Source: an uncultured virus (IMG/VR IMGVR_UViG_3300028490_000003)
Taxonomy: Duplodnaviria; Heunggongvirae; Uroviricota; Caudoviricetes
Strand: one strand, 5' to 3'
IMG/VR virus record: IMGVR_UViG_3300028490_000003
Length of the DNA: 64,000 nucleotides
Part shown: positions 1 to 64,000 of the stretch, piece after piece
Layout: every line of letters starts with the position of its first letter
How positions within the stretch are numbered: the first letter of the stretch is position 1
Notes under the pieces: model-generated
What the model saw: the letters and a program-made list of their open reading frames with translations, nothing else
What the model was told of the DNA's origin: nothing
Database searches by the model: none
Translations under genes and position numbers: made by a program

Positions 1-612
1 AAAACCTGCTGTCTTATGCACTCCCGCATTGCGAATATAGTCCACATCATGAATGTGTCCAAAGCATACTAACTTAGGTTTTATTTTTAAAATTCTTTTA
101 TTTAATGCACTATCTCCAACACTTTCAATAGAATGATCACGATTCAGTGTAGTGTCAAGAATACCTTTCGGCGGTCCGTGTGTTACAAGAATATCAGTAT
201 CTTCTGGAATAGAATTCCAAACTCTACTAATTTTACTTCTATCTTTCATGAAACTCCAGTTACCAAAATTTGGTGTATGAGGTGATCCCCATATCTGTAA
301 TCCCATAATGTCAATAGTATCATTAAATAAATAATCAATACCCAATTTGTCAAAGAGCTTTTTGTGCCATAATAAGTGCTCTACTGCACTATCATGATTT
401 CCTGCCACATATATTTTAAACATAATTGGTAAGGCAGCATACCAATTAGCAAAGTCTCGTATCTCAGGGTCACTTCTATAAGGATCCCCGTAATTTCCTG
501 CATCTCCAGAGTGTATAACTAAATCTATATCCTCTGGTATATCTATCTTAGAATGGTATCCATGAGTATCACTCAAGTGCCATATTCTAATTTTATTCTT
601 GTCTAAGCTCAT
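1..612 (-). CDS. Calcineurin-like metallophosphoesterase (3' end runs off window)
   Basis: Manual translation from ATG at 612 gives MSLDKNKIRIWHLSDTHG...IHSGD...VAGNHD...VTHGPP...FGHIH, the D-x-H, GD, GNHD, H and GHxH motifs. Absent from the ORF track because it is truncated. Confidence 0.9.
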   Translation of the reverse strand, partial: MSLDKNKIRIWHLSDTHGYHSKIDIPEDIDLVIHSGDAGNYGDPYRSDPEIRDFANWYAALPIMFKIYVAGNHDSAVEHLLWHKKLFDKLGIDYLFNDTIDIMGLQIWGSPHTPNFGNWSFMKDRSKISRVWNSIPEDTDILVTHGPPKGILDTTLNRDHSIESVGDSALNKRILKIKPKLVCFGHIHDVDYIRNAGVHKTAGF

Positions 613-931
613 CTTTATCAAAATTAAAGTGGCCCATTTTATCCAAACCTTTTAGTATTAATTCAATTTCATCGTGGTGTAGAGGAAACAATTTATCATT
701 TCCTTTTTCATCAGACATTGAGAAATCAAATCCTTCTCCATTACTCCATTCAGTTATATGCATTAATAACTCAGAGTATTTTCCATTTCCTATTGGTTGT
801 TTAGATGTAAAAGCAAATGCTCTTACTTTTCTTTCGAACTTAGGGTTAAATTCATTTCCCATAACTTTAGGATCATCCCCAAGAACAAAATCAACAAATC
901 TTTTTATTTTCTTTTTAATTTTTTTCTTCAT
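593..931 (-). CDS. hypothetical protein
   Basis: 112 aa ORF, co-oriented and overlapping the next gene's start. Confidence 0.7.
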   Translation of the reverse strand: MKKKIKKKIKRFVDFVLGDDPKVMGNEFNPKFERKVRAFAFTSKQPIGNGKYSELLMHITEWSNGEGFDFSMSDEKGNDKLFPLHHDEIELILKGLDKMGHFNFDKDELRQE

Positions 932-1063
932 CTTATCTTATTATCATCGCTATAATGACATAAAACATATTGATATCATATAAGGATAGATAATATATTA
1001 GCCATTTTAGCATATTAGTACTGGTTTTAGTTAATATAGTGTCCATTTTCCTTATAATTTTAG

Positions 1064-1137
1064 TTGCGCAGGAGGGATTCGAACCCCCGACCTCAAGGTT
1101 ATGAGCCTTGCGAGCTGGCCAACTGCTCTACCGCGCG
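1064..1137 (-). tRNA. tRNA-Met(CAT), initiator-like
   Basis: CGCGCGG...CTGCGCA-A with C1:A72 mismatch, anticodon loop CTCATAA, GGTTCGAATCC T arm. Confidence 0.93.
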
Positions 1138-1148
1138 ATGTTAATTTG

Positions 1149-1220
1149 TACTGCCGAAGGGAATCGAACCCTCGTTTTCACCGTGAAAGGGTGGTGTCCT
1201 GGCCGTTAGACGACGGCAGC
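1149..1220 (-). tRNA. tRNA-Glu(TTC)
   Basis: Cloverleaf, loop CTTTCAC, T arm GGTTCGATTCC. Confidence 0.93.
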
Positions 1221-1230
1221 AAATAATTTG

Positions 1231-1301
1231 TTGACTTAGAAGGATTCGAACCCTCGCTATGTGGACCAAAACCACATGTGCTACCGTTACACCATAAGTC
1301 A
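1231..1301 (-). tRNA. tRNA-Gln(TTG)
   Basis: Cloverleaf, stem TGTGG/CCACA, loop TTTTGGT. Confidence 0.93.
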
Positions 1302-1306
1302 AAATT

Positions 1307-1340
1307 AAAAAAACCTCTAAAATTTCTAATAGAGGTTCTT
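1307..1340 (-). terminator. Intrinsic terminator/attenuator immediately upstream of the Gln-Glu-Met tRNAs
   Basis: AACCTCTA-loop-TAGAGGTT followed by a U-run on the minus strand. Confidence 0.8.
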
Positions 1341-1364
1341 TTATATACAATAACAATAAATACC

Positions 1365-1448
1365 TCAAGTATAAAACATAAATTCCCCACCTTGCACTCT
1401 AATGCACTGTGTATTCTTTATCGAACTTGTATTTATAAAACGAATCAT
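1365..1448 (-). CDS. Putative leader peptide (27 aa) MIRFINTSSIKNTQCIRVQGGEFMFYT
   Basis: ATG..TGA ORF between the promoter motif (1485-1496) and the terminator; the stop overlaps TGAGGT, complementary to ACCTC in the terminator 5' arm. Confidence 0.7.
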   Translation of the reverse strand: MIRFINTSSIKNTQCIRVQGGEFMFYT

Positions 1449-1484
1449 TTGCGACTTTATTGTTTAAATTAATTTTTACACCTA

Positions 1485-1496
1485 TATAATACTAAA
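1485..1496 (-). promoter_or_regulatory. Recurrent TTTAGTATTAT promoter-like motif
   Basis: Same motif found in at least 8 other positions at the head of transcription units. Confidence 0.65.
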
Positions 1497-1519
1497 TATT
1501 TTTAATAATATAAAGTAAA

Positions 1520-2029
1520 TTAGAAAAATAAATATAATTTCCATTCCTCAGGTATATATTTAAGTTGCTTCATTAACATTAAATAATGAGGTCTTTTTGG
1601 AATTGGTATATCTTTACCATACTCTTCTAAAGTAAGATCTGCTTTTTCACCATTACATTTTTTACACGCAGTTACTAAGTTATCCCAAGTATTTTGACCT
1701 CCTTTAGCTTTTGGTACTACATGATCAAGCGTAAGAAGTTTTTTATTATCTTCCCCACAATAAACACATTCATAATTATCTCTACGATAAATATTATCTC
1801 TATTAAGAGGTACTTTATGATATTCTAGTTTAACGTATTTTTTTACACGAATAACTGAAGGTTTCTTTATATCCAGGTTAGGATTAACTAATTTAAAACT
1901 CTCAGGGTGTTCATGTATAATTTCAGCATTACCTTTATAAGCTATAACAAAGGCTCTCTCGGTAGTAATAATACTCCGTGCTGTGTATGTATTGTCGACA
2001 ACTAATGCCTTTGTATATTTATAACTCAT
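1520..2029 (-). CDS. HNH endonuclease (McrA-like)
   Basis: RDNYECVYCG...LTLDHVVPKAKGG...WDNLVTACKKCN. Confidence 0.92.
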   Translation of the reverse strand: MSYKYTKALVVDNTYTARSIITTERAFVIAYKGNAEIIHEHPESFKLVNPNLDIKKPSVIRVKKYVKLEYHKVPLNRDNIYRRDNYECVYCGEDNKKLLTLDHVVPKAKGGQNTWDNLVTACKKCNGEKADLTLEEYGKDIPIPKRPHYLMLMKQLKYIPEEWKLYLFF

Positions 2030-3165
2030 ATTTTAAACCATTTTGTTTTAAACATTATTGGATCAATCAAAGGTAAATTAGAAGCAGAAATACGCTCCAT
2101 TCTATACCCAAGCTTTAAAATACCTTTATGGCATGTCTGTCCAAATCTGTATAATTTATCAATTTGTTCTTTAGTAATAGGTACATCTTTTTCTCCTAAC
2201 TCAGCTCTTTCATAGCCTGCATAAAGAATCCAATTACCATGTTGTTTTACCCAACCATTTTGCTCTAACCATTCTGTTTCATTAACACTATTTTCAAAAT
2301 CTTCAGGGATAACTCCAACATCTACAAGCATATCTGCTATTTGATTATGCAACATAAGAGCTATATCACCATTGAGGCCATAATAGTCCCCATTAGGTGC
2401 TAACCATCCAGCGTCATATCCTTCAAGAATATCTACAGGCTTTATACCTTCTAGCGATATTCCATCAATCTTACGTACATCATCCATGTAATCTTCAAGA
2501 GCATCAATATAAGTAATTTTCTCTTCTATTGCAGCATCAGGTGTTTGAATCATTCTATGAAGTTCATAAAAACTTTCAGGAAGTTCTATATCTTCAGCAG
2601 TAAAACCCACTTGAACATCTAGTTCTTTACCTTTTCTAATAATATCACCCCAAACTTTAAACTGTCTAACACTTTTATCTAATATATCCATAGAGAGTTT
2701 AATAGCTCCAGCATATACAGAAAATTCTCTGTCTACTACATCAGTGATTGCTTTTACATTCTCTTCTCTAAAGTATTTATTAAGTTCTCCTCTACCATAA
2801 TAAATGTCAATTGTAGGGGCTTTAGTACCTTCTGTAGCTAAAAATGATCTAGCTAAAGTAAGTTCTTTACTAAATATACTTACTTTCTTTTGTATATTAT
2901 CAAACTTAATTAATCTACTGATATTTTTAGTATCTACAATAATTTCTTGTGCCTCCACATCTTCTTCTATAAAATAATGTCCTAATAATACTCTAAAGGC
3001 CATTGTTTCATCAATACCCACTAAACTATTTTTTATTACTTTAATAGCTTTCTTAAGATTGAAGTCATAGAGTAAAGTTTCTTGAGCAATATTTGTAAGT
3101 ATTTCTCCAAATCCTTCTCCTATAGTAAAATGTAATGTATCCATTTTAAAATATTGAATAATCAT
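2026..3165 (-). CDS. hypothetical phage protein
   Basis: 379 aa ORF with a GWLAPNG...H motif; function not recognised. Confidence 0.8.
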   Translation of the reverse strand: MIIQYFKMDTLHFTIGEGFGEILTNIAQETLLYDFNLKKAIKVIKNSLVGIDETMAFRVLLGHYFIEEDVEAQEIIVDTKNISRLIKFDNIQKKVSIFSKELTLARSFLATEGTKAPTIDIYYGRGELNKYFREENVKAITDVVDREFSVYAGAIKLSMDILDKSVRQFKVWGDIIRKGKELDVQVGFTAEDIELPESFYELHRMIQTPDAAIEEKITYIDALEDYMDDVRKIDGISLEGIKPVDILEGYDAGWLAPNGDYYGLNGDIALMLHNQIADMLVDVGVIPEDFENSVNETEWLEQNGWVKQHGNWILYAGYERAELGEKDVPITKEQIDKLYRFGQTCHKGILKLGYRMERISASNLPLIDPIMFKTKWFKI

Positions 3166-3400
3166 CTACAAAATGCGGATGAAATTTGTAAAATTCTTTA
3201 TATTGACCTGCATTAACTTTTGACCATATCTCATGTTTTTCAGGAGTCTCTCCCCAGTTAAACATATAATTTAACTTTTCTTTTCCTTGAACTCCAAATG
3301 CTTTTGAGTATCCTATTTTTTCAAGCCTTCGTTGAATAGCTATTTCTGCTATATCAGTAGGAATTTCTTCAAACTTTGAATTATATATTGTTCGTGCCAT
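3146..3400 (-). CDS. small protein with C-terminal DDYSIF tag
   Basis: 84 aa; FNWxxTPE motif shared with 7011-7268. Confidence 0.8.
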   Translation of the reverse strand: MARTIYNSKFEEIPTDIAEIAIQRRLEKIGYSKAFGVQGKEKLNYMFNWGETPEKHEIWSKVNAGQYKEFYKFHPHFVDDYSIF

Positions 3401-3402
3401 AT

Positions 3403-3645
3403 TTAATAATCAATTAAACATATCCTAGGGGTTTTTTTAAGTTTTTCCCATTTTTCCTCTGTTTCACAAGCATCATCAGCTGACCAAGTAGAATCAAAGA
3501 GTTTATAATCTCTTCCATCTTTTTCTACTATAAATTCTGTAGCTATACCATCTACTTTCATAGCTAATCCTTGATGGTCTGGTAACATTACTTCCAATTC
3601 ATCTGGCATATAATATAATGCTTTTTTTAATTCTAGTACTGTCAT
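3403..3645 (-). CDS. hypothetical protein
   Basis: 80 aa, tightly packed with neighbours. Confidence 0.75.
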   Translation of the reverse strand: MTVLELKKALYYMPDELEVMLPDHQGLAMKVDGIATEFIVEKDGRDYKLFDSTWSADDACETEEKWEKLKKTPRICLIDY

Positions 3646-3647
3646 AA

Positions 3648-3941
3648 CTAAAATATTGAATAACCGTCATAAACTTCATCTTTTTTCATAGGAGTATCAA
3701 TTCCTAACCCTGAAAATAATTCATTTTCTGCTACTACATAACGTCGTGTAATCCAGTTAGTAGCAGAACCATAGAAAGAAATCTTGTAGGTAGTAATTTT
3801 ACCTACAAGTTCTCTCTTTTCTTCTACATGTATATTATTTCCTCTATCTATTATAATACCTTTTACAGTACGTACAGCATTATTAAGGTTAAAATGTCCA
3901 TGTAATAAATTATTAGGATTTATTCCGTTCCTTTTAGCCAT
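3648..3941 (-). CDS. small protein with C-terminal DGYSIF tag
   Basis: 97 aa, tightly packed. Confidence 0.8.
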   Translation of the reverse strand: MAKRNGINPNNLLHGHFNLNNAVRTVKGIIIDRGNNIHVEEKRELVGKITTYKISFYGSATNWITRRYVVAENELFSGLGIDTPMKKDEVYDGYSIF

Positions 3942-4414
3942 TAGTCCTGTAAAATCTTACTAATATCACCTAAATCTTTGGCTAATTTTGCTTTAGCACT
4001 CAAGTTAGCTTCAAGCTTAGTTTTAACTTGTACTAATTTCTCTAATTCAGTTTTATTTTCAACTGATTGTACACGCCCAGCAATATCTGTTTTCCAAGCA
4101 GTACCAGTGTACCCCTGTAGTTTAAAAGGATATTTCTGTATATCTACTTTTAATTCAGAAGCAGCTTTTTCATATGCCTCTTGTTTAGCATTAACTACAG
4201 AATAAGCTTTAGTAAGTCCTTCTACAGTATCAATACTTTTGATAGTTCCAAAACCTGACAAACTGGCACCATTAGTAGTACCTGATTTACCTCTTTTAGG
4301 AGTTAAAGAATCAATTTTCTTTTGAACCATTTCTAATAATCCTGGAATATCATCCTGTCCTAAATTAGTTAAATTTAAGTTGTCTTTTTTTGTTGTAACT
4401 TCTGTTGTACTCAT
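3941..4414 (-). CDS. hypothetical helical protein
   Basis: 157 aa; stop overlaps the next start (TAATG). Confidence 0.85.
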   Translation of the reverse strand: MSTTEVTTKKDNLNLTNLGQDDIPGLLEMVQKKIDSLTPKRGKSGTTNGASLSGFGTIKSIDTVEGLTKAYSVVNAKQEAYEKAASELKVDIQKYPFKLQGYTGTAWKTDIAGRVQSVENKTELEKLVQVKTKLEANLSAKAKLAKDLGDISKILQD

Positions 4415-4445
4415 TTTTCTTATTTATTTATTTATTATTTTAATT

Positions 4446-4694
4446 TTAATTCCATTCTCTTGTTGAAAATAATGGTCTAATTTTTTCATATTCCATCATA
4501 TCTCTACTTATTTCATAAGAATCTGCCCATCGTTCTCTAACAGCTATTTTTTCTAGTTGCTCTCTACGATCGTCTATAGCTATTGCTATTAAATATTTTT
4601 CATCTTTATCAAATAATTTTTTAACTACCCAATCTCTAAATTGTATTTTCCATATACTAATCTTAAATTTTAAGTTGTTCATGAAAACATCCAT
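4446..4694 (-). CDS. hypothetical protein
   Basis: 82 aa ORF; start may be the second Met. Confidence 0.7.
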   Translation of the reverse strand: MDVFMNNLKFKISIWKIQFRDWVVKKLFDKDEKYLIAIAIDDRREQLEKIAVRERWADSYEISRDMMEYEKIRPLFSTREWN

Positions 4695-4879
4695 TTACCA
4701 ATTGACCAAAGTATCCATACTATTGCTGCAGACAATGCAATTTGTGCTACTATCCAAAGACATCCTCCACCTAGTGCTAAACCTGCGGCTGTTGCGTCTT
4801 CACTATCTTCCCCACTAAGAAGCATTCCTATATAGGTTGCTAGACCTAAAAATAAGATTATACCTATTATTATCCACAT
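4679..4879 (-). CDS. small membrane protein (2 TM)
   Basis: Two hydrophobic stretches. Confidence 0.75.
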   Translation of the reverse strand: MWIIIGIILFLGLATYIGMLLSGEDSEDATAAGLALGGGCLWIVAQIALSAAIVWILWSIGKWMFS

Positions 4880-4880
4880 A

Positions 4881-5033
4881 TTATATAGTTGTTATTATAT
4901 TATACATAGATGTAACAATAACAAATACACTTAGCCATGCTATTAATCCTAAAGCTATTGCTAAAGGTCTGTTGATTAAAACGTTTCTTTTAAAAGAAAA
5001 CATCCACCATACCATTGTAAAATATTCTTTCAT
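4881..5033 (-). CDS. small membrane protein (50 aa)
   Basis: Manual translation MKEYFTMVWW...IALGLIAWLSVFVIV...; exactly fills the gap between neighbours. Confidence 0.6.
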   Translation of the reverse strand: MKEYFTMVWWMFSFKRNVLINRPLAIALGLIAWLSVFVIVTSMYNIITTI

Positions 5034-5035
5034 AA

Positions 5036-5317
5036 CTATCTATTTTTTATTATTATTTGATAATCTACTACTGTACTATCTTTACCTTTTAAAGCATATA
5101 CTTCTATATCTCCTTGAGCTATTTTAGTATACATTACTTTTCTTTGTATTGATAATGCCACTAAACTAATAGCTGCTACTACAAAAATTAATAATGCCAT
5201 TGATCTTTCATCATATGGCCCAGCATTTGTTCCAAGTGTTAAAGATAAAAATATTATTAAACTAATTACACCTACTATTATGAGGCCTACTATTATTAGT
5301 ATTAAAACTATTTCCAT
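5036..5317 (-). CDS. small membrane protein (2 TM)
   Basis: Two hydrophobic stretches. Confidence 0.75.
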   Translation of the reverse strand: MEIVLILIIVGLIIVGVISLIIFLSLTLGTNAGPYDERSMALLIFVVAAISLVALSIQRKVMYTKIAQGDIEVYALKGKDSTVVDYQIIIKNR

Positions 5318-5338
5318 TTTATTTAAATTTAATTATTA

Positions 5339-5370
5339 AAAAAGGCCAAACAAATTAATGTTTGGCCAAT
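5339..5370 (-). terminator. Intrinsic terminator after the TROVE gene
   Basis: GGCCAAACA/TGTTTGGCC hairpin plus U-run on minus. Confidence 0.8.
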
Positions 5371-5391
5371 GAATATATCAAAATACTGAAG

Positions 5392-6975
5392 TTATATTAC
5401 TATAGCTTCAATTTCTTTCAAGAGTGCTCGTGGATCCAATTCTACTTTCTTAGCCATTTCATAAATGTCTTGACCATACCCGTATAATTGACACACTTTC
5501 TTTTCTTGTTTAAACATTGTAGAACCATATCCTTGAATATCTACAGTATAAATATAAGGCATACCATATTTTTTCTTATATGATTGATAAGAACTTCCAG
5601 AAACAATACTATCTCCTCCTTGTAAGTCAGAAATAATAAATATTCTATCATAATGAGTACCATTTAATTCAGCAAAAATATTTCCAAAATTAGTACCATG
5701 CCCAACTTTACCTTGACTATTAATAACAGTTTTTTTAATAGTATTAATACTATCAAGTCTATTAAATAGAATACCTTGAGTAGTTGTAGCAAATTGAAAT
5801 AAATCAGCACCAATACCTTTTGCAAAAGTAGCCCCAATAAGAGCAGCTTTTTCAATAGGATTCTTGTTAAGATTTACACTACCAATTTTACAACCAGAAC
5901 CCCACATACCCCACATAGATCCAGACGTATCTACAACAACAGCTGTATTACCATCAGGAAATAGCTCAGCAAGATTAGGAACAGCTAATTCATAAGCAGT
6001 ATCAATTGCTTTTAGAATCTTTAAAGGTATTTTCACACCTTCAGCTACCATAATCTCCATAGCGATATCTATTTGATGAGGAAAAATAAGAGATTGTTTG
6101 ATTAATTTCTTATCAGTCAACATAGCAACAACATCATCTATAGTATCAGCATTAATACCAGCTTTAAGAATATTTCTTAAGTTTCTGATTAATGCAAAAT
6201 AACCAATCTTTCTTGTACTTATAAGTTCAGAAAAGTTCTCTTTCTTAGCTTGTTTTACTTGTACTTCCGCTTCAGTCTTAGTAATTTCACCACTAATAAC
6301 TTTAGCAGCTACTTCTTGTCCAGATTTAGTATTCTTATCTTCAACAGTATTAAACTGTGTAAGATTACCTTTCATAAGTTTTTCAAATACTTCAATCATA
6401 TTATCCTCAGGTCTTGGATGAACTAAGTTAACAATATCTACAAGAGATATAGCTTTACCTTTTCCTTGATATTTCGCAAGTTCATAAGTATCAGCATGCT
6501 CTAAAGCATTTCTAAATCCTTTCTTTATTGCTCCAGGTAAAGGTTTTCCAGGGTTAAAATGAAAATAGGCTGCAGCGATTTCTAACATATCATCTAAACG
6601 ATGAACGATACCACCTGTCTCAGCTTTTCTATTTCTTTTGCTAAAAAACCTTTTTCCTAATTCCATACCAGATAGGTGAGGAACTAAACCTACAGCTCCT
6701 AAATGAGTAACAGAACGTTGTCCAATTACTGATCTAGTATATACTAAAGCTTTAGCAACAAATTCAATATCCTTAGGAGTTTTTGCTACTTTTCCAACTA
6801 ATTCTAACAGACGTTTACTTCTGTCATCTAAAGTTTCATAGTATTTATTACCGCTAATTCCAGTTGCTAATAAACTAATTAATTCTAATTTTGGGCTTAA
6901 TTTAAACCCTTCTCCACCTTGATGATTTATAATCTTTTCAGGGGCTCTTTTAGTTTTTTGGTTGTACATTGACAT
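5392..6975 (-). CDS. Ro60/Rsr-like TROVE-domain RNA-binding protein with C-terminal vWA domain
   Basis: N-terminal NHQGGEGF..SPKLEL, YELAKY, LxDIVNLVHPRP, YFALIRNLRNI, and MIDAS motif VDTSGSM...GT...IISDLQ. Confidence 0.93.
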   Translation of the reverse strand: MSMYNQKTKRAPEKIINHQGGEGFKLSPKLELISLLATGISGNKYYETLDDRSKRLLELVGKVAKTPKDIEFVAKALVYTRSVIGQRSVTHLGAVGLVPHLSGMELGKRFFSKRNRKAETGGIVHRLDDMLEIAAAYFHFNPGKPLPGAIKKGFRNALEHADTYELAKYQGKGKAISLVDIVNLVHPRPEDNMIEVFEKLMKGNLTQFNTVEDKNTKSGQEVAAKVISGEITKTEAEVQVKQAKKENFSELISTRKIGYFALIRNLRNILKAGINADTIDDVVAMLTDKKLIKQSLIFPHQIDIAMEIMVAEGVKIPLKILKAIDTAYELAVPNLAELFPDGNTAVVVDTSGSMWGMWGSGCKIGSVNLNKNPIEKAALIGATFAKGIGADLFQFATTTQGILFNRLDSINTIKKTVINSQGKVGHGTNFGNIFAELNGTHYDRIFIISDLQGGDSIVSGSSYQSYKKKYGMPYIYTVDIQGYGSTMFKQEKKVCQLYGYGQDIYEMAKKVELDPRALLKEIEAIVI

Positions 6976-7010
6976 TTTCTTATTATTTAATGGGTTATTA
7001 TTTATTTAAT

Positions 7011-7268
7011 TTAAAATACTGAATAATTATCAATATTTTCTGTATATTTTTTATAGAGAAGTTTAAGGTTATCATTTTGTTTATCCCAATAATTACCTCC
7101 TTCAGGAGATATATGCCAATTAAAACCTTTACCGTGAGTACACATATTAAGACACATATTATCATCTACTTCACATTCTTCAGCTAGTATATTTTTAACA
7201 GCTTTTTTATATAATACAGGATGTGATTCTTTTACAAACCATAAAGGTACTTCTTTTAATATGATCAT
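7011..7268 (-). CDS. small protein with C-terminal DNYSVF tag
   Basis: 85 aa; FNWHISPEGGNYW motif. Confidence 0.8.
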   Translation of the reverse strand: MIILKEVPLWFVKESHPVLYKKAVKNILAEECEVDDNMCLNMCTHGKGFNWHISPEGGNYWDKQNDNLKLLYKKYTENIDNYSVF

Positions 7269-7287
7269 AATTTTAATTTTGTTTAAT

Positions 7288-7320
7288 AAAAAAGGCCGCC
7301 CAAATTAATGAGCGGCCTTG
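7288..7320 (-). terminator. Intrinsic terminator after the Y-RNA-like cluster
   Basis: AAGGCCGC/GCGGCCTT hairpin plus U-run; loop region caaattaatg is identical to the 5339 terminator. Confidence 0.8.
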
Positions 7321-7327
7321 TTAAAAA

Positions 7328-7484
7328 AAGGTAGAGAATACGTGAGAGAGGTTTGCCATTTTTAGGGTGATGACACCACCATGGTTTACGAGCCCGATGT
7401 CTCGCTTCTTTCTCAATGTATAGTGTAATGTCTAGCATTACTTTATAAAATGTTACGATGTAACTCTTTCATTACTACTACCTT
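7328..7484 (-). ncRNA. Y-RNA-like (Yrl-like) ncRNA, copy A
   Basis: Terminal stem AAGGTAG/CTACCTT, conserved GTAGTA..GAGTTACATCG and ATTCTC motifs, close to the TROVE gene. Confidence 0.7.
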
Positions 7485-7490
7485 ATAATT

Positions 7491-7568
7491 TAACAAGGGA
7501 ATTAGTGCGGTGTGTTATGTGTAAAATACCAAAAATTTCGAAGTAACACAGGTGCTTACCACTTGTTA
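7491..7568 (-). ncRNA. Y-RNA-like ncRNA, copy B (minimal)
   Basis: TAACAAG/CTTGTTA stem, GTGGTA..GTGTTACTTCG..ATTCC. Confidence 0.7.
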
Positions 7569-7583
7569 TATATGTTTAAAAAA

Positions 7584-7715
7584 TAAGGGGGAATGCTGGG
7601 ATGAGCATAATGATATAAATGCAGGACTTGAACCCGCGACGTTTTGTTCCGAATACAAATGATCTAACCAACTGATCTAATTTACGATGAAACTCATGGA
7701 TCCTCACCACCCTTA
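7584..7715 (-). ncRNA. Y-RNA-like ncRNA, copy C, carrying a tRNA-like body (anticodon TCG)
   Basis: TAAGGG/CCCTTA stem, GAGTTTCATCG, then D arm GATCAGTTGGTTAGATC, TTTGT-ATTCGGA-ACAAA, T arm GCGGGTTCAAGTCCTGC. Confidence 0.75.
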
Positions 7716-7780
7716 ATTTTTTATTTTTCAATGAACTTTCTACTACTAAAACGTAATAGATATTGTTTTATTGTTTGAAA

Positions 7781-8044
7781 TTATTTAATTCCTCCAATAA
7801 GTACCCCATTTTTAAATATGAGTACTCCTTTTGTTTCTAAGATAAAATAAACAAATTTATTTTTACCTTTAGTAACTCTTTTTACTTTGATCACTTTAAC
7901 GCCTTTAGCTCCTTGCTTAGTTACGTTCTTAAGTGTGATAGCATTACTGTCAATAGTATATACTTGACCCTTTTTCATGTCTTGTGCCTGTGCAGATACC
8001 ACCATTCCGATGACTAATACTGCTAATATAAATAATTTTCTCAT
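7781..8044 (-). CDS. small secreted protein
   Basis: Sec signal peptide MRKLFILAVLVIGMVVSAQA-Q. Confidence 0.8.
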   Translation of the reverse strand: MRKLFILAVLVIGMVVSAQAQDMKKGQVYTIDSNAITLKNVTKQGAKGVKVIKVKRVTKGKNKFVYFILETKGVLIFKNGVLIGGIK

Positions 8045-8661
8045 TAAAATGTAACTTTTATACCTGCGTCAATCGAAGGTAATTTTAGAACATAATGTTC
8101 ATTTTCAAATTTTCTAGCTGCGTCTACTTTATAATCGTAATCACCATCATCAAAATACTCATCATCAAGTGTGATATCTAGATTCATCTTTTGCATATTA
8201 TATCCTGCAAATGCACCTACTGTAATACCATTTTTAAGTTCATAGTTATATCCAACATTACCTGTTATATGTAATTTACCTGTAGCGGCTACATTTATAT
8301 AACTATAGTTAAAATCATAATTATAAAACATATGTCCTACATCCATATTAACATATAAACCATCTACCCAAGGTAAATTGTATGCAAATCTTGCAAATAC
8401 TGGATAAGTCTGAAATCCTTCTTCTACAAAGTCATCTTTAAATATGTTAATTCCTGCTCCAATACCAACTTCGAAATCTCCAAGAGGTGCTGTAGCAATA
8501 GCATACGCCGTTAACTTATCAAAATCTAATTGTAGCTCATCGTTTTTATCAGCTACACTAAAACCATATCCTATCTCTAAATCAGGTCTAATTTTAAACT
8601 TTTGCGCGTAAACGCCCGTTGTGAATAACAATATAGCTATTCCTAAAATAATTCTTTTCAT
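8044..8661 (-). CDS. Outer-membrane beta-barrel protein
   Basis: Signal peptide (..VYA-Q), alternating aromatic/Gly beta strands, C-terminal AGIKVTF beta signal. Confidence 0.8.
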   Translation of the reverse strand: MKRIILGIAILLFTTGVYAQKFKIRPDLEIGYGFSVADKNDELQLDFDKLTAYAIATAPLGDFEVGIGAGINIFKDDFVEEGFQTYPVFARFAYNLPWVDGLYVNMDVGHMFYNYDFNYSYINVAATGKLHITGNVGYNYELKNGITVGAFAGYNMQKMNLDITLDDEYFDDGDYDYKVDAARKFENEHYVLKLPSIDAGIKVTF

Positions 8662-8679
8662 AATCTGTTTTTAAATTAG

Positions 8680-8763
8680 TACTCCTGACTGGATTCGAAC
8701 CAGCAAGCCTTTCGGCGTCAGATTTTAAGTCTGATGTGTTTACCTAAATTTCACCACAAGAGC
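8680..8763 (-). tRNA. tRNA-Leu(TAA)
   Basis: Loop CTTAAAA, long variable arm GCCGAAAGGC. Confidence 0.93.
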
Positions 8764-8770
8764 AGTTATG

Positions 8771-8974
8771 TTATTTACCATTTAAGATATCTAACAAAGC
8801 ACCCATTACTTGTTGGTTGCTTTCTCCCCAAAACATCTCACATTTAAAAACTCCTTTATCTATTACAAAAGGTTCCACTAAAAATATAGGATTATCAATC
8901 TCAGGATTTTCATCATATCTATGACATTTTTCTTTTACAGGACATTTAGTCCCTTTACACAGTGTTATGTCCAT
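8771..8974 (-). CDS. small Cys-rich protein
   Basis: MDITLCKGTKCPVKEKCHRY...CEMFW; start placed at the second Met. Confidence 0.75.
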   Translation of the reverse strand: MDITLCKGTKCPVKEKCHRYDENPEIDNPIFLVEPFVIDKGVFKCEMFWGESNQQVMGALLDILNGK

Positions 8975-9278
8975 AATCTTTAAATTTATCAGGTAGAACA
9001 CCGTTCCACCATATATATTCACTGTTTTCAGTTTTAAACCTACACAATTTACATTGCTCAGTTTCTATTTCTTCTAAAATCTCTGTAACCAATGTTGTGG
9101 TCCAGTTATCAAATAAACTACTATATAAAATAACACCGTTTCCTATTAAAGGATAAACACCATCATTTTTATTATATGTTCTATCGTCGCTCCAATTGAC
9201 AGACATAGATCTTTTACAATTAATCTCTTTGCCGTCTCGTTTTCTTCTTAGATGAAAAGGCATTACGGTATGAACCAT
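8955..9278 (-). CDS. hypothetical protein
   Basis: 107 aa; WTTTLVTEILE...FKTENSEY. Confidence 0.75.
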   Translation of the reverse strand: MVHTVMPFHLRRKRDGKEINCKRSMSVNWSDDRTYNKNDGVYPLIGNGVILYSSLFDNWTTTLVTEILEEIETEQCKLCRFKTENSEYIWWNGVLPDKFKDYGHNTV

Positions 9279-9478
9279 TTTTCATTCAACGTAAATTTTC
9301 CACCTGAGGATATTCCCCAACCTTCTACTACTTCAACAGTCCAATTACCTTTTCCTTTCATAAACATGCCAGGATCTAATTGAGCTAGTAATGTAACAGT
9401 AGCTGCTCCAAGTTCATGTGGAACTTCCATATTATCTTCGATCTCTACTGTATCACCGACTTCATAGATTATTTTCAT
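9263..9478 (-). CDS. hypothetical protein
   Basis: 71 aa; YEVGDTV start motif. Confidence 0.75.
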   Translation of the reverse strand: MKIIYEVGDTVEIEDNMEVPHELGAATVTLLAQLDPGMFMKGKGNWTVEVVEGWGISSGGKFTLNEKWFIP

Positions 9479-9508
9479 ATTATTTTATTTATTTAGTTTA
9501 GTATTAAA

Positions 9509-9647
9509 AACAGAGGAATGCTAGAAAGAGCAAAACCAAATTGTCTTCCCATTTTATATTATTCTTTAGTGGGAAGAGCAGGAGTCGAACCTACACTATT
9601 TAATGATATATGAATCACGAAGTAACTCTTATTCTTTACCATCTGTT
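9509..9647 (-). ncRNA. Y-RNA-like ncRNA, copy D (T arm plus closed acceptor-like stem)
   Basis: AACAGA/TCTGTT stem, GAGTTACTTCG, GTAGGTTCGACTCCTGC, TCTTCCCA/TGGGAAGA. Confidence 0.75.
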
Positions 9648-9656
9648 ATATTGTTG

Positions 9657-9742
9657 AGGAGAGAATGGGATTTGAACCCATGCGCCTGTTACAGCCTATT
9701 GATTTAGCAAACCAACCTCTTAAACCGCTTGAGTACCTCTCC
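9657..9742 (-). tRNA. tRNA-Ser(GCT)
   Basis: Loop TTGCTAA, long variable arm. Confidence 0.92.
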
Positions 9743-9791
9743 TGGAGCGGGCTTAGTGATAAAACTAAGTATCATCCCGCATGTATTATTG

Positions 9792-9872
9792 TCTCCCAGG
9801 TAGGGATCGAACCTACACGCCTTGCGGACCAGATTTACAGTCTAGCGAGCCAGCCAAATGCTCAACTGAGAG
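9792..9872 (-). tRNA. tRNA-Tyr(GTA) with C1-G72
   Basis: CTAGA-CTGTAAA-TCTGG, variable arm CCGCAAGG, T arm GTAGGTTCGATCCCTAC. Confidence 0.88.
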
Positions 9873-9878
9873 ATATTG

Positions 9879-9947
9879 TGGGAACAGCGAGATTCGAACT
9901 CACCTGCTAGCGATTTACAGTCGCGGCACCTATGCCTGAGTGCTCCC
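9879..9947 (-). tRNA. atypical tRNA-Tyr(GTA)-like gene
   Basis: GGGAGCA/TGTTCCC acceptor, GCGA-CTGTAAA-TCGC, T loop TTCGAAT; shrunken D arm and no long variable arm. Confidence 0.7.
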
Positions 9948-9994
9948 GTGATCATTGTTTATAAGCCTTTCAGCAGGTACAACGATAAAACCTT

Positions 9995-10282
9995 TTATTT
10001 TAATTTAGCTTCAATTTTTTCTAAAATACTTAATTTATCTTCAATTCTCCATAAAGAACTTAATATATGTTGTAATACAATTACACCTTGTTGTTGTACA
10101 GTAGCGCCAGTTTTAAAGTCTTTTTCAAATTCTTTTTCTTTATAACCAAAATTTTCTACTGCTACCATATTATCTATAAAAGCTTGTAATTGTTTAGGTT
10201 CCATACTATCTTTTAATTTTTGGATAGATCCTATTTTATGTTCTATTTGAGCTTTAAAACCATAATCATTTATATATGTCAT
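9995..10282 (-). CDS. hypothetical protein
   Basis: 95 aa ORF between tRNAs. Confidence 0.75.
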   Translation of the reverse strand: MTYINDYGFKAQIEHKIGSIQKLKDSMEPKQLQAFIDNMVAVENFGYKEKEFEKDFKTGATVQQQGVIVLQHILSSLWRIEDKLSILEKIEAKLK

Positions 10283-10307
10283 TTAATTTTATTTAATTTA
10301 TTATATG

Positions 10308-10380
10308 CGGTCTACATGGGAGTCGAACCCACAATCTTCGCAGTGACAGTGCAACATGTTACCAACAACACCTCTAGACC
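10308..10380 (-). tRNA. tRNA-Asp(GTC)
   Basis: Loop CTGTCAC, G73. Confidence 0.92.
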
Positions 10381-10484
10381 ATTTTATATTATAACGTTAA
10401 CGAGCACCTTTTATCCTTGTACTATTAAACCTTGGGAATGGCAGCGCAATTAAGTATCACCTATTATACCAACGGTTAACGTTT

Positions 10485-10580
10485 TAGTTATGAACGGATT
10501 TCATACCGCCAGCTCAACTCTTTAACAGAGAGACGCGTTATTTTCTACATATTTGTAGAGAGTATTAACACCACATAACT
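10485..10580 (-). tRNA. degenerate tRNA-Asn(GTT)-like RNA with expanded D arm
   Basis: AGTTATG/CATAACT acceptor, CTCT-CTGTTAA-AGAG, non-canonical T arm GGCGG-TATGAAAT-CCGTT. Confidence 0.55.
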
Positions 10581-10634
10581 TATGATATATCATTCATTAA
10601 CCCTTAAAAAGGTACTTAATGTAGTATATTTCAT

Positions 10635-10790
10635 TCAATCTTCTTTCTTCTTACTAAATATATAAAAAGTTAAAGCGAGTATACTTAATATAAAAAATAC
10701 TACAAAATCTGTTCTATTTTCAGCTACTACAGCATTATAAGACAGTATTAATAATGCCCAAAAAGACATTAAGCTTTCAGTTCTTTTCAT
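10635..10790 (-). CDS. small membrane protein
   Basis: MKRTESL... with two hydrophobic segments; the track's upstream extension overlaps tRNA-Ala. Confidence 0.65.
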   Translation of the reverse strand: MKRTESLMSFWALLILSYNAVVAENRTDFVVFFILSILALTFYIFSKKKED

Positions 10791-10812
10791 TTTATTTGTT
10801 TTAGTTAAATTG

Positions 10813-10888
10813 TGGAGCCGATGGGATTTGAACCCACGATCTTCTGATTGCAAAACAGACGCTTTAAGCCAGGCTAAGCTACGGTCCC
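10813..10888 (-). tRNA. tRNA-Ala(TGC)
   Basis: Loop TTTGCAA, G3.U70. Confidence 0.92.
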
Positions 10889-10896
10889 AAGTAAAA

Positions 10897-11047
10897 AATT
10901 AATAGAGAATAATGGAGGGAGTGAAACACATAAAGTGCCTGAATGAAAATCAGGTGACCTAACCACTAGTCAAATTGGGCAATGCTGCTCAATATAGGAT
11001 TCGAACCTATGAAACGAAGTAACTCCTATTCCTCACTACTATTAATT
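10897..11047 (-). ncRNA. Y-RNA-like ncRNA, copy E, carrying a circularly permuted tRNA-Glu(TTC)-like module
   Basis: AATTAATAG/CTATTAATT stem, GAGTTACTTCG, then T arm, closed acceptor hairpin, D arm, CCTGA-TTTTCAT-TCAGG. Confidence 0.78.
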
Positions 11048-11050
11048 TAT

Positions 11051-11428
11051 TTATTTATATAATACCATTATGGTTGATGGTGCTTGTACTACTACAGTAT
11101 CATCATAAATATATACTACTATATTATCAGAGTAAAAAATTATTTCATCTTTTCTTTGAGTAAGCGTTTGTATATTAGTTAAATGTATATTAGATGTTTG
11201 TCCATCATCAGTATGTAAATCTATTGTTATAGTTTTATCTGGATTAAATGAAAATATACCACGTACATGTATTATATCAGAATAGACAAACATATGAGAG
11301 TATTTATCCATGTGGGCAATTGATGCTTGTGTAGGATAAAATTGTAGTCTTTCTCTACTTTCTCCTTCATAATCTTGTGCAAATAGCATATTACTCAAGA
11401 ATAATACTATTATTAATATTTTTTTCAT
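11051..11428 (-). CDS. secreted protein
   Basis: Signal peptide MKKILIIVLFLSNMLFA-Q. Confidence 0.8.
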   Translation of the reverse strand: MKKILIIVLFLSNMLFAQDYEGESRERLQFYPTQASIAHMDKYSHMFVYSDIIHVRGIFSFNPDKTITIDLHTDDGQTSNIHLTNIQTLTQRKDEIIFYSDNIVVYIYDDTVVVQAPSTIMVLYK

Positions 11429-11447
11429 ATCTGCTTATTTAAATTTG

Positions 11448-11521
11448 AGCCTCCAGAGGGATTCGAACCCACGACATTCTCATTACAAGTGAGATGCTCT
11501 GGCCAACTGAGCTATGGAGGC
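11448..11521 (-). tRNA. tRNA-Thr(TGT)
   Basis: Loop CTTGTAA, canonical cloverleaf. Confidence 0.94.
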
Positions 11522-11640
11522 ATGGCAGGGGCTTTGGTACCATACGCCTGAGGTTGGACCCCCCAGGAAACTCGAGCCCCTATATTGCAATTACTTTGAC
11601 ACTTTAAAACTTCACAAGAGGTGTGTAATTGCTATATTAT

Positions 11641-11829
11641 TTAAAATATTTCATAGTCGTATTCTATAGGCTTTTTCCATTGCTCTATTAAATACTTTGC
11701 TTTATTAGCTGCATAAGGAACTGGAATAGATAACCAAGCAGCTGTTGTTAATTCCATTACATAGGCTTCTATGTTAAGTTCAGTAATTTCTCCTGTAACA
11801 TATAAATAATGTAGATCTTTTACATCCAT
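11641..11829 (-). CDS. small protein with C-terminal YDYEIF tag
   Basis: 62 aa. Confidence 0.75.
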   Translation of the reverse strand: MDVKDLHYLYVTGEITELNIEAYVMELTTAAWLSIPVPYAANKAKYLIEQWKKPIEYDYEIF

Positions 11830-12065
11830 TATTTTATATATTTTGAGATATTAATTACTCCTTCTATATTACCATGTCTTGCAACAATGTCCTCATCTTC
11901 ATCATCTAATTCAGCATTTTGAATATCTTCTGCATTAAATGCAAATTCTTCAGATAATTCTAAAAGTCTTATTCTATCTATTTGATGTCCCTCTTCAACA
12001 AGTTCTCCATCTATATAAATAGCTTCCCAATCACCAGATTGAGTATTTATAATTATTATTTTCAT
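11829..12065 (-). CDS. acidic hypothetical protein
   Basis: 78 aa; GDWEAIYIDG..EGH. Confidence 0.8.
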   Translation of the reverse strand: MKIIIINTQSGDWEAIYIDGELVEEGHQIDRIRLLELSEEFAFNAEDIQNAELDDEDEDIVARHGNIEGVINISKYIK

Positions 12066-12067
12066 AT

Positions 12068-12358
12068 TTAAAATATTTCATAATTATCATTAAATGTAGT
12101 ACCCATTATTTCATCTACATAATTACTATATGCTTCAGCACTTATCATAGGATCCCAAGCTTTATTATCAATACCTACACGACCATTAAAATAGCCTACG
12201 TATCTCATATTAGTAACTTTATAATAATCAAAATTTACATCATTTTGGTTATCAGAGTTTCTAAATTTATTAAAGATTAAATCAGCTTTATTTATATATA
12301 ACTGTCTCTCTTTATTATTACTTACTGAAACACAAAAAGTATCTGTTAGTATATTCAT
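12068..12358 (-). CDS. small protein with C-terminal DNYEIF tag
   Basis: Start moved to MNILTD because the track's start overlaps tRNA-Trp. Confidence 0.75.
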   Translation of the reverse strand: MNILTDTFCVSVSNNKERQLYINKADLIFNKFRNSDNQNDVNFDYYKVTNMRYVGYFNGRVGIDNKAWDPMISAEAYSNYVDEIMGTTFNDNYEIF

Positions 12359-12385
12359 TTTGTTTAATTTATTTATTAAAATTTG

Positions 12386-12456
12386 CACGCCTTAAAGGAT
12401 TCGAACCCTTACAAAGAGGTTTGGAAGCTCTTGTGCTACCATTACACTAAAGGCGC
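12386..12456 (-). tRNA. tRNA-Trp(CCA)
   Basis: Loop TTCCAAA by cloverleaf spacing, G73; C31.C39 mismatch. Confidence 0.85.
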
Positions 12457-12500
12457 GTGTTAATTATTTTATTATCCAATATGTCAAAGACCATGTCTTG

Positions 12501-12583
12501 TACTCCTAGAGAGAATCGAACTCTCATGCCTCTCGGCACTAGATCCTAAATCTAGCGTGTCTACCTAATTCCACCATAGGAGC
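12501..12583 (-). tRNA. tRNA-Leu(TAG)
   Basis: CTAGA-TTTAGGA-TCTAG, long variable arm. Confidence 0.93.
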
Positions 12584-12754
12584 AAAATGAACTATAAAAC
12601 CAGGAGCGTACCCTGGAGACTAATTCCACCACATCCCGTGGCTCTTTTAATTTCATAATGGATCCCTAAAAACTCTTTCGAGAAAACTTAGATCCATCAT
12701 TAATAGTTACACCGAGGGGATCCCTTACACTATTAACGTTTTCTTCTCATTTTG

Positions 12755-12829
12755 GGTGAAAGATGGGTTTCGAACCCACGACCTCTTGAACCACAATCAA
12801 GCGTTCTAACCAACTGAACTACAATCACC
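12755..12829 (-). tRNA. tRNA-His(GTG)
   Basis: Loop TTGTGGT, G-1:C73. Confidence 0.93.
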
Positions 12830-12836
12830 ATATTAA

Positions 12837-13085
12837 CTACTTACATCCTATTGGTATATCTTCATATATCATATGAGTAGTATCTTTCATTATTAAGATA
12901 GCACTACCATCACAAAACGTGTAAATAATATTACCTTCATCACCATCTTCTTCATCTTTAAATGTTGAGACAGCTTTTTCTTTAATTTTATTAACTACTT
13001 CTTTTGTTAAATTACCTTCAAATACATGTACTACAGGTAAATATGAGGGTTTAACAGCAAAGTCTAATAGTGTTTTTGCTATCAT
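12837..13085 (-). CDS. hypothetical protein
   Basis: 82 aa ORF. Confidence 0.75.
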   Translation of the reverse strand: MIAKTLLDFAVKPSYLPVVHVFEGNLTKEVVNKIKEKAVSTFKDEEDGDEGNIIYTFCDGSAILIMKDTTHMIYEDIPIGCK

Positions 13086-13086
13086 T

Positions 13087-13221
13087 TTATTTTAAGCATT
13101 CATCAACTAGTTCTTGAAATAAGTCTCTTGGTAATTCAAATGCTGATATAAGTACATCTATATCATCTTCTGACATTTCTTCCAAGCGCTTTCTCAACTT
13201 TGTTAATTTTATTTCTGCCAT
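13087..13221 (-). CDS. small hypothetical protein (44 aa)
   Basis: Manual translation MAEIKLTKLRKRLEEMSEDDIDVLISAFELPRDLFQELVDECLK; abuts the next start. Confidence 0.65.
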   Translation of the reverse strand: MAEIKLTKLRKRLEEMSEDDIDVLISAFELPRDLFQELVDECLK

Positions 13222-13252
13222 TTTATTTAATTTAGTATTTTAATGAACTTAG

Positions 13253-13326
13253 TATGTCTAGAGGGACTCAAACCCCCAACCTCTAAGGCCGTAACTTAGG
13301 GCTCTATTCAATTGAGCTATAGACAT
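13253..13326 (-). tRNA. tRNA-Arg(ACG)
   Basis: CTAAG-TTACGGC-CTTAG. Confidence 0.92.
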
Positions 13327-13331
13327 AAATG

Positions 13332-13407
13332 TCGGAGTGGTCAGATTCGAACTGACGTGCTCTGCATCCCAAATGCAGCGAGATAAACCGTGCTCCTCTA
13401 CACCCCG
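13332..13407 (-). tRNA. tRNA-Pro(TGG)
   Basis: CTGCA-TTTGGGA-TGCAG, C1-G72, A73. Confidence 0.93.
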
Positions 13408-13411
13408 TAAT

Positions 13412-13447
13412 AAAAAAACCTGATACTTTTAAGGGATATCAGGTTTT
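13412..13447 (-). terminator. Intrinsic terminator/attenuator immediately upstream of the large tRNA cluster
   Basis: AAAACCTGATAT-CCCTTAAAA-GTATCAGGTTTTTTT. Confidence 0.85.
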
Positions 13448-13473
13448 ATATATTTAACTAAAATATTATGATA

Positions 13474-13551
13474 TCACCTAACATACCTATCCGCACTATG
13501 ATCTAGCCATAATGTTCGCGGAGTTTGATATGTGTATAAAGATGTTCTCAT
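13474..13551 (-). CDS. Putative leader peptide (25 aa) MRTSLYTYQTPRTLWLDHSADRYVR
   Basis: ATG..TGA ORF between promoter motif and terminator; its codons match downstream tRNAs; AGGTGATATCA across the stop is complementary to the terminator 5' arm. Confidence 0.8.
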   Translation of the reverse strand: MRTSLYTYQTPRTLWLDHSADRYVR

Positions 13552-13584
13552 ACTATTTAAACGTTTTATTTATTTAGTTATTAC

Positions 13585-13596
13585 AATAATACTAAA
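13585..13596 (-). promoter_or_regulatory. TTTAGTATTAT promoter-like motif
   Basis: Recurrent motif about 35 nt upstream of the leader ATG. Confidence 0.65.
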
Positions 13597-13637
13597 CTTT
13601 TTTTAAAAAATAAAGTAAAACCAGTAATATTTATAAA

Positions 13638-13982
13638 TTATATGACCTTTTTATCTATATAATTTTCTAATTCTTTCGCAACTTTCACAAAATCTGTGTA
13701 ATATTCATTTTTAATTTCAGCAGTATTTCTTTCCATAATAACGAAAAGAACATCTTCAGGAATATCTTCAGATAACTCACCAATACGCCCAATAGCGTTA
13801 CATTGTTCATTAATAATTTTAGTTGTTTCAGTAAAATCATTATCAGAATCAATAACAGCTTTAAATTGTATCTTTTCAAAAATTTCAGGGCCTAATAATT
13901 TAATAGACTCTGCTTCAGGGCTTAATTGCCCAAATATGCTTACAGTTGCCATAACAAATAATATTAATAATAGTTTTTTCAT
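13638..13982 (-). CDS. secreted protein
   Basis: Signal peptide MKKLLLILFVMATVSIFG-Q. Confidence 0.8.
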   Translation of the reverse strand: MKKLLLILFVMATVSIFGQLSPEAESIKLLGPEIFEKIQFKAVIDSDNDFTETTKIINEQCNAIGRIGELSEDIPEDVLFVIMERNTAEIKNEYYTDFVKVAKELENYIDKKVI

Positions 13983-14161
13983 TGTTCTCCATTTAAAAAT
14001 TCAATATACTCTGTCCACATTCTACTTACATAAGCATTAGAACAGCTGCATAATCTAGCAATATCATTATTTTTTCTAATATTTCCAAAACATGATATTA
14101 CTTTTGCTTTTTTAGACATTATATCATCTGTAAGATCTATAGCATCGATATTGATAGCCAT
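13979..14161 (-). CDS. small HTH-like protein
   Basis: NNDIARLCSCSNAYVSR resembles a helix-turn-helix. Confidence 0.6.
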   Translation of the reverse strand: MAINIDAIDLTDDIMSKKAKVISCFGNIRKNNDIARLCSCSNAYVSRMWTEYIEFLNGEQ

Positions 14162-14425
14162 TTAAGAGGCAAACACTTTAGCTTCCTCATAAATAAACCA
14201 TTGTTTTTGTCTACCATCTGGGTATTTAAACTCTGCCATTTCCTCTTCAGAATAACAATATGCAGCAGCAGCAAAAAAGCCATTATTTACTACACATACT
14301 AATCCTTCAACCCACATGTCTGGTTCAGGAACACTTTCAGCACCTGCTTTTTCTAAAGCACTTGTTTTTTCTGCAAAAGAAGCTCCTAAGTCTTCTCCAT
14401 TGATTCTATTTATGTATTTTCCCAT
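14162..14425 (-). CDS. hypothetical phage protein
   Basis: 87 aa; VCVVNNGFFAAA. Confidence 0.8.
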   Translation of the reverse strand: MGKYINRINGEDLGASFAEKTSALEKAGAESVPEPDMWVEGLVCVVNNGFFAAAAYCYSEEEMAEFKYPDGRQKQWFIYEEAKVFAS

Positions 14426-14426
14426 T

Positions 14427-14690
14427 TTACACGCGTTTTTTTAAAGTTTCTAATTCTCTGTTAATTCTTGAGATGTTGCCATCAGTTAATTTAACAGTTT
14501 CACCTGATTTATTAATTTTAACTCCAGTATCTAACTGGGCTTTTAAACGAGATAATACTCTCGCTCTTCTGAGTTTTTTTGGTACTCCACCACTAGCATT
14601 TTGTGCCATATAGCTTCTTAGTTTATTTACTCTATTAGAATGAGGCAGGGAATAGAGCTTTTCCTTTTCGATTTGCATGTCTAGCCTCAT
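14427..14690 (-). CDS. basic hypothetical protein
   Basis: 87 aa; true start uncertain. Confidence 0.65.
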   Translation of the reverse strand: MRLDMQIEKEKLYSLPHSNRVNKLRSYMAQNASGGVPKKLRRARVLSRLKAQLDTGVKINKSGETVKLTDGNISRINRELETLKKRV

Positions 14691-14697
14691 TTATTAT

Positions 14698-14955
14698 TTA
14701 AAACACTGAATAATTATCGTTTTCACGTATTTTTTGTAGTTTTGCTATATCTTTTATTCCACTTTTAAAAAGCTCTATCTCATCTCTTGTAGCAAATCTC
14801 CATTGGTGTCCTTCCATGTATACATAATTTCCATATTGTACACTAGTACCGCCACTAACATAATTAACTTTATGCATCAAGCCTATTTTAGCTGATGAAT
14901 AAGAGTCTCTTCCAGTTCGTACAACTATATCTCCAATTTTCGCAAAACGTGACAT
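14698..14955 (-). CDS. small protein with WRFAT motif and DNYSVF tag
   Basis: 85 aa. Confidence 0.8.
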   Translation of the reverse strand: MSRFAKIGDIVVRTGRDSYSSAKIGLMHKVNYVSGGTSVQYGNYVYMEGHQWRFATRDEIELFKSGIKDIAKLQKIRENDNYSVF

Positions 14956-15467
14956 TATGACATGATATTTATAAACGTCTCAACAAGGTACAATTTTGGA
15001 AAAAAAGTAACCTTGATCGCATCTAATATATGATGGAAAAACATTATAATACCAATTAAAGCACCTAATACTCTACTAGAGTAATAAGTAACTTCTTCTA
15101 TAGTAGGAGCATTGTAACCACTATCAATATATCTATCTCCAAATACTTTACTATAGTTCCCTTCTTCTGGTTTATCTTTAACAGTTACTACTCTTGGTAT
15201 AATAATAAAACCTAAGATAAAAGTAATGATAGCTAAACCTACATAGAACCATGCACGCACAGCTTCAAACATTAAATACTGTTGAATTACTATCGGTGCT
15301 TCTGCTACCAGCATGTCCGTACCTGTTTTTATTCCTTCAGCAAGTTCTCCTACATATTGTATCATAAGCTCTTCAAACTTATTATGTTCAGATTGATTGT
15401 TGTTACTTTGGGAATATGAAGTATACCCCATTGTAAACATTAATAATATTAATATTATTCTTTTCAT
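14955..15467 (-). CDS. membrane protein with signal peptide
   Basis: Signal peptide plus 2 TM segments. Confidence 0.8.
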   Translation of the reverse strand: MKRIILILLMFTMGYTSYSQSNNNQSEHNKFEELMIQYVGELAEGIKTGTDMLVAEAPIVIQQYLMFEAVRAWFYVGLAIITFILGFIIIPRVVTVKDKPEEGNYSKVFGDRYIDSGYNAPTIEEVTYYSSRVLGALIGIIMFFHHILDAIKVTFFPKLYLVETFINIMS

Positions 15468-15568
15468 TTTAAGACATTTTAAATTTAATTATTAATAATA
15501 ATATAAGCATACATACAAATCCTATAAATGCATATGTAGCTATCTTCATACTTGTTTTTTTACTCATT

Positions 15569-15760
15569 TTAATTCCAATTTTTAGAGCTGTATTTTTCAA
15601 ACAACTCTGGCCACGTATCCATTATTTTACGTTTATTGTTCATATCTGCTTTATAAAATAAAACAGCTAGTTCTACTACAAAACTACCTCCATATGTAGT
15701 CATATTTTGAAGAGTAGCATGTCTCTCTTCTGCGGATTCAAATAAAAATTGTTTTCCCAT
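15569..15760 (-). CDS. hypothetical phage protein
   Basis: YGGSFV..LA....KAD..N...I...WPE. Confidence 0.8.
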   Translation of the reverse strand: MGKQFLFESAEERHATLQNMTTYGGSFVVELAVLFYKADMNNKRKIMDTWPELFEKYSSKNWN

Positions 15761-15765
15761 CTTAT

Positions 15766-16080
15766 TTAACCGTAATAATTAAAAATACAATAATCATCTA
15801 GTATTTTCTCTATTTCAGGAGCTCTAACTGGTCCCTTATTGCTTTTAAGATATAATCTAACCTCGTCTGTTCTAGCGAATCTCCAATTTATACTGTTATC
15901 TCTATTATAACCTGGATATCTTTTACCATTACAATGTAAAGTTTCATCTAAACTATCTTGTTGATAAATAAATCCAATAATTGGATTACTTATTAATCCA
16001 TATAATCTAGATACATCTGTAATAACAATAAACTGACCATCTCTAAATTTAGTAGGCTTTCTTTTTTGTCTACTATACAT
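15766..16080 (-). CDS. small protein with WRFA motif and near-terminal DDYCIF
   Basis: 104 aa. Confidence 0.75.
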   Translation of the reverse strand: MYSRQKRKPTKFRDGQFIVITDVSRLYGLISNPIIGFIYQQDSLDETLHCNGKRYPGYNRDNSINWRFARTDEVRLYLKSNKGPVRAPEIEKILDDYCIFNYYG

Positions 16081-16468
16081 CAGATTTAATTTTATATAGT
16101 GAATGAAATGTATATTTTACCCAGTCTCTATCATTTCTACCAAGTTTACTCTTCTTATTAATAACAAGTTTATACTCTTCAATAATATCAACATCAGGAC
16201 GTATCCTTGGTGTCTTCTTTCTCATTGCATAAGGATCATACATACTTGCTTCCATTGCTAAATCTTTAAGTCGTTTAGCTTGTGGAGATAATACTGATTG
16301 TTTTCTTGGTTCAAATTTCACACCCTCAACAACAACAAGCTGTTCATGTCTAAGAGCTCTTAATTCTCTCTCAGCATTCATAGCACCCGCCTTACCAGCA
16401 CCTACTATAATCATCTTAGGGTGCGACTCCCTAGCTATGTCTTGTATATTTTTTTCTTCTTCTTCCAT
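16073..16468 (-). CDS. hypothetical protein
   Basis: 131 aa. Confidence 0.8.
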   Translation of the reverse strand: MEEEEKNIQDIARESHPKMIIVGAGKAGAMNAERELRALRHEQLVVVEGVKFEPRKQSVLSPQAKRLKDLAMEASMYDPYAMRKKTPRIRPDVDIIEEYKLVINKKSKLGRNDRDWVKYTFHSLYKIKSDV

Positions 16469-16665
16469 TATTGATGATATATTTTAATAAGATTCGCAAC
16501 TAGAAAATTAATAACTATTATAGCAATTATACCAGTAATATAGATTACCATAAGTAATGTGGTATCTTCATCTACTAGTAGAATAAGAGCTTTTCGTACA
16601 ATATACATCATTGCTAACATGATTATTATTATTATTACAATAGTTATTATAGTTTTTGCTATCAT
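16468..16665 (-). CDS. small membrane protein
   Basis: Two TM segments. Confidence 0.7.
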   Translation of the reverse strand: MIAKTIITIVIIIIIMLAMMYIVRKALILLVDEDTTLLMVIYITGIIAIIVINFLVANLIKIYHQ

Positions 16666-16691
16666 GGTTTATTTAATTTAGTTTTAAAACA

Positions 16692-16727
16692 AAAAGAGTT
16701 CTTACAATTAAGCAAGAACTCTCTTTT
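16692..16727 (-). terminator. Terminator after the tmRNA coding piece
   Basis: AGAGTTCTT/AAGAACTCT hairpin flanked by A and U runs. Confidence 0.8.
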
Positions 16728-16729
16728 TA

Positions 16730-17287
16730 GTAGCTAACTATGTCGGTGTTAGCCATTTTTTCCGTGTTACGCAGCGATTCTAAATCCCTGAGTAGCATTC
16801 ATGTTTATAACTTTTACAGTTACTTCTATCGAGCACCTAGCAATTCTCCTTATTACTCTGTCAAAAGCCAAACCATCCCCGTAAACGTAGCACAAACTTT
16901 TATTGTTCTGACAACACTCTAACAAGGCTTTAATTTAAATGGCAGGTCGCATCTGCTGATATATCCCATCTTATCGTGGGTGAGTCTAGTGTTATTTCAC
17001 TACGTTAAATTTACCTGGTATAGTTATTATGTAGCAAGCCACAAATAACTATTATACTCTATCGTTCAAGACACTTCTGCCATTAAAGAACAATCTTTCT
17101 ATCTATCTTCGCTTATTACACGAAAATGTCCAGGATTAGTACGGCGAGGGTCTGTAGCACGCCAAACAGCTACAGAATTATACGAGTGATTTAAGGCCTA
17201 CTCGTCCCAAGAGTGGAGATGCAGGGATTCGAACCCTGGTCCACAGCACTGAGTCATCACACTAAACAGTGTTTCGATATTCTCTTC
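16730..17287 (-). ncRNA. ssrA: Permuted (two-piece) tmRNA
   Basis: Acceptor piece (about 17287-17214) ends GAC-CAGGGTTCGAATCCCTG-CATCTCC-A. Coding piece starts GGGGATG...TTGAC at 16880 and gives G3.U70. Tag frame 16817-16767 reads VKVINMNATQGFRIAA* after TAACT. Confidence 0.88.
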
Positions 17288-17299
17288 AATAATACTAAA
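17288..17299 (-). promoter_or_regulatory. TTTAGTATTAT promoter-like motif
   Basis: Directly upstream of the tmRNA acceptor piece. Confidence 0.65.
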
Positions 17300-17301
17300 T
17301 A

Positions 17302-17553
17302 TTATACTATATTCTTTGCTTTAATAATTAAATATTTACTTGCTAATTTTAATAGAGTACCATTATTTAACATTTGCTTATATTCCTCCTTTACTTTAAC
17401 AAAATAATATACTCTGTTGGAAGCAGGTAAAATTACTGCAGCATGTGTGTTATAATAAAACATATCACTATCAAAATCATCTAAAAATTTAATGATTCTT
17501 CCAGGATATGCGTCTAATACATCCTGTATTGTAAGCTTATTTAATTTAGCCAT
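17302..17553 (-). CDS. hypothetical protein
   Basis: 83 aa. Confidence 0.75.
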   Translation of the reverse strand: MAKLNKLTIQDVLDAYPGRIIKFLDDFDSDMFYYNTHAAVILPASNRVYYFVKVKEEYKQMLNNGTLLKLASKYLIIKAKNIV

Positions 17554-17555
17554 GA

Positions 17556-17972
17556 TTAATATTTAATATCTAAATCTTTTAGTAATTCATCTAGATTTTT
17601 ATTATTAGTTCCTTCTATTTGCTCTTCAATAATACTTTTTAACTTTTCTTTGAAAGCTTTAGTATTTTTATTAAACTCTTCAGCAAGTTCATACGCTCCT
17701 AAAATGAACGCTGTTTCTCCTTCTGAATATTCTTGATCACCTCCTTCAATACTTGAGGAAATAGGAAGTAATAACTCTTCTAAAGCTTCAGAAAATACTC
17801 TAATAAGCCCCATTCCTTTAATAACAAGAACAGGATCAGCTTTAAGAACTGTATAATCTGCCTTTTTAATCATTTCTAATTGTTTACTTAATGCTTCATT
17901 CAAAGAATCACAAATAACAAATTGATTTCTTAAATCAGTCTTAATAGTTACTTTCATTTCTATAGTAGCCAT
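17556..17972 (-). CDS. hypothetical protein
   Basis: 138 aa. Confidence 0.8.
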   Translation of the reverse strand: MATIEMKVTIKTDLRNQFVICDSLNEALSKQLEMIKKADYTVLKADPVLVIKGMGLIRVFSEALEELLLPISSSIEGGDQEYSEGETAFILGAYELAEEFNKNTKAFKEKLKSIIEEQIEGTNNKNLDELLKDLDIKY

Positions 17973-17978
17973 ACTTTA

Positions 17979-18203
17979 TTATTTAAAATTAGATACAAAA
18001 TGGAAATAAAATCCTCCATAAGTCACAAGCCCATCAATCATACCCCATACTTTGATACCAATATCATTGGCTTTAGGAGTTTTTGGGTCTTTACCATTTA
18101 ATACAAGGATTTTACGGCCTTTAATATAAGCATCATGCTTTTTACCAATTGCTCTAAGAGCAGTGTTCTCTAATTCCTCAGAGGACATTTCTTGTTTACT
18201 CAT
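17979..18203 (-). CDS. hypothetical protein
   Basis: 74 aa; DIGIKVWGMIDGLV. Confidence 0.8.
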   Translation of the reverse strand: MSKQEMSSEELENTALRAIGKKHDAYIKGRKILVLNGKDPKTPKANDIGIKVWGMIDGLVTYGGFYFHFVSNFK

Positions 18204-18742
18204 TTTTTTAATTTATATAGATTAAATAATTTCTTTAACATTTTCTTTGCGTTATGCATTCTACCTAACACTGTATTAATTTTTTCGCCTTTAAACTCTG
18301 CTATCTCTTTAAAACTTAAGTTATCAAAATAATAAAGTTTAATAATTTCTTTTTGATCATCAGTTAATTTAGTAATTAATTTCTTTAATATATAAAGATT
18401 AGAATCAACTATAACATCTTCTTCAACATGTTCTTTAATATCATAATTTGGATATTTATCTATTGATACTATTTTAACACGATTTTCAATACGTCGTTGG
18501 TCCATTAATAGATTTTTAGCTATTCTAAATAACCAAAATACTAATGATCCTTGTTCTTCGTACTTATCTTTATTTAATACAGCTTTTAATAATGCTCGTT
18601 GAACAATATCTTCAGCTATATCTTTATTATAAGCTACATAAGGAAGTATCATTTTAAATACCTCCTTTCTGTATGTTTCAACATTATTTTCAAAGTCTTT
18701 CACATTAAGGCTCTTTAAATATCTCTTGTAATATACCGACAC
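18200..18742 (-). CDS. ECF-type sigma-70 factor
   Basis: Region 2 AEDIVQ...WLFRIAKNLLMD..R and region 4 LTDDQKEII.L.YF..LSFKEIAE....INTVLGRMH. Confidence 0.92.
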   Translation of the reverse strand: MSVYYKRYLKSLNVKDFENNVETYRKEVFKMILPYVAYNKDIAEDIVQRALLKAVLNKDKYEEQGSLVFWLFRIAKNLLMDQRRIENRVKIVSIDKYPNYDIKEHVEEDVIVDSNLYILKKLITKLTDDQKEIIKLYYFDNLSFKEIAEFKGEKINTVLGRMHNAKKMLKKLFNLYKLKK

Positions 18743-19043
18743 ATTCGAGAGATATATCTATCTCTTTTATCTTTTGAATAGCTTCCTCATCAGTATCAGT
18801 TATTTCAGGGCATATTCTAAACCCTGCAACAACAATATTAACAAGCAAATCTTTTATTTTATCAGTTTTAAATAATTTCTTATCTTCTTCTGTTAGTTCC
18901 TTGTAATGATCCTTCTTTACTTTACTAAAATCATACCCTTTAGAGTTATTACCCAAAGTTCTAAATTCATTTTGTAAAGCTGTGTATAAATTTTCAATCA
19001 TTATCTTTATTTCTTTTGCCTTTTGTATTAGTAAAATTGTCAT
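18705..19043 (-). CDS. hypothetical protein
   Basis: 112 aa; start may be the second Met. Confidence 0.7.
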   Translation of the reverse strand: MTILLIQKAKEIKIMIENLYTALQNEFRTLGNNSKGYDFSKVKKDHYKELTEEDKKLFKTDKIKDLLVNIVVAGFRICPEITDTDEEAIQKIKEIDISLECVGILQEIFKEP

Positions 19044-19133
19044 GGATGAACCCAGCTATAATAAGTATAAAACTTAAAATATAAGACCCAAACATAAAAA
19101 ATATTGCTAAAAAGACTATTACTTCTATCATAT

Positions 19134-19322
19134 TTATCTTGTTAAGTACATAATTATTCCTATTCCTCCGAATATAAGTACAAATATAAAGAAAGGTAAG
19201 AATACATATAAGATGGACTCTTTATCTCTTAATTTCTTAGGTTGTAATATTCTTATTAAAACAGATATAACACCAGCAAACACTAATGCTGATGTTATTA
19301 TCTTTAAAATAAAAAAACCCAT
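19134..19322 (-). CDS. small membrane protein
   Basis: Two TM segments. Confidence 0.7.
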   Translation of the reverse strand: MGFFILKIITSALVFAGVISVLIRILQPKKLRDKESILYVFLPFFIFVLIFGGIGIIMYLTR

Positions 19323-19612
19323 TAATTTAAAAGACCTTTCAAAGCTTCATTTGCTTTTATAGGATTTATCTGTATATAATTACTCATTATCTCAACAATT
19401 CCATCATATATTCTGTTAATCTCATCAGTAAAAGCCTGTAATTCTGCTTCACGATCATCAGGGTGTATAAATTTAGCTTCACCCATTAATTCTTCTATGA
19501 TTTTATTACATTCAGTAGATAGATCTCTTGTTGTTTTCTCTTCAGTTATGAATTCTTTCATGCTAATAATATCTTCAGAGTTTAACTCTGCTAATAAATC
19601 AGTTGCTCTCAT
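19322..19612 (-). CDS. hypothetical protein
   Basis: 96 aa. Confidence 0.8.
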   Translation of the reverse strand: MRATDLLAELNSEDIISMKEFITEEKTTRDLSTECNKIIEELMGEAKFIHPDDREAELQAFTDEINRIYDGIVEIMSNYIQINPIKANEALKGLLN

Positions 19613-19616
19613 AGCT

Positions 19617-19868
19617 TTATTTATATTGAATAAACACCATAGTACTATCTGTTGCCAGAGCTTCTATAGCTTTTAGTTCTTGTTTATCAATAAACTCTTT
19701 CTTTGGATAATATACAAATACTTTACCCATAGTCTCAATTTGACCGTGGTTTTGCAAGTATTCATAACTCCAACTCTTTCCTTTAGGTATACTATAATAT
19801 ATTGTTAAAACAAATAATATAAAAATAGCTCCTAGTAATCCTCCTTTAATATGGTTTTCTGTTATCAT
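19617..19868 (-). CDS. membrane-anchored protein
   Basis: N-terminal TM segment. Confidence 0.75.
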   Translation of the reverse strand: MITENHIKGGLLGAIFILFVLTIYYSIPKGKSWSYEYLQNHGQIETMGKVFVYYPKKEFIDKQELKAIEALATDSTMVFIQYK

Positions 19869-19890
19869 GGTTTGTTTATTTAAATATTAA

Positions 19891-20316
19891 TTATATTCCC
19901 CAAGACTTCTTAGTATAATGCCCAAGTGCATGCCTTACGGCATCCTTATCATTTGCATAAACTAAAAAGCCTCGATATTCTTGATCACTACCTTTAGTTT
20001 TCCAAAGATAAAATATAACTTCTTCCTGATTATGCATGAAATGATGTTCACCAGGATTTATATAAAGTTTATGTTTGAAACTAAATATATCATACCCAAT
20101 TTCTTTCTCAAGTCTGCCATGAAGGTATGTTCCTTTATAGCGGTTATCATCTTCAAACTCATCATCCTGCATTGATATTATATCAACAGTTTGAAATAGA
20201 TTCTTTGACTCTGTTGTACTATTCTCTATTAAATAGTTACAAAGTTTACAAGTAGTTATTGTGTTGTCCGCGATTAAGAATCTTTCCTCACAGCAATCAC
20301 ATTTTTTGTTGTACAT
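19891..20316 (-). CDS. hypothetical protein with N-terminal Cys pairs
   Basis: CDCC...CKLC. Confidence 0.75.
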   Translation of the reverse strand: MYNKKCDCCEERFLIADNTITTCKLCNYLIENSTTESKNLFQTVDIISMQDDEFEDDNRYKGTYLHGRLEKEIGYDIFSFKHKLYINPGEHHFMHNQEEVIFYLWKTKGSDQEYRGFLVYANDKDAVRHALGHYTKKSWGI

Positions 20317-20360
20317 ATTGTTAAATCTTAAAGCCCCATTTATAGCATGAGGCAGGCATT

Positions 20361-20567
20361 TTATAAAATTTTAAAGCCACTGATATTCTTCAATTCAATA
20401 GCTTTGTACTCTTCACCGTTCAATATTCTTTTACCAAAAATACTCTTGTCAATAAAGGTATTCTTTTTAACTGATATTGATAATTTATCTTTACTCACTT
20501 TGTGCGTTACAATGTCTTTGATGATAAGCTGTCGCACAGGGTTTATCATCATTAATTTAATGTCCAT
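20361..20567 (-). CDS. hypothetical protein
   Basis: 68 aa. Confidence 0.65.
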   Translation of the reverse strand: MDIKLMMINPVRQLIIKDIVTHKVSKDKLSISVKKNTFIDKSIFGKRILNGEEYKAIELKNISGFKIL

Positions 20568-21488
20568 GGTTTAAATTTAATATTAATATTAATAACTATT
20601 CTCGCACTATTGCTGGACTTACTCCAGACATTAGCCCCATTTCTTGTCAAGGAATCTCACCTTAATAGAATTCAGCAAAAGAACCAGGCTGTTCAATACA
20701 ACCTGACTGTCCTTTTACTGAAAAGATACTTTATACTTTCTTAAGGCATAAAGAGATACTGATAATAAACTATTACATTTATTATATCAACAGGCTATAT
20801 CTTCCTGTATCTGTAGTCATGATCCTTAAACACTACAGCTTCTACTCGACATAATCTAATCTTTACGATGATTAAACTTTGCGGCTCATATGAAGAATAT
20901 TCACCTTTTACACTCCTCTATTATTTGAATGTCTAAATTCATAAATAATAATTAAAAGAACACACTAAGATTGTCTGTTGGAGTGTCTTTTATCAACAGC
21001 TCAACATGTTCTTTTAATCATTACTATAATAACCACAAGATGGGCTTCAATGCCAACTCTTATAGAAACTATGCCCATCAAGGGTCTTTCGTCTTAAGCA
21101 ATCCAGGTTAAGACTTATGTGTCTGGGAAGCGGATCAAGCTTCTTTAGTTTATGCACGCGATCAACTGTGACTTCCATTGTCTTTCCATCAATAGTTTTA
21201 TAATAAGAGAGGAGTGACAAGCCTTCCTCTCTTTAAGTGTAAATAGTCAATTTAACATCTTAATAAAACCATGAAATCTAAGTCTTGCCACTTAGTGATA
21301 TCTTCAATTATAGCTTTGTAACACTCAAGGTGAAAATTTATCTATAAAAGTAGTCTTTTGGTGAAAATTTACCTACTTAAGACTAAAATGTTAGGTAAAA
21401 CAGTGCATTTATACTTTCATTACCGCTGACTAACGGATAAAGTAAAGGGCCCAACCCGAAGATTGAACCCTTAAGGGGAGTCTTTGTC

Positions 21489-22076
21489 TTATACTTTTTC
21501 AAGTACAAGGGTACGCATTGGAACTGCGCCTTCGATTAGTCCTTCTTTGCCAGTGCAGCCATCCAAGATGCTTTGTGGGCAAACCCATTTTGCAAAGATA
21601 AATTCAGTGTCAGCATCAACAGCATCTGCTTTTGCTTTGTTCAATTCATCGCGATATGCTGTATAAGCACTTCTTGCATAACGATCTTTCTTGTTACTGT
21701 CCTGTAAATTTGGAACATCAATAACTTTGAATTTGAAAGAGGCATCAAATTTAACATCACCGTCATTCTTTGCGGTATCAGATAACATTTTAGTCATCTT
21801 TGTTAATTTGTTATTCTTTTTCAATGTTGCATTTACAAACTGCCCAATGCTAAGGTTTACTAAAGAAGAGTCTGATTTCTCAAATAACAATCCAACTCTC
21901 CAGTTGTTCTCGTTACTTTTATCAAGGATATCAGGCTCATTTTCAGTACCTCTTGGGGTATTTAGTCTGTTAAATGTGATAACTTCGTTCTTGAATTTTT
22001 TTGGGTCAAGATTTCCCAAGTATTCCATATTTTGCATTGATTGCAAAACGTCCAGTTTAAAAATAGCTTCTGCCAT
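21489..22076 (-). CDS. hypothetical protein (possible paralog of 22690-23256)
   Basis: 195 aa, followed by a hairpin. Confidence 0.85.
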   Translation of the reverse strand: MAEAIFKLDVLQSMQNMEYLGNLDPKKFKNEVITFNRLNTPRGTENEPDILDKSNENNWRVGLLFEKSDSSLVNLSIGQFVNATLKKNNKLTKMTKMLSDTAKNDGDVKFDASFKFKVIDVPNLQDSNKKDRYARSAYTAYRDELNKAKADAVDADTEFIFAKWVCPQSILDGCTGKEGLIEGAVPMRTLVLEKV

Positions 22077-22174
22077 GTTTTTGAATTTAATTTACTTTTA
22101 TTTAATATCTTTTTGATAGTAGGATATCAGCCATAAAAAGCGGGAGCATCTCGAACGGACACTCCCTTGTACTA

Positions 22175-22462
22175 TTATCCTTGTTGAAGGTCAATATCTT
22201 CAAACAATTTACTAGCTGTAGATTTTGTAACTTTGTTGTAAACTCCTTGTATTACAGGGTAAATTGCTCTTTCGAAGTCTGACCCATAAGCAGCTACAAC
22301 TGTAAGAGGGCTAGTTTTAAATTCTTCTTTAACATCACCTTCTAATCCTTGTTTGATACTATTATCTAATAACATTTTTAAAGTTACTATTTCAACAATT
22401 GTTAGCTCAACATGAGCTCCTGAGATACCTGATGTATGTATCGTATTAAATCTTCCTTTCAT
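22175..22462 (-). CDS. hypothetical protein
   Basis: 95 aa. Confidence 0.75.
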   Translation of the reverse strand: MKGRFNTIHTSGISGAHVELTIVEIVTLKMLLDNSIKQGLEGDVKEEFKTSPLTVVAAYGSDFERAIYPVIQGVYNKVTKSTASKLFEDIDLQQG

Positions 22463-22583
22463 GGTTTAAATTTAAGGACTTACACTGTTATTTGTTGGGA
22501 AACAGTACACCCATGTGTAATTCATTACAGGCAATTACAAACCTGGCGACCCGAGCTTAAATAGAGCGGGAGCGCTAAAATAT

Positions 22584-22605
22584 GTTAAGGACAAAAGAGA
22601 AGCTT
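22584..22605. repeat. 22-bp dispersed repeat, copy 1 (GTTAAGGACAWAAGAGAAGCTT)
   Basis: 21/22 identical to 23299-23320. Confidence 0.85.
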
Positions 22606-22642
22606 TTTCTTTTTTTGGGGAGGGTTGGCGAGGTTGGACCCC

Positions 22643-22683
22643 AAAAAAAATGCACCATACCGAGGAACGAATATGGTGCAAAA
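22643..22683 (-). terminator. Intrinsic terminator
   Basis: TGCACCATA/TATGGTGCA hairpin plus U8 on minus. Confidence 0.8.
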
Positions 22684-22689
22684 GGAACT

Positions 22690-23256
22690 TTATGAAACAG
22701 GTGTGATGACTATCTCACATGTTTTGTAAGGTTCTGTTGACGGCTTTTTCCACTTCTTAGTGGTAATAAGTTGTCTAACATTTGGGTTGAACTTGAAGAA
22801 ATCTGCGAGCTCGCGTGGCGGATCTTGTTCAATATTAACCCAAGTATTCTTTAGCTCTGTCAACTCCGTGTAGGCGTTGATAGGATAAAGAACTTTTCCA
22901 GTGAAGTCTAAAACGTCCTTGACTTTTAGAATTTCAATGGTAAATAAGTCTGTTTTGCTGATAGTGTCTATCAGGTTAACAGGCTTTATTTTTAGTGCAT
23001 TGGTTTTACCTTGAACAGCTGTGAAAGCTAAAAACGATGCTAACGTAAAATCAATCATTTTAAATGATTTAGTATCTAGAAAATGTAGGCGATGCTGTGC
23101 AAGCCACTTTTCTCGATCATCGCTCTCCTCCACATACTTGGGTGGAGTAGAGTCGATAAAATTAAGAACTAAGTTCTCTAATTCAGTGCTTTGGAGCAGT
23201 GCTCCGTTCTTGGACGGGGCAGTAGCCTCCAAATCCTTTGTTTCAAATCCTTTCAT
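22690..23256 (-). CDS. hypothetical protein
   Basis: 188 aa, first gene of the minus-strand accessory block. Confidence 0.85.
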   Translation of the reverse strand: MKGFETKDLEATAPSKNGALLQSTELENLVLNFIDSTPPKYVEESDDREKWLAQHRLHFLDTKSFKMIDFTLASFLAFTAVQGKTNALKIKPVNLIDTISKTDLFTIEILKVKDVLDFTGKVLYPINAYTELTELKNTWVNIEQDPPRELADFFKFNPNVRQLITTKKWKKPSTEPYKTCEIVITPVS

Positions 23257-23298
23257 CTTGAAATGGGTTTTAAATTAATATTAAATTGACTAATTTAA

Positions 23299-23320
23299 GT
23301 TAAGGACATAAGAGAAGCTT
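23299..23320. repeat. 22-bp dispersed repeat, copy 2
   Basis: 21/22 identical to 22584-22605. Confidence 0.85.
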
Positions 23321-23698
23321 ATGCGTTATGCATAACATTGAGGCACGAGATGTGCATAATAGATGAGGCGTGAGGTACGAACACCGTTGGAACAAGCGAA
23401 CACCACCACCCTGTATGCATGTGGTGAGCGCAGTGGTTGGCTGGGACATCGGGCTTTTAGGGCGATAAGAAATGAGATACTCTCTCCCTTAGGGGTAGGA
23501 AATATTAAATAAGAAATAAATTCTATGATTATATAATATAGCCTGTACCCCCTCCCTCTATAAATAATTCATTTATATATGACGAAGGCCTACCCAACTT
23601 TTTGTGTGGAATTCATTTTCCCACACGTTTTGGGCGGGGGGTCGCAGACATAGTGTATCACTACGCCCGTCACTTCCAGCTAAAAAAAAGGGTGGGGG

Positions 23699-24874
23699 TT
23701 AATATAAAAGTCCCTTTCTACGGAACTTAAGCCCAGTTCTGGCAACTCGAGTACCTTGGGTAGTAATGTCTCTGGGAGCGCTGTTATCATTTGCAGCGAA
23801 AGTATTAAGCATATGTAGGATTTGTTCATCACTATAAACTCTAAATAGATCTTCATGATATGATCCTTTTACTTTATCAAGCATTTCTTGTGTAACTATT
23901 TCACCTGGTTCAAATCCACCTACATATCTAATGTTCATAAGTCTAGGGTATACCTCTTCTGATTTATCTACATAGTCAAGTAATTGAGCATTGATAGAAC
24001 CAACGTTAACATTGACAGAATCTATATCACTTTGGATACTGCTATTCCCTGTAGTGTAAGCATAATTTCTTCCCCATCCTTTTCCTATATAACCAGCACC
24101 AGGCCCATACTTCTTTTTAAGTTTTGTGTTTACATCTGATCTAAGTTTAGAATCCTCTGGTAAATAAGGTATGTAAAAATCATCTAACCCAGAGGCATGA
24201 GTAAGCTCGTGGGAAAGTACACTACCAATTTGAGACTTAGCCGTATTATTAGTAACAACCACAGCATCTTTATCTCCTATAAATTGTCCTTTTAATGTCT
24301 TACTATTACTTAGATAATTATGATGTGATCTATCAGATGCGCTTGAAGTATTAAATAATTCTGTAGCGGTGTCTTTAGAGTGGTTAGGATTAGTAGTATT
24401 AATATATATTTTAGTTCTGTTTAAATTATCAAGACTCCCCTGTATTATTTTATCAGCTTTCTCCCCAGTATAGTTAGTTCCAGTACCAAACAATTTTGTA
24501 AAAGAATCTATTGGAGAAGGCCCTATATTATTCTCAAGTCTTCTTTTAAATTCAGGATCTTTTATCCAGTTATCTAACCAATCTTGTGCACCGTCTGTAT
24601 CATATAAACCTTCCTGTACCCCAGGGCTATTATAATAACTACCATAATCCTCACCATATTTATAATAATGCTTTATACTTTTAACAGCTTGAGAGAGTGC
24701 TACCATTTTACTAGATATAGCTTCCTTTTTTTTAGGGTCTTTAGTATGCCTAAGTTCCTCATTCAAAGAATCATATGATTTTTGGATTGCTTTAAAATCA
24801 TATTTAGTTTTATCTTCTGTAGCTAGACCTACCTGTGCTTTTCTTACTCTATGTCTGTTGTATATTAATGCCAT
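23699..24874 (-). CDS. Zincin-like metalloprotease-domain protein, probable virion cargo
   Basis: SHELTHAS (HExxH) and downstream EEVYPRL; start placed at MALIYN. Confidence 0.75.
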   Translation of the reverse strand: MALIYNRHRVRKAQVGLATEDKTKYDFKAIQKSYDSLNEELRHTKDPKKKEAISSKMVALSQAVKSIKHYYKYGEDYGSYYNSPGVQEGLYDTDGAQDWLDNWIKDPEFKRRLENNIGPSPIDSFTKLFGTGTNYTGEKADKIIQGSLDNLNRTKIYINTTNPNHSKDTATELFNTSSASDRSHHNYLSNSKTLKGQFIGDKDAVVVTNNTAKSQIGSVLSHELTHASGLDDFYIPYLPEDSKLRSDVNTKLKKKYGPGAGYIGKGWGRNYAYTTGNSSIQSDIDSVNVNVGSINAQLLDYVDKSEEVYPRLMNIRYVGGFEPGEIVTQEMLDKVKGSYHEDLFRVYSDEQILHMLNTFAANDNSAPRDITTQGTRVARTGLKFRRKGLLY

Positions 24875-24875
24875 A

Positions 24876-27773
24876 TTATTTTTTATATAGGATTCCTCCT
24901 TTTTTCTTCTTATTAAAATAAGCTGCACTAGACCCAACTATAGGCAGCATGCTCATGATCTTTTTAGTCTTACCCATATTGTAGTTATTACGGTATCTAA
25001 ATAAGTTGATCTCATTTCCTTTTTCTTCTATAGATAATTTGTTCTCACCCAAGAAGGTTTCTCTAATAGTCTCCCATGTATCATCTAGTACTTCTTTTTC
25101 GATAGGTTTTCCAGTAAGTTCAGGTGGATTGAATGGACCATATTTTGCATCAAGTCCTCTATTTATCTCATCCGCCTTATCTTTAAGGGCCTGGGGAACA
25201 GCATCGTCATACTCAAGTCTAAAGTTATTATCACCAAGTTTCACTACAACTTCATCGTACTTACCAGGTTCCTTTTTAACCAATAAGTTTTTAAAGTCTC
25301 TTTCTATATGCCCACTATGGTAAACAGCTTTTGTCTCTATCTCACCCTTACCAAATCCTCTACCAGATCTATCTGTGGAACCTGAATAAGAATCTTCCAG
25401 GCTTACATTTATAATATGTTTTTCTTCAGGATTTATAATCAGTCTGATATTAGCTTCTTTTGCAAACTTTGGTCTATTTCCAACACTTAGGTCTACTTTA
25501 CTTAAAGGCTCTGAAGAGAATGAAGATACCAAGAACTCGTCTCCTAGGTTATTAGCCCTATTATATAAAAGCTTAATATCATCGATCATCACACTTAAAT
25601 TCTTTTTAGTATATCCTCCTACCACACTATACAATTGCTTCCCATGTTTATTTAAAATTTTAGGGTTGTAATTAACTAGTCCAGCCTTCTTTAAAGCCTC
25701 AACACTGGCTGCCATCTTAGCATATCTTTCATTATTATACATGAAATGATCGTGCATATCAATGTCAAATTTATTACCAACATATTTATCTTTTAATTCT
25801 TCGTATGTTTTAATCCTATTTGATTTACTTTGTAATACCTCATTAACATGCTTTTTAAAGTTTGGGCTATGTAGGTTTAAATGCATTAATTTTTCCTGTA
25901 TTATTGGGTCAATAGTTTTATAGTAAGAGTCTTGTAGGTACTTTTCATTCTTAATATAATCTGGGTATTTATTTATAGCGTCCTCAACCTTAGGGTAAAA
26001 GTAATCACCACTGTTTAAATAATAAGAATCAGGAATATGGGATATTCCTAAATCGTATAAGTACCCAGGAGAATTAGATTCCATTTCCGCAAAACTTTTA
26101 TTATATCTCTTACCTCTCTCTATTTTTTCTAATAAAGATTTCTCAAAAGTAGTCATATCCATACCTTTAGATATAAGATATTGTGCTGAAGCAAATGCTT
26201 TTTTAGGCTCCCCTGGCACCACTTTCATAATAGTAGATACAGCATCATCAAGATGTTTTATCTTATATATCATTTGTTGGTATTTCTGAGGGTCAGTCAT
26301 TTGTAAAAAAGCCATATCTGTAATATCTATATTATTTCTTTCATAAAGATCATACAAAGAATTTTCTAAGAGTCCAAACTCATGGGCTTTCTCCCCAATC
26401 TTCATTTTCAACATACTATGAGTGGTAGCAAATTCAGCTCTAAACCCTTTATACACATCTTTTATAGCCTCTTTATTTATAACTTTTTTACCCTCTAGTT
26501 TTTTTAGAATAGCATATATACCTTTGGTACCAAATGCTTGTTCATGATACCCAGTACCAACATCCAAAAATCCAGAATCATACACAGCACTTGCTATTTT
26601 ATCATATATAATATCACTTACTTTATTACCTTCCTGTATTGATTCCTTTACTCTACGCCCAAAATTAATCTCATTAAATCCTTCTATTCTTGAATATAAA
26701 GGTCTATATCTATCCTTCATCTTCTCCACCACGACAGCCTTAGCTATCTCTGAATTTTCCCTTGGAGTTTTATGTATATCATATGAAAATGACTCAAGTG
26801 CTTCTGCAACTACTTTCTGATCTTTTCTATGTACCTTATCTAACACATGGGTATTAATAGTAAGTTCATGAATAATTCCAGCCTCCTTTTTAGCCTTAAG
26901 TAGTTTATTAGCTTTTTTAAAATCAGTAATTGTTCCAACTAACTTCGAAGTCTCTAAAGTTCTGGCAGCTTTAATTACTTTTTTAACTTCCCCAATTCCA
27001 ACAATATTTAAAGGGTCTAATAAAGTAGAAGCAACAACATCATCATGCTTAGTTCCAGTAATCATATCACCCATAGAGTAATCTCCACCAGTTAAAAGCT
27101 TGTCAGCCACTACTTTACCTACATTAGATACAATTTCTAAAGGAGCAAGTACTCCCATAGCATTACTAAATGAAGCCATTTTAGGAGATTCACTAGTTTC
27201 TTTAATTTTATTAACTTTTTCTAAATCAGAATATTCATCATCTTGAACATATGTAGCTAGATTATTACTAAGAGGATTAAATGAAGAAAGACTTTGTTTA
27301 AAATCTTGCCATAAAGAAGGTTGAAACTTAGCCTGAGTAGCTATTAGTTCCTGCTCTTCTTTAGTATACTTATTTAACCATTCCCCACGAGATATAAAAG
27401 CCCTTGCTCCTCGATAATCTATACCCTGTTTATCACGATATTCCTTTCTTTCCTCTTTTGTATCAAGAGCCATTATTGCTTCATAATCCTTACTACGTTT
27501 GGTTTCAAGTTTAACAAGAGCATTAGCAACATATTTATTTCTTTCAGCAATCCAATGGTCTTTTAAAGCCCATGATTTCTTTTTATCTATTAATTTTTTA
27601 TTAGAATATTTATTATATACAGGTTTAAATGGGTTAAGCTCCTCATACTCAGCCATTAGAGTATTAAGCCTAGACCCCCTCCCAATAACAACCTCAGGTA
27701 AAACTTCTACCTTATCATTTTCTGGAACAACATCCCCCTGTTGAAACTTTCTATATTTATAAATTAATCCCAT
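24876..27773 (-). CDS. Large protein, probable virion/ejection protein
   Basis: 965 aa with shared terminal motifs MGLIY..KFQQG and KKGGILYKK. Confidence 0.8.
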   Translation of the reverse strand: MGLIYKYRKFQQGDVVPENDKVEVLPEVVIGRGSRLNTLMAEYEELNPFKPVYNKYSNKKLIDKKKSWALKDHWIAERNKYVANALVKLETKRSKDYEAIMALDTKEERKEYRDKQGIDYRGARAFISRGEWLNKYTKEEQELIATQAKFQPSLWQDFKQSLSSFNPLSNNLATYVQDDEYSDLEKVNKIKETSESPKMASFSNAMGVLAPLEIVSNVGKVVADKLLTGGDYSMGDMITGTKHDDVVASTLLDPLNIVGIGEVKKVIKAARTLETSKLVGTITDFKKANKLLKAKKEAGIIHELTINTHVLDKVHRKDQKVVAEALESFSYDIHKTPRENSEIAKAVVVEKMKDRYRPLYSRIEGFNEINFGRRVKESIQEGNKVSDIIYDKIASAVYDSGFLDVGTGYHEQAFGTKGIYAILKKLEGKKVINKEAIKDVYKGFRAEFATTHSMLKMKIGEKAHEFGLLENSLYDLYERNNIDITDMAFLQMTDPQKYQQMIYKIKHLDDAVSTIMKVVPGEPKKAFASAQYLISKGMDMTTFEKSLLEKIERGKRYNKSFAEMESNSPGYLYDLGISHIPDSYYLNSGDYFYPKVEDAINKYPDYIKNEKYLQDSYYKTIDPIIQEKLMHLNLHSPNFKKHVNEVLQSKSNRIKTYEELKDKYVGNKFDIDMHDHFMYNNERYAKMAASVEALKKAGLVNYNPKILNKHGKQLYSVVGGYTKKNLSVMIDDIKLLYNRANNLGDEFLVSSFSSEPLSKVDLSVGNRPKFAKEANIRLIINPEEKHIINVSLEDSYSGSTDRSGRGFGKGEIETKAVYHSGHIERDFKNLLVKKEPGKYDEVVVKLGDNNFRLEYDDAVPQALKDKADEINRGLDAKYGPFNPPELTGKPIEKEVLDDTWETIRETFLGENKLSIEEKGNEINLFRYRNNYNMGKTKKIMSMLPIVGSSAAYFNKKKKGGILYKK

Positions 27774-28372
27774 TAATAAAGTAATTTACCTTTTTCTTTT
27801 ATAACAGTTCTTAAAAAGTTATCTTTAGGAGCAGCACTGTTAAAACTACCTGCATTTATTCTACTACTAGATCCATATAAATCAAATGTAGGCTCAATTT
27901 TACCAAGTTCAGTAGGCAATTGCATCCAACCTTCATTAGGTACATATTCCTGAACTATTTTCTTTCCTGTAAAAGGGTGTTTAATAATTCTTCTGGTAGG
28001 TAATGATTTAAATGCATTAGCTTCAGCACCTCCTCTAAACTTAATACTACTAACTGGAATCTTAGCATGCCTCATACTTATAGGTTTCTTCAGTACTTTA
28101 ACAATTCTAGGAACAGTTTTAAGTAATTTAGCAGGATTACCGACAAGTTCAAGAGCGCCTAAACCAAAAGCACCCCTTTCACGGTTTATATCATCTTGAG
28201 TCTTTAGCCTATAAGCACCTGTACTAGGATCAAACGCATAGTTATCTGGGTTTTTCCTGTCTATAGGGTTTAGTTCTACTATTTCTGGGGCAGCTTCTGT
28301 TTTATCTATAAACACCCTACCTTTTTGAGCCTTTTCAACTCTATTATTGTTCTTTTTATAAAATAAACTCAT
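27773..28372 (-). CDS. probable virion cargo protein
   Basis: Start MSLFYKK..KAQKG; ends KGKLLY. Confidence 0.75.
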   Translation of the reverse strand: MSLFYKKNNNRVEKAQKGRVFIDKTEAAPEIVELNPIDRKNPDNYAFDPSTGAYRLKTQDDINRERGAFGLGALELVGNPAKLLKTVPRIVKVLKKPISMRHAKIPVSSIKFRGGAEANAFKSLPTRRIIKHPFTGKKIVQEYVPNEGWMQLPTELGKIEPTFDLYGSSSRINAGSFNSAAPKDNFLRTVIKEKGKLLY

Positions 28373-28373
28373 A

Positions 28374-29729
28374 TTATATACTATTATTATTATTTTTATT
28401 ATTATCATAAACAGCTTTACCTACAACTACAGGTGCAACGCCATAAGGGGTCACATTCATCAGCTTAGCAAAGGCTTCAGGGGATTTAATAAAGTTATGA
28501 TATCTTCTAAAGGTAATAGCACCATTTTCCTGCATCATACTTTTAATCATATTAGGACTAATAACATCAGTGACATTATTAATAAAACCAAACTTCTTCA
28601 ACTCATCTCTCATATTAGTTCCAACAAAAGACATAACTTCCGTAGGTTGAGATATATACTTATAATCTTCATTTAAACTACTACCACCAAAGACACTTCT
28701 AAGCATCTCATCCATAGGATCTTCTTCAACTTCTTTAAGAGCATCCTTGATAAGCTGTTCATATTTAGGACCAATTCTATGCCCACTAATATTAGTAAGA
28801 TGTTTTAATTCATGAGAAACTGTAGTAAATAAGTCTCCCCTATCTGCAATAACTGGTTGATTAACCATTACTTCCCTTAAAGAATGGTCAGCAACATCAT
28901 TAAATTGTTTTCTTTGAAATAAATTAGGATAAGGCCCTTCAAAGTTTGTACTAAATGACCCAGCTGTATTACTATTAGGATGAAACTTAACTTTAATCTC
29001 GTTCATATCAAACTTATTCAACACATGTAAACCATCTGTAGCAATAGGATTACGCTCAAGTTCAGCAAGTTTATTATATATAGCAAGATTAGCAGGTGAA
29101 TTAGCCAAATCTCTATATTTCACACCATCAGCAACAGCCTCTTTTTTAAACTTATTCTTAACCCCTAAGAAAGTCACAAATTTCTCTGCTTCGTCATCAA
29201 TCCCCATAGGACCCTTAGGTGTACCTACACCAGCCATTGGGTTAACAAGCTCATTAGCAACGCCTGCTACAGCACGGATCGGAGATCCACTGAAGGTAGA
29301 CGCTGGAGCGAACCCTACTGCGAGAGCAGTATTTATAATTGCCGAAGGCAACTTTGAACCACCAAGTGATAGCATTGCTTTAGCTTTATCATTGATACTT
29401 AGGTTACTATACTTTATTTTATTGTATTCAAGGCGTTCTTCAGGACTAAATTTACCTAGTGTTTCTGGTTGTTCTAGTAATTGAAGTAGTTTTGCACCTA
29501 TTGGAACATCTCCAAGTACATCTTCTGTGTATTGTTTATCTGTAGCTACTTGAATTGGAGTTCTATTATCCTGTCTTACCTGTGTCTGAGATTCATCCTG
29601 TAAATTACGTACTCTTTGCTCCTCATTACGCTTACTGGTAATGTCATAAGTCTCATAACCAGGTTCTTTTCTAACGATGGTCCCTAATTGAGCTTTTATA
29701 GCAGGTGATTTTTTATATAGTAATCCCAT
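28374..29729 (-). CDS. Zincin-like metalloprotease-domain protein
   Basis: SHELKHL (HExxH), Y..QPTEV; N-terminal MGLLY..KAQLG. Confidence 0.75.
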   Translation of the reverse strand: MGLLYKKSPAIKAQLGTIVRKEPGYETYDITSKRNEEQRVRNLQDESQTQVRQDNRTPIQVATDKQYTEDVLGDVPIGAKLLQLLEQPETLGKFSPEERLEYNKIKYSNLSINDKAKAMLSLGGSKLPSAIINTALAVGFAPASTFSGSPIRAVAGVANELVNPMAGVGTPKGPMGIDDEAEKFVTFLGVKNKFKKEAVADGVKYRDLANSPANLAIYNKLAELERNPIATDGLHVLNKFDMNEIKVKFHPNSNTAGSFSTNFEGPYPNLFQRKQFNDVADHSLREVMVNQPVIADRGDLFTTVSHELKHLTNISGHRIGPKYEQLIKDALKEVEEDPMDEMLRSVFGGSSLNEDYKYISQPTEVMSFVGTNMRDELKKFGFINNVTDVISPNMIKSMMQENGAITFRRYHNFIKSPEAFAKLMNVTPYGVAPVVVGKAVYDNNKNNNNSI

Positions 29730-29735
29730 TTATTA

Positions 29736-30401
29736 TTATCTTGAAGGAGTGAATGGTTGAATTGGTTTAACAGGAGCTGCTTTAACCGCCTCTTGTCTTT
29801 TAAACTGTACTGTAGGAAGAGGTTTTTTAAAATTAAAATTAAATTTAGGGTTATCTTTCCTCAGCCGAGTTTTTTGATCATATGTTAAATTAGTATTCTT
29901 GTTATACTGTGACCCAGGGGTAATACCAAAGGTACCACTTTCTGTAGTAGATACTCTAAAGCGATCATTCTTAGGTTTATAATGTCTAACTCCATTTTCA
30001 TCAGTAACTATCTGATCCTGCCCATGACTACCTAGATTAATTCTTCTTGATAAAGACCTGGAGTCGCGAGTACTATCTATATGCTTATATAATGCATCCA
30101 GTACAGAAGCCCCAGGCTTATTAAATTCTATCTTATTCCCTCGAGAATGATTTTTATTAAACGCTCTTATTTCAGCAATTTCATTATCACTTAGTTCTGA
30201 GTGTTTGATCATATCCTCTGTAGCTGCGTTTGATCTTAAATTACTTGTAGTAAAAGACCCTTCATCAAAAGAATAGTTCTTATAATTATTTTTCTTAGCT
30301 ACATTGTACATTCTAACCCCAATACTTGAGCGTCTGTTAGGAACTGTAGTAGTATCTAATTTTTTAGTAGGATCCCCGTGGTTATTTCCGTAAAGTAGCA
30401 T
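29736..30401 (-). CDS. hypothetical protein
   Basis: 221 aa. Confidence 0.8.
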   Translation of the reverse strand: MLLYGNNHGDPTKKLDTTTVPNRRSSIGVRMYNVAKKNNYKNYSFDEGSFTTSNLRSNAATEDMIKHSELSDNEIAEIRAFNKNHSRGNKIEFNKPGASVLDALYKHIDSTRDSRSLSRRINLGSHGQDQIVTDENGVRHYKPKNDRFRVSTTESGTFGITPGSQYNKNTNLTYDQKTRLRKDNPKFNFNFKKPLPTVQFKRQEAVKAAPVKPIQPFTPSR

Positions 30402-30413
30402 AAATATTATATT

Positions 30414-30827
30414 TTAATGTATTAATCTTCCGTTAATATAGTATCCTCCTTTAAGTTTTGGATTCATTCTATTAATCTCTGTTCTAATGTTAGCATGATT
30501 CTCAGCAGATCTATATGCACCAGTAGCTTCGAATTGAGGGCGCCCGTTACGTAAACCTCCAGTTTGTTGTACATGTCTATTATACCTACCTACATCATAT
30601 CGTACAGGAGCAGCTCCACCAGTTGGGCCTAACCCAGATTGTTGGAATTCTTCTCTAGTCATTTCATTTCCAGGGATAACGTTATCTTCTGGAGCTATTG
30701 CTATAGTAGAACGGTTCGCAGTTGGTGCTACTCTAGTAGCTTGTACAGCTCTATTCGCTTGTACAGTTCTTGGGGCTTTAGGATTAACTTCCATAGGACC
30801 TCCCATTTGTTTTTTAATATATGTCAT
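30414..30827 (-). CDS. hypothetical protein (KKQMGG motif)
   Basis: 137 aa. Confidence 0.8.
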   Translation of the reverse strand: MTYIKKQMGGPMEVNPKAPRTVQANRAVQATRVAPTANRSTIAIAPEDNVIPGNEMTREEFQQSGLGPTGGAAPVRYDVGRYNRHVQQTGGLRNGRPQFEATGAYRSAENHANIRTEINRMNPKLKGGYYINGRLIH

Positions 30828-30832
30828 AATTA

Positions 30833-31897
30833 TTAATGTTTAAATTCTTTATAGAATGTTTTCTTTTTACTCTTTACTAATTTATTACCAGAAGATTTTT
30901 TAGTTCTGATAAGTATATCTTTTTTAATCTCTTTACTTTTTCTTTTTACAGCTTTTTTTAAATCTTTACTTTTATCTGGGCTAGAATCTCTTTTAATATG
31001 TCTTGGTACGCCATTATATACTGTTCCACCAGCTTGCGCTTTAATAGCTTTTTCTTTTCTAAGCGTCCATTCACTTGTGTCTATTTGATCTTTTTCAGAC
31101 AGATTTTTAAACTCTGTGCCTGGGCTTCTAAATAGAAATGGAACTATATAGTCTAAAGAGTTTAAGTTATCTTTTTCTATCTCAGATATTTTATTATTTA
31201 AGTTCTTTATATGCTCATTATTCTTATACACCTTTCCAAAACTATCTCCAACCCAACCTTTATATACATCTTGGATAGTAGATATACCTTTTAGATAATT
31301 AGTTAAAGGTATTTTAGTAGAGTAATGCATATGAACTAAAGCAAGTTTGGCCTGGTCTTCAGCACTTAATTCTCTTATATCTTTTGCATTTAATATAGTC
31401 TCAAAAGATTTTTTATTAAGTTTGTATTTTTTAATAGTATTCCTAATACGCTGTTTATCAGTAGTAAAGGCATCGTTAGTAAGTTGAAAATACCCTTTAG
31501 CAGACGATAATGGCTTACCAGTCTTTTTACTTATGCTTGCACGTATATTTTTACGCCTAGTTTCAGCATATGATACAGTTCCTAAAAGCTTTAGAAAATC
31601 TACATATTCGTCTGGATCATTTCCTCTAAGTATTGTAAATAGGTCATTTAATTCTGAGCTTCTTGCCGTAGCTAGTCCTTGTTCATTAGGTCCTAAAGGT
31701 TTAATAACATCATCTATAATAGGAAGTCCTTCTATATCTTGACTCACAGCTGGAGGGCCCATTGAAAAATAATCCTTTGGAATCTCCTTGGGGGTATTAT
31801 CTAGGGGGCCTGACGGCAGATAAGTATTCTTATATAGATGGTAACCACCTATTTGTAACTTCCTGACATTGTTGTTGTTATGATATATTAAAGCCAT
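30833..31897 (-). CDS. Lysozyme/SLT-like transglycosylase-domain protein
   Basis: YAET...SSAKGYFQLT, the catalytic E plus A-x-G-x-F-Q motif. Confidence 0.65.
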   Translation of the reverse strand: MALIYHNNNNVRKLQIGGYHLYKNTYLPSGPLDNTPKEIPKDYFSMGPPAVSQDIEGLPIIDDVIKPLGPNEQGLATARSSELNDLFTILRGNDPDEYVDFLKLLGTVSYAETRRKNIRASISKKTGKPLSSAKGYFQLTNDAFTTDKQRIRNTIKKYKLNKKSFETILNAKDIRELSAEDQAKLALVHMHYSTKIPLTNYLKGISTIQDVYKGWVGDSFGKVYKNNEHIKNLNNKISEIEKDNLNSLDYIVPFLFRSPGTEFKNLSEKDQIDTSEWTLRKEKAIKAQAGGTVYNGVPRHIKRDSSPDKSKDLKKAVKRKSKEIKKDILIRTKKSSGNKLVKSKKKTFYKEFKH

Positions 31898-31926
31898 TCT
31901 TATTTTTATATTAATGCATACAGGTA

Positions 31927-31938
31927 TATAATACTAAA
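31927..31938 (-). promoter_or_regulatory. TTTAGTATTAT promoter-like motif (leftward)
   Basis: Upstream of the first gene of the cargo cassette. Confidence 0.65.
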
Positions 31939-32163
31939 AAATATCCACTTAACTGTTGTTTTACCTCATTTTTTCTTTTGGGGAGGAGCACTTGTGCGAG
32001 GGGTTTTTATAGGCAAAAGGTCAGGCCAGCGCAGTAAGCGAGCACGGTCGACCTTAACGGAGAGAGGAGTACACGTGTGTGCTACGGTTCTTTGGGAAGA
32101 GGTTGCCGTCCCTGTATATGTAGTCGCCTCTGTAGGGTGCATAAACACTGGGGCTAACAAAAA

Positions 32164-32207
32164 TATAGCGGTAAAATATGACACTTATAGCGGTAAAATA
32201 TGACACT
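32164..32207. repeat. Perfect tandem repeat 2 x 22 bp TATAGCGGTAAAATATGACACT
   Basis: Direct reading. Confidence 0.95.
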
Positions 32208-32230
32208 TTTTTACAATAAAGTGCTAAAAA

Positions 32231-32242
32231 TTTAGTATTATG
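32231..32242 (+). promoter_or_regulatory. TTTAGTATTAT promoter-like motif (rightward)
   Basis: Upstream of 32260. Confidence 0.65.
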
Positions 32243-32259
32243 TATATACACTTTTTAAT

Positions 32260-33075
32260 ATGACAGAAAATAAAGTAATTATAGGTAGGATTAAACAATT
32301 GTTTGCCTACACTCATCGAGGAGACGATAATAATATGACTGATATGGGAGTGCACGCTAGAGTGCCGTTAAAATTTAGGAACAAGTTAAGTAGTAATGAG
32401 CTATTTGTACTTTCTTTTATAGAGATTCATCAATTTATGGATAAAAAAGCTATAATAAAGAGTGCACTTAGACGTCCTATGCCTATAAAGATGTTTGTAG
32501 CAGTATTAAACATATCTGAGAAATCTATTAGAACTGTACTAAATAGTCTTAAGCAAAAAGACTTTATTAGTGAGGTAATTACTTCTGACGGTAAAAAGAA
32601 ATCCTACATAAGTAATATACGTAAGAAAGGAGTTAAGTATCAAATACTTACTTTAAAGTTCCTTCTACAACCTATTTTTTCTAAATTAACACGAGACTTC
32701 TTAATAAAAGTATTAATGATTGATAACGAAAGAATTTATAACCTTGGTAATATCGCTGAACTATGTAGACAGGTAGATATATCTAGGAACAGTTTAAAAA
32801 AAGTACTAGAAGAATTGGTAGGCCTTGGATTATTATATGAGGTTGAAGAAGGTATTTTTGGTATAAATATAAAGTTCATGTCAGAGACTTTAGATATAGC
32901 AAATTACCAAGAGATGATTGACATGAAAGTCGAGATATTTGATAAAGATGTTGAGATTCAAAAGCTTAGAGATGAGATAGTTGGATTAAAAAAAGAAATT
33001 CTGGCATTAAGAACTAGTAATGATAATATGAGTAGTAAATTTAAAAGACTAAATAAGAATATAGTGAATTTATAA
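32260..33075 (+). CDS. Tandem winged-HTH DNA-binding protein with C-terminal coiled coil (possible replication initiator)
   Basis: LNISEKSIRTVLNSLKQKDFI and LCRQVDISRNSLKKVLEELVGLGLL. Confidence 0.7.
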   Translation: MTENKVIIGRIKQLFAYTHRGDDNNMTDMGVHARVPLKFRNKLSSNELFVLSFIEIHQFMDKKAIIKSALRRPMPIKMFVAVLNISEKSIRTVLNSLKQKDFISEVITSDGKKKSYISNIRKKGVKYQILTLKFLLQPIFSKLTRDFLIKVLMIDNERIYNLGNIAELCRQVDISRNSLKKVLEELVGLGLLYEVEEGIFGINIKFMSETLDIANYQEMIDMKVEIFDKDVEIQKLRDEIVGLKKEILALRTSNDNMSSKFKRLNKNIVNL

Positions 33076-33083
33076 ATGATAAT

Positions 33084-33770
33084 ATGAAAAAAATGTTTAC
33101 TTATATATTAAAGGATAAGAAGCTTAATATATATAAAATAGGAAAAACTACAAATCCTCCAAATAGATTTAGGGCGCTTTGTAAATTACCAGAGATAGTA
33201 CCAATAGCGTTAATAGATGCTGACTATGAATCAGTCTTACATGAGATGTTTGATAGTAATAGAATAATTTTAAATGATAAAGTTGACTCTGGGAAAACTG
33301 AATGGTTTAAAAGTGGGGGTAAGTTTGATGAATTTATAGACGATATGGATCAAACTCTTACATTACCATATATGAGCCCGCATATACTTATAGATAAGTT
33401 AGAGAGCGTTGGAAAATTTAAAGTTTATGGGTATAATAGTGATTGGAAGTTTTCACAGATAGATGTGGGTAGATATATGGTAGGAACGCGTGTTTTAGAA
33501 GCACTGAATGTTATTAAAAATGGCATTGTACTCCCAGATTTTGAGAAATATGTAGACACATTCAACTCTAAAGTAATATTAAACGAAGAGGTAATTAAAT
33601 ATATTGTAGATAATTATGATGTGGGAATTACTGAGAAAGGAAATGAAGCTATTTTCAATGATATAAAAGATGAAAAGAGTATAATTACTAATATTAAATT
33701 TAAAAAAGAAAAAACTATCTTTATTATATTGATAAAAAATAGTATTATTAAGAAAGAAAATTACTTTTAA
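33084..33770 (+). CDS. GIY-YIG-like (T5orf172/MUG113) domain protein
   Basis: TYIL.....YKIGKTTNP..R...E..LH..F.........EWF. Confidence 0.75.
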   Translation: MKKMFTYILKDKKLNIYKIGKTTNPPNRFRALCKLPEIVPIALIDADYESVLHEMFDSNRIILNDKVDSGKTEWFKSGGKFDEFIDDMDQTLTLPYMSPHILIDKLESVGKFKVYGYNSDWKFSQIDVGRYMVGTRVLEALNVIKNGIVLPDFEKYVDTFNSKVILNEEVIKYIVDNYDVGITEKGNEAIFNDIKDEKSIITNIKFKKEKTIFIILIKNSIIKKENYF

Positions 33771-33787
33771 TAAAAAATTACATAATT

Positions 33788-34633
33788 ATGGCACGAGGTT
33801 TAATTTATAATAAGAATAAAATATACAAATTTCAATTAGGAGGGCGTACATTCAGTGGAAGATTAACACAACATTTTAAAAATCTTTTTGGAATAGGAGA
33901 TACTTACTCTCCACCAGCAGTTACTCCCCCAGATGATTCTGTTTATGTACCAGATACTTATGGAGGTGCTTCTATTAGCAGCGAATCCGCGGGTGCCATT
34001 CCAGGAGTTTCACCAGAAGAAAGAGATCTTTATTATAATCACCCTTTTAGTAAACAAGGTTTACAAGCAGCAGAGGCTGGAGTATATACTACACCAGAAT
34101 TTAAAGCTGACGCTACTATCGATATGCCAGTAAGTGTTGAAGAAGCTATTGCTGAAGCTAATAATCAAGATGATCGTAATAAAGAAGCAGATAAGATAGG
34201 AAGAATACAACAAAAATTAATTGAGTATGGATTTTTATCTGGGGATGGAGATGAAAAGGCAGATAAGATATTGGGTCCTAAGACAATAGCAGCTATGGCA
34301 AAAGTAGCAGCTATCCAAAAACAATTTGGAATAGAGGATGATGGTATTATAGGACCAGAAACATTACGTGAAATAGGTAAAGAAAAACTTAAAAATATAT
34401 CCCTTAGTTTGAATGCTGGGAAATCAACTACAATAGATGATGGCGACGAGGTTGCACAAATGTATGCTAGTGTAGACAGAGCAGCAGCAGCTAGAGGAAT
34501 AAGTACAGAAGATGCTATGAAAGCGTCTATGGGGATTACTCCAGAAACAGATGCTATGGAAGCTATAGTTAAGATGAAAGAAGGTAATCTTCCGTATCAA
34601 ATACATAAAAAAGGAGGGCTTTTCTATAGATAA
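33788..34633 (+). CDS. Peptidoglycan-binding-domain protein with cargo-type terminal motifs
   Basis: IQQKLIEYGF...DKILGPKT and DGIIGPET; N-terminal GLIY..KFQLGG, C-terminal KKGGLFYR. Confidence 0.75.
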   Translation: MARGLIYNKNKIYKFQLGGRTFSGRLTQHFKNLFGIGDTYSPPAVTPPDDSVYVPDTYGGASISSESAGAIPGVSPEERDLYYNHPFSKQGLQAAEAGVYTTPEFKADATIDMPVSVEEAIAEANNQDDRNKEADKIGRIQQKLIEYGFLSGDGDEKADKILGPKTIAAMAKVAAIQKQFGIEDDGIIGPETLREIGKEKLKNISLSLNAGKSTTIDDGDEVAQMYASVDRAAAARGISTEDAMKASMGITPETDAMEAIVKMKEGNLPYQIHKKGGLFYR

Positions 34634-34671
34634 GAATAAGCTTGAAATAATGATAATGAAAATAAGAAAAT

Positions 34672-35571
34672 ATGTTAATAGACGACTCAAGGCCAGAGCT
34701 ATATATAGATAATATAGAGTGCCAAAATCTGTCTTCGGATAAGGAAGTATTCTTTATAGAGGACGGGCATAAATATTATCATAAAGATGATATTGTAAAT
34801 AATAAAATTATCCCTTTCGAAGATTCTAAATATAAGTTTAGATCTCCTACAGGTATTCTAGCAGAATTCAAAGAATACTTCGACACAGAATTTCAGGCTA
34901 AGAAATATGTAAAGAAACATGAGTTAGATATAACATGGGAAGAGCAGGCTGCTTTGTGGAAAGCAAAAGGAGATAAAGCTTCTGAAGAAGGTACTTTACT
35001 TCACGGCTATGCTGAAGCTATTTGGAATAAGTGGCCCATGGATACCCCTGATAATATCAAATCTAAATACGTGCATATAATGCATAAAGAGCTCTCAGCT
35101 AATAAGATACTAGCAAAAACTGAATTATTAGTATACTCTAGAATTTTACGTATAGCGGGGCAGGTAGATTTACTAATGAGAAATCAGGATGGAAGTGAGT
35201 ATTATATTCTAGATTATAAGTTTATAAAGGCTCCTCTAGAAAGAAAAAGCTGGTTTAATCCTAGAACCAGGAAGTATAAAATGATGAAGGGCCCATTTAG
35301 TAGATTATATGATAGTAATTATTATCATTATAGTATACAAATGGAGTTCTATAGATATTTAATGGGTAATGTAGGTAAAAAAGTAACTGAAAAGAAGTTA
35401 TTAGTATTTACACCAGAGAAATATGAAAGTATTGAAGGATACGATATAAAAATATGGGTTAGTAGCAAAGGTATATTACACGCTAGATACAAAGATTACA
35501 GAGGTAAACTTTACGATAGTTCAAAAGATAAAAAATACCTTGCGGGCCCTTTTAAAGTAATAGAAATATAA
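34672..35571 (+). CDS. PD-(D/E)XK nuclease (RecB/Cas4-like fold)
   Basis: GTLLHGYAE...E...IAGQVDLL...ILDYK...YSIQMEFY. Confidence 0.85.
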   Translation: MLIDDSRPELYIDNIECQNLSSDKEVFFIEDGHKYYHKDDIVNNKIIPFEDSKYKFRSPTGILAEFKEYFDTEFQAKKYVKKHELDITWEEQAALWKAKGDKASEEGTLLHGYAEAIWNKWPMDTPDNIKSKYVHIMHKELSANKILAKTELLVYSRILRIAGQVDLLMRNQDGSEYYILDYKFIKAPLERKSWFNPRTRKYKMMKGPFSRLYDSNYYHYSIQMEFYRYLMGNVGKKVTEKKLLVFTPEKYESIEGYDIKIWVSSKGILHARYKDYRGKLYDSSKDKKYLAGPFKVIEI

Positions 35572-35582
35572 ATATAGAAGAT

Positions 35583-35798
35583 ATGAATAATGTTGACAAA
35601 ACTTACTTTATCCCAGGGGATACTGTAAAACTTAAGCACGCAATTGATAATGTACCTGAAATGGTAGTACAAAGCGTTGACAAACAAACTATTAGAAGTA
35701 GTACTGGTATTTTACTAGGTGTTACATGTATATGGTTTAATGATAATAAGGATTTACAGAAACATAGATTTAATACTAAGGATCTTAAAAAAATATAA
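35583..35798 (+). CDS. small YodC/DUF2158-like protein
   Basis: F.PGDTVKLK....PEMVV......CIWF......F....L. Confidence 0.65.
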   Translation: MNNVDKTYFIPGDTVKLKHAIDNVPEMVVQSVDKQTIRSSTGILLGVTCIWFNDNKDLQKHRFNTKDLKKI

Positions 35799-35800
35799 TT

Positions 35801-36379
35801 ATGTTAAAGTTTACTATTCTAAATAATAAGATAGTACTCGATCCAAACATAATTCTTCTAGAGGAGCTGTCCGAATTATATACAATGACTGAGAGGGGTG
35901 AAAAACTTTTGCAGGTTATATATTATATACATTCTAGGGATATAGAAAATCCTTTTAGAGACTTAGATCAAAGAGTACTTGTAGAAAACGTAATAAGAGC
36001 TGTTTTTAAAAAGAGTTCTTTTAAAGAGTTGAACCTTACTGATAGGGAAACTAAAATGTATTACGCGGCTGAGACTATTTTCATAAAACATAATTTAACT
36101 TCAGAGGGGCGCCTAGAAAAGGCCATCGATAAAAAATTAGATGAAATATCTATAATGCTTAATGAAACAGTTCCTACGATAGAGGAGTCTGAGACTAAGA
36201 GTGGGGAAGTTAAATTCAGTACAAACCTTAATATAATCCTTAATTTATTTACTAAGATTGAGACAATCATGAAAAGTAAGTCAGTTCTTCAGAATGCTAT
36301 TAGAAAGCAGGAAGGATCTGGTAGAATAAAAGGTGGAGGTACTACAAGTTTCAGAGAAATGGGTATTCTAAAGAAATAA
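35801..36379 (+). CDS. conserved protein upstream of the terminase (possible small terminase subunit)
   Basis: Position only; ends RIKGG. Confidence 0.5.
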   Translation: MLKFTILNNKIVLDPNIILLEELSELYTMTERGEKLLQVIYYIHSRDIENPFRDLDQRVLVENVIRAVFKKSSFKELNLTDRETKMYYAAETIFIKHNLTSEGRLEKAIDKKLDEISIMLNETVPTIEESETKSGEVKFSTNLNIILNLFTKIETIMKSKSVLQNAIRKQEGSGRIKGGGTTSFREMGILKK

Positions 36380-36380
36380 T

Positions 36381-38555
36381 ATGTATATAAACTATAAACT
36401 AAAATACGATAAATTTAGTCAAAGGGCTTTACCATTTCTATCGAAAGTAGATGGAAAGGTTTATAATGGGTCTTTTGATGTTACTAAGGCTGTGGATTAC
36501 TTGGAAGGAGTAAAAACTGGGGAGGAAGAAGTTCATCTAAGAGACTATTTAGTATATAGACCATTGCCAAAGGTTTTAAAAGATCTTGGAACAATGCCAG
36601 AAGTGCACCCTCAGAGTTATGAGATGCAAGTATGGTATAAAAAAATATTTAAAGCTTTAGAAGAAGGGGTTACAGTTGGAAAAGAATACTACAATCCTTT
36701 TTTTGTTTTCTGGATTCTTATTTTTATATTCGAAATCCCTCTATATGATAAAAAAGGAAATATAATTCCAGAGGGGTCAGAGATAGGAAGGCCAGTATAC
36801 TCCACTATAGATAGATATATTTTCGATGTTATGTGGAAAGCTTATAAGCAGAGAAAATATGTAGGGTTTATGTCTGGAAGGGGTATTGGTAAGTCCTTTA
36901 TCACTACAGCTATCGAAGCGTGGTACTACACTTTATTCGATAAACAAGAAATTATAGTTTCTGCAACATCTGATCCAATTGTGGAAGAAGCATGGAGTAA
37001 GATGGTTGATACATTTGATCTTATAGAAGAGAAATATACTGGGTTTAGACAGAAAAGAATTCTTAGTGGTTCTGAACGTATATTGGCAGGAGAAGAGTAT
37101 TATGACAATAACGGTGACCTTAAGAAAAGAGGGTCATTAAACTACGTTAGAAGGATTGTGTATGGTGATAATGCCAACAAGACAAGGGGTAGAAGACCTC
37201 ATTTCCAGCACGTAGAGGAGTTTGCAGCATTTCCTTCACATCCTTCAAAAGGGTCTCTTAAAAACTGTATAGGACAGTCTAAGGGGTCATGGCTTGTGAT
37301 GGGATCTATTAAAAAAGCCTTTGTTGTATACACTGGAACTGGAGGTTCTGTGAACAATAAAGATGCTGAAGATGTATTTACAAACCCAAAAGGTTACAAT
37401 CTAATAGAAGTAAATGAGTGGGGTAAAGAGACAAGTTTATTCATCCCTTCTTTTTTAAAGTATGGTGGAACCTGGGAACAAAAAGGTACTCCAAATGTAC
37501 AGCTTGCTATGGAGTTGATTATAATGAAACGAAAATCATTAGAATCTGACCATGTTGCGTACGAGAAAGAATTACAGGAATTCCCAATAACCTTAGAAGA
37601 AGTATTTACTGTAAAAGGTACAAATATATTTAACCAGGATAAGATAGGTGAGCAAATAGCTAAAGTTAAAATGGCTAATAAGAAACCTTGGGAAGTAGGA
37701 AAGCTTGAATATATATTAGATAAAGATGGTAATGTAAAAGGAGTAAAATTTGTTAAGACAAATAAGGGAGATATAGTTATTATAGAACACCCTGAGGTAG
37801 GAGATAACGGTAAGATATTGAACAACTTATATGTCTCTGGACTGGATAGTATTGATCAGGGTAAGATGGACTCATTAATCGATGGATCTAAATTAGCTAT
37901 GGCTGTGAAGAAAAGGATATCTAAAAACATGTTCGAATCTACCAGTAATTTATATGTTGCTTTTTATTGTAAAAGATCTGACCAAGTTAGATGGGATTAT
38001 GAGAACGCTTTAAAGTTGAGTATGTATTATAACTCAAAGATAAATTTAGAATACACCAAGATAAATATTATATCTTTCTTTAGGGAACGTGGGCAATTTT
38101 GGAGATTTTTACAAAGGCCTTCTATTGCAATTGGATCAAATGTTAGTGGAGTTAAAGCTAGTCAGCTTATAGGTTCTCCTGCTACATCACATGTTATTGC
38201 ACACCAAGATCAAAAGTTAGCAGATTATATAGATGACTATTACTACCAAATAGTATACTTACCTGCTTTAGAGCAGCTTAGGGGATATTCTATGGAGAAT
38301 AGAACCCCATTTGATTACGTAGTCGCCATGGGGCTAGCTGAACTTGCGGATGAGGACTTCTTAGGAAAGCCAGCTACTGACGGAGGTCAGGCTTCTGAAG
38401 ATCTTACAATGTTTGGGTACTATAGAGATTCTAAAGGAATAAAACGTTGGGGAGAAATTCCAAAAAAGAACACAGAACTAAAAAGTATTACAGAAGAAGT
38501 TCTTGATGAAATGACTGAAAACAATAATCTACCATTTAATTGGGTAGAAAACTAA
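36381..38555 (+). CDS. terL: Terminase large subunit
   Basis: Walker A GRGIGKS, Walker B HVEEFA, GTGG coupling motif, nuclease GLDSID and FDYVVAMG. Confidence 0.93.
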   Translation: MYINYKLKYDKFSQRALPFLSKVDGKVYNGSFDVTKAVDYLEGVKTGEEEVHLRDYLVYRPLPKVLKDLGTMPEVHPQSYEMQVWYKKIFKALEEGVTVGKEYYNPFFVFWILIFIFEIPLYDKKGNIIPEGSEIGRPVYSTIDRYIFDVMWKAYKQRKYVGFMSGRGIGKSFITTAIEAWYYTLFDKQEIIVSATSDPIVEEAWSKMVDTFDLIEEKYTGFRQKRILSGSERILAGEEYYDNNGDLKKRGSLNYVRRIVYGDNANKTRGRRPHFQHVEEFAAFPSHPSKGSLKNCIGQSKGSWLVMGSIKKAFVVYTGTGGSVNNKDAEDVFTNPKGYNLIEVNEWGKETSLFIPSFLKYGGTWEQKGTPNVQLAMELIIMKRKSLESDHVAYEKELQEFPITLEEVFTVKGTNIFNQDKIGEQIAKVKMANKKPWEVGKLEYILDKDGNVKGVKFVKTNKGDIVIIEHPEVGDNGKILNNLYVSGLDSIDQGKMDSLIDGSKLAMAVKKRISKNMFESTSNLYVAFYCKRSDQVRWDYENALKLSMYYNSKINLEYTKINIISFFRERGQFWRFLQRPSIAIGSNVSGVKASQLIGSPATSHVIAHQDQKLADYIDDYYYQIVYLPALEQLRGYSMENRTPFDYVVAMGLAELADEDFLGKPATDGGQASEDLTMFGYYRDSKGIKRWGEIPKKNTELKSITEEVLDEMTENNNLPFNWVEN

Positions 38556-38604
38556 TTAAAGTTAAAAAAAATTGGTATTATTATAATTATAAACAGAATA
38601 AGCA

Positions 38605-40917
38605 GTGATAAAAAATTATTTACCATATAGACATGAAATAATGATGTCGGATAAAGCTAAGTTGACTGATAAATATTTTCATTCTACAGCTGAGTTTTAT
38701 ATTTACACATTATATCATACAAGGCATCATATAACATCTGCTAGAAATTACTATTCAAGTGTTAGAGATGAGGCTGATTTCCAATATCTTGAAGATATCT
38801 ATGGAATGCAAAACCCTATTGATCTTGGGTTCACTAATATCATCAAGCCTAGAGTAGATGCTCTAGTAGGGCTAAGTTTGCTGAGTGAGCCTGATTTTAA
38901 AATTCACTATACTGACAAAGAAACTATAAAAGAAGTTCAAAAACAGAAATACGAGAAGGTGGTTGAAGAATTATTTTCATACGTAGCACAATCTGTGAAT
39001 TCTAAAAAGAAGGCTGCCCAGAAAGGGGAACAAAAACAACAGCAAGAAAGTGATGAAAATGCAGGACTTAAAGATTTCTTAGATAAAACAGCTAAAAAAT
39101 ATACAGAAGAATACTTATCTTCATTTCAAATAGCTGCAAGTCATATAATAAAACTTATTGAAACTGATGCTGATATAGATCTTAGTAATGTTAAAAAGGA
39201 ATTATCAAAAGATTATTTTATAACTGGGGAAGCTTATACTCGTCAAATCCATAAAGGAGAGGGTAAAAATCCTACTATAGAAGTTATATTACCAGATTAC
39301 ATATATACAAATAGACCACGTTTAGATAAAGATCTTAAAAGAGCTAGTGTAGTTGTTTATAAAGAAAGAATATCACCTCATCAAGTATTAAAAAAATTAG
39401 GAGATAAGATATCAAAAGAAGATGCAGAAAGATTATTTACTACTTATGGAGCGTTGTCTTCAGAGGAAGTAAACCTAGCTGGGGGAGCACCTGATGCTAA
39501 CTTATATAATACACCTCAAGACGACATGCATCAATTAGATACCTTTTATCTTAAAACTGGATGGCAGAACGGCCCTTTAAATGGGTATGGAGGAGATAAT
39601 TATTCTGGCCCATTAGTAGATTTATACCATGTTGAGTGGTTGGCTTCTACTAGAATACCAAATGGTAAAGGTGGATTTGTATATAGAGAGGATAGATATG
39701 AATGTTATAGAATTGGATATGATATCTACGTTGGAGCTAGACGATGTAAAGAAGCACCTAGAACAAAAGAGGAACCTTGGAAAACTAAACTATCTTATAG
39801 TGGAGTAATAAATGTTTCTAGAACTGGTGTAATTCATTCGCTTGTTAATTCTATGAGAGAGCTACAAGATCTTTATGATATTATAATGTTCTTTAGAAAT
39901 AATGCGATCGCGCATTCTGGTGTATCTGGATCACGTGTTAACGTAGCGGCGATACCTAAAGCACTTGGTAAAAAGTTTATGGACAGGCTTACTAAATGGG
40001 TTACTATTAGAAAACAAGGAATAGAACTTATTGACCCGACAGAAGAAGGGGCCCAACTATTCCAACACTACGGGGATTTCTCCGCAGCAATTTCTGCTGA
40101 TGTTATAGATTCTATTAATGCTATATTAGAATCATTGACTGTTCAAGCAGATATAATTAGTGGAGTACCTAGACAGATGTTAGGAGTTATAGAAGAAAGA
40201 GATGCTGTTGAAAATGTAAAGACTGGACTTAATCAAGTATCTATATTATCTTTAGAGATGTTTAGAGATTTAGATAGATGTTTAAATAGAACAGTGCAGA
40301 AAACTCTAGATGACTTTAAATATTCATATAGAAAGAAACCTCTTCATGGAATATATAAAAATGGGTTAGCAATGATACCATTTGTACTTGCATCGAAAGA
40401 GTTTGCAATGACAGATTATAAAGTTTCTGTTGTTTCTTCTGGTATAGAAAATGCTAAGTTACTGAAAATACAGCAGTTAGCTAAAGAGTTTGTTAGCGCA
40501 GGAGCTATAGACCCAGACGTACTTGTAAAAATAATTAATAATAAATCTATTCACGAAATAGAATATATACTTAGTAAAGCTACCGCTGCTAAAAAAGAAG
40601 AGAACGCTAGTATTCAAAAAATGCAGGAGCAGCTGGAAGAAGCTAACGGGCAAGTTAAGAAACTACAAGGAGAAATTAATAGGTTAGAAAATAATGCTAA
40701 GCAACAACTTGAAGGAAGATTAAAACTTGATGAGAAAAAAGTTAATAATGAAAACACTAATAAAGAACGTGAGTTAACTATCAAGGAAAAAGATATTAGA
40801 AATAAAAAAGAAGCTTCTGATAAAGAGATAGCTATTAAAGATAAATTAGTAGCTCTGGAAAGAGAGCAGTTACTATATGGACCAGGTAGTAGTAAAGAAA
40901 TACAAAATAACGTTTAA
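38605..40917 (+). CDS. Portal protein
   Basis: 770 aa after TerL; NIIKPRVDALVG, ISGVPRQMLG, C-terminal coiled coil. Confidence 0.88.
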   Translation: MIKNYLPYRHEIMMSDKAKLTDKYFHSTAEFYIYTLYHTRHHITSARNYYSSVRDEADFQYLEDIYGMQNPIDLGFTNIIKPRVDALVGLSLLSEPDFKIHYTDKETIKEVQKQKYEKVVEELFSYVAQSVNSKKKAAQKGEQKQQQESDENAGLKDFLDKTAKKYTEEYLSSFQIAASHIIKLIETDADIDLSNVKKELSKDYFITGEAYTRQIHKGEGKNPTIEVILPDYIYTNRPRLDKDLKRASVVVYKERISPHQVLKKLGDKISKEDAERLFTTYGALSSEEVNLAGGAPDANLYNTPQDDMHQLDTFYLKTGWQNGPLNGYGGDNYSGPLVDLYHVEWLASTRIPNGKGGFVYREDRYECYRIGYDIYVGARRCKEAPRTKEEPWKTKLSYSGVINVSRTGVIHSLVNSMRELQDLYDIIMFFRNNAIAHSGVSGSRVNVAAIPKALGKKFMDRLTKWVTIRKQGIELIDPTEEGAQLFQHYGDFSAAISADVIDSINAILESLTVQADIISGVPRQMLGVIEERDAVENVKTGLNQVSILSLEMFRDLDRCLNRTVQKTLDDFKYSYRKKPLHGIYKNGLAMIPFVLASKEFAMTDYKVSVVSSGIENAKLLKIQQLAKEFVSAGAIDPDVLVKIINNKSIHEIEYILSKATAAKKEENASIQKMQEQLEEANGQVKKLQGEINRLENNAKQQLEGRLKLDEKKVNNENTNKERELTIKEKDIRNKKEASDKEIAIKDKLVALEREQLLYGPGSSKEIQNNV

Positions 40918-40919
40918 TT

Positions 40920-41966
40920 ATGAATATAGATAGTATACTAGTACAAGATACAAATGGTGATCTTGCCAAAGAAATTTTAAAGAATGATGTTAATAAGCAG
41001 GCATTAAGTGTTTGGTTTTCTGATTATGATAAAGCTAACAAGAAGATTTTAAATTTTGCAGTTAATAATATTAGATATGATCTTATTCCATCTATAGAGG
41101 ATACTACATATGTTACGTTTTTAACTTATAATGGATCTTCTGGGTACCAGAATAAAATGTTTTCTACAATAGTTGCATATGACTCTGGGGATTTTAATAG
41201 ACATGAGATTCCTGTTCTTACATATGATCCTAATAATATTCAAGTTATTCCAGAATTAGAAGAGCTTAATGATGTGGTATTAGATATAAAAATGTATAAT
41301 GGTACTATAGATGTATTAAACTACACTGATTATAAAATGGGCCACGGTACTCTTAGTAAAGGATCCAATGCTTATACAGTTAAATCAAGAAGAGCTTTTC
41401 CTACAAAAGTAGATATACTGCCTAACGTAGAAAATAATAGAGTTTTTCTAGATGGTTGGTATTCTTTTACACATATTATATATAAAGATATTACAGAAGG
41501 AAGTGACTTAGTCGCAGGTAATTTCTATTCTTTTAGAGGAAAATTATATAAGTCGTTGGATTACGGTAAATTTTATATAGGTAATAATACTACTGGAAGA
41601 GTTGTATTGAGAAGTGGAGATATTTCTACAACCTCATTAGTAGAGGTAGGACAAGCTAATTACGAAGATCTATTATTTAGTTTAAATGAGACTTCAGCTA
41701 TTTCTCCACAAGCTAATGATTCTTTCTTACACTCACAAGTACTTATTACAGAGGAACTTAGACAAGCTATTCTACAAGAAATTGTTAAAGTAGCATGTAG
41801 TAAAAAAATTGGATGTGATTTTATGGATTGGCAAAATCTTACTTTAAAAAGAATTGCAGCGTATGTTATGTTTGAGAACGGGCTGTTTGAAAAAGCCCAA
41901 CTTATATTAGAAGCTGCCAGAGCAATGTGTACTGGTGGGAATGGATTTGATTTAAATTGTTATTAA
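40920..41966 (+). CDS. probable structural protein
   Basis: 348 aa in the morphogenesis operon. Confidence 0.7.
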   Translation: MNIDSILVQDTNGDLAKEILKNDVNKQALSVWFSDYDKANKKILNFAVNNIRYDLIPSIEDTTYVTFLTYNGSSGYQNKMFSTIVAYDSGDFNRHEIPVLTYDPNNIQVIPELEELNDVVLDIKMYNGTIDVLNYTDYKMGHGTLSKGSNAYTVKSRRAFPTKVDILPNVENNRVFLDGWYSFTHIIYKDITEGSDLVAGNFYSFRGKLYKSLDYGKFYIGNNTTGRVVLRSGDISTTSLVEVGQANYEDLLFSLNETSAISPQANDSFLHSQVLITEELRQAILQEIVKVACSKKIGCDFMDWQNLTLKRIAAYVMFENGLFEKAQLILEAARAMCTGGNGFDLNCY

Positions 41967-41967
41967 T

Positions 41968-42225
41968 ATGGTAGGTATAGAAGATGTTTGGACTGCAATA
42001 GACAGGGGGTATGAACAAATAGCAGTATTTCAATTTGAGATAGCTGAGAAATTACCTATGATAGGAGATATCTCTGTATTTAATGGGAGGCAAGTTATAT
42101 CTATGGAGCTGCTAGCTTATTTAGAAGCTTTAGAAGAATTAAGTTTAAATCATAGTATAGCAGAAAATAAAATAATAGATAGATTATATAATAATATAAA
42201 AGTTTTAACTAAAAACATACAATAA
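41968..42225 (+). CDS. hypothetical protein
   Basis: 85 aa. Confidence 0.75.
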   Translation: MVGIEDVWTAIDRGYEQIAVFQFEIAEKLPMIGDISVFNGRQVISMELLAYLEALEELSLNHSIAENKIIDRLYNNIKVLTKNIQ

Positions 42226-42635
42226 TGGGATTACACGGATATAGAGCATTTAGAGATACATACCATGATAATGGTGTAGAAATATCAGATATCTTACAAA
42301 CAGATTATGAACCAGATTTTCGTAATAGACATACAATACAATTGTGGGATGCAGGAGTATATAATAATATAAATATTAAAAAATGGAAAGGAACTACATT
42401 AGCGAATAGAAGTTTACATGAAATTTATATAGTAAATAATAGTAATGCATCTACTCTTATAACTTTTTCTACTGATTATAGATTAGAGGACGAGGAGTCT
42501 TTTGATATCAGTGGGTTTCAAACGATTACAATAGGAGCCAATGGAACTGCATACTTTTATTGTACAGCAGTTTTAGATAATAATAATTTAGTTTTTGAGA
42601 TGCGAACTGGTTCCCAGGATAATAAAAATATATAA
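42225..42635 (+). CDS. hypothetical protein
   Basis: 136 aa. Confidence 0.75.
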   Translation: MGLHGYRAFRDTYHDNGVEISDILQTDYEPDFRNRHTIQLWDAGVYNNINIKKWKGTTLANRSLHEIYIVNNSNASTLITFSTDYRLEDEESFDISGFQTITIGANGTAYFYCTAVLDNNNLVFEMRTGSQDNKNI

Positions 42636-42658
42636 TATACTTTATTAAGTTAAAAATT

Positions 42659-42670
42659 TATAGTATTATA
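42659..42670 (+). promoter_or_regulatory. TAGTATTATA promoter-like motif
   Basis: Intergenic, upstream of scaffold and MCP. Confidence 0.6.
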
Positions 42671-42703
42671 TAAAATGACAATGTTAATATAAATAAGAAA
42701 AAT

Positions 42704-43873
42704 ATGAGTTTAAAAAGATTTCAAGAGGGAGGCCTTATAGATGAGGCTGAACTATTTTCAGAAGAACCTTCTGGAGAAGAAGGAGCAGAAGGAGCAGCAC
42801 AAGGCTCTCTATCTGGAGAATTAGTAGATAATGCCGACGGAGATGCACCCGCCGAAGTTCAACAAAGTGCACAAGCGCCGCCACCTGTTAATACAGAAGC
42901 ACCAATCGATACCCCACCAGTTCAACCAATAGATACTGATACTGGACTTAATGGAGTAGAATTATTTTTATCAGATTTTGGTGTAAAGGGAGGAATGATA
43001 GAATTTGAAGGAGGTAGATCCGCACATTTCTCATCATTACCAGCTACAGAGCAGGAAGAGGTATTAAAATCTCTTACTCAAGGAGCTATACCAAGTGTGG
43101 AAGAAAAGTACAATCTAGACGAAGACGAGATAACTCTCTTAAACGCGTATAGAGAAAGTGGTGATCCCGACATTGGTAATTTCTTGAATAATATAGTTGA
43201 TGAGAGAATGTCAACATATATGCAAAAGGAACAAGAATTAGCTGTTGATTATGATGGTGTTCAAGAAGATGATTTATTTATCTTTCATTTGAAAAGTAGC
43301 CATCCTGATTTTAGTGATGATCAGATTGCAGATGAATTAGTTAAAGCTAAAGATCTGATTACATATTCTGATACTGTTTCTGCAATTAGAGATTCATATA
43401 AATCCAAACAGTCTATGGCAATTCAACAAGCCAAGAGTGCAGAAGGAGCTGAATTTAACAATGAGGTAGAAGCGCAGAGAACTGAGATAGTTAGTTATGT
43501 AGAAGACATTACTGATATAGCAGGTGCTCAAATAAATGATGAAATAAAAGAATATTTGCTTACTGACATGATGGAGCTTAATGATAATAATGATCCAATA
43601 TTAATGGAGAAGATTTTCAGCAGCCCAGAGAGCATGTTTAAAGCAAACTGGTTCCTTACATACGGGGAAGACTATATAGGTAATTTAAATGATTACTGGA
43701 AAAAACAAGTATCAGCCGCGTATAAAAAAGGATACGACACAAGTATAAATGGAATGCCAAATAATCCTACGATTATAGGGGCAGACATACAAAGAAAAAG
43801 CTCGGGAAGCAGTGATCAAGATAGTCCAGGAGGATTTGGTCAGAAAGTTACTGAAGAAGAGTTATTTGATTAA
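42704..43873 (+). CDS. Acidic scaffolding-like protein
   Basis: Very acidic, directly precedes the MCP. Confidence 0.65.
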   Translation: MSLKRFQEGGLIDEAELFSEEPSGEEGAEGAAQGSLSGELVDNADGDAPAEVQQSAQAPPPVNTEAPIDTPPVQPIDTDTGLNGVELFLSDFGVKGGMIEFEGGRSAHFSSLPATEQEEVLKSLTQGAIPSVEEKYNLDEDEITLLNAYRESGDPDIGNFLNNIVDERMSTYMQKEQELAVDYDGVQEDDLFIFHLKSSHPDFSDDQIADELVKAKDLITYSDTVSAIRDSYKSKQSMAIQQAKSAEGAEFNNEVEAQRTEIVSYVEDITDIAGAQINDEIKEYLLTDMMELNDNNDPILMEKIFSSPESMFKANWFLTYGEDYIGNLNDYWKKQVSAAYKKGYDTSINGMPNNPTIIGADIQRKSSGSSDQDSPGGFGQKVTEEELFD

Positions 43874-43897
43874 TATTAATATTTAAATTTAACAAAC

Positions 43898-45325
43898 ATG
43901 AGAATTGTAGATCGTCGTTTTATCGACAAAAACATCAATACTACAAGAACTCGCCAACATTTTGGAACTCTTCTTGGAGAGAAGCCACACATAATGGGGC
44001 AAGTAGTAAGGATGTACCCACGTTTGACTATCTCTAACTTAACAGAGGGGTTACGTAACGTGTACACAAAAAAGAAAAGTGTAGGAGGCTTCACGCCTAT
44101 CAACTCGTATGCCATTCAATGGACTATCGATGTGAACTACATTAAGAAAGTCAGAATTGTATCTGATGGAACAGGAGATTTTGCTCCTTCACCTGGAGTA
44201 TTCCAGATTAATCTTGAGGAAAAGTATTACAACAAGAATGAGACATTTGCATTAGACAATGGTACTCAACTTATTGTTGTTGCGCCACCTCAGTACAAAG
44301 GCCCTAAAATGTGGGGTTATAAAGTACAAATGGTTTCCAATAACGGTGGAACACCAGCCGTAGCTTTCCTAGTAAAAGGAAAACACACTAGATTCCGTTC
44401 AAATTATCACCCAGAATTATCAGTAAGAGGTTACGTTAAGTACCAATTCAATACTGAAACTCACCGTAACTTTATGAGTAAGCACAGATCATCAGATATC
44501 CAATCTGCTGAATACGCTGCGTCTCAAGAATTCTACATCGAAAGAGGTACGAAGAAAAGAGGTGGAAAAACTGAGTATGAGTATTACAGACTTCAAAAAT
44601 TAGAGAAAGATGTTCTTGAATCTTACCTATGGGCAAGAGAGAATCATTTACTTTGGGGAGAGTCTAACTTCGATTCTAATGGTAAATGTACTATGCAGGA
44701 TGAGAAAGGACAAGACATTCCAATTGGTGATGGTGTAATCAAGCAGATCGAAAGATATTGTGAGAAGTTTTCTTACTCTGTACTTTCTACTCGTTGGTTA
44801 GAAGATATCATGGCAGCAATGCGTGAGAAGTCTCCTAACTCTATTGGTAATACATTCGCGTTTGTAGTGAACGAAAGATTGTACGATCAATTAGGTAGAT
44901 TATTGAGAGATGATTTAAGATTTGTTGATCAAAGAGGTGGTGAAGGCCATTACTTTACTAACAAAGATGGTAAGAAGATTAGAGTTGGAGCACATTACGA
45001 TAGCTATACCTTCCAAGGTAACACTGTTGTATTTATGGTTGATAAAATCTTATCTGATGAATATCCATTCTCAGGTTATGGTTTCTGTATCAATGTAGGT
45101 GTTGACCAGACTACTTCTACTTCAGGAATTTCAATGTTTACAATGGAAGGTCGTGAGATGCTTTCAGGTAAGTTGAGAGGAATGGGTGGATTCTCTGGAA
45201 AGGAAAATAATGTTGATTTAGCAACTTCAGTAGATGGTAGTGAATACCACTTATTAGGTTACTCTGCAGCGGTTGTTTTCAATCCTTATAATGCAGCAAT
45301 TATCCGCGAATCTTTCGTAGCATAA
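43898..45325 (+). CDS. Major capsid protein
   Basis: 475 aa, high-expression codon bias, IPIGDGVIKQIE motif, followed by a hairpin; crAss-like gene order. Confidence 0.88.
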   Translation: MRIVDRRFIDKNINTTRTRQHFGTLLGEKPHIMGQVVRMYPRLTISNLTEGLRNVYTKKKSVGGFTPINSYAIQWTIDVNYIKKVRIVSDGTGDFAPSPGVFQINLEEKYYNKNETFALDNGTQLIVVAPPQYKGPKMWGYKVQMVSNNGGTPAVAFLVKGKHTRFRSNYHPELSVRGYVKYQFNTETHRNFMSKHRSSDIQSAEYAASQEFYIERGTKKRGGKTEYEYYRLQKLEKDVLESYLWARENHLLWGESNFDSNGKCTMQDEKGQDIPIGDGVIKQIERYCEKFSYSVLSTRWLEDIMAAMREKSPNSIGNTFAFVVNERLYDQLGRLLRDDLRFVDQRGGEGHYFTNKDGKKIRVGAHYDSYTFQGNTVVFMVDKILSDEYPFSGYGFCINVGVDQTTSTSGISMFTMEGREMLSGKLRGMGGFSGKENNVDLATSVDGSEYHLLGYSAAVVFNPYNAAIIRESFVA

Positions 45326-45340
45326 TTATAAAGGTTATTT

Positions 45341-45370
45341 AAGGGGGAGCCTCATATCCCCCTTTATTTT
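45341..45370 (+). terminator. Hairpin/terminator after the MCP gene
   Basis: AAGGGGGA/TCCCCCTT followed by a T-rich tract. Confidence 0.7.
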
Positions 45371-45401
45371 AATGTCAATATGAACTAATAAAAATAATAA
45401 G

Positions 45402-46331
45402 ATGAATAAAAACACACACGGATTAACTGCCGAGCAGTTATCTAATGGAACTCCTGCAGATAAAAAGATTATATTAAAGTCTTTTTACAAAGATGATAAA
45501 GCTACAATTTCACCAGCAAAAGATGTGAATCGTAGATATTTAGGAATTAAGGAGAACATACCTGAAATTAAGAAATTAGAAATGGGGTATGTGCCTGGAG
45601 TAGATAGTAGAGTTAGAATTTATGACGGTATCGAAATAGATTTAAACGATCCTACTTGGGCCAAAGACTGGGAATGGATGCAACATTGTAATGAGATTGC
45701 AGACGATTTTGCAACAGGTCAAGCAACACCTGGAGCATATTTTTATATATTTAGACCAGGATTTGAAGCTGCTAGAAAGGTTGGTGAGACTGAAAGAAAA
45801 GTTAAATTATTAAACTATATCTTACAAGATTCTCCAGAAAACCTTTATAATAGAGTTAGTATACTTGGAATCGATATGTCAGGAGAAGTAATTTCTGAAG
45901 TAAAAGATTTCATGCTTGGAATGGTTGAAACAGAACCAGCTAAGATTGAAAAAGTGTACGAAAGTAAAACGTTCTCTCTTGAACTATTATTAATGCATGC
46001 TCTTAAAAAAGGAGTTATTAATAAAAGAAATGGAGTATATGTATTTGGAGAAGTATTATTAGGTGTAGACGATAGAGCTGTAATAGCTTTCTTTGCTAAC
46101 GTTAAAAATTCTCAGACAACAAAAGCTGTTGAGGCTGTAACATATGGGAAAATTACCCTTGGTACTAACCCATTAGCAGAAGAAGCAGTAGGTGATTCTG
46201 AAGATGTTTTTGACGAAGATACAGATAGTAAAACTGAACAAATAAAAGCAAAGCAAAGTGCAGTGGCTAAAAAAGCTGCAACACTTGCAAATAACAAAAC
46301 AACAGTAAAGGCGGCGGCTAAGGGCAAGTAA
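45402..46331 (+). CDS. conserved protein downstream of MCP
   Basis: 309 aa. Confidence 0.75.
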   Translation: MNKNTHGLTAEQLSNGTPADKKIILKSFYKDDKATISPAKDVNRRYLGIKENIPEIKKLEMGYVPGVDSRVRIYDGIEIDLNDPTWAKDWEWMQHCNEIADDFATGQATPGAYFYIFRPGFEAARKVGETERKVKLLNYILQDSPENLYNRVSILGIDMSGEVISEVKDFMLGMVETEPAKIEKVYESKTFSLELLLMHALKKGVINKRNGVYVFGEVLLGVDDRAVIAFFANVKNSQTTKAVEAVTYGKITLGTNPLAEEAVGDSEDVFDEDTDSKTEQIKAKQSAVAKKAATLANNKTTVKAAAKGK

Positions 46332-46332
46332 T

Positions 46333-47064
46333 ATGTATAAAACAATAAGACAGGTTTATATTGATATTTTAGTTGAATTGGTTAGAGAAGAAGCTCCTAC
46401 TTTGTATATTGAAGACTTTTTATATTATTATAATAAGGCTATTAATGAGTATATGAAGAAAAGATATGAGCTATTTGAAATGACACAGCAACTGACTGAC
46501 GATCTTAGATTTTGGAAAAAAGTCCATCGAGACACTCGATTTACAATTCCAATAGATGAAGTGGGTAGTAGCGAAGGATATCAGTATAGACACTTATTGA
46601 ATTGTATAGTAGAAGTATCAGTAACGTACCCAGATGCGGAATGTGTAAGTCATTTTCCAAATACTGTGGTTGGCTATAAAGCTACAAGAATGACATCATC
46701 AGTTAAAGCTGGGATATCTAGTAATGTATTTTTAAAGCCTAAATATTTTAGACCTTACTTTGATATTTTATCAAATGAGTTAACTATATATGTAGGCGCG
46801 TTAGAAGCTACAACTACTGTTCAAGAGGTACATATAGAATACTTAAAGCAGCCTAAAAAGGTAACTTTAACAGAAATAGAAGTAGGTGCAGACACTGACA
46901 CATCAGAAGTATTAGAATTTACAGATGATGTTGGAGATGAAATAACAAAGGCAGCTTTACTATTAATTCTTGAGAGAGGGCAAAGTCCTAGAACTCAGAG
47001 TCATACAATAGTAAATCAGTCTGTTACAGATTCTGCAATCAGATCGACACCAAGTAAAAAATAA
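46333..47064 (+). CDS. probable head-tail ring/adaptor protein
   Basis: 243 aa; EYLKQP motif and position. Confidence 0.55.
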   Translation: MYKTIRQVYIDILVELVREEAPTLYIEDFLYYYNKAINEYMKKRYELFEMTQQLTDDLRFWKKVHRDTRFTIPIDEVGSSEGYQYRHLLNCIVEVSVTYPDAECVSHFPNTVVGYKATRMTSSVKAGISSNVFLKPKYFRPYFDILSNELTIYVGALEATTTVQEVHIEYLKQPKKVTLTEIEVGADTDTSEVLEFTDDVGDEITKAALLLILERGQSPRTQSHTIVNQSVTDSAIRSTPSKK

Positions 47065-47167
47065 AAAAAAAATAGGTGGGGGATTCCAGCTCCTAGCCTT
47101 TATAACAAGTAATTATATAAACAGTCACAACGAAGCTGGTAAGTGTGATGAAATAAATTTTTTAAAT

Positions 47168-48031
47168 ATGTTCGATTTAGGATATAAACAAATTGTAATC
47201 AACAGCGAGTCTGTTGTAAAAGTAGTAGGTGCTGAAACTGTTATTGAAGGTTTTGGTAAGTTTGAAACAGGAAAGGGAGAAAATAAATGGTCTGTTGCCG
47301 CAGAGGATGCTGCAGTAGGGAAGTATGATGTTACAGTTCCTCCAGGAGCTGCAATAGCAGGATCAGTTTATAATATCAAGGTGTACTTTAAAGGTGCTCC
47401 AAGAATTCTTTCTGAATTATTCTCAGGTGGAGGTAATAATTATGGTGATGTTGGTGAAATTAAAGTTTTCCAATCTCAACGTTTATTAGCAGTAGACACT
47501 TTAGGAACAGCTATGGTAGGGGATGCAACAGCAACACCACCAGTTCCAGGAGCAATTATTGATGCTTTCAATGATTTAATCCTTAAGTTCACAGGTGCAG
47601 GACCAGATTTTTCTGTTGAATTCGTAGAAGGCTATGAAGGAGTTGGAATTGCAAAAATTTCAATGACTAATGCTGACGACCAAGACAACAAAGAAACTTT
47701 CTTAGTTACTACAGAGACTCAAGCACCTTCTGAAGGAATTGGGCTTGGAAAGCAGATTGAGACTGATGTTAGAAATGCTGTTTGGGACAATATTGACCCT
47801 TATGGAATTCAATTTGGTGGAAACACTGCAGTAGATGTTAGAGCAAAGTATAAAACTATTTACTTTGAAATGCCTTCTACACCAGCTACATCTACTAAAG
47901 GATGGGAGCCACATGCAGCTAGAGGTTATGGAGATGCACAAACTGAGGCTACTTACGGTAACGTTAAGTATGTTGCGTTTGTTAACGAAGCATCTGCAGT
48001 AGCAGCAGCGGGTTTAATTGAGGCTATCTAA
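47168..48031 (+). CDS. abundant structural protein, paralog 1
   Basis: MFDLGYKQIVIN; high-expression codon bias. Confidence 0.75.
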   Translation: MFDLGYKQIVINSESVVKVVGAETVIEGFGKFETGKGENKWSVAAEDAAVGKYDVTVPPGAAIAGSVYNIKVYFKGAPRILSELFSGGGNNYGDVGEIKVFQSQRLLAVDTLGTAMVGDATATPPVPGAIIDAFNDLILKFTGAGPDFSVEFVEGYEGVGIAKISMTNADDQDNKETFLVTTETQAPSEGIGLGKQIETDVRNAVWDNIDPYGIQFGGNTAVDVRAKYKTIYFEMPSTPATSTKGWEPHAARGYGDAQTEATYGNVKYVAFVNEASAVAAAGLIEAI

Positions 48032-48053
48032 ACTAGTTTCTAGTATTAAAATT

Positions 48054-48087
48054 AAAAGCAATCATTTTTTAGTGGTTGCTTTTTTTT
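48054..48087 (+). terminator. Intrinsic terminator
   Basis: AAAAGCAATCA/TGGTTGCTTTTTTTT. Confidence 0.8.
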
Positions 48088-48097
48088 GTGCTTTATA

Positions 48098-48109
48098 TTT
48101 AGTATTATA
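48098..48109 (+). promoter_or_regulatory. TTTAGTATTATA promoter-like motif
   Basis: Immediately after the terminator and before 48140. Confidence 0.7.
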
Positions 48110-48139
48110 TACTTAGTAATAATTTATAAATAATAAAAT

Positions 48140-49024
48140 ATGTTTGATTTAGGTTTTAAACAAGTAGTAATAAATGATGGTACTGATCCAGTTATAAAAG
48201 ATTTAGGGAATGGTTACGTAGAGGTTGAAGGCTTTGGTACATTCAAAGGAGGAGGAAGTTCTTCTAAGTACGATAAGGACCCAGTAGAGAAAACATTAGG
48301 AACAACAGCTATAACAGGAGAACCTGTTGGATGGAATATTGACCAGGTATGGGAGATAAAAGTACATGTTTCTTCTGGAGAGGGGGCTGGGGGTAGTGTA
48401 GGAGAAATTAGAGATTCGGGAGAGATCCTTTATTTTCAAGTAGGAAAAATTAAAAAACTTGGAAACGTTGACCCTCCAGCAGATTTTGACGGTATATTAC
48501 AACAAAATGTAACAGATTCTTCAGTAATGTTAGACTATGCCCCTGGGGTATTTATGTTTAAGCCTGGATATGAAGGGTATACAGTAGATAAAGTTTATGC
48601 AACAAAACTGTATGATCCAGCTATTGCTAATTTTGATGATAGATACTCTACACCAGAAGACTTAACAGCATCAGTTACTGAGGGTAACTTTGGATTTGGA
48701 TATCCTGCACAGATAGAAGAGTCAGTTAGAATGAACACACCACATACAGTTAATCCTTATGGAATTCATGTAGGAGGAAATTATGCTGTAGAATTTGATA
48801 ATGATTCGGTTGGTACTCCAGGAAAAATAAGATATACAGAAATTACTTGGTTTACAAAAGAAGATCACCTTGAAGGTATGGAACCTCATAATATGCTTGG
48901 CTACGGAGATGCTAATACTGAAGCTACGTATTCTGATAGAAAATATAGTGTATACATTCAATCAACAGGAGCTGATGGAGCAGTTAAAAATGCTGTTGAA
49001 ATTGGATTACTAAAATCAATATAA
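48140..49024 (+). CDS. structural protein, paralog 2
   Basis: MFDLGFKQVVIN...PYGI..GGN.AV...EPH...GYGDA.TEATY shared with 47168. Confidence 0.8.
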   Translation: MFDLGFKQVVINDGTDPVIKDLGNGYVEVEGFGTFKGGGSSSKYDKDPVEKTLGTTAITGEPVGWNIDQVWEIKVHVSSGEGAGGSVGEIRDSGEILYFQVGKIKKLGNVDPPADFDGILQQNVTDSSVMLDYAPGVFMFKPGYEGYTVDKVYATKLYDPAIANFDDRYSTPEDLTASVTEGNFGFGYPAQIEESVRMNTPHTVNPYGIHVGGNYAVEFDNDSVGTPGKIRYTEITWFTKEDHLEGMEPHNMLGYGDANTEATYSDRKYSVYIQSTGADGAVKNAVEIGLLKSI

Positions 49025-49025
49025 T

Positions 49026-49697
49026 ATGACACTAAGAGAAATGGCCACTACTGTTCAGAACCATGTTCTGGATGGATTAAATGGAGTAGATACATTACCT
49101 TTCTCTATAGAACAGTTGGAGAAAGAAATCCTTATGGCAGTTCCTGGAATAATTCTAGATCTGACAACTAAAGGACTTATTGACATGGCTAGGCTTACCC
49201 AAAGAATTGATGGGATAAGGCTAACTGTCGGCGACGTATCTACCGCCTGTAATGTTTCAGCTGGAGAGTGCGCTCCACACTTTGAAATTCCAAACATAAA
49301 TAGATTTGTAGATGAACCTATAGTATTTATAGGTAACATGGATTCTAGTATATCTTTCAAGATATATTATGATAGGGATTTTAGATTTCATAAATATAGA
49401 TTAGCAACTGCAAGAAAGCCGTATGCATGGATAAGTACAAGTGCTAATTCAAATGGGCTTTATGATATATTTTTATTTAATTTAGGAAAGTATAGTAGCT
49501 TAAAATATGTCAGTATTGATGCTATTTTTGACAACCCTTATGATTTATATAAAACACCTTATTTCGAACAGTTTGCTTCGTCGAGCTTTTATGCTCCTAT
49601 GATAGTACAGGAATCAGTGATAGCAAAATTAAGTCAACAGTATATTAATTATTACAGACAATTACATATGACTCAAAAATCTAATACTCAAGCGTAA
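49026..49697 (+). CDS. probable tail ring protein
   Basis: Position and size; AIFDNP motif. Confidence 0.55.
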   Translation: MTLREMATTVQNHVLDGLNGVDTLPFSIEQLEKEILMAVPGIILDLTTKGLIDMARLTQRIDGIRLTVGDVSTACNVSAGECAPHFEIPNINRFVDEPIVFIGNMDSSISFKIYYDRDFRFHKYRLATARKPYAWISTSANSNGLYDIFLFNLGKYSSLKYVSIDAIFDNPYDLYKTPYFEQFASSSFYAPMIVQESVIAKLSQQYINYYRQLHMTQKSNTQA

Positions 49698-50461
49698 TGA
49701 ATAATACAAGAAGAGACTCTGCAGTAAATACTCACGTTCTAAATATTAGAACTGGATTAATTAATATGAAGACTAAATATGGCCTTCATGTTGATGAGTA
49801 TGATTATTTAGATATTGCGGTGGATGTTTTAAGAGATATTCGTCATTATGGAACAAGTGAATATTATGCTATAGTAAATACAGATGAAGAAGGAAACTTT
49901 CCTCTTCCGTGTAATGTTAGTATGATTGATGCTGTCACAGGTAGAAAGCAAGGTATAAAACAATTTAAAGATAGAATTAAATATGAGATGCTTGATAACT
50001 ATGGTAACGACCATTTTTTTAAAGCTGAGAATATTTCTAGAACTTTGGATTGGGATTCTTATTTTAAACCAGGTCTTACTGGGCTAGTAAATCCAGATGG
50101 GTATATTTCATATCAACTTAACAATGATACTGTAATGCTTGGGAAGGATTATAAAAATACATCTGTAGTAATAGCTTTTACTGGAATATCTGTGGATGAA
50201 GAAGGATTTCCGTTAATAAATAGAAAGCAGGCTAATGCATTGGCTGCGTCTGCTGCTAAATATCATATTTTAAAGAAGGCTATGAAAGGAGAGGCTAAAT
50301 ATGTTAATATGATAGAATTAATTTCTGGGGAATGTGCTCGTCTAGTACAAGCAGCTTCTATTCCAGAAAATATAACAGATAATGAACTAGATGAGTTATT
50401 AGACGCTAAAGTAACGTTTAATAGAAAAACATTTGGAAGACCAACAAAGTATAGTAGGTAA
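49697..50461 (+). CDS. probable tail ring/tubular protein
   Basis: LPCNV..IDAV and VDEEGFPLI motifs. Confidence 0.6.
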   Translation: MNNTRRDSAVNTHVLNIRTGLINMKTKYGLHVDEYDYLDIAVDVLRDIRHYGTSEYYAIVNTDEEGNFPLPCNVSMIDAVTGRKQGIKQFKDRIKYEMLDNYGNDHFFKAENISRTLDWDSYFKPGLTGLVNPDGYISYQLNNDTVMLGKDYKNTSVVIAFTGISVDEEGFPLINRKQANALAASAAKYHILKKAMKGEAKYVNMIELISGECARLVQAASIPENITDNELDELLDAKVTFNRKTFGRPTKYSR

Positions 50462-51051
50462 TGAGAAAAAAAAGAGTAAACAAAAAGTCTTCTGTAGGTA
50501 AAGATTTAGTACCACTAAATAAAATTTTACCAAGAGAAGGTAAGGGGTGCACATTGTATAATAAAGATTTATTCTTTAAACGTGTGAGAGTTCCTGAAAC
50601 AGTAGATGAGAAGTCATATCATCAACATACAAATAAAAAAAGTTTATATAAATTTTATAGTATGTTTATGTACGATCTTTTAGAAGCAATGGCTTTTGAT
50701 TTTATAATGGGAGATATAATAATAATAAATAAGGAAAAGAGCCTTAAGCTATTTATGAATATGCAGAAAGCTCCTCCTTCATTGTTAAATGGGACCTCTA
50801 AGGCTCCTTGCAAAGTTAGAAAAATACCCCATCTAGATTTTTCAAAATTAGACTATAGTTTTCCAAAAGTTATGATGGAGATAGGATATAAAGATAGACC
50901 AGCTGCGTTTTTAAAATTACCAGCTCATCTATATATGTTACTCTTAGAGGAGATGTATAAAGGTAAGAGATATATAAAGAGCTCTAACATGAATGCCACT
51001 CCTCATGATTATTATGAAAATGTAATAGCACCTAGAAATGGCAAAACTTAA
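50461..51051 (+). CDS. basic hypothetical protein
   Basis: 196 aa. Confidence 0.7.
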   Translation: MRKKRVNKKSSVGKDLVPLNKILPREGKGCTLYNKDLFFKRVRVPETVDEKSYHQHTNKKSLYKFYSMFMYDLLEAMAFDFIMGDIIIINKEKSLKLFMNMQKAPPSLLNGTSKAPCKVRKIPHLDFSKLDYSFPKVMMEIGYKDRPAAFLKLPAHLYMLLLEEMYKGKRYIKSSNMNATPHDYYENVIAPRNGKT

Positions 51052-51334
51052 ATACTTAAAGGATTATGTTCCTTATATGAAGGAGCTATATCCATTTTTA
51101 ACAGAAGAAGCCATCTTAGAGATGATGCAAGATTCTTTTGAGATAATAAGAAAATCTCTTGTAAAACCTAGAGAAATAAAAATACATCGAAGAGAATCCA
51201 AACTCTTCGAAGACAAAGATTTAGAAGGGAATTTTATTATTTCTACAATCTTTGATAATAAATATAAAGGAAAGATTATAAGTCAGATAGATAGACAAAG
51301 AAAAAAAGCAAATGAAGAAATTAACAGGAAATAA
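51038..51334 (+). CDS. small basic protein
   Basis: 98 aa. Confidence 0.7.
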   Translation: MAKLKYLKDYVPYMKELYPFLTEEAILEMMQDSFEIIRKSLVKPREIKIHRRESKLFEDKDLEGNFIISTIFDNKYKGKIISQIDRQRKKANEEINRK

Positions 51335-54300
51335 TAGTTTTACTGGGGGTCTTGTAACAGATCTAAGTGTATTTAATACGCCTAACAATACTGTTATAGA
51401 CGCGTTAAATCTAGAGTTAATAACTACTCATGATGATCAATACCTTCTTCAGAATATAAGAGGTAATGAAACTTTAGAGGATCCAGCTACTGGAGAGATA
51501 GTTGATCTTGGTAAATACACACATAACGGCGTTGATTATAAATACATACCACTAGGATTAAAAACCTATGCAGATATAGCATATATATTGATAGGTGCTT
51601 TTGAAGATAATGGAGATTTTATTACTGGAGCTGTTGGTACATTTCCTTCGCCTGATTGGGATGCTATAAATAATGGACAGAAATCATTATTAATACCTAG
51701 GTTTTCTATACTTCATAATTTTAAGACTATAACAAACACTTCGGGGGAATATACAGATCCTTTTATATCTGATGTATTTAAATTTAAAAAGAATGCTTTT
51801 ATAGATATTGTAATTCAAGGTGATTTTGATAGATCTGCTAATATTATATATACAGATAATATAGGGGCTACTAGAATAATAAATTCAAGATTTAGATCTA
51901 GTGATCAATACGGAGTATACGAACTTGCCGAAAGGCGTGGAGATAAAGATAGTAATACTTATACAGATGAAGATTGGGATAGAATAAATCTAATTCAAAG
52001 CAGTGATTTTCCAATAGCTGTATCTAATCCGCTTGTAACAGAAGATGGGACTCTTTTCGGAGGGGGATATAAATACTTCTTTAAATATATTACACAAGAA
52101 GGAAATACTACAGATATTTTATATGAGTCTTCTCTTATACCTATAGCTAATGGGGGACTTGGTCTAGATGGGGATCAAAGGTCTAATAAGCAGGTAGAAT
52201 TTAGTTTATATAACCTAGACACATCTTATCAAGGTATACAAGTATATTTTGCGCATTTTAATGGTTCGCCAAAAGCATCTGCTAAATATTTTAAAATAAA
52301 TTATGTCTACTCATATAGTGGTAATAAAGTTACTATAAAACATAGCGGGCTTGAAGAGGTTAAAGAGGTACAGCTTTCTGAGATTAATACTACTTTTACT
52401 CCTATAGATACTGTTAAAACTATAGATATTATAAACGATAGACTTGCTTTAGCTAATGTTACAGCTTCTCTACATGATGATGATATATCTATAATGGAGG
52501 CCGCTGCTAAAACTGTAACTATATGGGAAAGATACGCAGTTATTGGGCAATCTTATTCTGACCCAAATACAGCTTCTAGTTACTTAGGATACTGGAAAGG
52601 AGAAGTATATGAGTTTGGTATAGTTTTCATGATTAAAGGTAAAGGGCTTTCACCAGTATTTCCAATGATTGGAATGGATAATATAGATAATATTCAAAAT
52701 ACTTTTGGAGGACATTTTGGGTCTTTTGGAACTTATCCAGCATATACAATAGGGGTTGATGGGTTTGATAGAAATAATCATCTTATAAATGAGAAGGGTA
52801 TATTTAGAACTTCTAAAGATGGTATCATGTATAACCCTAGTACTAGTCATGAGGAAGGTAATAGATACCCTACATATATTCATTTAGATACTTCACAATT
52901 AAAAGATAATGCTCCATTAGTTAATATAACAACTGGGTATTTTATAGTTAGAAGAGAAAGAGTTAAGAATACATTGATGCAGGGGATGCTAGTACCTACC
53001 TTAAGGTTACCAGCGTATAGACTATCTAGTTGCCCAGTGTCAGAAGGAGATAATAGGGATTTCATAGGCAACTTTAGAAACACCTCACAATATTTTAATC
53101 ATAGTCCTGTTATAGGTTTAAACACAAAATACTTTTCGGTAGAAGACAGTAATGATAAGCCTATATATAGTGTAGATTTCCCTACTGTTCAAGTACCACA
53201 ACCTACCCAGATAATAAATGTATTGACTCATGAAAAAGCATGGGCAGTACAAGGAGGAATAGGGCAAAATATGACTGGTGGTAGAGATATTTTTGGTAAG
53301 TATGTGGATCAAGAAGGTGATGAAAAAGAAAAACAATATGTGGCTTTTTATTCTTGTGAAATAGATTTAAATTCTACTGCGGCGATAGATAGATTAACTG
53401 GGTCTTCTCCAGCGTTAGAAATACAAAAAGCTAGAAATAATGAATCTCCAGTAGGTATTTGTGAAGTTGGTGTGGCATTGGATCCTGCGGATTTAGTAGC
53501 TGCTTCTAAACTTCCAGCTAATACAATAGTAAAAACTATTGAGCAGGTTAGTGGAGGAAAGGCTGATTTTGTAAGTGTAGATTCTACTAAAATTGTTACA
53601 ACATTTATAACCTCTGGTACACAGATAACAGCATCAGAATCTTTTTCTGGGAAACTAGATAGAGTATATGGTTATAATGCGGAGAAAGAAACCTCCGATA
53701 ATATATATCCTCCTCATAAATTTAAAAGTAGAACTGGTAAGGCCAATGATGGTACGCCTATAAATTATTCAATACGAACATGTAAAACATGTACAAATAT
53801 TGTTGAGTTTAATCCTAAAGGAGGAGATGACTTTTACCCATATTCTTTAATATCTCAATCTTATTCATTATATTTAGGTATAAAGATAGAGACAGAAGGG
53901 CTTGCAGAAGTTCCTGAGTTTATATACTCACCAGAATTATTTAAAGTAAGCGAAAAAAGTCTTCTTGCTAATAGCGATATAGTAGTAGATCCTAGAAGTG
54001 CTGGTAATTATTTTGTAAATGTTGGGCATTTAACTAATATATTTTCATCTGGTAAAGGTAGATGGGACCAAGATGCTATAGTAGATATTTATAAGTACGA
54101 TAGTAATAAACCTTATTATGCTGTAACAGATAGACACCCTCTAAGCCATGGGAATCTTTTAGGAGGCCCTTCCGCATACGTATTTAGAGGAGATGCGTTT
54201 ATCAGCAGGTTCTTTAAAAGAATTACATATAAAAATGGAGTAGGGCTTAAGGGCGCTAACGCTGGAGATGCTGGTACATTTAAAGTAGGTCTTAATGAAG

Positions 54301-55796
54301 TAATGGCCCAAGATAAGGATAAAATTCCTGATAGATTTAAAGACGATAAAGGTAGAAATTTATTTGATGTTGGGCAGATTATAGAAATAGTTACTCAATC
54401 AAATATAAATGCAGACATTCGTTCTGTAGAACATGTTTCTGACTCTGAGTCTTCGCTAATAGGGTATGATAGAGACTTTTACCCACATAGAGAATCTTTA
54501 TTTTCTGATGATAGGCCAGACTCAACAAAATATAATGACGGATATTCTCCTACAAATCAGGTTATACCTTATTATAGAATATCTGAAAAAGCAGCAACGC
54601 TTAATACAGAGTTTCCAAATAGAATATTATTATCTGAAAAAAATCAAGTACAGGAGTTTTATAATTCTTTTAGAGACTTAAGAGGGTTTAATTTTAGAGA
54701 TTATGGCGTTGAATATGGCCCAATACAAAAGATTGTAGCTATTAATGGTGCTATTCTATCTATTCATAATAAAGGATTACTATTAATAGGGGTAGATGAT
54801 AGAACGCTTATTGCAGAAGGATCAGATATTTATATAGATACTGCCAAGGCGCTTAGTCCTAAGGCTGCTGTTATATCTGATTTATATGGTACATCTCACC
54901 CAGAATCTATTATTAAAACAGATACTTCGGTTATAGGAGTTGATTATAATGCAGATACTGTTTGGATGTTTGTTGGAAATAAAATTACAGTTATTAGCGA
55001 GTTTACTATAAAAACATTATTAAAGAAGTTTAAAAATAAAATAATCACGGCTGATTTTGCTGACTCTGATCCTAGTATTATATATGCCCCTAGAGTATAC
55101 TGTACATTTAGTAATATAAAACATACTTTGGTTGTAACTTATGTAGCTGAAAATTTAGCCACTAATCAACAATATCATGTAGGAACAGTAACTTATAATA
55201 CAGTACTGAACAAATGGATGTCTACAATATCTGAAGGTAATAAATTTTTGATGAGAATTACTGGAAATGAGTATTCTTTTGGATTTTCTGAGATTCATAA
55301 TATTTGGAAAGAAGATAGCCTAAGAGATCCTGTTACAGGGAAATATATTCGTTCTAGACTTCGTGGTAAAAATTATAACACAGAATTTGAAATAATAATC
55401 AATGAAAATCCTACATATGAGAAAATATTAGAAAATATTATCGTATTATGTAATAAGAGAATCCCAACTAAGTTGATTTTTAAAACTTCTGGAGATGTAA
55501 ATGATCCAGCTATAGATATTTGGGGAGCAAATGCTATGAGTATGGAAACTGTACAACCTATAATGACAAGAGAAGATAGTTCTAGGAAACATTTAGGAGT
55601 TGGGATATTAGATCAAAACGCACAGTATAGAGATAGCAAACTTTATATAGAAGTTGGAAAAGTAAAATATTCTATAAAAGATGCTAATAACAAGAGAGTA
55701 CGAGATAAACATATAAAAGTACGTTTCATTTATGAGGGTAATGATGAATTATTTGTTCAAGCAATCATATCAATATTAAGTATAAGTCAAAATTAA
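51312..55796 (+). CDS. Tail stabilization/nozzle (muzzle-like) protein
   Basis: 1494 aa; N-terminal NSFTGGLVTD...DALN, YGTSHPESI, C-terminal RVRDKHIKVRF. Confidence 0.75.
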   Translation: MKKLTGNNSFTGGLVTDLSVFNTPNNTVIDALNLELITTHDDQYLLQNIRGNETLEDPATGEIVDLGKYTHNGVDYKYIPLGLKTYADIAYILIGAFEDNGDFITGAVGTFPSPDWDAINNGQKSLLIPRFSILHNFKTITNTSGEYTDPFISDVFKFKKNAFIDIVIQGDFDRSANIIYTDNIGATRIINSRFRSSDQYGVYELAERRGDKDSNTYTDEDWDRINLIQSSDFPIAVSNPLVTEDGTLFGGGYKYFFKYITQEGNTTDILYESSLIPIANGGLGLDGDQRSNKQVEFSLYNLDTSYQGIQVYFAHFNGSPKASAKYFKINYVYSYSGNKVTIKHSGLEEVKEVQLSEINTTFTPIDTVKTIDIINDRLALANVTASLHDDDISIMEAAAKTVTIWERYAVIGQSYSDPNTASSYLGYWKGEVYEFGIVFMIKGKGLSPVFPMIGMDNIDNIQNTFGGHFGSFGTYPAYTIGVDGFDRNNHLINEKGIFRTSKDGIMYNPSTSHEEGNRYPTYIHLDTSQLKDNAPLVNITTGYFIVRRERVKNTLMQGMLVPTLRLPAYRLSSCPVSEGDNRDFIGNFRNTSQYFNHSPVIGLNTKYFSVEDSNDKPIYSVDFPTVQVPQPTQIINVLTHEKAWAVQGGIGQNMTGGRDIFGKYVDQEGDEKEKQYVAFYSCEIDLNSTAAIDRLTGSSPALEIQKARNNESPVGICEVGVALDPADLVAASKLPANTIVKTIEQVSGGKADFVSVDSTKIVTTFITSGTQITASESFSGKLDRVYGYNAEKETSDNIYPPHKFKSRTGKANDGTPINYSIRTCKTCTNIVEFNPKGGDDFYPYSLISQSYSLYLGIKIETEGLAEVPEFIYSPELFKVSEKSLLANSDIVVDPRSAGNYFVNVGHLTNIFSSGKGRWDQDAIVDIYKYDSNKPYYAVTDRHPLSHGNLLGGPSAYVFRGDAFISRFFKRITYKNGVGLKGANAGDAGTFKVGLNEVMAQDKDKIPDRFKDDKGRNLFDVGQIIEIVTQSNINADIRSVEHVSDSESSLIGYDRDFYPHRESLFSDDRPDSTKYNDGYSPTNQVIPYYRISEKAATLNTEFPNRILLSEKNQVQEFYNSFRDLRGFNFRDYGVEYGPIQKIVAINGAILSIHNKGLLLIGVDDRTLIAEGSDIYIDTAKALSPKAAVISDLYGTSHPESIIKTDTSVIGVDYNADTVWMFVGNKITVISEFTIKTLLKKFKNKIITADFADSDPSIIYAPRVYCTFSNIKHTLVVTYVAENLATNQQYHVGTVTYNTVLNKWMSTISEGNKFLMRITGNEYSFGFSEIHNIWKEDSLRDPVTGKYIRSRLRGKNYNTEFEIIINENPTYEKILENIIVLCNKRIPTKLIFKTSGDVNDPAIDIWGANAMSMETVQPIMTREDSSRKHLGVGILDQNAQYRDSKLYIEVGKVKYSIKDANNKRVRDKHIKVRFIYEGNDELFVQAIISILSISQN

Positions 55797-57220
55797 TGAA
55801 AAAGATACATAACATAATCCAGAGTGAGTTAGTAGTAAGAACTAATAATGTTAAATTCAAACAAGAGTTTGGAGAGTTAGGAGTAAGCCCAAATATTAGA
55901 AATGAAGGGGATTCTACTATATTTACAACAGAGTTTGGGATAGATAAGATAATTTATCTAACAGTTAATGGGGTAAATCTTATTGAAGGGGTACATTTTT
56001 ACGTGGTAGATGAATTTCATATCCATATTAGTAATAATGGGGATCCTCTTAATGTATTTAGTAATCAGGCTATTAATATTCTTGTTGTTTACATGAGAAA
56101 TAATAAGAGATTCAACATTAGAGATATCAAGATTCCACCAATAATTACTTCTTTCTATTTAGATAAGACTGAAGGAGTGGATGAAAAAATAGTATTTAAC
56201 TTTGCTATAGAGCCTAGGGATGGTAAGAATATTTACTGGTCTATTCTAAAAGATGGTGGGGAAGTTCCTCTATACTCAGGATCGTCGCTACAGAGTAATA
56301 ATGGGCACGCAGTCGACTCTAGTGGAAATTTAATTGAACTTAAATATTATGTTACGAATGCAGAATACTTAGAAAGAATTGGAGAAGATATGAATTTCAC
56401 ACTTGTTGTTATTTATGACCTTACTGAAGATGGATCTATTTTAGATGAGAAATTATTAAAAGATGCTAAGTATACATTACTTAATATAGTACCTATTTCT
56501 GGTAGCATAACATCTCTACCAGCATACATAAGTGTTGGAGGATTCCATGATATAACAATAGATTATTCAGTGCTTAACCCTTCTGGAAATGCATACCAAT
56601 GGAGAATTGCAAGAACATATAATAATGCTAATAGAACTATCTTGGACTCTGGTAATACTGGGTTAGATATTTCTGGTTCCATAGTGGAAAACATAGAAGC
56701 TTTAGAAGGAGTACCTGGTGATTATAGATATTACCTAGAGGTACAAGGGCCTTCTGATTTAACTTTCTATGTTTTATCAAATGATAGAACTACAGTTAAT
56801 GTTCCTATCCCATCACTTAAAGCAAATGTTGGATACTTAGATGAAGCTATTATGAACTATCAAGACGGTGCTGGTACATGGAGAAAAATAGGATGGTCTG
56901 GAACCGCACAAGATGTAGTAGAGTATAATAATAGAGTGCCTTCTAATATATTTACAGAGCAGGTAGAAGAGTCTATTCTAGATAGTGGAGTAGTAGTAAG
57001 TCCTCCAGTATATAACCCTAGTGGTACAATACTTAAAGTGCATTTTGTTATAGAAGTGCCAGAAGCATGGGGTCCAATTAAATTAGTACAGCCTTTAGGA
57101 GTAGTAGATCCGTCTGCTATAAATGTTATTACACTTGGTAATGGTTACGTAGCTTATATTTACGCTGCACTTTCATCATCAGTTAGTAACCCTTCTGAAT
57201 ATTCATTAGAAAGAGCATAA
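55796..57220 (+). CDS. tail-associated protein
   Basis: 474 aa, beta-rich; VNGVNL.EG.HF. Confidence 0.65.
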   Translation: MKKIHNIIQSELVVRTNNVKFKQEFGELGVSPNIRNEGDSTIFTTEFGIDKIIYLTVNGVNLIEGVHFYVVDEFHIHISNNGDPLNVFSNQAINILVVYMRNNKRFNIRDIKIPPIITSFYLDKTEGVDEKIVFNFAIEPRDGKNIYWSILKDGGEVPLYSGSSLQSNNGHAVDSSGNLIELKYYVTNAEYLERIGEDMNFTLVVIYDLTEDGSILDEKLLKDAKYTLLNIVPISGSITSLPAYISVGGFHDITIDYSVLNPSGNAYQWRIARTYNNANRTILDSGNTGLDISGSIVENIEALEGVPGDYRYYLEVQGPSDLTFYVLSNDRTTVNVPIPSLKANVGYLDEAIMNYQDGAGTWRKIGWSGTAQDVVEYNNRVPSNIFTEQVEESILDSGVVVSPPVYNPSGTILKVHFVIEVPEAWGPIKLVQPLGVVDPSAINVITLGNGYVAYIYAALSSSVSNPSEYSLERA

Positions 57221-57231
57221 AATAAAAAGCC

Positions 57232-57792
57232 ATGGCAGAAATAGTAAAAGTATATAAAAATAATATAAAAACTGGAGGTCTTAATATAACAGAGGCAACT
57301 CCAGGAGATGACAGAGAATATGTAATTGATGAAGCTACATTAATAGATGTATTTAGTTCACCATATACAGTAGCTGAAAATAATTTTAGAGCTGTTCTTT
57401 ATGATGGATTAGTAGTACAATCTGGTACAACCAAACGAAAGTATATCTGGGTAGAATCTCTAGTAGGCTTATTAGCAACTAGTTATACATATCCTCCTTA
57501 CGATCCTAATTATGGTAGTAAAAGTTACAACTTTGTTAGGTTTGACAATATAGTAAAATTAGAAAAGACATATATTAATACTGGTATTAACGGTATTGAA
57601 ATAGCGGATTCATTACTTCCACTTCATATTTTACAAGATAAATTAAATATTCACGTATCATTTAGATCTAGCCAATCTAGCTTTCAAGAATTAGAATTTC
57701 CAGATAGGGTCGAAGTAATCCCTGGTGGAATCTTAATAGTGTTTGACCCACTGCCTCTAGTTTCTGAACAGTTTAAAATAACAATTTTATAA
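57232..57792 (+). CDS. tail-associated protein
   Basis: 186 aa; P.DDR fiber-type module. Confidence 0.6.
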   Translation: MAEIVKVYKNNIKTGGLNITEATPGDDREYVIDEATLIDVFSSPYTVAENNFRAVLYDGLVVQSGTTKRKYIWVESLVGLLATSYTYPPYDPNYGSKSYNFVRFDNIVKLEKTYINTGINGIEIADSLLPLHILQDKLNIHVSFRSSQSSFQELEFPDRVEVIPGGILIVFDPLPLVSEQFKITIL

Positions 57793-57794
57793 TT

Positions 57795-58793
57795 ATGAAA
57801 ATAAGAGGATCATTAAAGATAGATAAGGATATAACAGCTAAGAATACTGGCGGTAGTACTGCTATAGATGGGAAGTTTGCAATAGCTAACGATCTTGGAG
57901 TTTTACGATGGAGTGATTTAGTTGTTCCTACAGTAACTGTAGCGACTAATTATCCTAAAGATTCATTAGTATTAGATGCTAATGGAGACGCATATATATC
58001 AGTAGTTAGTAATGCCAGTGGTAGTGCTATCGGAGACCCAAATGTTTGGAAACCTTTTGGAGCTTCTGGTGGAGCCCCTGTTTCATATATACAAATTGGA
58101 CCTTACCCTCCAGGCACAAAACTTGAGGAAATAATGGTAGCTTGTTGTTACCCTAATAATATTACAGGGTTTAATTTAAATGGATATGGATCTACTATAC
58201 CAGAAAATACAACAATAACAAATCCTACTTTTTCATGGCTAGTTGCTGGAAGTCCTACAAATGTTAAAATATCTGACAATGTAGGTAAAATGGTAAATAT
58301 AGATGTTACAGGATTAAATTCATATACTGCAAATGCGGTATATAGTTATGGTGCTGGAGCAGATGTTAAATGGACTATAACAGCAGATGGTGGAATTATA
58401 GATTCTGATATTATTAACTGGGTTGCACCAATAGTAACTGATAATACATATTATGGATTAAGAGGATCTACTTTAGGTGTTCCTACAGAAGCTGAAATAC
58501 TTGCAGGAACGGCTGTAATTATTCCTTCTACGAATAGTCTTAAAGTATTTGTGAACGAAGCTTTTGCTAATGAGAATTTCTTTGTAGCAGTTCCATTTTC
58601 ACAGACACACATATTCGATAAATATAATACAGATCCTGCAGCGACTCCTTCAGCAATTGGAGCAGCTGGTTCTTTTACAACTCTAGAGAATAAAGGAATA
58701 GTGCAGATAAACGGAGATGACTATCAAGTATACGCTACGGCATATCCTACAGCATCTGGAGATATAGCATTTGGAGTTGAACTATCAATTTAA
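57795..58793 (+). CDS. tail fiber-associated protein
   Basis: 332 aa, Gly/Thr/Pro-rich. Confidence 0.65.
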   Translation: MKIRGSLKIDKDITAKNTGGSTAIDGKFAIANDLGVLRWSDLVVPTVTVATNYPKDSLVLDANGDAYISVVSNASGSAIGDPNVWKPFGASGGAPVSYIQIGPYPPGTKLEEIMVACCYPNNITGFNLNGYGSTIPENTTITNPTFSWLVAGSPTNVKISDNVGKMVNIDVTGLNSYTANAVYSYGAGADVKWTITADGGIIDSDIINWVAPIVTDNTYYGLRGSTLGVPTEAEILAGTAVIIPSTNSLKVFVNEAFANENFFVAVPFSQTHIFDKYNTDPAATPSAIGAAGSFTTLENKGIVQINGDDYQVYATAYPTASGDIAFGVELSI

Positions 58794-58805
58794 AATATAA
58801 ATAAA

Positions 58806-61235
58806 ATGTCAATTACATTATCAGATAATATTAGCCTAACGGCACCGAAACCAACTAGAACTACTGAAGTAGTAGGTATAAATAACTCAACCCATCCTGG
58901 AGGTGCACCTAGTGTATATCCAGTGAAGGAGAGTATTCCAGAATATATGAGACATTTATATATGGAAACTATCGACGGCACTGGTAAAAAATGGGTTCTG
59001 AGAAATCCTTTAGATATATTATCGTGGAGTCCAGTTCCATTCCCTAACGTAGAGCCTACTTTAGACGGCGTGTGGGCCATTAAAAAGGTTGGCGATACAT
59101 ATACATGGGAAGATGCTTCTAGTGGTGGAGGAGGAGGCTCTTGGGGTTCTATTACAGGAACTCTTAGTGCTCAAACTGATCTGCAGGCAGAGCTTGACAA
59201 TAAAGCTAATACAGATGGTAATCCTATGGCTCGATTTGAAGTTGCGGATGCGGTAGGAAATAGTGATGCTGTTAGTTTACAACAATTTAACAATAGGGTA
59301 CAAACAGATGTTCCAGTAGGAGCAGTATTTGATAATACACAAATTGATCCTCAAGAAGGAACAGGTATAGCTATAGATAAAACAGATCCAATGGCTCCTA
59401 TCTTTACAACTGCTCTTACCATTGTAGAAGTTACTTATGCAGAACTTAAAGCGCATCATTTAGCTGGAACACTGATTCCAGGGCAGCGTTATAAGATTGT
59501 AGATTTCAAATCTCAATGGGAGATGGATACAAAAGAGTATAGTGGGGCAGCTGGAAATCCTTATGGTTTTGATACAATAATAGAGCCTTTAATTATTACG
59601 GCTATATCTAAGACAGAACTACATACTACTGCATTTTCTGAAACATACCCAAGGCATATTATAGAATACGCTCCTGATTGGGATTGGGTAGAAAATCTTG
59701 GAAGTACACAACCTACTGGAGAGATTACATTTAGACAAGATTTAGAGCTTAAATTAAGTGCTGGATTTGATTATGTAGGATTTAGAGCTACTAGATTTGC
59801 TGTTACTGCACCAGAATGGGTAGTTGGAGATACTTATGCTAGGCTTAAAACATGCAGTGTACCTGATCCTGCTGGAGATGCTTTATATATAAGTATGAAG
59901 GCTGGTAATACAGGAAACGACCCTACTGACAGTGCTACTGACGGAGTATGGTGGATGTTATTTAGACCTGCTGGAGCAGATACTACTAGTTTATATAGAG
60001 ATTATGTTGCTGCAGATTGGACAAATGCGGGAGGTTACCATACTGATAATATGGCACAAACAGATACATTTGGATTTCAAGTAGATAAAACAAGATTTCA
60101 AAATTTCCCTACTTTTGCTTTTGCAAGTGATTTAACCGCAACAGCTGGGAAAGGTACAATAACGGCTGATGCTATTGGGGAAGTCCCAGCTACAGATGCA
60201 ATGTTCTGTACAGAAGCTATTGGATTCACTTATTTTGATGAAGTAGGTTTAACATTATATACTAAAACATCTGCAGTTGATACTGATCCATGTACTGGAG
60301 TTACTTGGGACGATGTTCCTATGGGGTATGAGGTGTACTACTATTCTCATATAGAGAATAAAGGGAATGTGATGTTAGCAGCAAATAATAATGGGGAATA
60401 TTATGGTAACTATTATATACAACTAGACCATTCAGTGTCTGGTATGACAATAGTATCTAACTATATTTACCAAGTTATATTTCAAAACATGTTCGGAGGA
60501 ACAATGAAAAACTATATCTTTGGAGCTGCTTGGGCGATTATTATAGCAAGTTCTACAAGATGGTTCCAAAATAACTATATGGAAGGATTTTCTTTTATAG
60601 ATGGTTTAGGTACTGTAGATGTAAGTGCTGATATGAATAAAAATATATTTATTAGAAAAGGTGCAGCTAGAGATAATTTAACTTCAAGATTACTTAACGG
60701 TACTAGTTATACTGGAGCTGGTACTTTAATATATAGAGGTGGATGGTTACATGCTAATAAAGAGCTTTCTTTATATAATTGTAATATATTAGGAGAACTT
60801 AAATATAATACAAATGTAATACTAACTAATAGTATAGTTGAGGCTGGAGCATCAATTACAAATAGCTCTATTATAGCTCATGGATATGCATCTAATCAAA
60901 CAAGTGGATATAATACTGGTAATACAATTACTGGTAAAATTTCTAATAGCATTATACAAGACATGGATAAATGTGAACTTGGAGGTGACTTAGTTGGGGT
61001 TGTTGGAGAGCATTGGTTTGAAGTAAAAATACCAGTAGATAAGAATTTTACAGATGTAAAGTTTCATATACCTGTATGGATAGGAAAGAACGTATGGTCT
61101 GGGACACCCTCAGATATTTCTTATGTCACAGTAACGAAAAAGTATATAGATGACATTAATACTCCTACGCTTGAAAAACTTTGGTATCAAGAAATAGATG
61201 TAAATGGAGTAGCAACAGACGTTGAAATAGTATAA
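58806..61235 (+). CDS. Tail fiber/spike protein
   Basis: 809 aa; GGGGSWGSITGTLSAQTDL, TYAELK...L.PGQRYKIVDF, C-terminal beta-helix-like region. Confidence 0.75.
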   Translation: MSITLSDNISLTAPKPTRTTEVVGINNSTHPGGAPSVYPVKESIPEYMRHLYMETIDGTGKKWVLRNPLDILSWSPVPFPNVEPTLDGVWAIKKVGDTYTWEDASSGGGGGSWGSITGTLSAQTDLQAELDNKANTDGNPMARFEVADAVGNSDAVSLQQFNNRVQTDVPVGAVFDNTQIDPQEGTGIAIDKTDPMAPIFTTALTIVEVTYAELKAHHLAGTLIPGQRYKIVDFKSQWEMDTKEYSGAAGNPYGFDTIIEPLIITAISKTELHTTAFSETYPRHIIEYAPDWDWVENLGSTQPTGEITFRQDLELKLSAGFDYVGFRATRFAVTAPEWVVGDTYARLKTCSVPDPAGDALYISMKAGNTGNDPTDSATDGVWWMLFRPAGADTTSLYRDYVAADWTNAGGYHTDNMAQTDTFGFQVDKTRFQNFPTFAFASDLTATAGKGTITADAIGEVPATDAMFCTEAIGFTYFDEVGLTLYTKTSAVDTDPCTGVTWDDVPMGYEVYYYSHIENKGNVMLAANNNGEYYGNYYIQLDHSVSGMTIVSNYIYQVIFQNMFGGTMKNYIFGAAWAIIIASSTRWFQNNYMEGFSFIDGLGTVDVSADMNKNIFIRKGAARDNLTSRLLNGTSYTGAGTLIYRGGWLHANKELSLYNCNILGELKYNTNVILTNSIVEAGASITNSSIIAHGYASNQTSGYNTGNTITGKISNSIIQDMDKCELGGDLVGVVGEHWFEVKIPVDKNFTDVKFHIPVWIGKNVWSGTPSDISYVTVTKKYIDDINTPTLEKLWYQEIDVNGVATDVEIV

Positions 61236-61252
61236 CATAAAATAATAAAACA

Positions 61253-62311
61253 ATGGCAATTACATTATCAGACAATATAAAATTACCAGTTCCCAAACCG
61301 CTTAGAGATACAGACGTAGTTGGAACAAATGCTCCTAATAAACCGCCTAGTACTTATGCGACTAAGGAAGCAATTCCTTTGTATATGAGGTATCTTTATA
61401 TGAAAGTTACTGATGCTGCTGGTACTGAATGGAGATTAGAGGACGAGAATGACTTTACAGTATGGACAGAAATAGTTGTTCCTTCTGGAGGAGGTGAGAC
61501 AACAAAGCCTATCACAGCATCAGTTGCTGCTGGTGGAATATCTATAGGAGACTTAATTCCTCAGGGTACAGATCTTACAGAATTTGTTGAGCAGATTATA
61601 TCTCCTCTTGTGTTACCTACGGTAGCTGCAAATAACAGAGTTACTCTTAATGGTATAACGTCTACAACCATGGAAGTTGGGTCACCTTATACCAGTCAAC
61701 TATCACCTATTTATAATAGGGGAAGTATATCATCTAAGAATGGTACTCCAAATGTACCACTTACTGGTCCAAGTACTGGTTCTATTTATAATGGGGCTGG
61801 AGTAAATGCTTCTGGAGCAATTAGTATGAATATATTAGCAGGAAATAACTTATGGTCAGTTACTGAATCATATAGTGAGGGTACAGATACTTATTACGGA
61901 AGTGATGGGTTACCAGCCTCCAATCTTGATGCACAAAGAGCAGCAGGAAGTGTGACTGATAATTCTAATGTAATTACTGGAAGGTACAGATGGTGGTGGA
62001 GTGTAGGATCTATTCCTACGACATCTGCTGCAGTAAGAGCACTTACCCATAAAGGGTTTATGCCTACTAGTACGTTTACTATTAGTATACCAACTATGAC
62101 AGCAGAAGTAGCATTTTATATTCCTGTAAATTCAGGAACAGTTACAGTAACACTTGTAGAGAGTAATGCTGATGTTACTGACACATTTACACCTATAGAT
62201 ATGGGAGTTGATGATGCAGCTGGAGTAGGGCAACAGTATACAAGATTTGAAACAATAATACCAGGTGGAGGTTATACTGCACCTAAGACATATAAAGTAG
62301 TAATATCATAA
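61253..62311 (+). CDS. tail fiber-associated protein
   Basis: N-terminal about 75 aa homologous to 58806. Confidence 0.7.
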   Translation: MAITLSDNIKLPVPKPLRDTDVVGTNAPNKPPSTYATKEAIPLYMRYLYMKVTDAAGTEWRLEDENDFTVWTEIVVPSGGGETTKPITASVAAGGISIGDLIPQGTDLTEFVEQIISPLVLPTVAANNRVTLNGITSTTMEVGSPYTSQLSPIYNRGSISSKNGTPNVPLTGPSTGSIYNGAGVNASGAISMNILAGNNLWSVTESYSEGTDTYYGSDGLPASNLDAQRAAGSVTDNSNVITGRYRWWWSVGSIPTTSAAVRALTHKGFMPTSTFTISIPTMTAEVAFYIPVNSGTVTVTLVESNADVTDTFTPIDMGVDDAAGVGQQYTRFETIIPGGGYTAPKTYKVVIS

Positions 62312-62331
62312 CAACTAAATAATATAAAAAC

Positions 62332-62760
62332 ATGGCATATTTTGAATTACCCATTAGTGTAAGAATATCAGGACCAGATCCTATAGATGGGGACAGATAT
62401 ATAGCGGCTGATATAGCGGCCAGAGATGCGTTGCTTACACCACCTTCTATACGTGCAAAAGCAGGGCAACAAGTATTTGTTGAATCTAATCAGACACTTT
62501 ATATATTAAAGGGTAGTACAAATGCTGATTGGGAAGAAGTAGGAGCAGGAGGACCAATAACTGGGGATAAATATTTTGAATTTATTCAAGCCCCAGCGTC
62601 TATTCAATGGACAATAAATCACAATTTAGGGAAATATCCATCAGTTAATGTAATGGATGCTTCTAACAATATAGTTGAATGTCAAATTCAACACTCAAAT
62701 AACAATACCACTATACTTACATTTAATGTAGCTATAGACGGTACTGCTATATTTAATTAA
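62332..62760 (+). CDS. tail fiber-associated protein
   Basis: PIDGDRY module; WTINHNLGKYPSVNV.D domain. Confidence 0.7.
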   Translation: MAYFELPISVRISGPDPIDGDRYIAADIAARDALLTPPSIRAKAGQQVFVESNQTLYILKGSTNADWEEVGAGGPITGDKYFEFIQAPASIQWTINHNLGKYPSVNVMDASNNIVECQIQHSNNNTTILTFNVAIDGTAIFN

Positions 62761-62802
62761 TTAATTAATAATAAATTTATTTAACATTTAAAACATTTTA
62801 AA

Positions 62803-64000
62803 ATGGCATCAAAAAAATTTTTAGTAAATCTGGATTTATCAGGTAATTTACTTAACAATGCAAGAATAATGCACGGCGCAGCAGATCCAGCAGTAACTGG
62901 TTCAGACGCTGGTTTTATATTCTTCAACACAACGGACAAAGAACTTAAAGTATGGGACGGAGGTAATTGGATAACATCTACTGTTGACTTCTCATTACTT
63001 AGTGGAGACGTAACATCAACAGCAGCTGGTGTAGTAACTATCGAAGATGACGCGATAATTACACAGAAAATTATTGACGGAGCAGTAACAAATGCTAAGA
63101 TGGCTGATATGGCCTCTAAAACATTTAAAGGTAATGCATCAGCAGGTGCAGCAGCTCCTCAAGATCTTACTGTAGCAGAAATGCAGGCAGAATTAGGAAT
63201 TAATCCAGGTGGTGGAGAATTAAATGAGAAAGCTGAATTAGAAATTGGCTCTCAAACTACTACTACAATGGATATTAATTCCTCTGTAGCTTCTTCAGCT
63301 GGAGCACAAACTGATTCTGTAACTTTACCTCAGGTACTTTCTGGTGGTAATGCAGGACTTATGTCTGGGGCAGACAAACTTGCTTTAGATACTTTAGTAT
63401 CAGCACCTGGAACAGGAGCCTTATCAATAACTAATGATTCTGGCCCTCTTACTAATGCTGCTATTACAGTTACATTATCTGATGGAGTTAATCCTGTAAA
63501 AACGCATACTATTCCTTTAGCAACTAATAATCATGCTGGTTTAATGGATACTGGACAACAGTCTAAATTAAATAATATTGAAGCAGAAGCTACTAAAGTA
63601 GTTAAGTCTGAGGTTGTTTATAGAAACTTTACATCTACTACAGATCCTAGTTTTACTAGTTTATCCGCTATAGCTTGGGTAACTGCAGATGCTGCTTTTG
63701 CAAGTTCTACAGACGAATTAGTTCCTACAGCATTAGCTGTTAAGACTTATGTTGATGGTAAAGTTGCTGGAAACAGTGCTTATCAAGGAAGTTACGACGC
63801 TGCTGGGGATAGTCCTCACCTTGATTCTGGTACAATAGTTACTGGACTTCATAAAGGTGATTACTACGTAGTTACTGTAGCTGGTGAGTTCTTTGGAGGA
63901 ACTGCTGGTGGTGGAATAGATTTAGCTGTTAGTGATACTATTATTGCTAATAAAGTTGATCCTACTGTATTTGCTGATTGGGATATAGTTCATAGAACAA
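62803..64000 (+). CDS. Tail fiber protein (runs off window)
   Basis: Manual translation MASKKFLVNLDLSGNLLNNARI...; AGLMSGADK and AGLMDTGQQ repeats; no stop noticed before the window end. Confidence 0.8.
   Translation, partial: MASKKFLVNLDLSGNLLNNARIMHGAADPAVTGSDAGFIFFNTTDKELKVWDGGNWITSTVDFSLLSGDVTSTAAGVVTIEDDAIITQKIIDGAVTNAKMADMASKTFKGNASAGAAAPQDLTVAEMQAELGINPGGGELNEKAELEIGSQTTTTMDINSSVASSAGAQTDSVTLPQVLSGGNAGLMSGADKLALDTLVSAPGTGALSITNDSGPLTNAAITVTLSDGVNPVKTHTIPLATNNHAGLMDTGQQSKLNNIEAEATKVVKSEVVYRNFTSTTDPSFTSLSAIAWVTADAAFASSTDELVPTALAVKTYVDGKVAGNSAYQGSYDAAGDSPHLDSGTIVTGLHKGDYYVVTVAGEFFGGTAGGGIDLAVSDTIIANKVDPTVFADWDIVHRT

Follow-up and report, generated by a model that had tools for sequence, protein, structure and literature searches.

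The window analysed here is a stretch of 64,000 nucleotides from an uncultured virus (IMG/VR record IMGVR_UViG_3300028490_000003; Caudoviricetes). This is the DNA of a phage, with 33% G+C, and it encodes a large terminase, a portal and a head protein. Among the listed matches, which have a query coverage of at least 64%, the terminase is 22-28% identical to those of crAss-like phages and Flavobacterium phages. Towards the first base of the window, on the minus strand, lie three tRNA genes (Gln, Glu and Met) that are preceded by a unit (unit B, 1516-1307) consisting of a promoter-like motif, a short open reading frame (ORF) and an intrinsic terminator. The gene of an HNH endonuclease ends at 1520 and the motif of unit B starts 3 nt further on. 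The same succession of elements is found a second time on the minus strand in a twin unit (unit A, 13616-13408), which stands ahead of an array of 12 tRNA genes (array A, 13407-7612). The features of the two units are as follows.

1485-1516, minus strand: promoter-like motif of unit B, ACTTTAT-N14-TTTAGTATTATA; putative promoter, recognised from the motif
1365-1448, minus strand: leader ORF B, 27 codons from ATG to TGA, with the predicted product MIRFINTSSIKNTQCIRVQGGEFMFYT
1332-1366, minus strand: candidate antiterminator B, GAGGU-AUUU-UUGU (1366-1353, overlapping the stop codon) against 1345-1332 (including the 5' arm of the terminator)
1307-1342, minus strand: intrinsic terminator B, 8-bp core with an A:U extension, a 10-nt loop and a run of seven T
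1230-1301, minus strand: tRNA-Gln (TTG), ARAGORN; Rfam RF00005, 63.2 bits; the first gene past terminator B
1148-1220, minus strand: tRNA-Glu (TTC), ARAGORN; Rfam RF00005, 58.4 bits
1063-1137, minus strand: tRNA-Met (CAT), initiator-like, ARAGORN; Rfam RF00005, 61.4 bits
13585-13616, minus strand: promoter-like motif of unit A
13474-13551, minus strand: leader ORF A, 25 codons ending in TGA, MRTSLYTYQTPRTLWLDHSADRYVR
13412-13447, minus strand: terminator A, -12.4 kcal/mol, z = -5.27, with 0 of 200 shuffles as good

Within the promoter-like motif of unit B, TTTAGTATTATA occupies 1496-1485. ORF B runs from an ATG at 1448 to a TGA at 1367-1365 and is the sole suitable ORF across the three frames of the leader. 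Terminator B is formed by the arms AACCTCTA (1337-1330) and TAGAGGTT (1319-1312) with an AAAAG:T extension, and its T-run (1313-1307) ends five bases ahead of the start of tRNA-Gln (1301), with 10 nt separating this first tRNA from the 3' core arm. The terminator folds at -15.3 kcal/mol (z = -5.27), a value equalled by none of 200 shuffles. Of the two terminators that close operons in this phage, one is stronger (-20.4) and the other is its equal (-15.2). A simple terminator scan overlooked it because its loop is 10 nt long. The whole leader of unit B also folds somewhat better than its shuffles (z = -2.58, 3 of 200 as good). A search of 1-15000 with Rfam cmscan, at E of at most 1, listed 20 matches, these being 15 tRNAs, four weak matches to plastid families and one to int-alpA; none was to a T-box, riboswitch or leader family.

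A reading of the letters alone (the sequence-only reading) had described this layout of motif, 27-aa ORF closed by UGA, terminator with U-run and tRNA-Gln, and had likened it to the layout at 13.4 kb. All of the elements are present, on the minus strand, and the spacing of the two units is in close agreement. The end of the motif and the ATG are 37 nt apart in unit B and 34 nt in unit A, the stop codon and the core stem 27 and 30 nt, and the stop codon and the A:U-extended stem 23 and 26 nt. In unit A, where the 30-nt spacer thus separates the ORF from its terminator, tRNA-Pro (13407) begins four bases past the terminator. The same reading had called the two units non-homologous, which is only partly right, as they share a near-identical promoter stretch of approximately 35 nt. 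Its remark that both leaders end in UGA in a phage whose gene stops are mostly UAA is borne out by the ORFs of at least 100 aa in the window (n = 50), which end in TAA in 47 cases, TGA in 2 and TAG in 1. The use of UGA by both leaders is unusual because TGA closes just 2 of these 50 ORFs.

The order of promoter, ORF, terminator and tRNA genes means that Gln, Glu and Met can be transcribed only by read-through, and the order and spacing leave no room for a further promoter in the gap between terminator B and tRNA-Gln. On the minus strand between tRNA-Met and the first base of the window the simple terminator scan listed no terminator-like site. The transcript of unit B therefore probably runs on into a 112-aa ORF, a phosphoesterase gene and further, past the edge of the window.

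Further evidence on the transcription of the two units comes from the recurrence of their motif. The 11-mer TWTAGTATTAT has 7 copies in the window against 0.87 +/- 0.95 expected, a number reached in 0 of 100 shuffles. All 7 are intergenic and oriented toward a downstream feature, namely the two tRNA leaders, a permuted tmRNA and four protein genes whose ATG lies 17-34 nt further on. Four IMG/VR contigs with terminases 63-81% identical to that of the window contain the motif 7 times in the forward direction and 0 times in reverse, against 0 in the reversed control, and there too it precedes start codons. We read the 11-mer as a promoter. At the tmRNA the same motif lies approximately 25 nt ahead of the RNA with no leader, and it follows that the leaders of approximately 170 nt with their terminators are an addition specific to the two tRNA operons. 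A 22-32 aa ATG-ORF would end in a given 26-nt slot by chance about 0.03 times (by arithmetic from the 142 such ORFs on both strands of the window). This figure, together with that for the 11-mer, upholds the earlier argument that the architecture exceeds chance.

In the available part of one study, the middle and late promoters of phages like the crAss-like phi14:2 are described as sigma-70-like and as used by the host RNA polymerase, and a promoter motif stands at least once ahead of a tRNA gene in 12 of 14 phages (10.1101/2020.03.07.982082). The sequence TAGTATTAT was considered as the mapped middle promoter of phi14:2 and was ruled out; its forward copies there lie within opposite-strand genes. 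The phi14:2 genome has no tRNA.

Relatives carrying the unit B region were sought in IMG/VR, JGI metagenomes, GTDB contigs and INPHARED, and none was found in these collections. A blastn search of 1000-2100 against INPHARED gave tRNA-level matches only. In IMG/VR, neither a 379-aa neighbour protein nor a 30-mer of tRNA-Gln nor a codon-degenerate pattern of ORF A had a match. An RNA-binding protein led to one locus (56% identity, no tRNA) and the terminase to the four contigs already mentioned, which are short and have no tRNA. The architecture pattern gave 5 IMG/VR loci, none judged to be related, and the T-arm of the tmRNA gave 6, all from other phages. The phosphoesterase gave 15 loci at 35-57% identity, in none of which was there an adjacent tRNA in the arrangement of unit B. 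The architecture pattern was also found at 37 loci in the JGI metagenomes, 12 of them with a downstream tRNA on the same strand; 0 of 9 inspected had a related leader or promoter context, relatedness here being judged by reading and by no formal test of kinship. GTDB contigs gave 10 loci, 0 with a tRNA. No RNA sequencing run was found to contain the sequence of the window. One sequencing run (X1, share 0.07) contains divergent contigs at 80% likeness, and one of these spans 13236-13619, a region that includes unit A, with 16 differences and 3 gaps.

The relation between a leader and the tRNAs behind it is clearest in unit A. The 24 internal codons of ORF A cover 12 of the 12 tRNAs of array A (P of approximately 1e-6), and they include a run of 11 consecutive codons each cognate to a phage tRNA. 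These 12 tRNAs, to which only 29.6% of gene codons are cognate, stand between ORF A and a strong terminator at 7319-7292. Complete coverage was reached by 2 of 2,000,000 simulated ORFs and by 0 of 13,976 real 24-codon windows of genes (in which the maximum was 10). Among the 390 small ORFs of 15-45 codons in the window it was reached by 1, which is ORF A itself. The codon match of unit A is strongly non-random.

The design of promoter, ORF, terminator and tRNA genes is not restricted to this phage. The cultured Cellulophaga phage phi4:1 (NC_021788.1) has three such units, with leaders at approximately 87,030-87,195, 87,970-88,169 and 89,830-89,925, and two copies of a 36-nt promoter with a TAnnTTTG box, which we take to be the Bacteroidota-type consensus. 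In the first unit the ORF MKIQRLHLQELEQPIISGGTGV is followed after 27 nt by a terminator and then, 11 nt past the 3' arm, by tRNA-Pro. This leader covers 7 of the 7 tRNAs in its own block, the first of the phage (Pro, Glu, Gln, His, Leu, Leu, Arg; p=3.5e-5), and set against the other two blocks of the phage it gives p=0.93 and p=1. The six mismatched pairs of leader and block in phi4:1 range from p = 0.018 to 1. In phage phi17:2 the first leader differs from that of phi4:1 by one synonymous change, CAG to CAA. The second unit of phi4:1 corresponds to the annotated gene gp075, whose TTG start lies inside the promoter; read from a GTG it gives MQLTKTGITVIDKTKGARAYLGDTVIG, and 22 of its 26 residues are among the amino acids of the block downstream (p=3.6e-4). 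The third unit precedes tRNA-Tyr and reads MKTNYCTYNNSNWSFSY..., with 11 of 31 codons cognate to a block of Tyr, Ser, Asn, Trp and Phe (p=0.016). The gene gp076 had been considered for this third leader and was rejected, the real one being that ahead of tRNA-Tyr.

Single units were found in an uncultured phage of 634 kb (LR745206.1), where a leader containing ISIAVIGNGAGAI and with 10 of 26 cognate codons (p=0.003) stands before Ile-TAT, Gly, Met, Gly, Gly and Ala, and at one IMG/VR locus (L055; 21 of 23 tRNAs covered, p=0.012). Another locus (L059; 23 of 33, p=0.001) was set aside as an example, there being a promoter-like TATATTTG between its terminator and the tRNA; it is included among the eight units measured for geometry and antiterminator. 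In 8 of these 8 the stop codon lies 20-30 nt ahead of the core stem (30, 27, 26, 21, 20, 27 and 23 nt in the units other than B). The first tRNA follows the 3' core arm at 11 nt in unit A, at 11, 10 and 9 nt in the three units of phi4:1, and at 17-19 nt in L055 and L075. The ORFs of the class have approximately 22-47 codons, a range within which the 27 of ORF B fall. Units of this kind were sought without success in two proteobacterial phages, a Stenotrophomonas phage with 2 tRNAs and Serratia phage BF, whose tRNAs are dispersed and which has one hairpin without an ORF. Nor was one found in an IMG/VR phage lineage that carries tRNA-Gln and tRNA-Met, or ahead of the second tRNA block of L055.

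Against this background unit B is the weakest example of the design. The sequence-only reading had pointed to CAA, GAA and ATG, which occur late in ORF B and in the order of the tRNAs. These codons are indeed present, with a CAG for Gln earlier in the ORF, but they do not go beyond chance. All three kinds of codon for Gln, Glu and Met occur in 17 of the 142 small ATG-ORFs (22-32 aa, both strands), and in the same order in 11 of the 142. ORF B covers 3 of 3 downstream tRNAs at p=0.17, and 4 of its 26 codons are cognate (p=0.35). These figures may rest on an incomplete regulated set, as the operon may leave the window. We take three features of the tRNA-Met to be initiator marks, namely a C1xA72 mismatch, A11:T24 and, at the base of the anticodon stem, two of the three G:C pairs; the molecule looks like an initiator tRNA. 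If so, the internal AUG of ORF B would not be read by this tRNA and would be no sensor for it.

What departs from chance in ORF B is its amino-acid composition. Absent from it are P, L, W, D, H and A, precisely the amino acids that array A alone serves (p=3.3e-4), a pattern seen in 2 of the 142 similar small ORFs, and it covers 4 of the 12 tRNAs of array A. From ORF A the residues C, E, F, G, I, K, M and N are missing (p=1.5e-6). There are seven amino acids without a phage tRNA in the window, and each of them is present in ORF B (p=0.026); ORFs A and B together contain all 20 (p=0.005). These tests of amino-acid composition were picked after inspection of the data.

An alternative pairing between the end of the ORF and the terminator, GAGGU with ACCUC, had been suggested as an antiterminator. 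In folds of the nascent RNA of unit B, cut before the 3' arm, 1366-1353 does pair with 1345-1332 at approximately -7 kcal/mol. The pairing stays with a ribosome footprint over codons 9-21 and is gone with the footprint at codon 27 or the stop codon. However, when the upstream part was shuffled, 152 of 500 versions equalled or beat it, and in folds of the full-length RNA the terminator was retained for every ribosome position tried. The pairing is real, yet it is not evidence on its own. The corresponding pairing of unit A is stronger, at -14.2 kcal/mol with 18 of 500 shuffles as good. Among the eight units the antiterminator goes beyond its shuffles (at most 4% as good) in 5, with 0, 4, 9, 11 and 18 of 500. 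In the other 3 it does not, these being unit B, the third unit of phi4:1 (97) and L055, which lacks the pairing with the arm. The leader of unit B has no upstream hairpin to sequester the antiterminator strand, and an untranslated leader should consequently read through.

We consider it very probable that unit B works as the leader-terminator of a tRNA operon and belongs to a recurrent and apparently undescribed class. From unit A and the other phages we infer, by analogy, how it might be regulated, and we lean, with confidence little better than even, to a ribosome-mediated attenuator as the gate of a tRNA operon, which may pass the edge of the window. Under this reading the phage promoter, which belongs to the type found ahead of structural genes and the tmRNA as well, would start an RNA of approximately 170 nt carrying the 27-codon ORF and then the intrinsic terminator, its U-run ending five bases ahead of tRNA-Gln. 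The three tRNAs, and anything beyond the window edge, would be made only when RNA polymerase reads through. The switch itself would most economically be classical ribosome-mediated attenuation, a reading carried over from the better copies. A ribosome that has reached the UGA would mask the stretch around the stop codon and leave the 5' arm of the terminator unpaired, allowing the terminator to form and transcription to stop. If the ribosome were stalled earlier, as on codons that need the phage's own tRNAs, or if there were none, the stretch would be free to form the antiterminator and the tRNA genes would be transcribed. The rare UGA stop may prolong the stay of the ribosome at the stop codon. 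The phage tRNAs would then relieve the slow decoding that had turned the switch on, forming a negative feedback loop, and the design probably lets the phage make tRNAs only while ribosomes decode slowly. In unit B the sensed set may be larger than the three visible tRNAs, or the leader may respond to decoding in general. The attenuator proposed for this locus by the earlier reading is partly supported, as to layout and by recurrence in unrelated phages, but for unit B taken alone not by the codon match or the antiterminator, and the Met codon would drop out as a sensor.

The most serious competing explanation is that terminator B is constitutively leaky, an insulator, or serves to shape the 5' leader for processing, with ORF B a chance frame in AT-rich DNA. 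The non-significant codon match and antiterminator of unit B are in agreement with this, as are the full-length folds that always keep the terminator and the abundance of small frames, there being 390 ATG-ORFs of 15-45 codons in the window. On the other hand, an ORF of the right size in the right 26-nt slot, expected about 0.03 times per slot, is found at both units. The codon match of ORF A would be left as an accident, and so would the recurrence of the ORF-spacer-terminator-tRNA geometry among unrelated phages and the complementarity of the amino acids of ORF B to array A. We consider this explanation unlikely, though it is the alternative to be taken most seriously.

A stand-alone small gene, encoding a functional peptide of 27 residues, with the tRNAs made by incidental read-through, seems to us improbable. 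The 37 nt from promoter to ATG are similar to the 17-34 nt at real genes of the phage, and the stop codon and terminator are spaced as is typical of gene ends. No feature can be recognised in the peptide, however, and the tRNAs have no other promoter available to them. Moreover, the peptides of the better copies are made of the amino acids of the downstream tRNAs, which would not be expected of a functional peptide. Less probable still, and in our view very much so, is that the terminated transcript of approximately 170 nt is itself a trans-acting small RNA. Such a product would be delimited by promoter and terminator, as is the case here, and the leader does fold better than nearly all of its shuffles, but it matches no Rfam family at E of at most 1 and the codon matching of the sister units would be left without account.

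Leader-peptide attenuation has long been known from the amino-acid operons of Proteobacteria, in which trpL, hisL, leuL, thrL, ilvL and pheL are examples. Charged-tRNA supply is also coupled to the expression of decoding components by the pheST leader (pheM), which senses one amino acid, and by T-box leaders, which bind uncharged tRNA directly and need no ribosome. The units described here would resemble both in linking supply to decoding, and no T-box was matched in 1-15000. In textbook accounts (see also PMC1183508 and PMC2965389), attenuators of the trpL type likewise have a promoter-proximal short ORF and an intrinsic terminator ahead of the regulated genes. A further point of likeness is an alternative pairing, here a candidate one, that has its 5' strand where the ORF closes and a terminating ribosome covers it, and the ORFs of the sister units are similarly rich in codons tied to the regulated product. 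The differences are that enzymes are regulated there and tRNAs here, and that the better leaders here devote one or a few codons to each of many tRNAs, where the classical ones have a run for a single amino acid. The present units are also very compact, the 3' strand of the antiterminator being the terminator's own 5' arm with no obvious 1:2 hairpin. In unit B, unlike the trpL type, cognate codons are not enriched.

If the codon content of unit B is unspecific, its best analogy would be with the leaders of ermC, bmrB-bmrCD and vmlR, which, in the available portions of the sources, have an ORF that is unspecific as to amino acid and turn on the downstream genes when ribosomes are slow (PMC4191407, PMC9226507, PMC2965389). 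There the signal is an antibiotic and the output a resistance gene, whereas here the output would be phage tRNAs. Leader-peptide attenuation itself is classical; its use on tRNA genes, with a leader that samples many codons, is not found in the literature searched. That search turned up no paper in which phage tRNA genes are controlled by a leader, and the available text of a survey of attenuators does not contain the phrases 'tRNA gene', 'tRNA operon' or 'upstream of tRNA' (PMC2965389).

The complementary composition of ORFs A and B allows a more speculative proposal, which we put forward tentatively and regard as doubtful, that the two leaders form a split decoding test for all 20 amino acids with a separate switch for each tRNA block. 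Leader A would sample only the amino acids served by its 12 downstream tRNAs, and leader B the complement (I, F, N, K, C, G, E and M) together with the shared R, T, S, Y, Q and V. Each block could then be turned on by slow decoding of its own codons, caused for instance by depletion of host tRNAs or by anticodon cleavage. If this were true, operon B past the window edge should carry tRNAs for Ile, Phe, Asn, Lys, Cys, Gly and Val, and the phage would have a self-metering tRNA supply of a kind that we have not found described.

Why phages carry tRNA genes, and how these genes are controlled, is still debated. A leader that reads decoding speed on the codons of its own downstream tRNAs would, if confirmed, give the phage a self-adjusting supply, and would connect phage tRNA arrays with the ways in which hosts deplete or cleave tRNAs. 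The design occurs three times in a cultured and non-pathogenic marine phage-host pair, Cellulophaga baltica and phi4:1, which makes it testable at the bench. Short 'hypothetical proteins' annotated ahead of phage tRNA blocks, such as gp075 of phi4:1, are probably leaders and not proteins.

Upstream of the tRNA-Gln/Glu/Met genes, unit B (promoter motif, 27-codon leader ORF and terminator) adjoins a homing-type endonuclease gene, the unit B promoter beginning 3 nt past the end of that gene.

Window 1520-2029, minus strand: HNH homing-type endonuclease gene (phrog_16726, E = 2.4e-36)

In a second phage lineage (L058) an HNH gene is likewise inserted just upstream of a tRNA. In the cultured Cellulophaga phage phi4:1, the annotated start of gp075 is a TTG within a repeated promoter of that phage. 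A better reading of this gene than the annotated protein is that of leader ORF to the second phi4:1 tRNA block.

L061 (phi4:1) 11048-11167: gp075, annotated as a 39-aa hypothetical protein

The window also encodes a tmRNA that has the promoter motif found at the tRNA leaders but is without a leader.

Window 16767-17263, minus strand: phage-encoded permuted (two-piece) tmRNA, Rfam RF04321
Window 17299-17289, minus strand: promoter motif of the tmRNA, common to tmRNA and tRNA leaders

The RF04321 match scored 48 bits, the gathering score of the family being 47, and ARAGORN made no call at this locus. A frame ending in GFRIAA-stop near 16790-16770, within the tmRNA region, was read by eye from the sequence.

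Structured elements were also seen within operon A, the 12-tRNA array, and in a large uncultured phage lineage (that of L014), where a G+C-rich structured element followed by a T-run lies directly upstream of tRNA-Gln and another such element is found upstream of tRNA-Met.

L014 7040-7195: G+C-rich structured element before tRNA-Gln (also in L013, L017, L025, L036 and L041)
Window 12616-12600, minus strand: third, smaller hairpin with T-run, before tRNA-Leu(TAG) at 12583

The elements of the L014 lineage are without an ORF and may represent another type of leader. Ahead of the hairpin inside operon A, which lies 16 nt upstream of tRNA-Leu(TAG), are an ORF of 15 codons (MMDLSFLERVFRDPL) and, around 12730-12660, an inverted repeat rich in G+C; the promoter motif is absent here and the hairpin may be an internal attenuator or processing site.

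Operon A further contains four fragments that resemble tRNAs and have T-arms of the GGTTCGAATCC type; the word GTTACTTCG is common to three of these fragments.

Window about 11040-10985, 9955-9880, 9650-9590 and 7560-7500, minus strand: tRNA-like fragments

These drew no call from ARAGORN or, at E <= 1, from Rfam; they may represent remnants of decayed tRNAs or else small RNAs of an unusual kind.

Finally, the loop CATTAATTTG is common to three terminators whose stems otherwise differ.

Window 7319-7292 and 5367-5344, minus strand: both end-of-operon terminators
L061 about 10216-10245: phi4:1 leader-1 terminator

This loop may be a terminator signature of the host lineage or a protein-binding loop.

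What the first reader, a model, noticed from the sequence alone, without database searches (positions are those of the whole stretch)
1365..13551. The two leaders split the genetic code, predicting unseen tRNAs left of the window
The leader at 13.5 kb has no I, F, N, K, C, G or E codons. The leader at 1.4 kb has no P, L, W, D, H or A codons, and carries TCG ATA AAG AAT CAG TGC ATT AGA GTG CAA GGT GGG GAA TTT ATG. Together they cover all 20 amino acids. Inference: each leader monitors the tRNAs of its own operon, so the transcript starting at 1.3 kb should continue past position 1 with further tRNAs such as Ser-TGA, Ile, Lys, Asn, Cys, Arg-TCT, Val, Gly and Phe.
Basis: partly seen in the sequence, partly recalled or inferred. 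Interest (0 to 1): 0.85.

Follow-up and report, generated by a model that had tools for sequence, protein, structure and literature searches.

The report
Leader-peptide switches gating phage tRNA genes
Two tiny reading frames in this phage DNA each sit between a promoter and a transcription stop signal directly in front of tRNA genes and are spelled in the codons those tRNAs read. They therefore look like switches that let the phage make a set of tRNAs only when ribosomes read those codons slowly, a control I could not find in print for tRNA genes.

Summary
Leader L2 (13551-13474, minus strand) lacks I,F,N,K,C,G,E. Leader L1 (1448-1365) lacks P,L,W,D,H,A. Together they cover all 20 amino acids.

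Each frame is the first AUG after a shared promoter-like box. Each is followed by an intrinsic terminator 5-6 nt before the first tRNA.

L2 carries a cognate codon for all 12 tRNAs of its unit (0 of 100,000 random draws; 0 of 483 decoy small ORFs score as well). A predicted antiterminator (-13.7 kcal/mol against -12.4 for the terminator) is covered by a ribosome at the last codons.

Seven further leaders in other phage contigs, including cultured Cellulophaga phage phi4:1, show the same design. One phage pair has two leaders that divide its tRNAs in the same way.

L1 matches its 3 visible tRNAs, but its antiterminator is weak, and the DNA left of the window could not be obtained. The predicted Ile/Phe/Asn/Lys/Cys/Gly/Val tRNAs are therefore plausible (about 0.6) but untested.

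The best reading is multivalent leader-peptide attenuation of tRNA arrays. Seven literature searches found nothing on this. Earlier notes of this scan describe the same kind of element on other DNA.

The parts
13610..13619 (-). Upstream promoter box TTTACTTTAT of the L2 cassette (-35-like, inferred)
   Evidence: three minus-strand copies found in the window. Two of them sit 13 nt upstream of the TTTAGTATTAT motif of the two leaders. Alignment.
13586..13596 (-). Promoter-like motif TTTAGTATTAT of the L2 cassette (function inferred)
   Evidence: 6 exact copies in the window; counting one mismatch, 20 matches against 10.4 expected, and 0 of 100 shuffles reach 20; all 6 exact copies lie in front of genes, including both leaders and the tmRNA-like gene.
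13474..13551 (-). Leader ORF L2, 25 codons plus stop, the first AUG of the presumed transcript
   Evidence: Codon match to the downstream tRNAs.
13476..13488 (-). 5' strand of the predicted L2 antiterminator (last codons AGG TAT GTT AGG T)
   Evidence: pairs with 13432-13444; the element alone is -13.7 kcal/mol; it forms with a ribosome at codons 4-18 and is lost with a ribosome at the last four codons; 5 of 200 shuffles give as good a duplex.
13412..13446 (-). Intrinsic terminator of the L2 cassette (hairpin plus T7), 5 nt before tRNA-Pro (4's count). Its 5' arm is shared with the antiterminator.
   Evidence: -11.3 kcal/mol; -12.4 kcal/mol alone.
7612..13407 (-). tRNA unit behind L2: Pro(tgg) Arg(acg) His(gtg) Leu(tag) Trp(cca) Thr(tgt) Ala(tgc) Asp(gtc) Tyr(gta) Ser(gct) Leu(taa) Arg(tcg), interspersed with small ORFs
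   Evidence: ARAGORN; Rfam tRNA, the same 15 genes.
7288..7319 (-). Strong terminator that probably closes the L2 transcription unit
   Evidence: -20.4 kcal/mol, the strongest on the minus strand in this region.
1510..1519 (-). Upstream promoter box TTTACTTTAT of the L1 cassette
1486..1496 (-). Promoter-like motif TTTAGTATTAT of the L1 cassette
1365..1448 (-). Leader ORF L1, 27 codons plus stop, the first AUG of the presumed transcript
1354..1366 (-). Candidate (weak) 5' strand of an L1 antiterminator, overlapping the stop codon
   Evidence: pairs with 1332-1343, only -5.8 kcal/mol; not better than shuffles (59 of 200).
1307..1338 (-). Intrinsic terminator of the L1 cassette (hairpin plus T7), 6 nt before tRNA-Gln (5's count)
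   Evidence: -10.2 kcal/mol; -14.5 kcal/mol with the A/U extension.
1063..1301 (-). Visible tRNAs behind L1: Gln(ttg), Glu(ttc), Met(cat). Protein ORFs follow to the window edge with no terminator-like site.

Best explanation
Both elements are ribosome-mediated (leader-peptide) transcription attenuators placed in front of phage tRNA genes.

Proposed sequence of events:
1. A phage promoter (TTTACTTTAT-N13-TTTAGTATTAT) starts a transcript.
2. Its first AUG opens a 25- or 27-codon frame. This frame is a panel of one or two codons for each tRNA encoded downstream.
3. If all these codons are decoded quickly, the ribosome reaches the end of the frame. There it covers the RNA strand that could pair with the 5' arm of the terminator.
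4. The terminator hairpin then forms and transcription stops after roughly 170 nt, 5-6 nt before the first tRNA.
5. If any panel codon is decoded slowly because its charged tRNA is scarce, the ribosome stalls upstream. The antiterminator forms, and RNA polymerase reads on into the tRNA array.

The result is negative feedback on the tRNA supply, one loop per tRNA subset.

What is shown here: the ORFs, the shared promoter-like boxes, the terminators, the codon/anticodon correspondence with its statistics, and the predicted alternative pairing. What is inferred: that the frames are translated, that the hairpins terminate, the direction of the switch, and the biological trigger (host tRNA loss during infection or through tRNA-cutting defences).
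For: ANATOMY
- The layout is promoter-like boxes, first AUG, ORF, hairpin plus T7, then a tRNA within 5-6 nt. It occurs twice with the same boxes.

CODON MATCH OF L2
- 17 of 24 non-start codons are cognate to the 12 downstream tRNAs, against an expected fraction of 0.29 (binomial 3.5e-5).
- 12 of 12 anticodons are covered, which 0 of 100,000 draws from the phage's own codon usage achieve.
- 0 of 483 real decoy small ORFs reach its score.

SWITCH OF L2
- The antiterminator (13488-13476 with 13444-13432) is -13.7 kcal/mol against -12.4 for the terminator.
- In the transcript cut before the 3' arm, the 5' arm is paired upstream with probability 0.8-0.9 when a ribosome sits at codons 4-18. This falls to 0.14-0.18 at the last four codons (by one search's narrower measure it falls only to about 0.5).

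RECURRENCE
- Loci were fetched only by a tRNA-Pro word. Seven more array heads carry an ORF plus terminator whose codons cover the array: L034 11/11, L025B 11/11, L024 6/6, L035 6/6, L029 4/4 and L032 11/12 anticodons, plus phi4:1, which lacks statistical power.
- Fisher combination of the seven informative leaders, window L2 plus the six listed above with phi4:1 left out (all four uses of 'seven informative leaders' in this report mean this set): 2.5e-19.
- The own leader-array pairing is the best of 5040 permutations.
- Matched codons concentrate where a stall leaves the antiterminator free: 82 of 125 there against 18 of 76 after it, Fisher 5e-9.
- The upstream-to-5'-arm duplex beats shuffles in most leaders. 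Shuffles as good, of 200: L024 0, L029 2, L035 3, win_L2 5, phi4 7, L025B 11, L034 12, L032 21.
- In phi4:1, L029 and L024 the untranslated leader sequesters the antiterminator strand (P 0.05-0.22). A ribosome at the panel codons frees it (0.65-0.75), as in the classical 1:2 / 2:3 / 3:4 scheme.

TRANSLATION CONTEXT
- Only 1 of 45 long ORFs of the window has a Shine-Dalgarno-like motif. Its absence before the leaders is therefore normal for this phage.
- phi4:1 and phi17:2 differ in the leader region by one synonymous CAG>CAA within the ORF and a single-T indel upstream of it.
Against: - There are no RNA or ribosome data. No RNA run holds the stretch.
- At equilibrium the full-length leaders always fold into the terminator (P 0.8-0.97 at every ribosome position). 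The switch therefore rests on co-transcriptional order, which was assumed and not computed.
- L1 is weak. Only 4 of 26 codons match its 3 visible tRNAs (p=0.35). Its antiterminator is -5.8 against -14.5 kcal/mol and no better than 59 of 200 shuffles.
- L2 holds 7 codons that no window tRNA reads strictly: AGA, TCT, CAA (read only by the L1-unit tRNA-Gln), ACT, AGG twice and GTT.
- In several leaders (L035, L034, L024, L025B) the antiterminator strand is free again once the ribosome nears the stop codon. This needs a timing argument.
- Not every array has the element. The Ile(tat)-Pro-Thr group shows none (seen in L018 and L020; six similar loci not inspected). Nor do the isolated tRNAs of L021 or the second array of L032.
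- The comparison loci all come from one tRNA-Pro word, so they are not a random sample of phages.
- I picked the leader ORFs by eye as the ORF just upstream of the terminator. In L024 that is an internal ATG of a 56-codon frame.
- I set the sensing-window limits by eye from the profile.
- Whether transcription and translation are coupled in the unknown host is not known.
Confidence: 0.72

Rival explanations
1. The elements are attenuators, but the signal is general translation or amino-acid status (any slowing of the ribosome) rather than the supply of the particular tRNAs. The broad codon panel simply samples the code. L1 in particular would be a generic sensor or a relic, with no further tRNAs behind it.
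For: L1 matches only 4 of 26 codons with its visible tRNAs. The two leaders together cover all 20 amino acids. Contig L041 carries a 50-codon frame with all 20 amino acids before its array. L032's leader covers 19 amino acids.
Against: The own leader-array pairing is the best of 5040 permutations. L2 uses only 2 residues outside its array's ten amino acids. L1 lacks exactly six of those ten (3e-4 by chance). L032's leader lacks Thr, as does that phage's tRNA set. A generic sensor would not need this partition.
Confidence: 0.12
2. They are not attenuators. The stretches are small independent transcripts (sRNAs or small-protein genes) with their own promoter and terminator. The tRNAs would be transcribed by read-through or from other promoters, and the codon match has another or no function.
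For: The equilibrium fold favours the terminator at all ribosome positions. A Ro60/TROVE protein lies between the units, so small partner RNAs might be expected. In L035, L025B and L032 the terminator lies 33-110 nt before the first tRNA, which leaves room for another promoter.
Against: No Rfam family matches either stretch at E<=1. The leader peptides share no sequence across phages, yet each tracks its own array. Matched codons cluster in the part of the frame that the folding defines as the sensing part. The terminators sit 5-6 nt from the first tRNA in the window.
Confidence: 0.08
3. The codon panel acts without translation. Anticodons of uncharged tRNAs pair directly with the leader RNA and stabilise an antiterminator, as in T-box riboswitches.
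For: A codon-anticodon correspondence is also what a T-box specifier shows. This is recalled knowledge and was not tested here.
Against: There is no T-box match in the Rfam scan. All nine panels are in one frame, opened by ATG and closed by a stop. The boundary where matches end coincides with the reach of a ribosome footprint. A T-box reads one codon, not a dozen.
Confidence: 0.03

Closest known systems
Leader-peptide transcription attenuators of amino-acid biosynthesis operons (trpL, hisL, leuL, pheL; the multivalent thr and ilv leaders). Recalled textbook knowledge; abstract starts of PMC1183508 and PMC3082878 seen in the listings.
   Same: A short ORF in the 5' leader, regulatory codons tied to what the operon supplies, and an intrinsic terminator before the structural genes. 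An alternative antiterminator is blocked by a ribosome that reaches the end of the ORF. In three comparison leaders a 1:2-like pairing silences the untranslated leader.
   Different: The regulated genes are tRNAs, not enzymes. The regulatory codons are a panel of up to 12 different species with one or two copies each, not runs of one amino acid, so any single shortage would act (an OR gate). The elements lie in phage genomes, in two paralogous copies that divide the tRNA set. No sequence or structure match to the Rfam leader families was found.
T-box riboswitches (tRNA-sensing antitermination)
   Same: Both would couple tRNA status to read-through of a terminator by way of codon-anticodon recognition.
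   Different: A T-box is untranslated, reads one specifier codon, binds the tRNA acceptor end and controls synthetase or biosynthesis genes. Here there is a translated multi-codon frame and no T-box match.
Earlier notes of this scan on other DNA (e1-2978539, e1-5886956, e1-5802700, e1-5943215, e1-5355203, e1-5525145, e1-6043918). These are AI notes, not independent evidence.
   Same: A leader ORF spelled in the codons of the downstream phage or spare tRNA array, followed by a switchable terminator. One note mentions a shared promoter per tRNA block. None found a publication.
   Different: They concern other genomes; no look-alike sequence to this window is on record. New here is the explicit two-leader partition of the code. 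It can be checked in a second phage pair (L034/L025), and there is a cultured example (Cellulophaga phage phi4:1).

Membership tests
Ribosome-mediated (leader-peptide) transcription attenuator | A short ORF in the 5' leader, between the promoter and the first regulated gene | tested here: met
   25- and 27-codon ORFs, each the first ATG 34-37 nt after the promoter-like motif. Translation itself was not shown.
Ribosome-mediated (leader-peptide) transcription attenuator | An intrinsic terminator between the ORF and the regulated genes | tested here: met
   hairpin plus T7 at 13412-13446 and 1307-1338, 5 and 6 nt before tRNA-Pro and tRNA-Gln. This is a prediction only.
Ribosome-mediated (leader-peptide) transcription attenuator | A mutually exclusive antiterminator whose 5' strand is covered by a ribosome at the end of the ORF | tested here: inconclusive
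   L2 meets it in silico (duplex better than 195 of 200 shuffles). L1 does not clearly meet it (-5.8 against -14.5 kcal/mol; 59 of 200 shuffles as good). The equilibrium fold of full leaders always gives the terminator.
Ribosome-mediated (leader-peptide) transcription attenuator | Regulatory codons tied to the product of the regulated genes | tested here: met
   L2: 12 of 12 anticodons and 17 of 24 codons. L1: 3 of 3 visible anticodons but not significant. Six of the seven comparison leaders are significant; phi4:1 has no power.
Ribosome-mediated (leader-peptide) transcription attenuator | Read-through rises when the cognate charged tRNA is scarce | not testable with these tools
   No RNA run holds the stretch. 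This needs Term-seq or reporter assays.
Rfam leader families (Trp, His, Leu, Thr, Phe leaders) and T-box | Match to the family covariance model | tested here: not met
   window 1-15000, all 4227 Rfam families at E<=1. Nothing at 1302-1520 or 13408-13640.
Y RNA (partner of the Ro60/TROVE protein encoded at 5392-6975) | Match to Y RNA models, with a Ro-binding helix formed by the 5' and 3' ends | tested here: not met
   no Y RNA family hit in 1-15000. Considered only because of the TROVE hit.

The most novel reading that the evidence does not exclude
Phage tRNA arrays are commonly placed under codon-panel attenuators, so each block of tRNA genes is transcribed only when the ribosome reports that one of exactly those tRNAs is running short. 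That could follow host tRNA decay or cleavage by anticodon-nuclease defences. The leader would then be a readable table of contents. From the L1 frame alone one can predict that this phage carries Ile, Phe, Asn, Lys, Cys, Gly and Val tRNAs (perhaps also Ser-UGA and Arg-UCU) downstream of tRNA-Met, outside the window.
Probability: 0.5. Interest if true: 0.9.

Novelty: new variant of a known kind. Interest (0 to 1): 0.8.

Why it matters
Why phages carry tRNAs, and how they use them, is an open question. Current ideas are codon-usage compensation, replacement of degraded host tRNAs, and escape from tRNA-cutting immunity. The abstract start of PMC12409363, seen in the listing, states that tRNAs are targets of bacterial immune systems and that some viruses encode their own.

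A demand-sensing switch in front of the arrays would mean that the phage measures decoding capacity codon by codon and answers with the matching tRNAs. That would be a new regulatory target for a classical mechanism.

It also gives a sequence-only rule for predicting the tRNA content of incomplete phage genomes. A ready experimental system exists in cultured Cellulophaga phage phi4:1, where the frame is unannotated.

Finally, it would be a natural multi-input OR-gate attenuator of about 170 nt, which may interest synthetic biology.

Tried and rejected
LEFT FLANK OF THE WINDOW
- No whole genome is held.
- The first 40 bases give 0 matches in viral contigs and in metagenome contigs.
- Protein-based searches of viral contigs:
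  - The phosphatase gave 15 loci at 35-57% identity. Of these 15, 12 had no tRNA call at all and 3 had only a few tRNA or tmRNA calls; none showed a comparable array. They share no other gene with the window.
  - The TROVE protein gave 1 locus without tRNAs.
  - The 379-aa and 114-aa neighbours gave none.

SIMILAR DNA
- Megablast of window 1-15000 against phage records hit only tRNA genes.
- Distant blastn with the two leader cassettes gave only chance-level hits.
- The two-box promoter pattern found one unrelated contig without tRNAs.
- The scan's own index has no look-alike stretch.

EXPRESSION
- No RNA holder is listed.
- Laying three DNA contig runs of one sample showed a low-depth relative (depth 2) covering 13236-13619, among other parts. 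The table did not list the differences inside the leader, so nothing could be concluded.

FOLDING
- The equilibrium fold of complete leaders with ribosome masks gave the terminator at every position. I replaced this analysis with the truncated-transcript analysis.

READINGS CONSIDERED AND DROPPED
- Y RNA, prompted by the neighbouring TROVE protein: no Rfam hit.
- phi4:1 as statistical support: its array serves 75% of codon usage, so the test has no power, although the first seven tRNAs match the stretch QRLHLQELEQP.

LITERATURE
Seven full-text searches found no paper on attenuation or leader peptides in front of tRNA genes. Only listings and abstract starts were read, and no paper was opened. 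Subscription-only papers are not covered.

Full report
WHAT IS THERE

The window is AT-rich (32.7% G+C) phage-like DNA. No whole genome is held for it. All 15 tRNA genes lie on the minus strand between 1063 and 13407 (Rfam finds the same 15).

- L2, 13551-13474(-): MRTSLYTYQTPRTLWLDHSADRYVR*
- L1, 1448-1365(-): MIRFINTSSIKNTQCIRVQGGEFMFYT*

The stated missing amino acids and the joint coverage of all 20 are correct. By draws from the window's own residue usage, joint coverage has probability 0.009.

ANATOMY OF THE TWO CASSETTES

Both frames sit in the same kind of cassette:
- a box TTTACTTTAT
- 13 nt, then TTTAGTATTAT
- 34-37 nt with no ATG
- the frame
- a hairpin followed by T7 (13412-13446 and 1307-1338)
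- the first tRNA, 5-6 nt later's count (4-5's)

TTTAGTATTAT occurs six times exactly in the window. Each copy lies in front of a gene, including a tmRNA-like gene, so it is probably a phage promoter element (inferred).

The L2 unit runs through 12 tRNAs to a very strong terminator at 7288-7319. Behind L1 come Gln, Glu and Met, then protein ORFs to the window edge, with no terminator-like site on that strand.

Only 1 of 45 long ORFs has a Shine-Dalgarno-like motif. The lack of one before the leaders is therefore normal for this phage.

CODON MATCH

With strict wobble rules, 17 of L2's 24 non-start codons are cognate to the 12 tRNAs of its unit. The expected fraction from the phage's own long ORFs is 0.29 (binomial 3.5e-5). 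Every one of the 12 anticodons has a codon in the frame, which 0 of 100,000 random draws achieve. None of 483 real small ORFs (20-40 codons) from the same sources scores as well.

L1 contains codons for its three visible tRNAs, but this is not significant (p=0.17). Only 4 of its 26 codons are served by them.

L1 does contain all ten amino acids that the L2 unit does not serve (0.01 by chance). It lacks six of the ten that the L2 unit does serve (3e-4).

RELATED SEQUENCES

Nothing close to this phage was found.

The window's tRNA-Pro is 86% identical to that of Cellulophaga phages. Upstream of tRNA-Pro, the first of 22 tRNAs in phage phi4:1, lies an unannotated 22-codon frame, MKIQRLHLQELEQPIISGGTGV*. 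A terminator follows it, 6 nt before the tRNA. The stretch QRLHLQELEQP uses exactly the amino acids of the first seven tRNAs: Pro, Glu, Gln, His, Leu, Leu, Arg.

I then fetched every locus that holds a 34- or 26-base word of this tRNA-Pro:
- 6 loci in viral contigs
- 15 in metagenome contigs
- 2 in genome contigs

Some are the same contig twice (L019=L029, L023=L032, L022=phi4:1).

Where the head of an array is visible, an ORF plus terminator stands in front of it in these cases:
- phi4:1
- L029: ...IQIPQQPR..., followed by Pro Gln Pro Ile Gln Arg Pro
- L035/L026: ...TVTTYQPKQYTQGGK..., followed by Pro Pro Gln Gln Tyr Tyr Thr Gly Gly
- L034...NNIHISNRVQWYQPCFIHS..., followed by Ile Asn Tyr Trp Phe Pro Gln His Ser Ile Arg; Cys follows in the 90%-identical L025
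- L025 second leader: MKTTMTYKLEVVKTRLEGADS..., followed by Ser Asp Val Glu Thr Lys Met Met Ala Gly Gly Leu
- L024: ...EQHNNTWQP..., followed by Pro Glu His Gln Asn Trp
- L032

L041 has a 50-codon frame with all 20 amino acids, then a terminator.

No such element was seen in these cases:
- before the Ile(tat)-Pro-Thr arrays (L018 and L020 inspected; six similar loci not inspected)
- before the isolated tRNAs of L021
- before the second array of L032

Three loci (L030, L033, L042) start inside an array and cannot be judged. The head of L029's first array is unclear.

STATISTICS ON THE COMPARISON SET

Coverage of the array's anticodons, with simulation p under strict wobble:
- L034: 11/11, p=3.5e-4
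- L025B: 11/11, p=2.4e-3
- L024: 6/6, p=3.6e-3
- L032: 11/12, p=2.7e-4
- L029: 4/4, p=6.5e-3
- L035: 6/6 with 16 of 34 codons matched, joint p=8e-5

phi4:1 has no power because its array serves 75% of codon usage.

Combining the seven informative leaders (window L2 plus the six listed above; phi4:1 and window L1 left out) gives 2.5e-19. This figure assumes independence and rests on my by-eye choice of ORFs.

Pairing each leader with its own array is the best of all 5040 permutations. This rules out general phage codon usage as the cause.

In L032 the amino acids in the leader and the amino acids with a tRNA in the locus are the same 19, both lacking Thr. That set includes tRNAs 7-10 kb downstream behind protein genes.

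THE SWITCH

With the full leader at equilibrium, the terminator always wins. Support therefore rests on the usual co-transcriptional argument.

I folded each transcript up to the terminator loop, with 28 nt masked for a ribosome at each codon in turn. In that analysis the 5' arm of the terminator pairs with a strand at or near the end of the frame while the ribosome is at the early codons. The pairing drops sharply once the ribosome moves past them.

For L2 the antiterminator is 13488-13476 with 13444-13432. It is -13.7 kcal/mol, against -12.4 for the terminator.

The drop falls just after the matched codons. Examples are after CCG in phi4:1 and L024, after CGC in L029, and after the GGG AAG codons in L035. 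Over the same seven informative leaders, 82 of 125 codons before the drop are matched against 18 of 76 after it (Fisher 5e-9). I set these limits by eye.

The best upstream partner of the 5' arm beats shuffled upstream sequence in most cases. The counts of shuffles as good, out of 200, are 0, 2, 3, 5, 7, 11, 12 and 21. For window L1 the count is 59, so it does not beat shuffles.

In phi4:1, L029 and L024 the untranslated leader hides the antiterminator strand, as region 1 does in the trp leader.

Window L1 is the weak case. Its candidate antiterminator (1366-1354 with 1332-1343) is only -5.8 kcal/mol, against -14.5 for the terminator.

MOST LIKELY MECHANISM

Each cassette is a multivalent leader-peptide attenuator. 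Slow decoding of any panel codon stalls the ribosome early and leaves the antiterminator free, so RNA polymerase reads into the tRNA block. Fast decoding carries the ribosome onto the antiterminator strand, and the transcript ends after roughly 170 nt.

This is feedback on tRNA supply, one loop per tRNA subset. A plausible trigger is loss of host tRNAs during infection or through tRNA-cutting defences (inference only).

The tRNAs predicted left of position 1 could not be checked.

For it:
- L1 is a paralogous copy of the L2 cassette.
- L1 excludes L2's amino acids.
- About two thirds of sensing-window codons are served in the other leaders.
- The two-leader partition is seen complete in L034/L025.
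- L032 shows that served tRNAs can lie kilobases away.

Against it:
- L1's switch is weak.
- At least 1 kb of protein genes follows tRNA-Met.
- The array could have been lost.

I put the chance that several of the predicted tRNAs lie there at about 0.6.

COMPARISON WITH WHAT IS KNOWN

The logic is that of the trp/his/leu/thr/ilv leaders. The stretches match no Rfam leader family or T-box. The regulated genes are tRNAs, and the panel has up to a dozen different codons.

Seven full-text searches found no description of attenuation or leader peptides before tRNA genes (listings only).

Notes of this scan report the same kind of element on other genomes. I reached my reading before seeing them. 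They are not independent evidence.

VERDICT

For L1 it remains open, and the predicted tRNAs are untested.

Noticed in passing
window 16767-17263 (-): Match to the permuted (two-piece) tmRNA family RF04321 at 48 bits (gathering score 47). The same TTTAGTATTAT motif precedes it at 17289-17299, and a T-arm-like GGTTCGAATCC lies near its 5' end. ARAGORN did not call it. A strong terminator follows at 16691-16724.
   Followed up: partly
window 5392-6975 (-): A 527-aa protein with a TROVE (Ro60/Rsr-like) domain (E=2.6e-14) lies between the two tRNA units, with its own terminator at 5338-5367. No Y RNA family was found in 1-15000. One relative at 56% identity occurs in a viral contig without tRNAs nearby.
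   Followed up: partly
window 1520-2029 (-): An HNH endonuclease ORF (169 aa) ends just upstream of the L1 promoter boxes. A calcineurin-like phosphoesterase runs off the left edge at 1-621.
   Followed up: no
whole window: Only 1 of 45 long ORFs has a Shine-Dalgarno-like motif. Upstream regions are A/T-rich, as in Bacteroidota and their phages. The host is unknown. The closest tRNA-Pro is in Cellulophaga phages.
   Followed up: partly
L017 12127-12195 (-), which is NC_021788.1 87065-87133: An unannotated 22-codon leader frame plus terminator lies in front of the 22-tRNA array of cultured Cellulophaga phage phi4:1. In the aligned leader region, phage phi17:2 differs only by one synonymous CAG>CAA in the ORF and a single-T indel upstream of it. 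A TAnnTTTG-like box ends about 4 nt before the ATG, so the mRNA may be nearly leaderless (read from the sequence; inferred).
   Followed up: partly
L032 9554-9646 (same contig as L023): The 30-residue leader uses 19 amino acids, and the locus encodes tRNAs for the same 19. Both lack Thr. 24 of 29 codons and 19 of 20 anticodons are matched when both arrays are counted.
   Followed up: yes
L041 4789-4941: A contig binned in a bacterial MAG carries a 50-codon frame with all 20 amino acids. A terminator follows it, then a promoter-like TAtaTTTA box, then an array of at least 19 tRNAs. An undetected tRNA-like sequence lies just before tRNA-Gln.
   Followed up: partly
L034 and L025, upstream of both leaders: The two leaders of this phage pair share one promoter of the Bacteroidota type (TTTG...TAtaTTTG). 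This parallels the two window leaders, which share their own boxes (sequences as printed).
   Followed up: no
window 14624-14691 (-): A weak match to the int-alpA RNA family: 33.6 bits, below the gathering score of 35.8.
   Followed up: no
window 13236-13619 and 13563-13604: One public DNA sample (coded run X1) holds a low-depth contig (depth 2) with 16 differing letters and 3 gaps over 384 bases across tRNA-Arg, tRNA-Pro, the terminator and L2. The promoter-box stretch also lies on several more abundant contigs of that sample, with 6-8 differences in about 42 bases.
   Followed up: partly

What the first reader, a model, noticed from the sequence alone, without database searches (positions are those of the whole stretch)
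13412..13596. Leader-peptide attenuator whose codons match the downstream phage tRNA array one-to-one
Seen in sequence (minus strand): promoter motif (13596-13585), then a 25-codon ORF (13551-13474), then an intrinsic terminator (13447-13412), then the tRNA array starting 4 nt later. Codons 11-20 are CCG CGA ACA TTA TGG CTA GAT CAT AGT GCG, with TAT at codon 23. Each is read by a different downstream tRNA: Pro-TGG, Arg-ACG, Thr-TGT, Leu-TAA, Trp-CCA, Leu-TAG, Asp-GTC, His-GTG, Ser-GCT, Ala-TGC and Tyr-GTA. Both Leu isoacceptors and the AGY Ser box are matched, so every canonical tRNA between 8.6 and 13.4 kb is covered. AGGUGAUAUCA, spanning the UGA stop, is complementary (one bulge) to UGAUAUCCCU in the terminator 5' arm and loop. 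Established knowledge: classical trp/his/thr attenuators use runs of one or two amino acids. Inference: a ribosome that reaches the stop masks the antiterminator and transcription ends. A stall at any sensor codon, for example after host anticodon-nuclease cleavage or tRNA depletion, frees the antiterminator and turns on the replacement tRNAs and co-transcribed Y-like RNAs. This would be an OR-gate sensor of tRNA-pool integrity; I am not aware of it having been described.
Basis: partly seen in the sequence, partly recalled or inferred. Interest (0 to 1): 0.96.

Follow-up and report, generated by a model that had tools for sequence, protein, structure and literature searches.

The report
Codon-matched leader attenuator gating phage tRNAs
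A tiny test gene in front of a phage's cluster of tRNA genes is spelled in exactly the codons those tRNAs read and is wired to a switchable transcription stop, so the phage probably makes its own tRNAs only when ribosomes run short of them.

Summary
On the minus strand lie a promoter-like motif (13619-13586), a 25-codon ORF (13551-13474), a hairpin with U-run (13447-12), then tRNA-Pro 4 nt later. Codons 11-20 are each read by a different downstream tRNA. This 10-codon run is the longest in the window's six frames (next best 6-8, by rule; about 1e-4 to 5e-3 expected). All 12 tRNAs of the block are used within 24 codons (simulation p 5e-6). An antiterminator over the stop codon competes with the terminator. 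A second unit with the same promoter heads the Gln-Glu-Met block, but its codon match is not significant. Eight more units turned up in six other phage groups, including cultured Cellulophaga phages phi4:1 and phi17:2, and their leader codons change with their arrays (0 of 300,000 permutations). A diverged strain keeps codons 10-25 and the antiterminator unchanged. Best reading: trp-style ribosome-mediated attenuation giving feedback control of phage tRNA genes (about 0.78). There is no expression data. The defence-sensing trigger and the 'Y-like RNAs' are unverified. Seven literature searches found no published account. This scan has noted the same design on other DNA before.

The parts
13586..13619 (-). 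Promoter-like motif TTTACTTTAT-N14-TTAGTATTAT heading unit 1
   Evidence: Exact copy also at 1519-1486 (-), heading unit 2. There are 5 matches at <=3 mismatches against 0.17 expected. The second box, TTAGTATTAT, occurs 6 times against 1.26 expected; the other copies lie at 17298-17289 (-), 31937-31928 (-), 32232-32241 (+) and 48099-48108 (+). It resembles the -7 box before phi4:1 unit 2. The polymerase that uses it is not known.
13474..13551 (-). Leader ORF, 25 codons plus TGA (MRTSLYTYQTPRTLWLDHSADRYVR)
   Evidence: It is the only ATG ORF of 8-45 codons that ends within 110 nt before the hairpin. 17 of 24 codons are read by the block under strict wobble, against a background of 0.297 (p 4e-5). 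12 of 12 tRNA kinds are used (p 5e-6). Only 1 of 263 small ORFs in the window reaches that, and it is this ORF.
13492..13521 (-). Sensor run: 10 consecutive codons, each read by a different array tRNA (Pro, Arg, Thr, Leu-UAA, Trp, Leu-UAG, Asp, His, Ser-GCU, Ala)
   Evidence: Longest such run in all six frames of the window. Expected 1.4e-4 to 5e-3 per window. It uses codons rare in this phage: CCG is 3% of Pro codons, CGA 4% of Arg codons and GCG 8% of Ala codons.
13490..13522 (-). Hairpin formed by the sensor run itself (CCGCG...GCGG outer pairs), a possible pause or region-1 structure
   Evidence: -10.1 kcal/mol, and present in the free folds. Its role is inferred only.
13469..13488 (-). 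Antiterminator 5' strand (codons 22-25, the stop codon and 5 nt beyond), complementary to the terminator 5' arm and loop
Evidence: Register nt 64-76 with 108-120 gives -12.5 kcal/mol (-14.2 in context). The pairing forms in nascent-transcript folds with a ribosome stalled at codons 8-14 and is lost with a ribosome at the stop. 20 of 2000 shuffles reach the duplex energy.
13412..13447 (-). Intrinsic-terminator-like hairpin (11-12 bp, 9-nt loop) plus U-run, ending 4 nt before tRNA-Pro
   Evidence: -11 to -12.4 kcal/mol. In two diverged strains the stem is kept while the loop changes, and one A>G change at the stem base keeps the pair. Not called by the scanner, whose loop limit is 8.
7612..13407 (-). 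Controlled block of 12 tRNA genes (Pro-tgg, Arg-acg, His-gtg, Leu-tag, Trp-cca, Thr-tgt, Ala-tgc, Asp-gtc, Tyr-gta, Ser-gct, Leu-taa, Arg-tcg) interspersed with small ORFs
   Evidence: No further copy of the promoter box TTAGTATTAT lies inside it. Co-transcription is inferred, not shown.
7292..7319 (-). Strong terminator-like hairpin about 290 nt after the last tRNA of the block; likely end of the unit
   Evidence: 11 pairs, 7 of them G-C, followed by a T-run. It has the same loop as the phi4:1 unit-1 terminator, with compensating stem changes.
1486..1519 (-). Unit 2 promoter-like motif, the same two boxes as unit 1
   Evidence: 0 mismatches.
1365..1448 (-). Unit 2 leader ORF (MIRFINTSSIKNTQCIRVQGGEFMFYT)
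   Evidence: It holds CAG, CAA, GAA and ATG, so 3 of 3 tRNA kinds are used, but this is not beyond chance (p 0.17-0.34).
1307..1341 (-). Unit 2 terminator-like hairpin plus U-run, ending 5 nt before tRNA-Gln
   Evidence: -9.9 to -10.6 kcal/mol. TTGAGGTA across the stop codon is a near copy of its 3' arm, but 751 of 2000 shuffles reach the duplex energy.
1063..1301 (-). Unit 2 block: tRNA-Gln-ttg, Glu-ttc, Met-cat

Best explanation
This is a ribosome-mediated (leader-peptide) transcription attenuator placed in front of a phage operon of tRNA genes.

Transcription starts at the conserved promoter-like motif, and the 25-codon leader is translated as it is made. If the tRNAs that read codons 11-20 are plentiful, the ribosome runs to the UGA. 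There it covers the antiterminator strand (codons 22-25, the stop codon and 5 nt beyond), the terminator hairpin forms, and RNA polymerase stops 4 nt before tRNA-Pro.

If any one of those tRNAs is scarce, the ribosome stalls inside the sensor run and the antiterminator strand stays free. It then pairs with the terminator's 5' arm as that emerges, and polymerase reads on into the 12 tRNA genes and the small genes between them. The new tRNAs relieve the stall, so the loop is a negative feedback that supplies phage tRNAs on demand.

Shown here: the codon-to-array match and its covariation in relatives, the hairpin, the competing pairing and its position relative to the ORF, the shared promoter motif, and strain-level conservation.

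Inferred: that the ORF is translated, that the hairpin terminates, that stalling causes read-through, and what makes tRNAs scarce in nature.
For: (1) Match in the window. The 10-codon all-different run is the unique maximum of all six frames, with 1.4e-4 to 5e-3 expected. 12 of 12 tRNA kinds are used in 24 codons: p 5e-6 strict, 1.25e-4 loose. Only 1 of 263 small ORFs reaches that, and it is this ORF.

(2) Codon-level choice. The sensor uses CCG, CGA and GCG, which are 3%, 4% and 8% of their families in this phage. Across units whose array has tRNA-Pro(UGG), 6 of 7 Pro codons are CCG against a 3.8% background (p 2e-8). The one leader whose array lacks tRNA-Pro uses CCT.

(3) Architecture. Nascent-transcript folds give an antiterminator with a ribosome stalled at codons 8-14, in all 9 units and in 5 of the 6 units folded; redid L008, whose terminator misplaced. 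A ribosome at the stop removes that pairing in W1, W2, phi4:1 unit 1, L003 unit 2 and L007, where the strand lies at the end of the ORF or is otherwise captured. The duplex energy is reached by <=70 of 2000 shuffles in 6 of 9 units. In W1 the antiterminator (-14.2) and the terminator (-12.4) are near iso-energetic.

(4) Covariation. Ten units were compared: 2 in the window, 2 in phi4:1, 2 in L003, and 1 each in L007, L008, L009 and L017. The sum of own-array Z is 25.8 and own coverage is 9.44 of 10, reached by 0 of 300,000 permutations. The same holds with best-of-candidate ORFs in both the observed and the null sets. Examples follow.
- L003 unit 1: the SLLSHLHLLSSS run precedes a Ser/His/Leu-only array.
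- L003 unit 2: the IQIPQQPR run precedes Pro, Gln, Ile-tat and Arg tRNAs.
- L008: the EQHNNTWQP run precedes Pro, Glu, His, Gln, Asn and Trp tRNAs.
- phi4:1 unit 2: the NYCTYNNSNWSFSY run precedes Tyr, Ser, Asn, Trp and Phe tRNAs.
- L007: the leader uses 19-20 of 20 downstream tRNA kinds, reached by 0 of 200,000 simulations.

(5) Promoters lie directly upstream of the leaders.

(6) Conservation. In a strain about 15% diverged in the flanking genes (28/164, 21/164 and 14/94 differences), none of the 10 placed differences of the leader piece falls in 13446-13524, which holds codons 10-25, the stop, the antiterminator and the spacer. They fall in codons 2, 4, 6 and 9, in the 5' UTR, in the terminator loop, and at one pair-preserving A>G change. 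By my arithmetic, the chance that 10 differences spread evenly over the 181 non-tRNA bases all miss that stretch is about 0.003.
Against: - There is no expression, 3'-end or ribosome data; no RNA run holds the stretch.
- Full-length minimum-energy folds always show the terminator, so the switch rests on kinetic (nascent) folds with an assumed ribosome footprint.
- In W1's at-stop fold 9 of 11 arm bases still pair with scattered upstream bases, in a weak fold of -6.4 kcal/mol.
- The antiterminator duplex is not better than shuffles in 3 of 9 units: W2 751, L007 189 and L017A 294 of 2000.
- In five units the antiterminator strand lies mid-ORF, so a ribosome parked at the stop does not cover it. 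These need a trp-like 1:2 pairing or steric exclusion, which I saw only for L003 unit 2.
- In W1 a ribosome stalled at codons 18-20 or 23 would partly cover the antiterminator.
- Unit 2 of the window and phi4:1 unit 1 show no significant codon enrichment on their own.
- The general preference for A/G-ending codons is weak: 24 of 37 against 47% (p 0.02), and against unmatched boxes p 0.19.
- Several tRNA blocks have no such unit: the L002 group of 7 loci, L005, the second block of L007, and the Met block of L009.
- All relatives were fetched through one shared tRNA-Pro word, so the units may share ancestry and are not fully independent.
- The polymerase that uses the promoter motif is unknown, and so is whether transcription and translation are coupled in this host.
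- 6 of the 16 differences in the strain comparison are not placed by the output.
Confidence: 0.78

Rival explanations
1. The leader is translated and codon-matched, but it acts by another route than intrinsic-terminator attenuation. Ribosome position might instead control processing or decay of the tRNA precursor (the hairpin acting as a nuclease or stability element) or factor-dependent termination.
For: The hairpin is A/U-rich with only 3 G-C pairs and a 9-nt loop, and the consensus scanner did not call it. Its U-run ends 4-9 nt from the tRNA 5' end in five units, where RNase P must cut anyway. In five units the antiterminator strand is mid-ORF rather than at the stop.
Against: Every unit has a hairpin followed by 6-9 U, the signature of intrinsic termination. 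A strand complementary to its 5' arm is enriched over shuffles in 6 of 9 units. The stems are kept and the loops vary between strains.
Confidence: 0.1
2. The same parts work with the opposite sign: efficient translation of the leader promotes read-through. The tRNA operon would then be expressed only when translation is healthy, or the leader would simply be a translated spacer that tunes a leaky terminator.
For: Polarity has not been measured. With no ribosome at all, W1's nascent fold also forms the antiterminator, so the default state is ON.
Against: A ribosome at the stop codon covers roughly nt 61-88 and cannot reach the terminator, which starts at nt 105, but it does cover the antiterminator strand. 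The geometry is that of the classical attenuators (recalled). A positive loop would not need a one-to-one listing of the array's codons.
Confidence: 0.05
3. It senses amino-acid supply (charging) in general rather than the abundance or integrity of particular tRNAs. It would be a multivalent starvation sensor like the ilv or thr leaders, and it happens to control tRNA genes.
For: Any leader-peptide attenuator reads charged tRNA, so starvation for any of about 11 amino acids would also stall the ribosome.
Against: The match is at the level of isoacceptor and codon, not of amino acid. Both Leu isoacceptors and the AGY Ser box are matched. CCG is used in 6 of 7 cases against a 3.8% background. 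Leaders within one phage split the codon set exactly as their arrays do. Making more tRNA does not cure amino-acid starvation.
Confidence: 0.05
4. Chance ORF next to an ordinary, leaky terminator of the upstream gene; there is no regulatory link.
For: Short ORFs abound in A/T-rich DNA (116 ORFs of 20 aa or more in 9 kb). Unit 2's codon match is at chance level.
Against: Expected 1.4e-4 to 5e-3 such runs per window. The run is the unique maximum of six frames. 0 of 300,000 permutations reach the observed covariation. A promoter motif lies between the upstream gene and the ORF. The sensor is conserved at nucleotide level in a diverged strain.
Confidence: 0.02

Closest known systems
Leader-peptide transcription attenuators of enterobacterial amino-acid operons (trpL, hisL, leuL, thrL, ilvL, pheL); described from recall
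   Same: A short translated leader carries the regulatory codons, followed by an intrinsic terminator and a mutually exclusive antiterminator. The ribosome's position decides the fold. L003 unit 2 even shows a trp-like 1:2 pairing.
   Different: The controlled genes are tRNA genes, not biosynthetic enzymes, so the product sensed is the product made. The sensor is not a run of one to three amino acids but a one-to-one list of up to 12 (here) or about 20 (L007) different tRNAs, chosen at codon and isoacceptor level. It lies in a phage of Bacteroidota type. No Rfam leader family matches above threshold.
pheST (pheM leader) attenuator, which controls an aminoacyl-tRNA synthetase; recalled
   Same: Leader-peptide attenuation applied to a component of the translation apparatus, read out through the availability of charged tRNA.
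   Different: It senses one amino acid (Phe), controls a protein gene and is a cellular system. Here many tRNAs are sensed and the tRNA genes themselves are controlled.
T-box riboswitches; recalled, with the Rfam family tested
   Same: They sense tRNA status and switch between a terminator and an antiterminator upstream of translation-related genes. A codon-like specifier is matched to the tRNA.
   Different: A T-box binds one uncharged tRNA directly and has no ORF. Here there is no T-box match, an ORF is present, and many tRNAs are read through the ribosome.
Phage-encoded tRNAs as codon compensation or as counter-defence against tRNA-cleaving immunity (eLife 2023, PMC10264068: passages searched; Nature 2024, PMC11464382: listing and start of abstract only)
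   Same: The same class of genes is controlled. A shortage sensor fits both ideas of why phages carry tRNAs.
   Different: Those works concern what phage tRNAs do, not how they are switched on. PMC10264068 contains none of the words promoter, terminator, leader or attenuat-.

Membership tests
Leader-peptide (ribosome-mediated) transcription attenuator | Short ORF with start and stop codons in the 5' leader of the controlled operon, downstream of a promoter | tested here: met
   ORF 13551-13474. The promoter-like motif at 13619-13586 is shared with unit 2 and with operon heads. It is the only candidate ORF under the scan rule.
Leader-peptide (ribosome-mediated) transcription attenuator | Regulatory codons in the leader correspond to what the operon supplies | tested here: met
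   12 of 12 array tRNA kinds are used, p 5e-6. The run of 10 is unique in six frames. Covariation over 10 units is reached by 0 of 300,000 permutations.
Leader-peptide (ribosome-mediated) transcription attenuator | Intrinsic terminator between the leader ORF and the first structural gene | tested here: met
   Hairpin of -11 to -12.4 kcal/mol plus 7 U at 13447-13412, 4 nt before tRNA-Pro. This is by sequence only; termination itself was not measured.
Leader-peptide (ribosome-mediated) transcription attenuator | Mutually exclusive antiterminator, placed so that a ribosome at the stop blocks it and a ribosome stalled at the regulatory codons does not | tested here: met
   Strand 13488-13469 pairs with the terminator 5' arm (-12.5 / -14.2 kcal/mol). 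It forms in nascent folds with stalls at codons 8-14 and is lost with a ribosome at the stop. 20 of 2000 shuffles reach the energy. The result depends on the model: an assumed footprint and minimum-energy folds.
Leader-peptide (ribosome-mediated) transcription attenuator | Read-through rises when the cognate charged tRNA is limiting and depends on translation of the leader | not testable with these tools
   No RNA run holds the stretch. This needs Term-seq, Ribo-seq or reporter assays.
Rfam leader families (Trp_leader, His_leader, Leu_leader, Thr_leader and others) | Covariance-model match at or above the gathering score | tested here: not met
   only tRNAs pass. At the leader the best match is the trpB motif at 27.3 bits against a cut-off of 59 (E 1.4). 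Trp_leader scores 19.9 against 41, at another place (7286-7387).
T-box riboswitch | Match to the T-box model (specifier loop, T-box sequence) and no need for an ORF | tested here: not met
   No T-box match at E <= 10 in 6900-13650 or at E <= 1 in 1-16000.

The most novel reading that the evidence does not exclude
These units are members of a widespread, so far undescribed class of viral sensors of the integrity of the host tRNA pool. The leader lists the very tRNAs the phage can replace. Any loss of one of them opens the gate and releases the whole replacement set. Such a loss could come from anticodon nucleases and other tRNA-targeting defences, from decay of host tRNAs late in infection, or from a host with a different tRNA repertoire. 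The result would be a demand-driven counter-defence and host-range device, with negative feedback that switches it off once the pool is restored.
Probability: 0.3. Interest if true: 0.95.

Novelty: new variant of a known kind. Interest (0 to 1): 0.88.

Why it matters
Why phages carry tRNA genes has been argued for decades, between codon compensation and escape from tRNA-targeting defence. How these genes are switched on has, as far as my seven searches show, not been described.

A leader that lists the array's own codons says directly what the phage measures before it makes its tRNAs: slow decoding of exactly those codons. That turns the question into experiments. The same units occur in cultured Cellulophaga phages (phi4:1, phi17:2) with a cultured host.

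The finding also extends a textbook mechanism in three ways.
- Its target is RNA genes, not enzyme genes.
- Its input is a many-input OR gate chosen at isoacceptor level, for example CCG for tRNA-Pro(UGG).
- Its lineage is Bacteroidota-type phages, here a divergent crAss-like one.

Practically, such leaders could serve several uses.
- They mark the functional boundaries of tRNA operons in phage genomes.
- They flag which tRNAs a phage treats as limiting in its host.
- They offer compact, programmable sensors of tRNA supply.

Tried and rejected
**Close relatives of the window's own leader**
- The upstream protein found no relative in viral contigs.
- The 30-nt sensor run has 0 exact matches there.
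- blastn against phage records hit only tRNA genes.
- The one relative of the TROVE protein (L020, 56% identity) has no tRNA genes.
- The nearest capsid relative (MT835470.1, 34% identity) has no tRNA match.
- No whole genome is held for the window.

**Expression**
- No RNA holder is listed.
- The two runs laid are contigs only.

**Rfam**
- No leader, T-box or Y RNA family passes.

**Folding**
- Equilibrium folds of the full leader always give the terminator, with or without a ribosome mask, so they cannot tell the two states apart. I used nascent-transcript folds instead.
- mis-set the L008 terminator boundaries; this was redone.

**Weak or negative statistics**
- Whole-ORF codon enrichment is significant only for W1 (p 4e-5) and L003 unit 2 (0.018). 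It is weak for L008 (0.078) and L007 (0.062) and absent for W2 and phi4:1 unit 1.
- The general A/G-ending preference is weak.

**Other attempts**
- A first promoter pattern with the wrong spacing gave 0 matches and was corrected.
- phi4:1 against phi17:2: the units are nearly identical, with one synonymous CAG>CAA change and one 1-nt indel upstream, so the comparison is uninformative for covariation.
- The motif TCTTTGACATATTGG does not fit a promoter for the tRNA that follows it, by its distance.
- tRNA blocks without any unit: the L002 group (7 loci), L005, the later blocks of L007, and the Met block of L009.
- In L013 and L016 the contig begins inside the array, so they could not be judged.
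Full report
**What is there.** The minus strand carries five elements in order.
- A promoter-like motif at 13619-13586.
- A 25-codon ORF at 13551-13474, with peptide MRTSLYTYQTPRTLWLDHSADRYVR and stop codon TGA.
- A 26-nt A/U-rich spacer.
- A hairpin with a U-run at 13447-13412.
- Four bases later, tRNA-Pro(tgg), the first of 12 tRNA genes that run down to 7612.

The 12 tRNAs are Pro-tgg, Arg-acg, His-gtg, Leu-tag, Trp-cca, Thr-tgt, Ala-tgc, Asp-gtc, Tyr-gta, Ser-gct, Leu-taa and Arg-tcg. Small ORFs lie between them. Each is read, under strict wobble rules, by a different one of these tRNAs. Tyr is covered by codons 6, 8 and 23.

**Is it more than chance?**
- I scanned all six frames of the 64-kb window for runs of consecutive codons each read by a different array tRNA. 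This run of 10 is the single longest. The runner-up is 6 (11 tRNAs, strict), 7 (11 loose or 15 strict) or 8 (15 loose).
- From codon or trinucleotide frequencies, the expected number of such runs in the whole window is 1.4e-4 (strict) to 5e-3 (loose).
- Over the whole ORF, 17 of 24 codons are read by the block against a background of 0.297 (p 4e-5).
- All 12 tRNA kinds are used: p 5e-6 strict and 1.25e-4 loose in 200,000 random leaders. Of 263 small ORFs of similar length in the window, 1 reaches this, and it is this ORF.
- The sensor uses codons that are rare in this phage: CCG is 3% of Pro codons, CGA 4% of Arg codons and GCG 8% of Ala codons.

**The switch.**
- Full-length minimum-energy folds always contain the hairpin, whatever ribosome mask is applied. 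I therefore folded the nascent transcript up to the end of the loop.
- With a ribosome stalled at codons 8-14, the terminator's 5' arm pairs with codons 22-25 and the first base of the stop codon: nt 64-76 with nt 108-120, -12.5 kcal/mol as a duplex and -14.2 in context.
- With a ribosome at the stop codon, this pairing is blocked. In W1's at-stop fold 9 of 11 arm bases still pair with scattered upstream bases, in a weak fold of -6.4 kcal/mol.
- 20 of 2000 shuffles of the available segment reach the observed duplex energy.
- The sensor run itself forms a hairpin closed by CCGCG/GCGG (-10.1 kcal/mol). A role as a pause or region-1 structure is my inference.
- One limit applies. A ribosome stalled at codons 18-20 or 23 would, with the footprint I assumed, cover part of the antiterminator.

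**Promoter.**
- TTTACTTTAT-N14-TTAGTATTAT is exact at 13619-13586 and at 1519-1486, with 5 matches at up to 3 mismatches against 0.17 expected.
- The second box occurs 6 times against 1.26 expected. Two of the other copies lie in the divergent intergenic region at 31.9-32.2 kb, and none lies inside the tRNA block.

**A second unit in the window.** The copy at 1519-1486 heads a second unit of the same build.
- ORF 1448-1365.
- A hairpin with a U-run at 1341-1307.
- tRNA-Gln 5 nt later, then Glu and Met.

Its leader contains CAG, CAA, GAA and ATG. That is not beyond chance (p 0.17-0.34), and its antiterminator is no better than shuffles (751 of 2000).

**Relatives: how they were fetched.**
- No close relative of the window was found.
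- A 34-base word of tRNA-Pro, shared with Cellulophaga phage phi4:1, fetched 6 viral and 12 metagenome loci.
- After merging duplicates (L006=L001, L012=L003, L015=L007), these loci together with phi4:1 (L001, fetched) make ten groups besides the window.

**Relatives: how they were scanned.**
- The scan rule was a hairpin with T-run within 200 nt upstream of a tRNA, and an ATG ORF of 8-45 codons ending within 110 nt before the hairpin.
- I also made one manual inspection.
- Together these gave 8 further units in 6 groups.

| Unit | Leader or sensor run | tRNAs that follow |
|---|---|---|
| phi4:1 unit 1 (also in phi17:2) | MKIQRLHLQELEQPIISGGTGV | 16 tRNA kinds (17 genes) starting with Pro |
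| phi4:1 unit 2 (also in phi17:2) | run NYCTYNNSNWSFSY | Tyr, Ser-gct, Asn, Trp, Phe |
| L003 unit 1 | run SLLSHLHLLSSS | an array holding only Ser, His and Leu tRNAs (relaxed ARAGORN) |
| L003 unit 2 | run IQIPQQPR | Pro, Gln, Pro, Ile-tat, Gln, Arg-acg, Pro |
| L008 | run EQHNNTWQP | Pro, Glu, His, Gln, Asn, Trp |
| L007 | 29-codon leader with 19 kinds of amino acid | it uses 19 (strict) or 20 (loose) of the 20 downstream tRNA kinds; 0 of 200,000 simulations reach this |
| L017 | MKTNNIHISNRVQWYQPCFIHSGKGMLYVDCKS | 11 of 11 kinds used |
| L009 | MKTTMTYKLEVVKTRLEGADSLSPRLGVSIGMS | 11 of 11 kinds used |

L017 and L009 overlap at 90% identity. Their two leaders split the codon set as their two arrays do.

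**Relatives: misses.**
- The L002 group (7 loci) and L005 have scattered single tRNAs and no unit.
- The later blocks of L007 and the Met block of L009 have none.
- In L013 and L016 the contig begins inside the array, so they cannot be judged.

**Covariation test.**
- For the 10 units I scored every leader against every array.
- The sum of own-array Z scores is 25.8 and own coverage is 9.44 of 10. 0 of 300,000 permutations reach either value.
- In some loci I had picked among 2-3 candidate ORFs. I therefore repeated the test taking the best candidate in both the observed and the permuted pairings, and again 0 of 300,000 reach it.
- Rows I adjusted by hand: the phi4:1 unit 1 array ends where unit 2 begins; Cys was added to the L017 array from its overlapping relative L009; and the L003 unit 1 array comes from relaxed ARAGORN.
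- At codon level, leaders whose array has tRNA-Pro(UGG) use CCG in 6 of 7 Pro codons against a 3.8% background (p 2e-8). The one leader whose array lacks it uses CCT.
- The wider preference for A/G-ending codons is weak: 24 of 37 (p 0.02), and against unmatched boxes p 0.19.

**Other shared features.**
- In all 9 units tested, the nascent fold with a stalled ribosome pairs the terminator's 5' arm with a strand in or at the end of the ORF.
- 6 of 9 units beat shuffles at 70 of 2000 or fewer.
- Bacteroidota-type promoter boxes (TTTG, about 20 nt, TAnnTTTG; consensus recalled) precede the leaders of phi4:1, L008, L009 and L017. In phi4:1 and L008 the second box ends 4 nt before the ATG.

**Strain-level conservation.** A contig of run X1 matches the flanking genes with 28/164, 21/164 and 14/94 differences and covers 13236-13619.
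- Its 10 placed differences in that piece lie in codons 2, 4, 6 and 9, in the 5' UTR and in the terminator loop. One further change is an A>G at the stem base that keeps the pair.
- None lies in 13446-13524, which holds codons 10-25, the stop, the antiterminator and the spacer.
- 6 of the piece's 16 differences are not placed by the output. They probably lie within about 30 nt of the piece ends.
- If 10 differences were spread evenly over the 181 non-tRNA bases, by my arithmetic the chance that none hits that stretch is about 0.003.
- A contig of run X2 keeps the stem and changes the loop.

**Reading.**
- The best-supported mechanism is trp-style attenuation with the polarity 'stall gives read-through'. 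Because the operon encodes the very tRNAs that are sensed, it forms a negative feedback loop.
- Shown: the sequence anatomy, the statistics, the covariation and the conservation.
- Inferred: translation of the leader, termination at the hairpin, the kinetic competition and the natural trigger.
- The rivals are another route of action, opposite sign, an amino-acid sensor, and chance. They are listed with their odds in the rival explanations.

**Comparison with what is known.**
- The element works like the classical leader-peptide attenuators, and most like the multivalent ones and the pheST leader (recalled).
- It meets every sequence-level criterion of the class, but it matches no Rfam leader or T-box model.
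- What differs is the target (tRNA genes), the input (a one-to-one list of many isoacceptors) and the setting (phages; here a divergent crAss-like phage, whose capsid matches Crass_capsid at E 1.9e-17).
- Seven full-text searches found no account of leader-peptide control of tRNA genes.
- The eLife 2023 paper on phage tRNAs holds none of the words promoter, terminator, leader or attenuat-.
- Subscription-only papers are not covered by these searches.
- This scan's own earlier notes report the same design on other DNA. I reached my reading before seeing them and treat them as agreement, not as evidence.

**Limits.**
- All relatives were anchored on one tRNA-Pro word, so shared ancestry is likely.
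- The footprint and folding models are approximations.
- Unit 2 and phi4:1 unit 1 are weak on codon statistics alone.
- No experiment bears on function.

Noticed in passing
window 5392-6975 (-): A 527-aa protein with a TROVE (Ro60-type) domain (E 2.6e-14) lies just downstream of the tRNA block. Rfam finds no Y RNA in 1-16000 or 6900-13650.
   Followed up: partly
window 9955-9878, 10554-10485, 11072-10987, 9636-9569 (all -): At relaxed thresholds ARAGORN reports weak tRNA-like elements in the gaps of the array: a second Tyr-gta, an Asn-gtt, a Leu-taa and one of unclear type. If the Asn-like one is real, the leader has no Asn codon for it. In the diverged strain, codon 6 becomes AAC.
   Followed up: no
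window 12490-12476 (-); also 356-342 (-); L007 and L009 upstream of their first tRNA; L007 about 90 nt before tRNA-Gln at 17269: The motif TCTTTGACATATTGG lies 12-20 nt upstream of a tRNA 5' end in three different phages. There are 2 matches in the window at <=2 mismatches against 0.29 expected. It is too close to the tRNA to be its promoter, and its function is unknown.
   Followed up: partly
window 7319-7292 (-) and L001 5981-6012: The strong hairpin after the last tRNA of the block has the same loop (ATTAATTT) and flanks as the attenuator terminator of phi4:1 unit 1, with compensating changes in the stem. A 51-codon ORF (7438-7283) runs through it.
   Followed up: no
window 43898-45325 (+): The major capsid protein matches the Crassvirus capsid family (E 1.9e-17). 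The best phage-record relatives are at 34% and 32% identity, in uncultured faecal phages. The window therefore belongs to a divergent crAss-like phage.
   Followed up: partly
window 8044-8661 (-), 13638-13982 (-), 14955-15467 (-): Proteins within and beside the tRNA block start with signal-peptide-like N termini. One gives a weak outer-membrane beta-barrel match, below the curated cut-off (22.6 against 28.7 bits).
   Followed up: no
window 14624-14691 (-): Near-threshold Rfam match to int-alpA RNA: 33.6 bits against a gathering score of 35.8, E 0.001.
   Followed up: no
window 12720-12650 (-): A long inverted repeat built on two GGGATCC words lies between tRNA-His and tRNA-Leu-tag. A small hairpin with TTTTAT follows at 12616-12600, 16 nt before tRNA-Leu. 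This may be a structured RNA or an internal control point.
   Followed up: no
L003 (oriented copy) 6210-6330 and 9680-9800: The roughly 110 nt upstream of the two L003 leaders are near-identical. One promoter region thus drives two leaders with different sensor sets, as in the window.
   Followed up: partly
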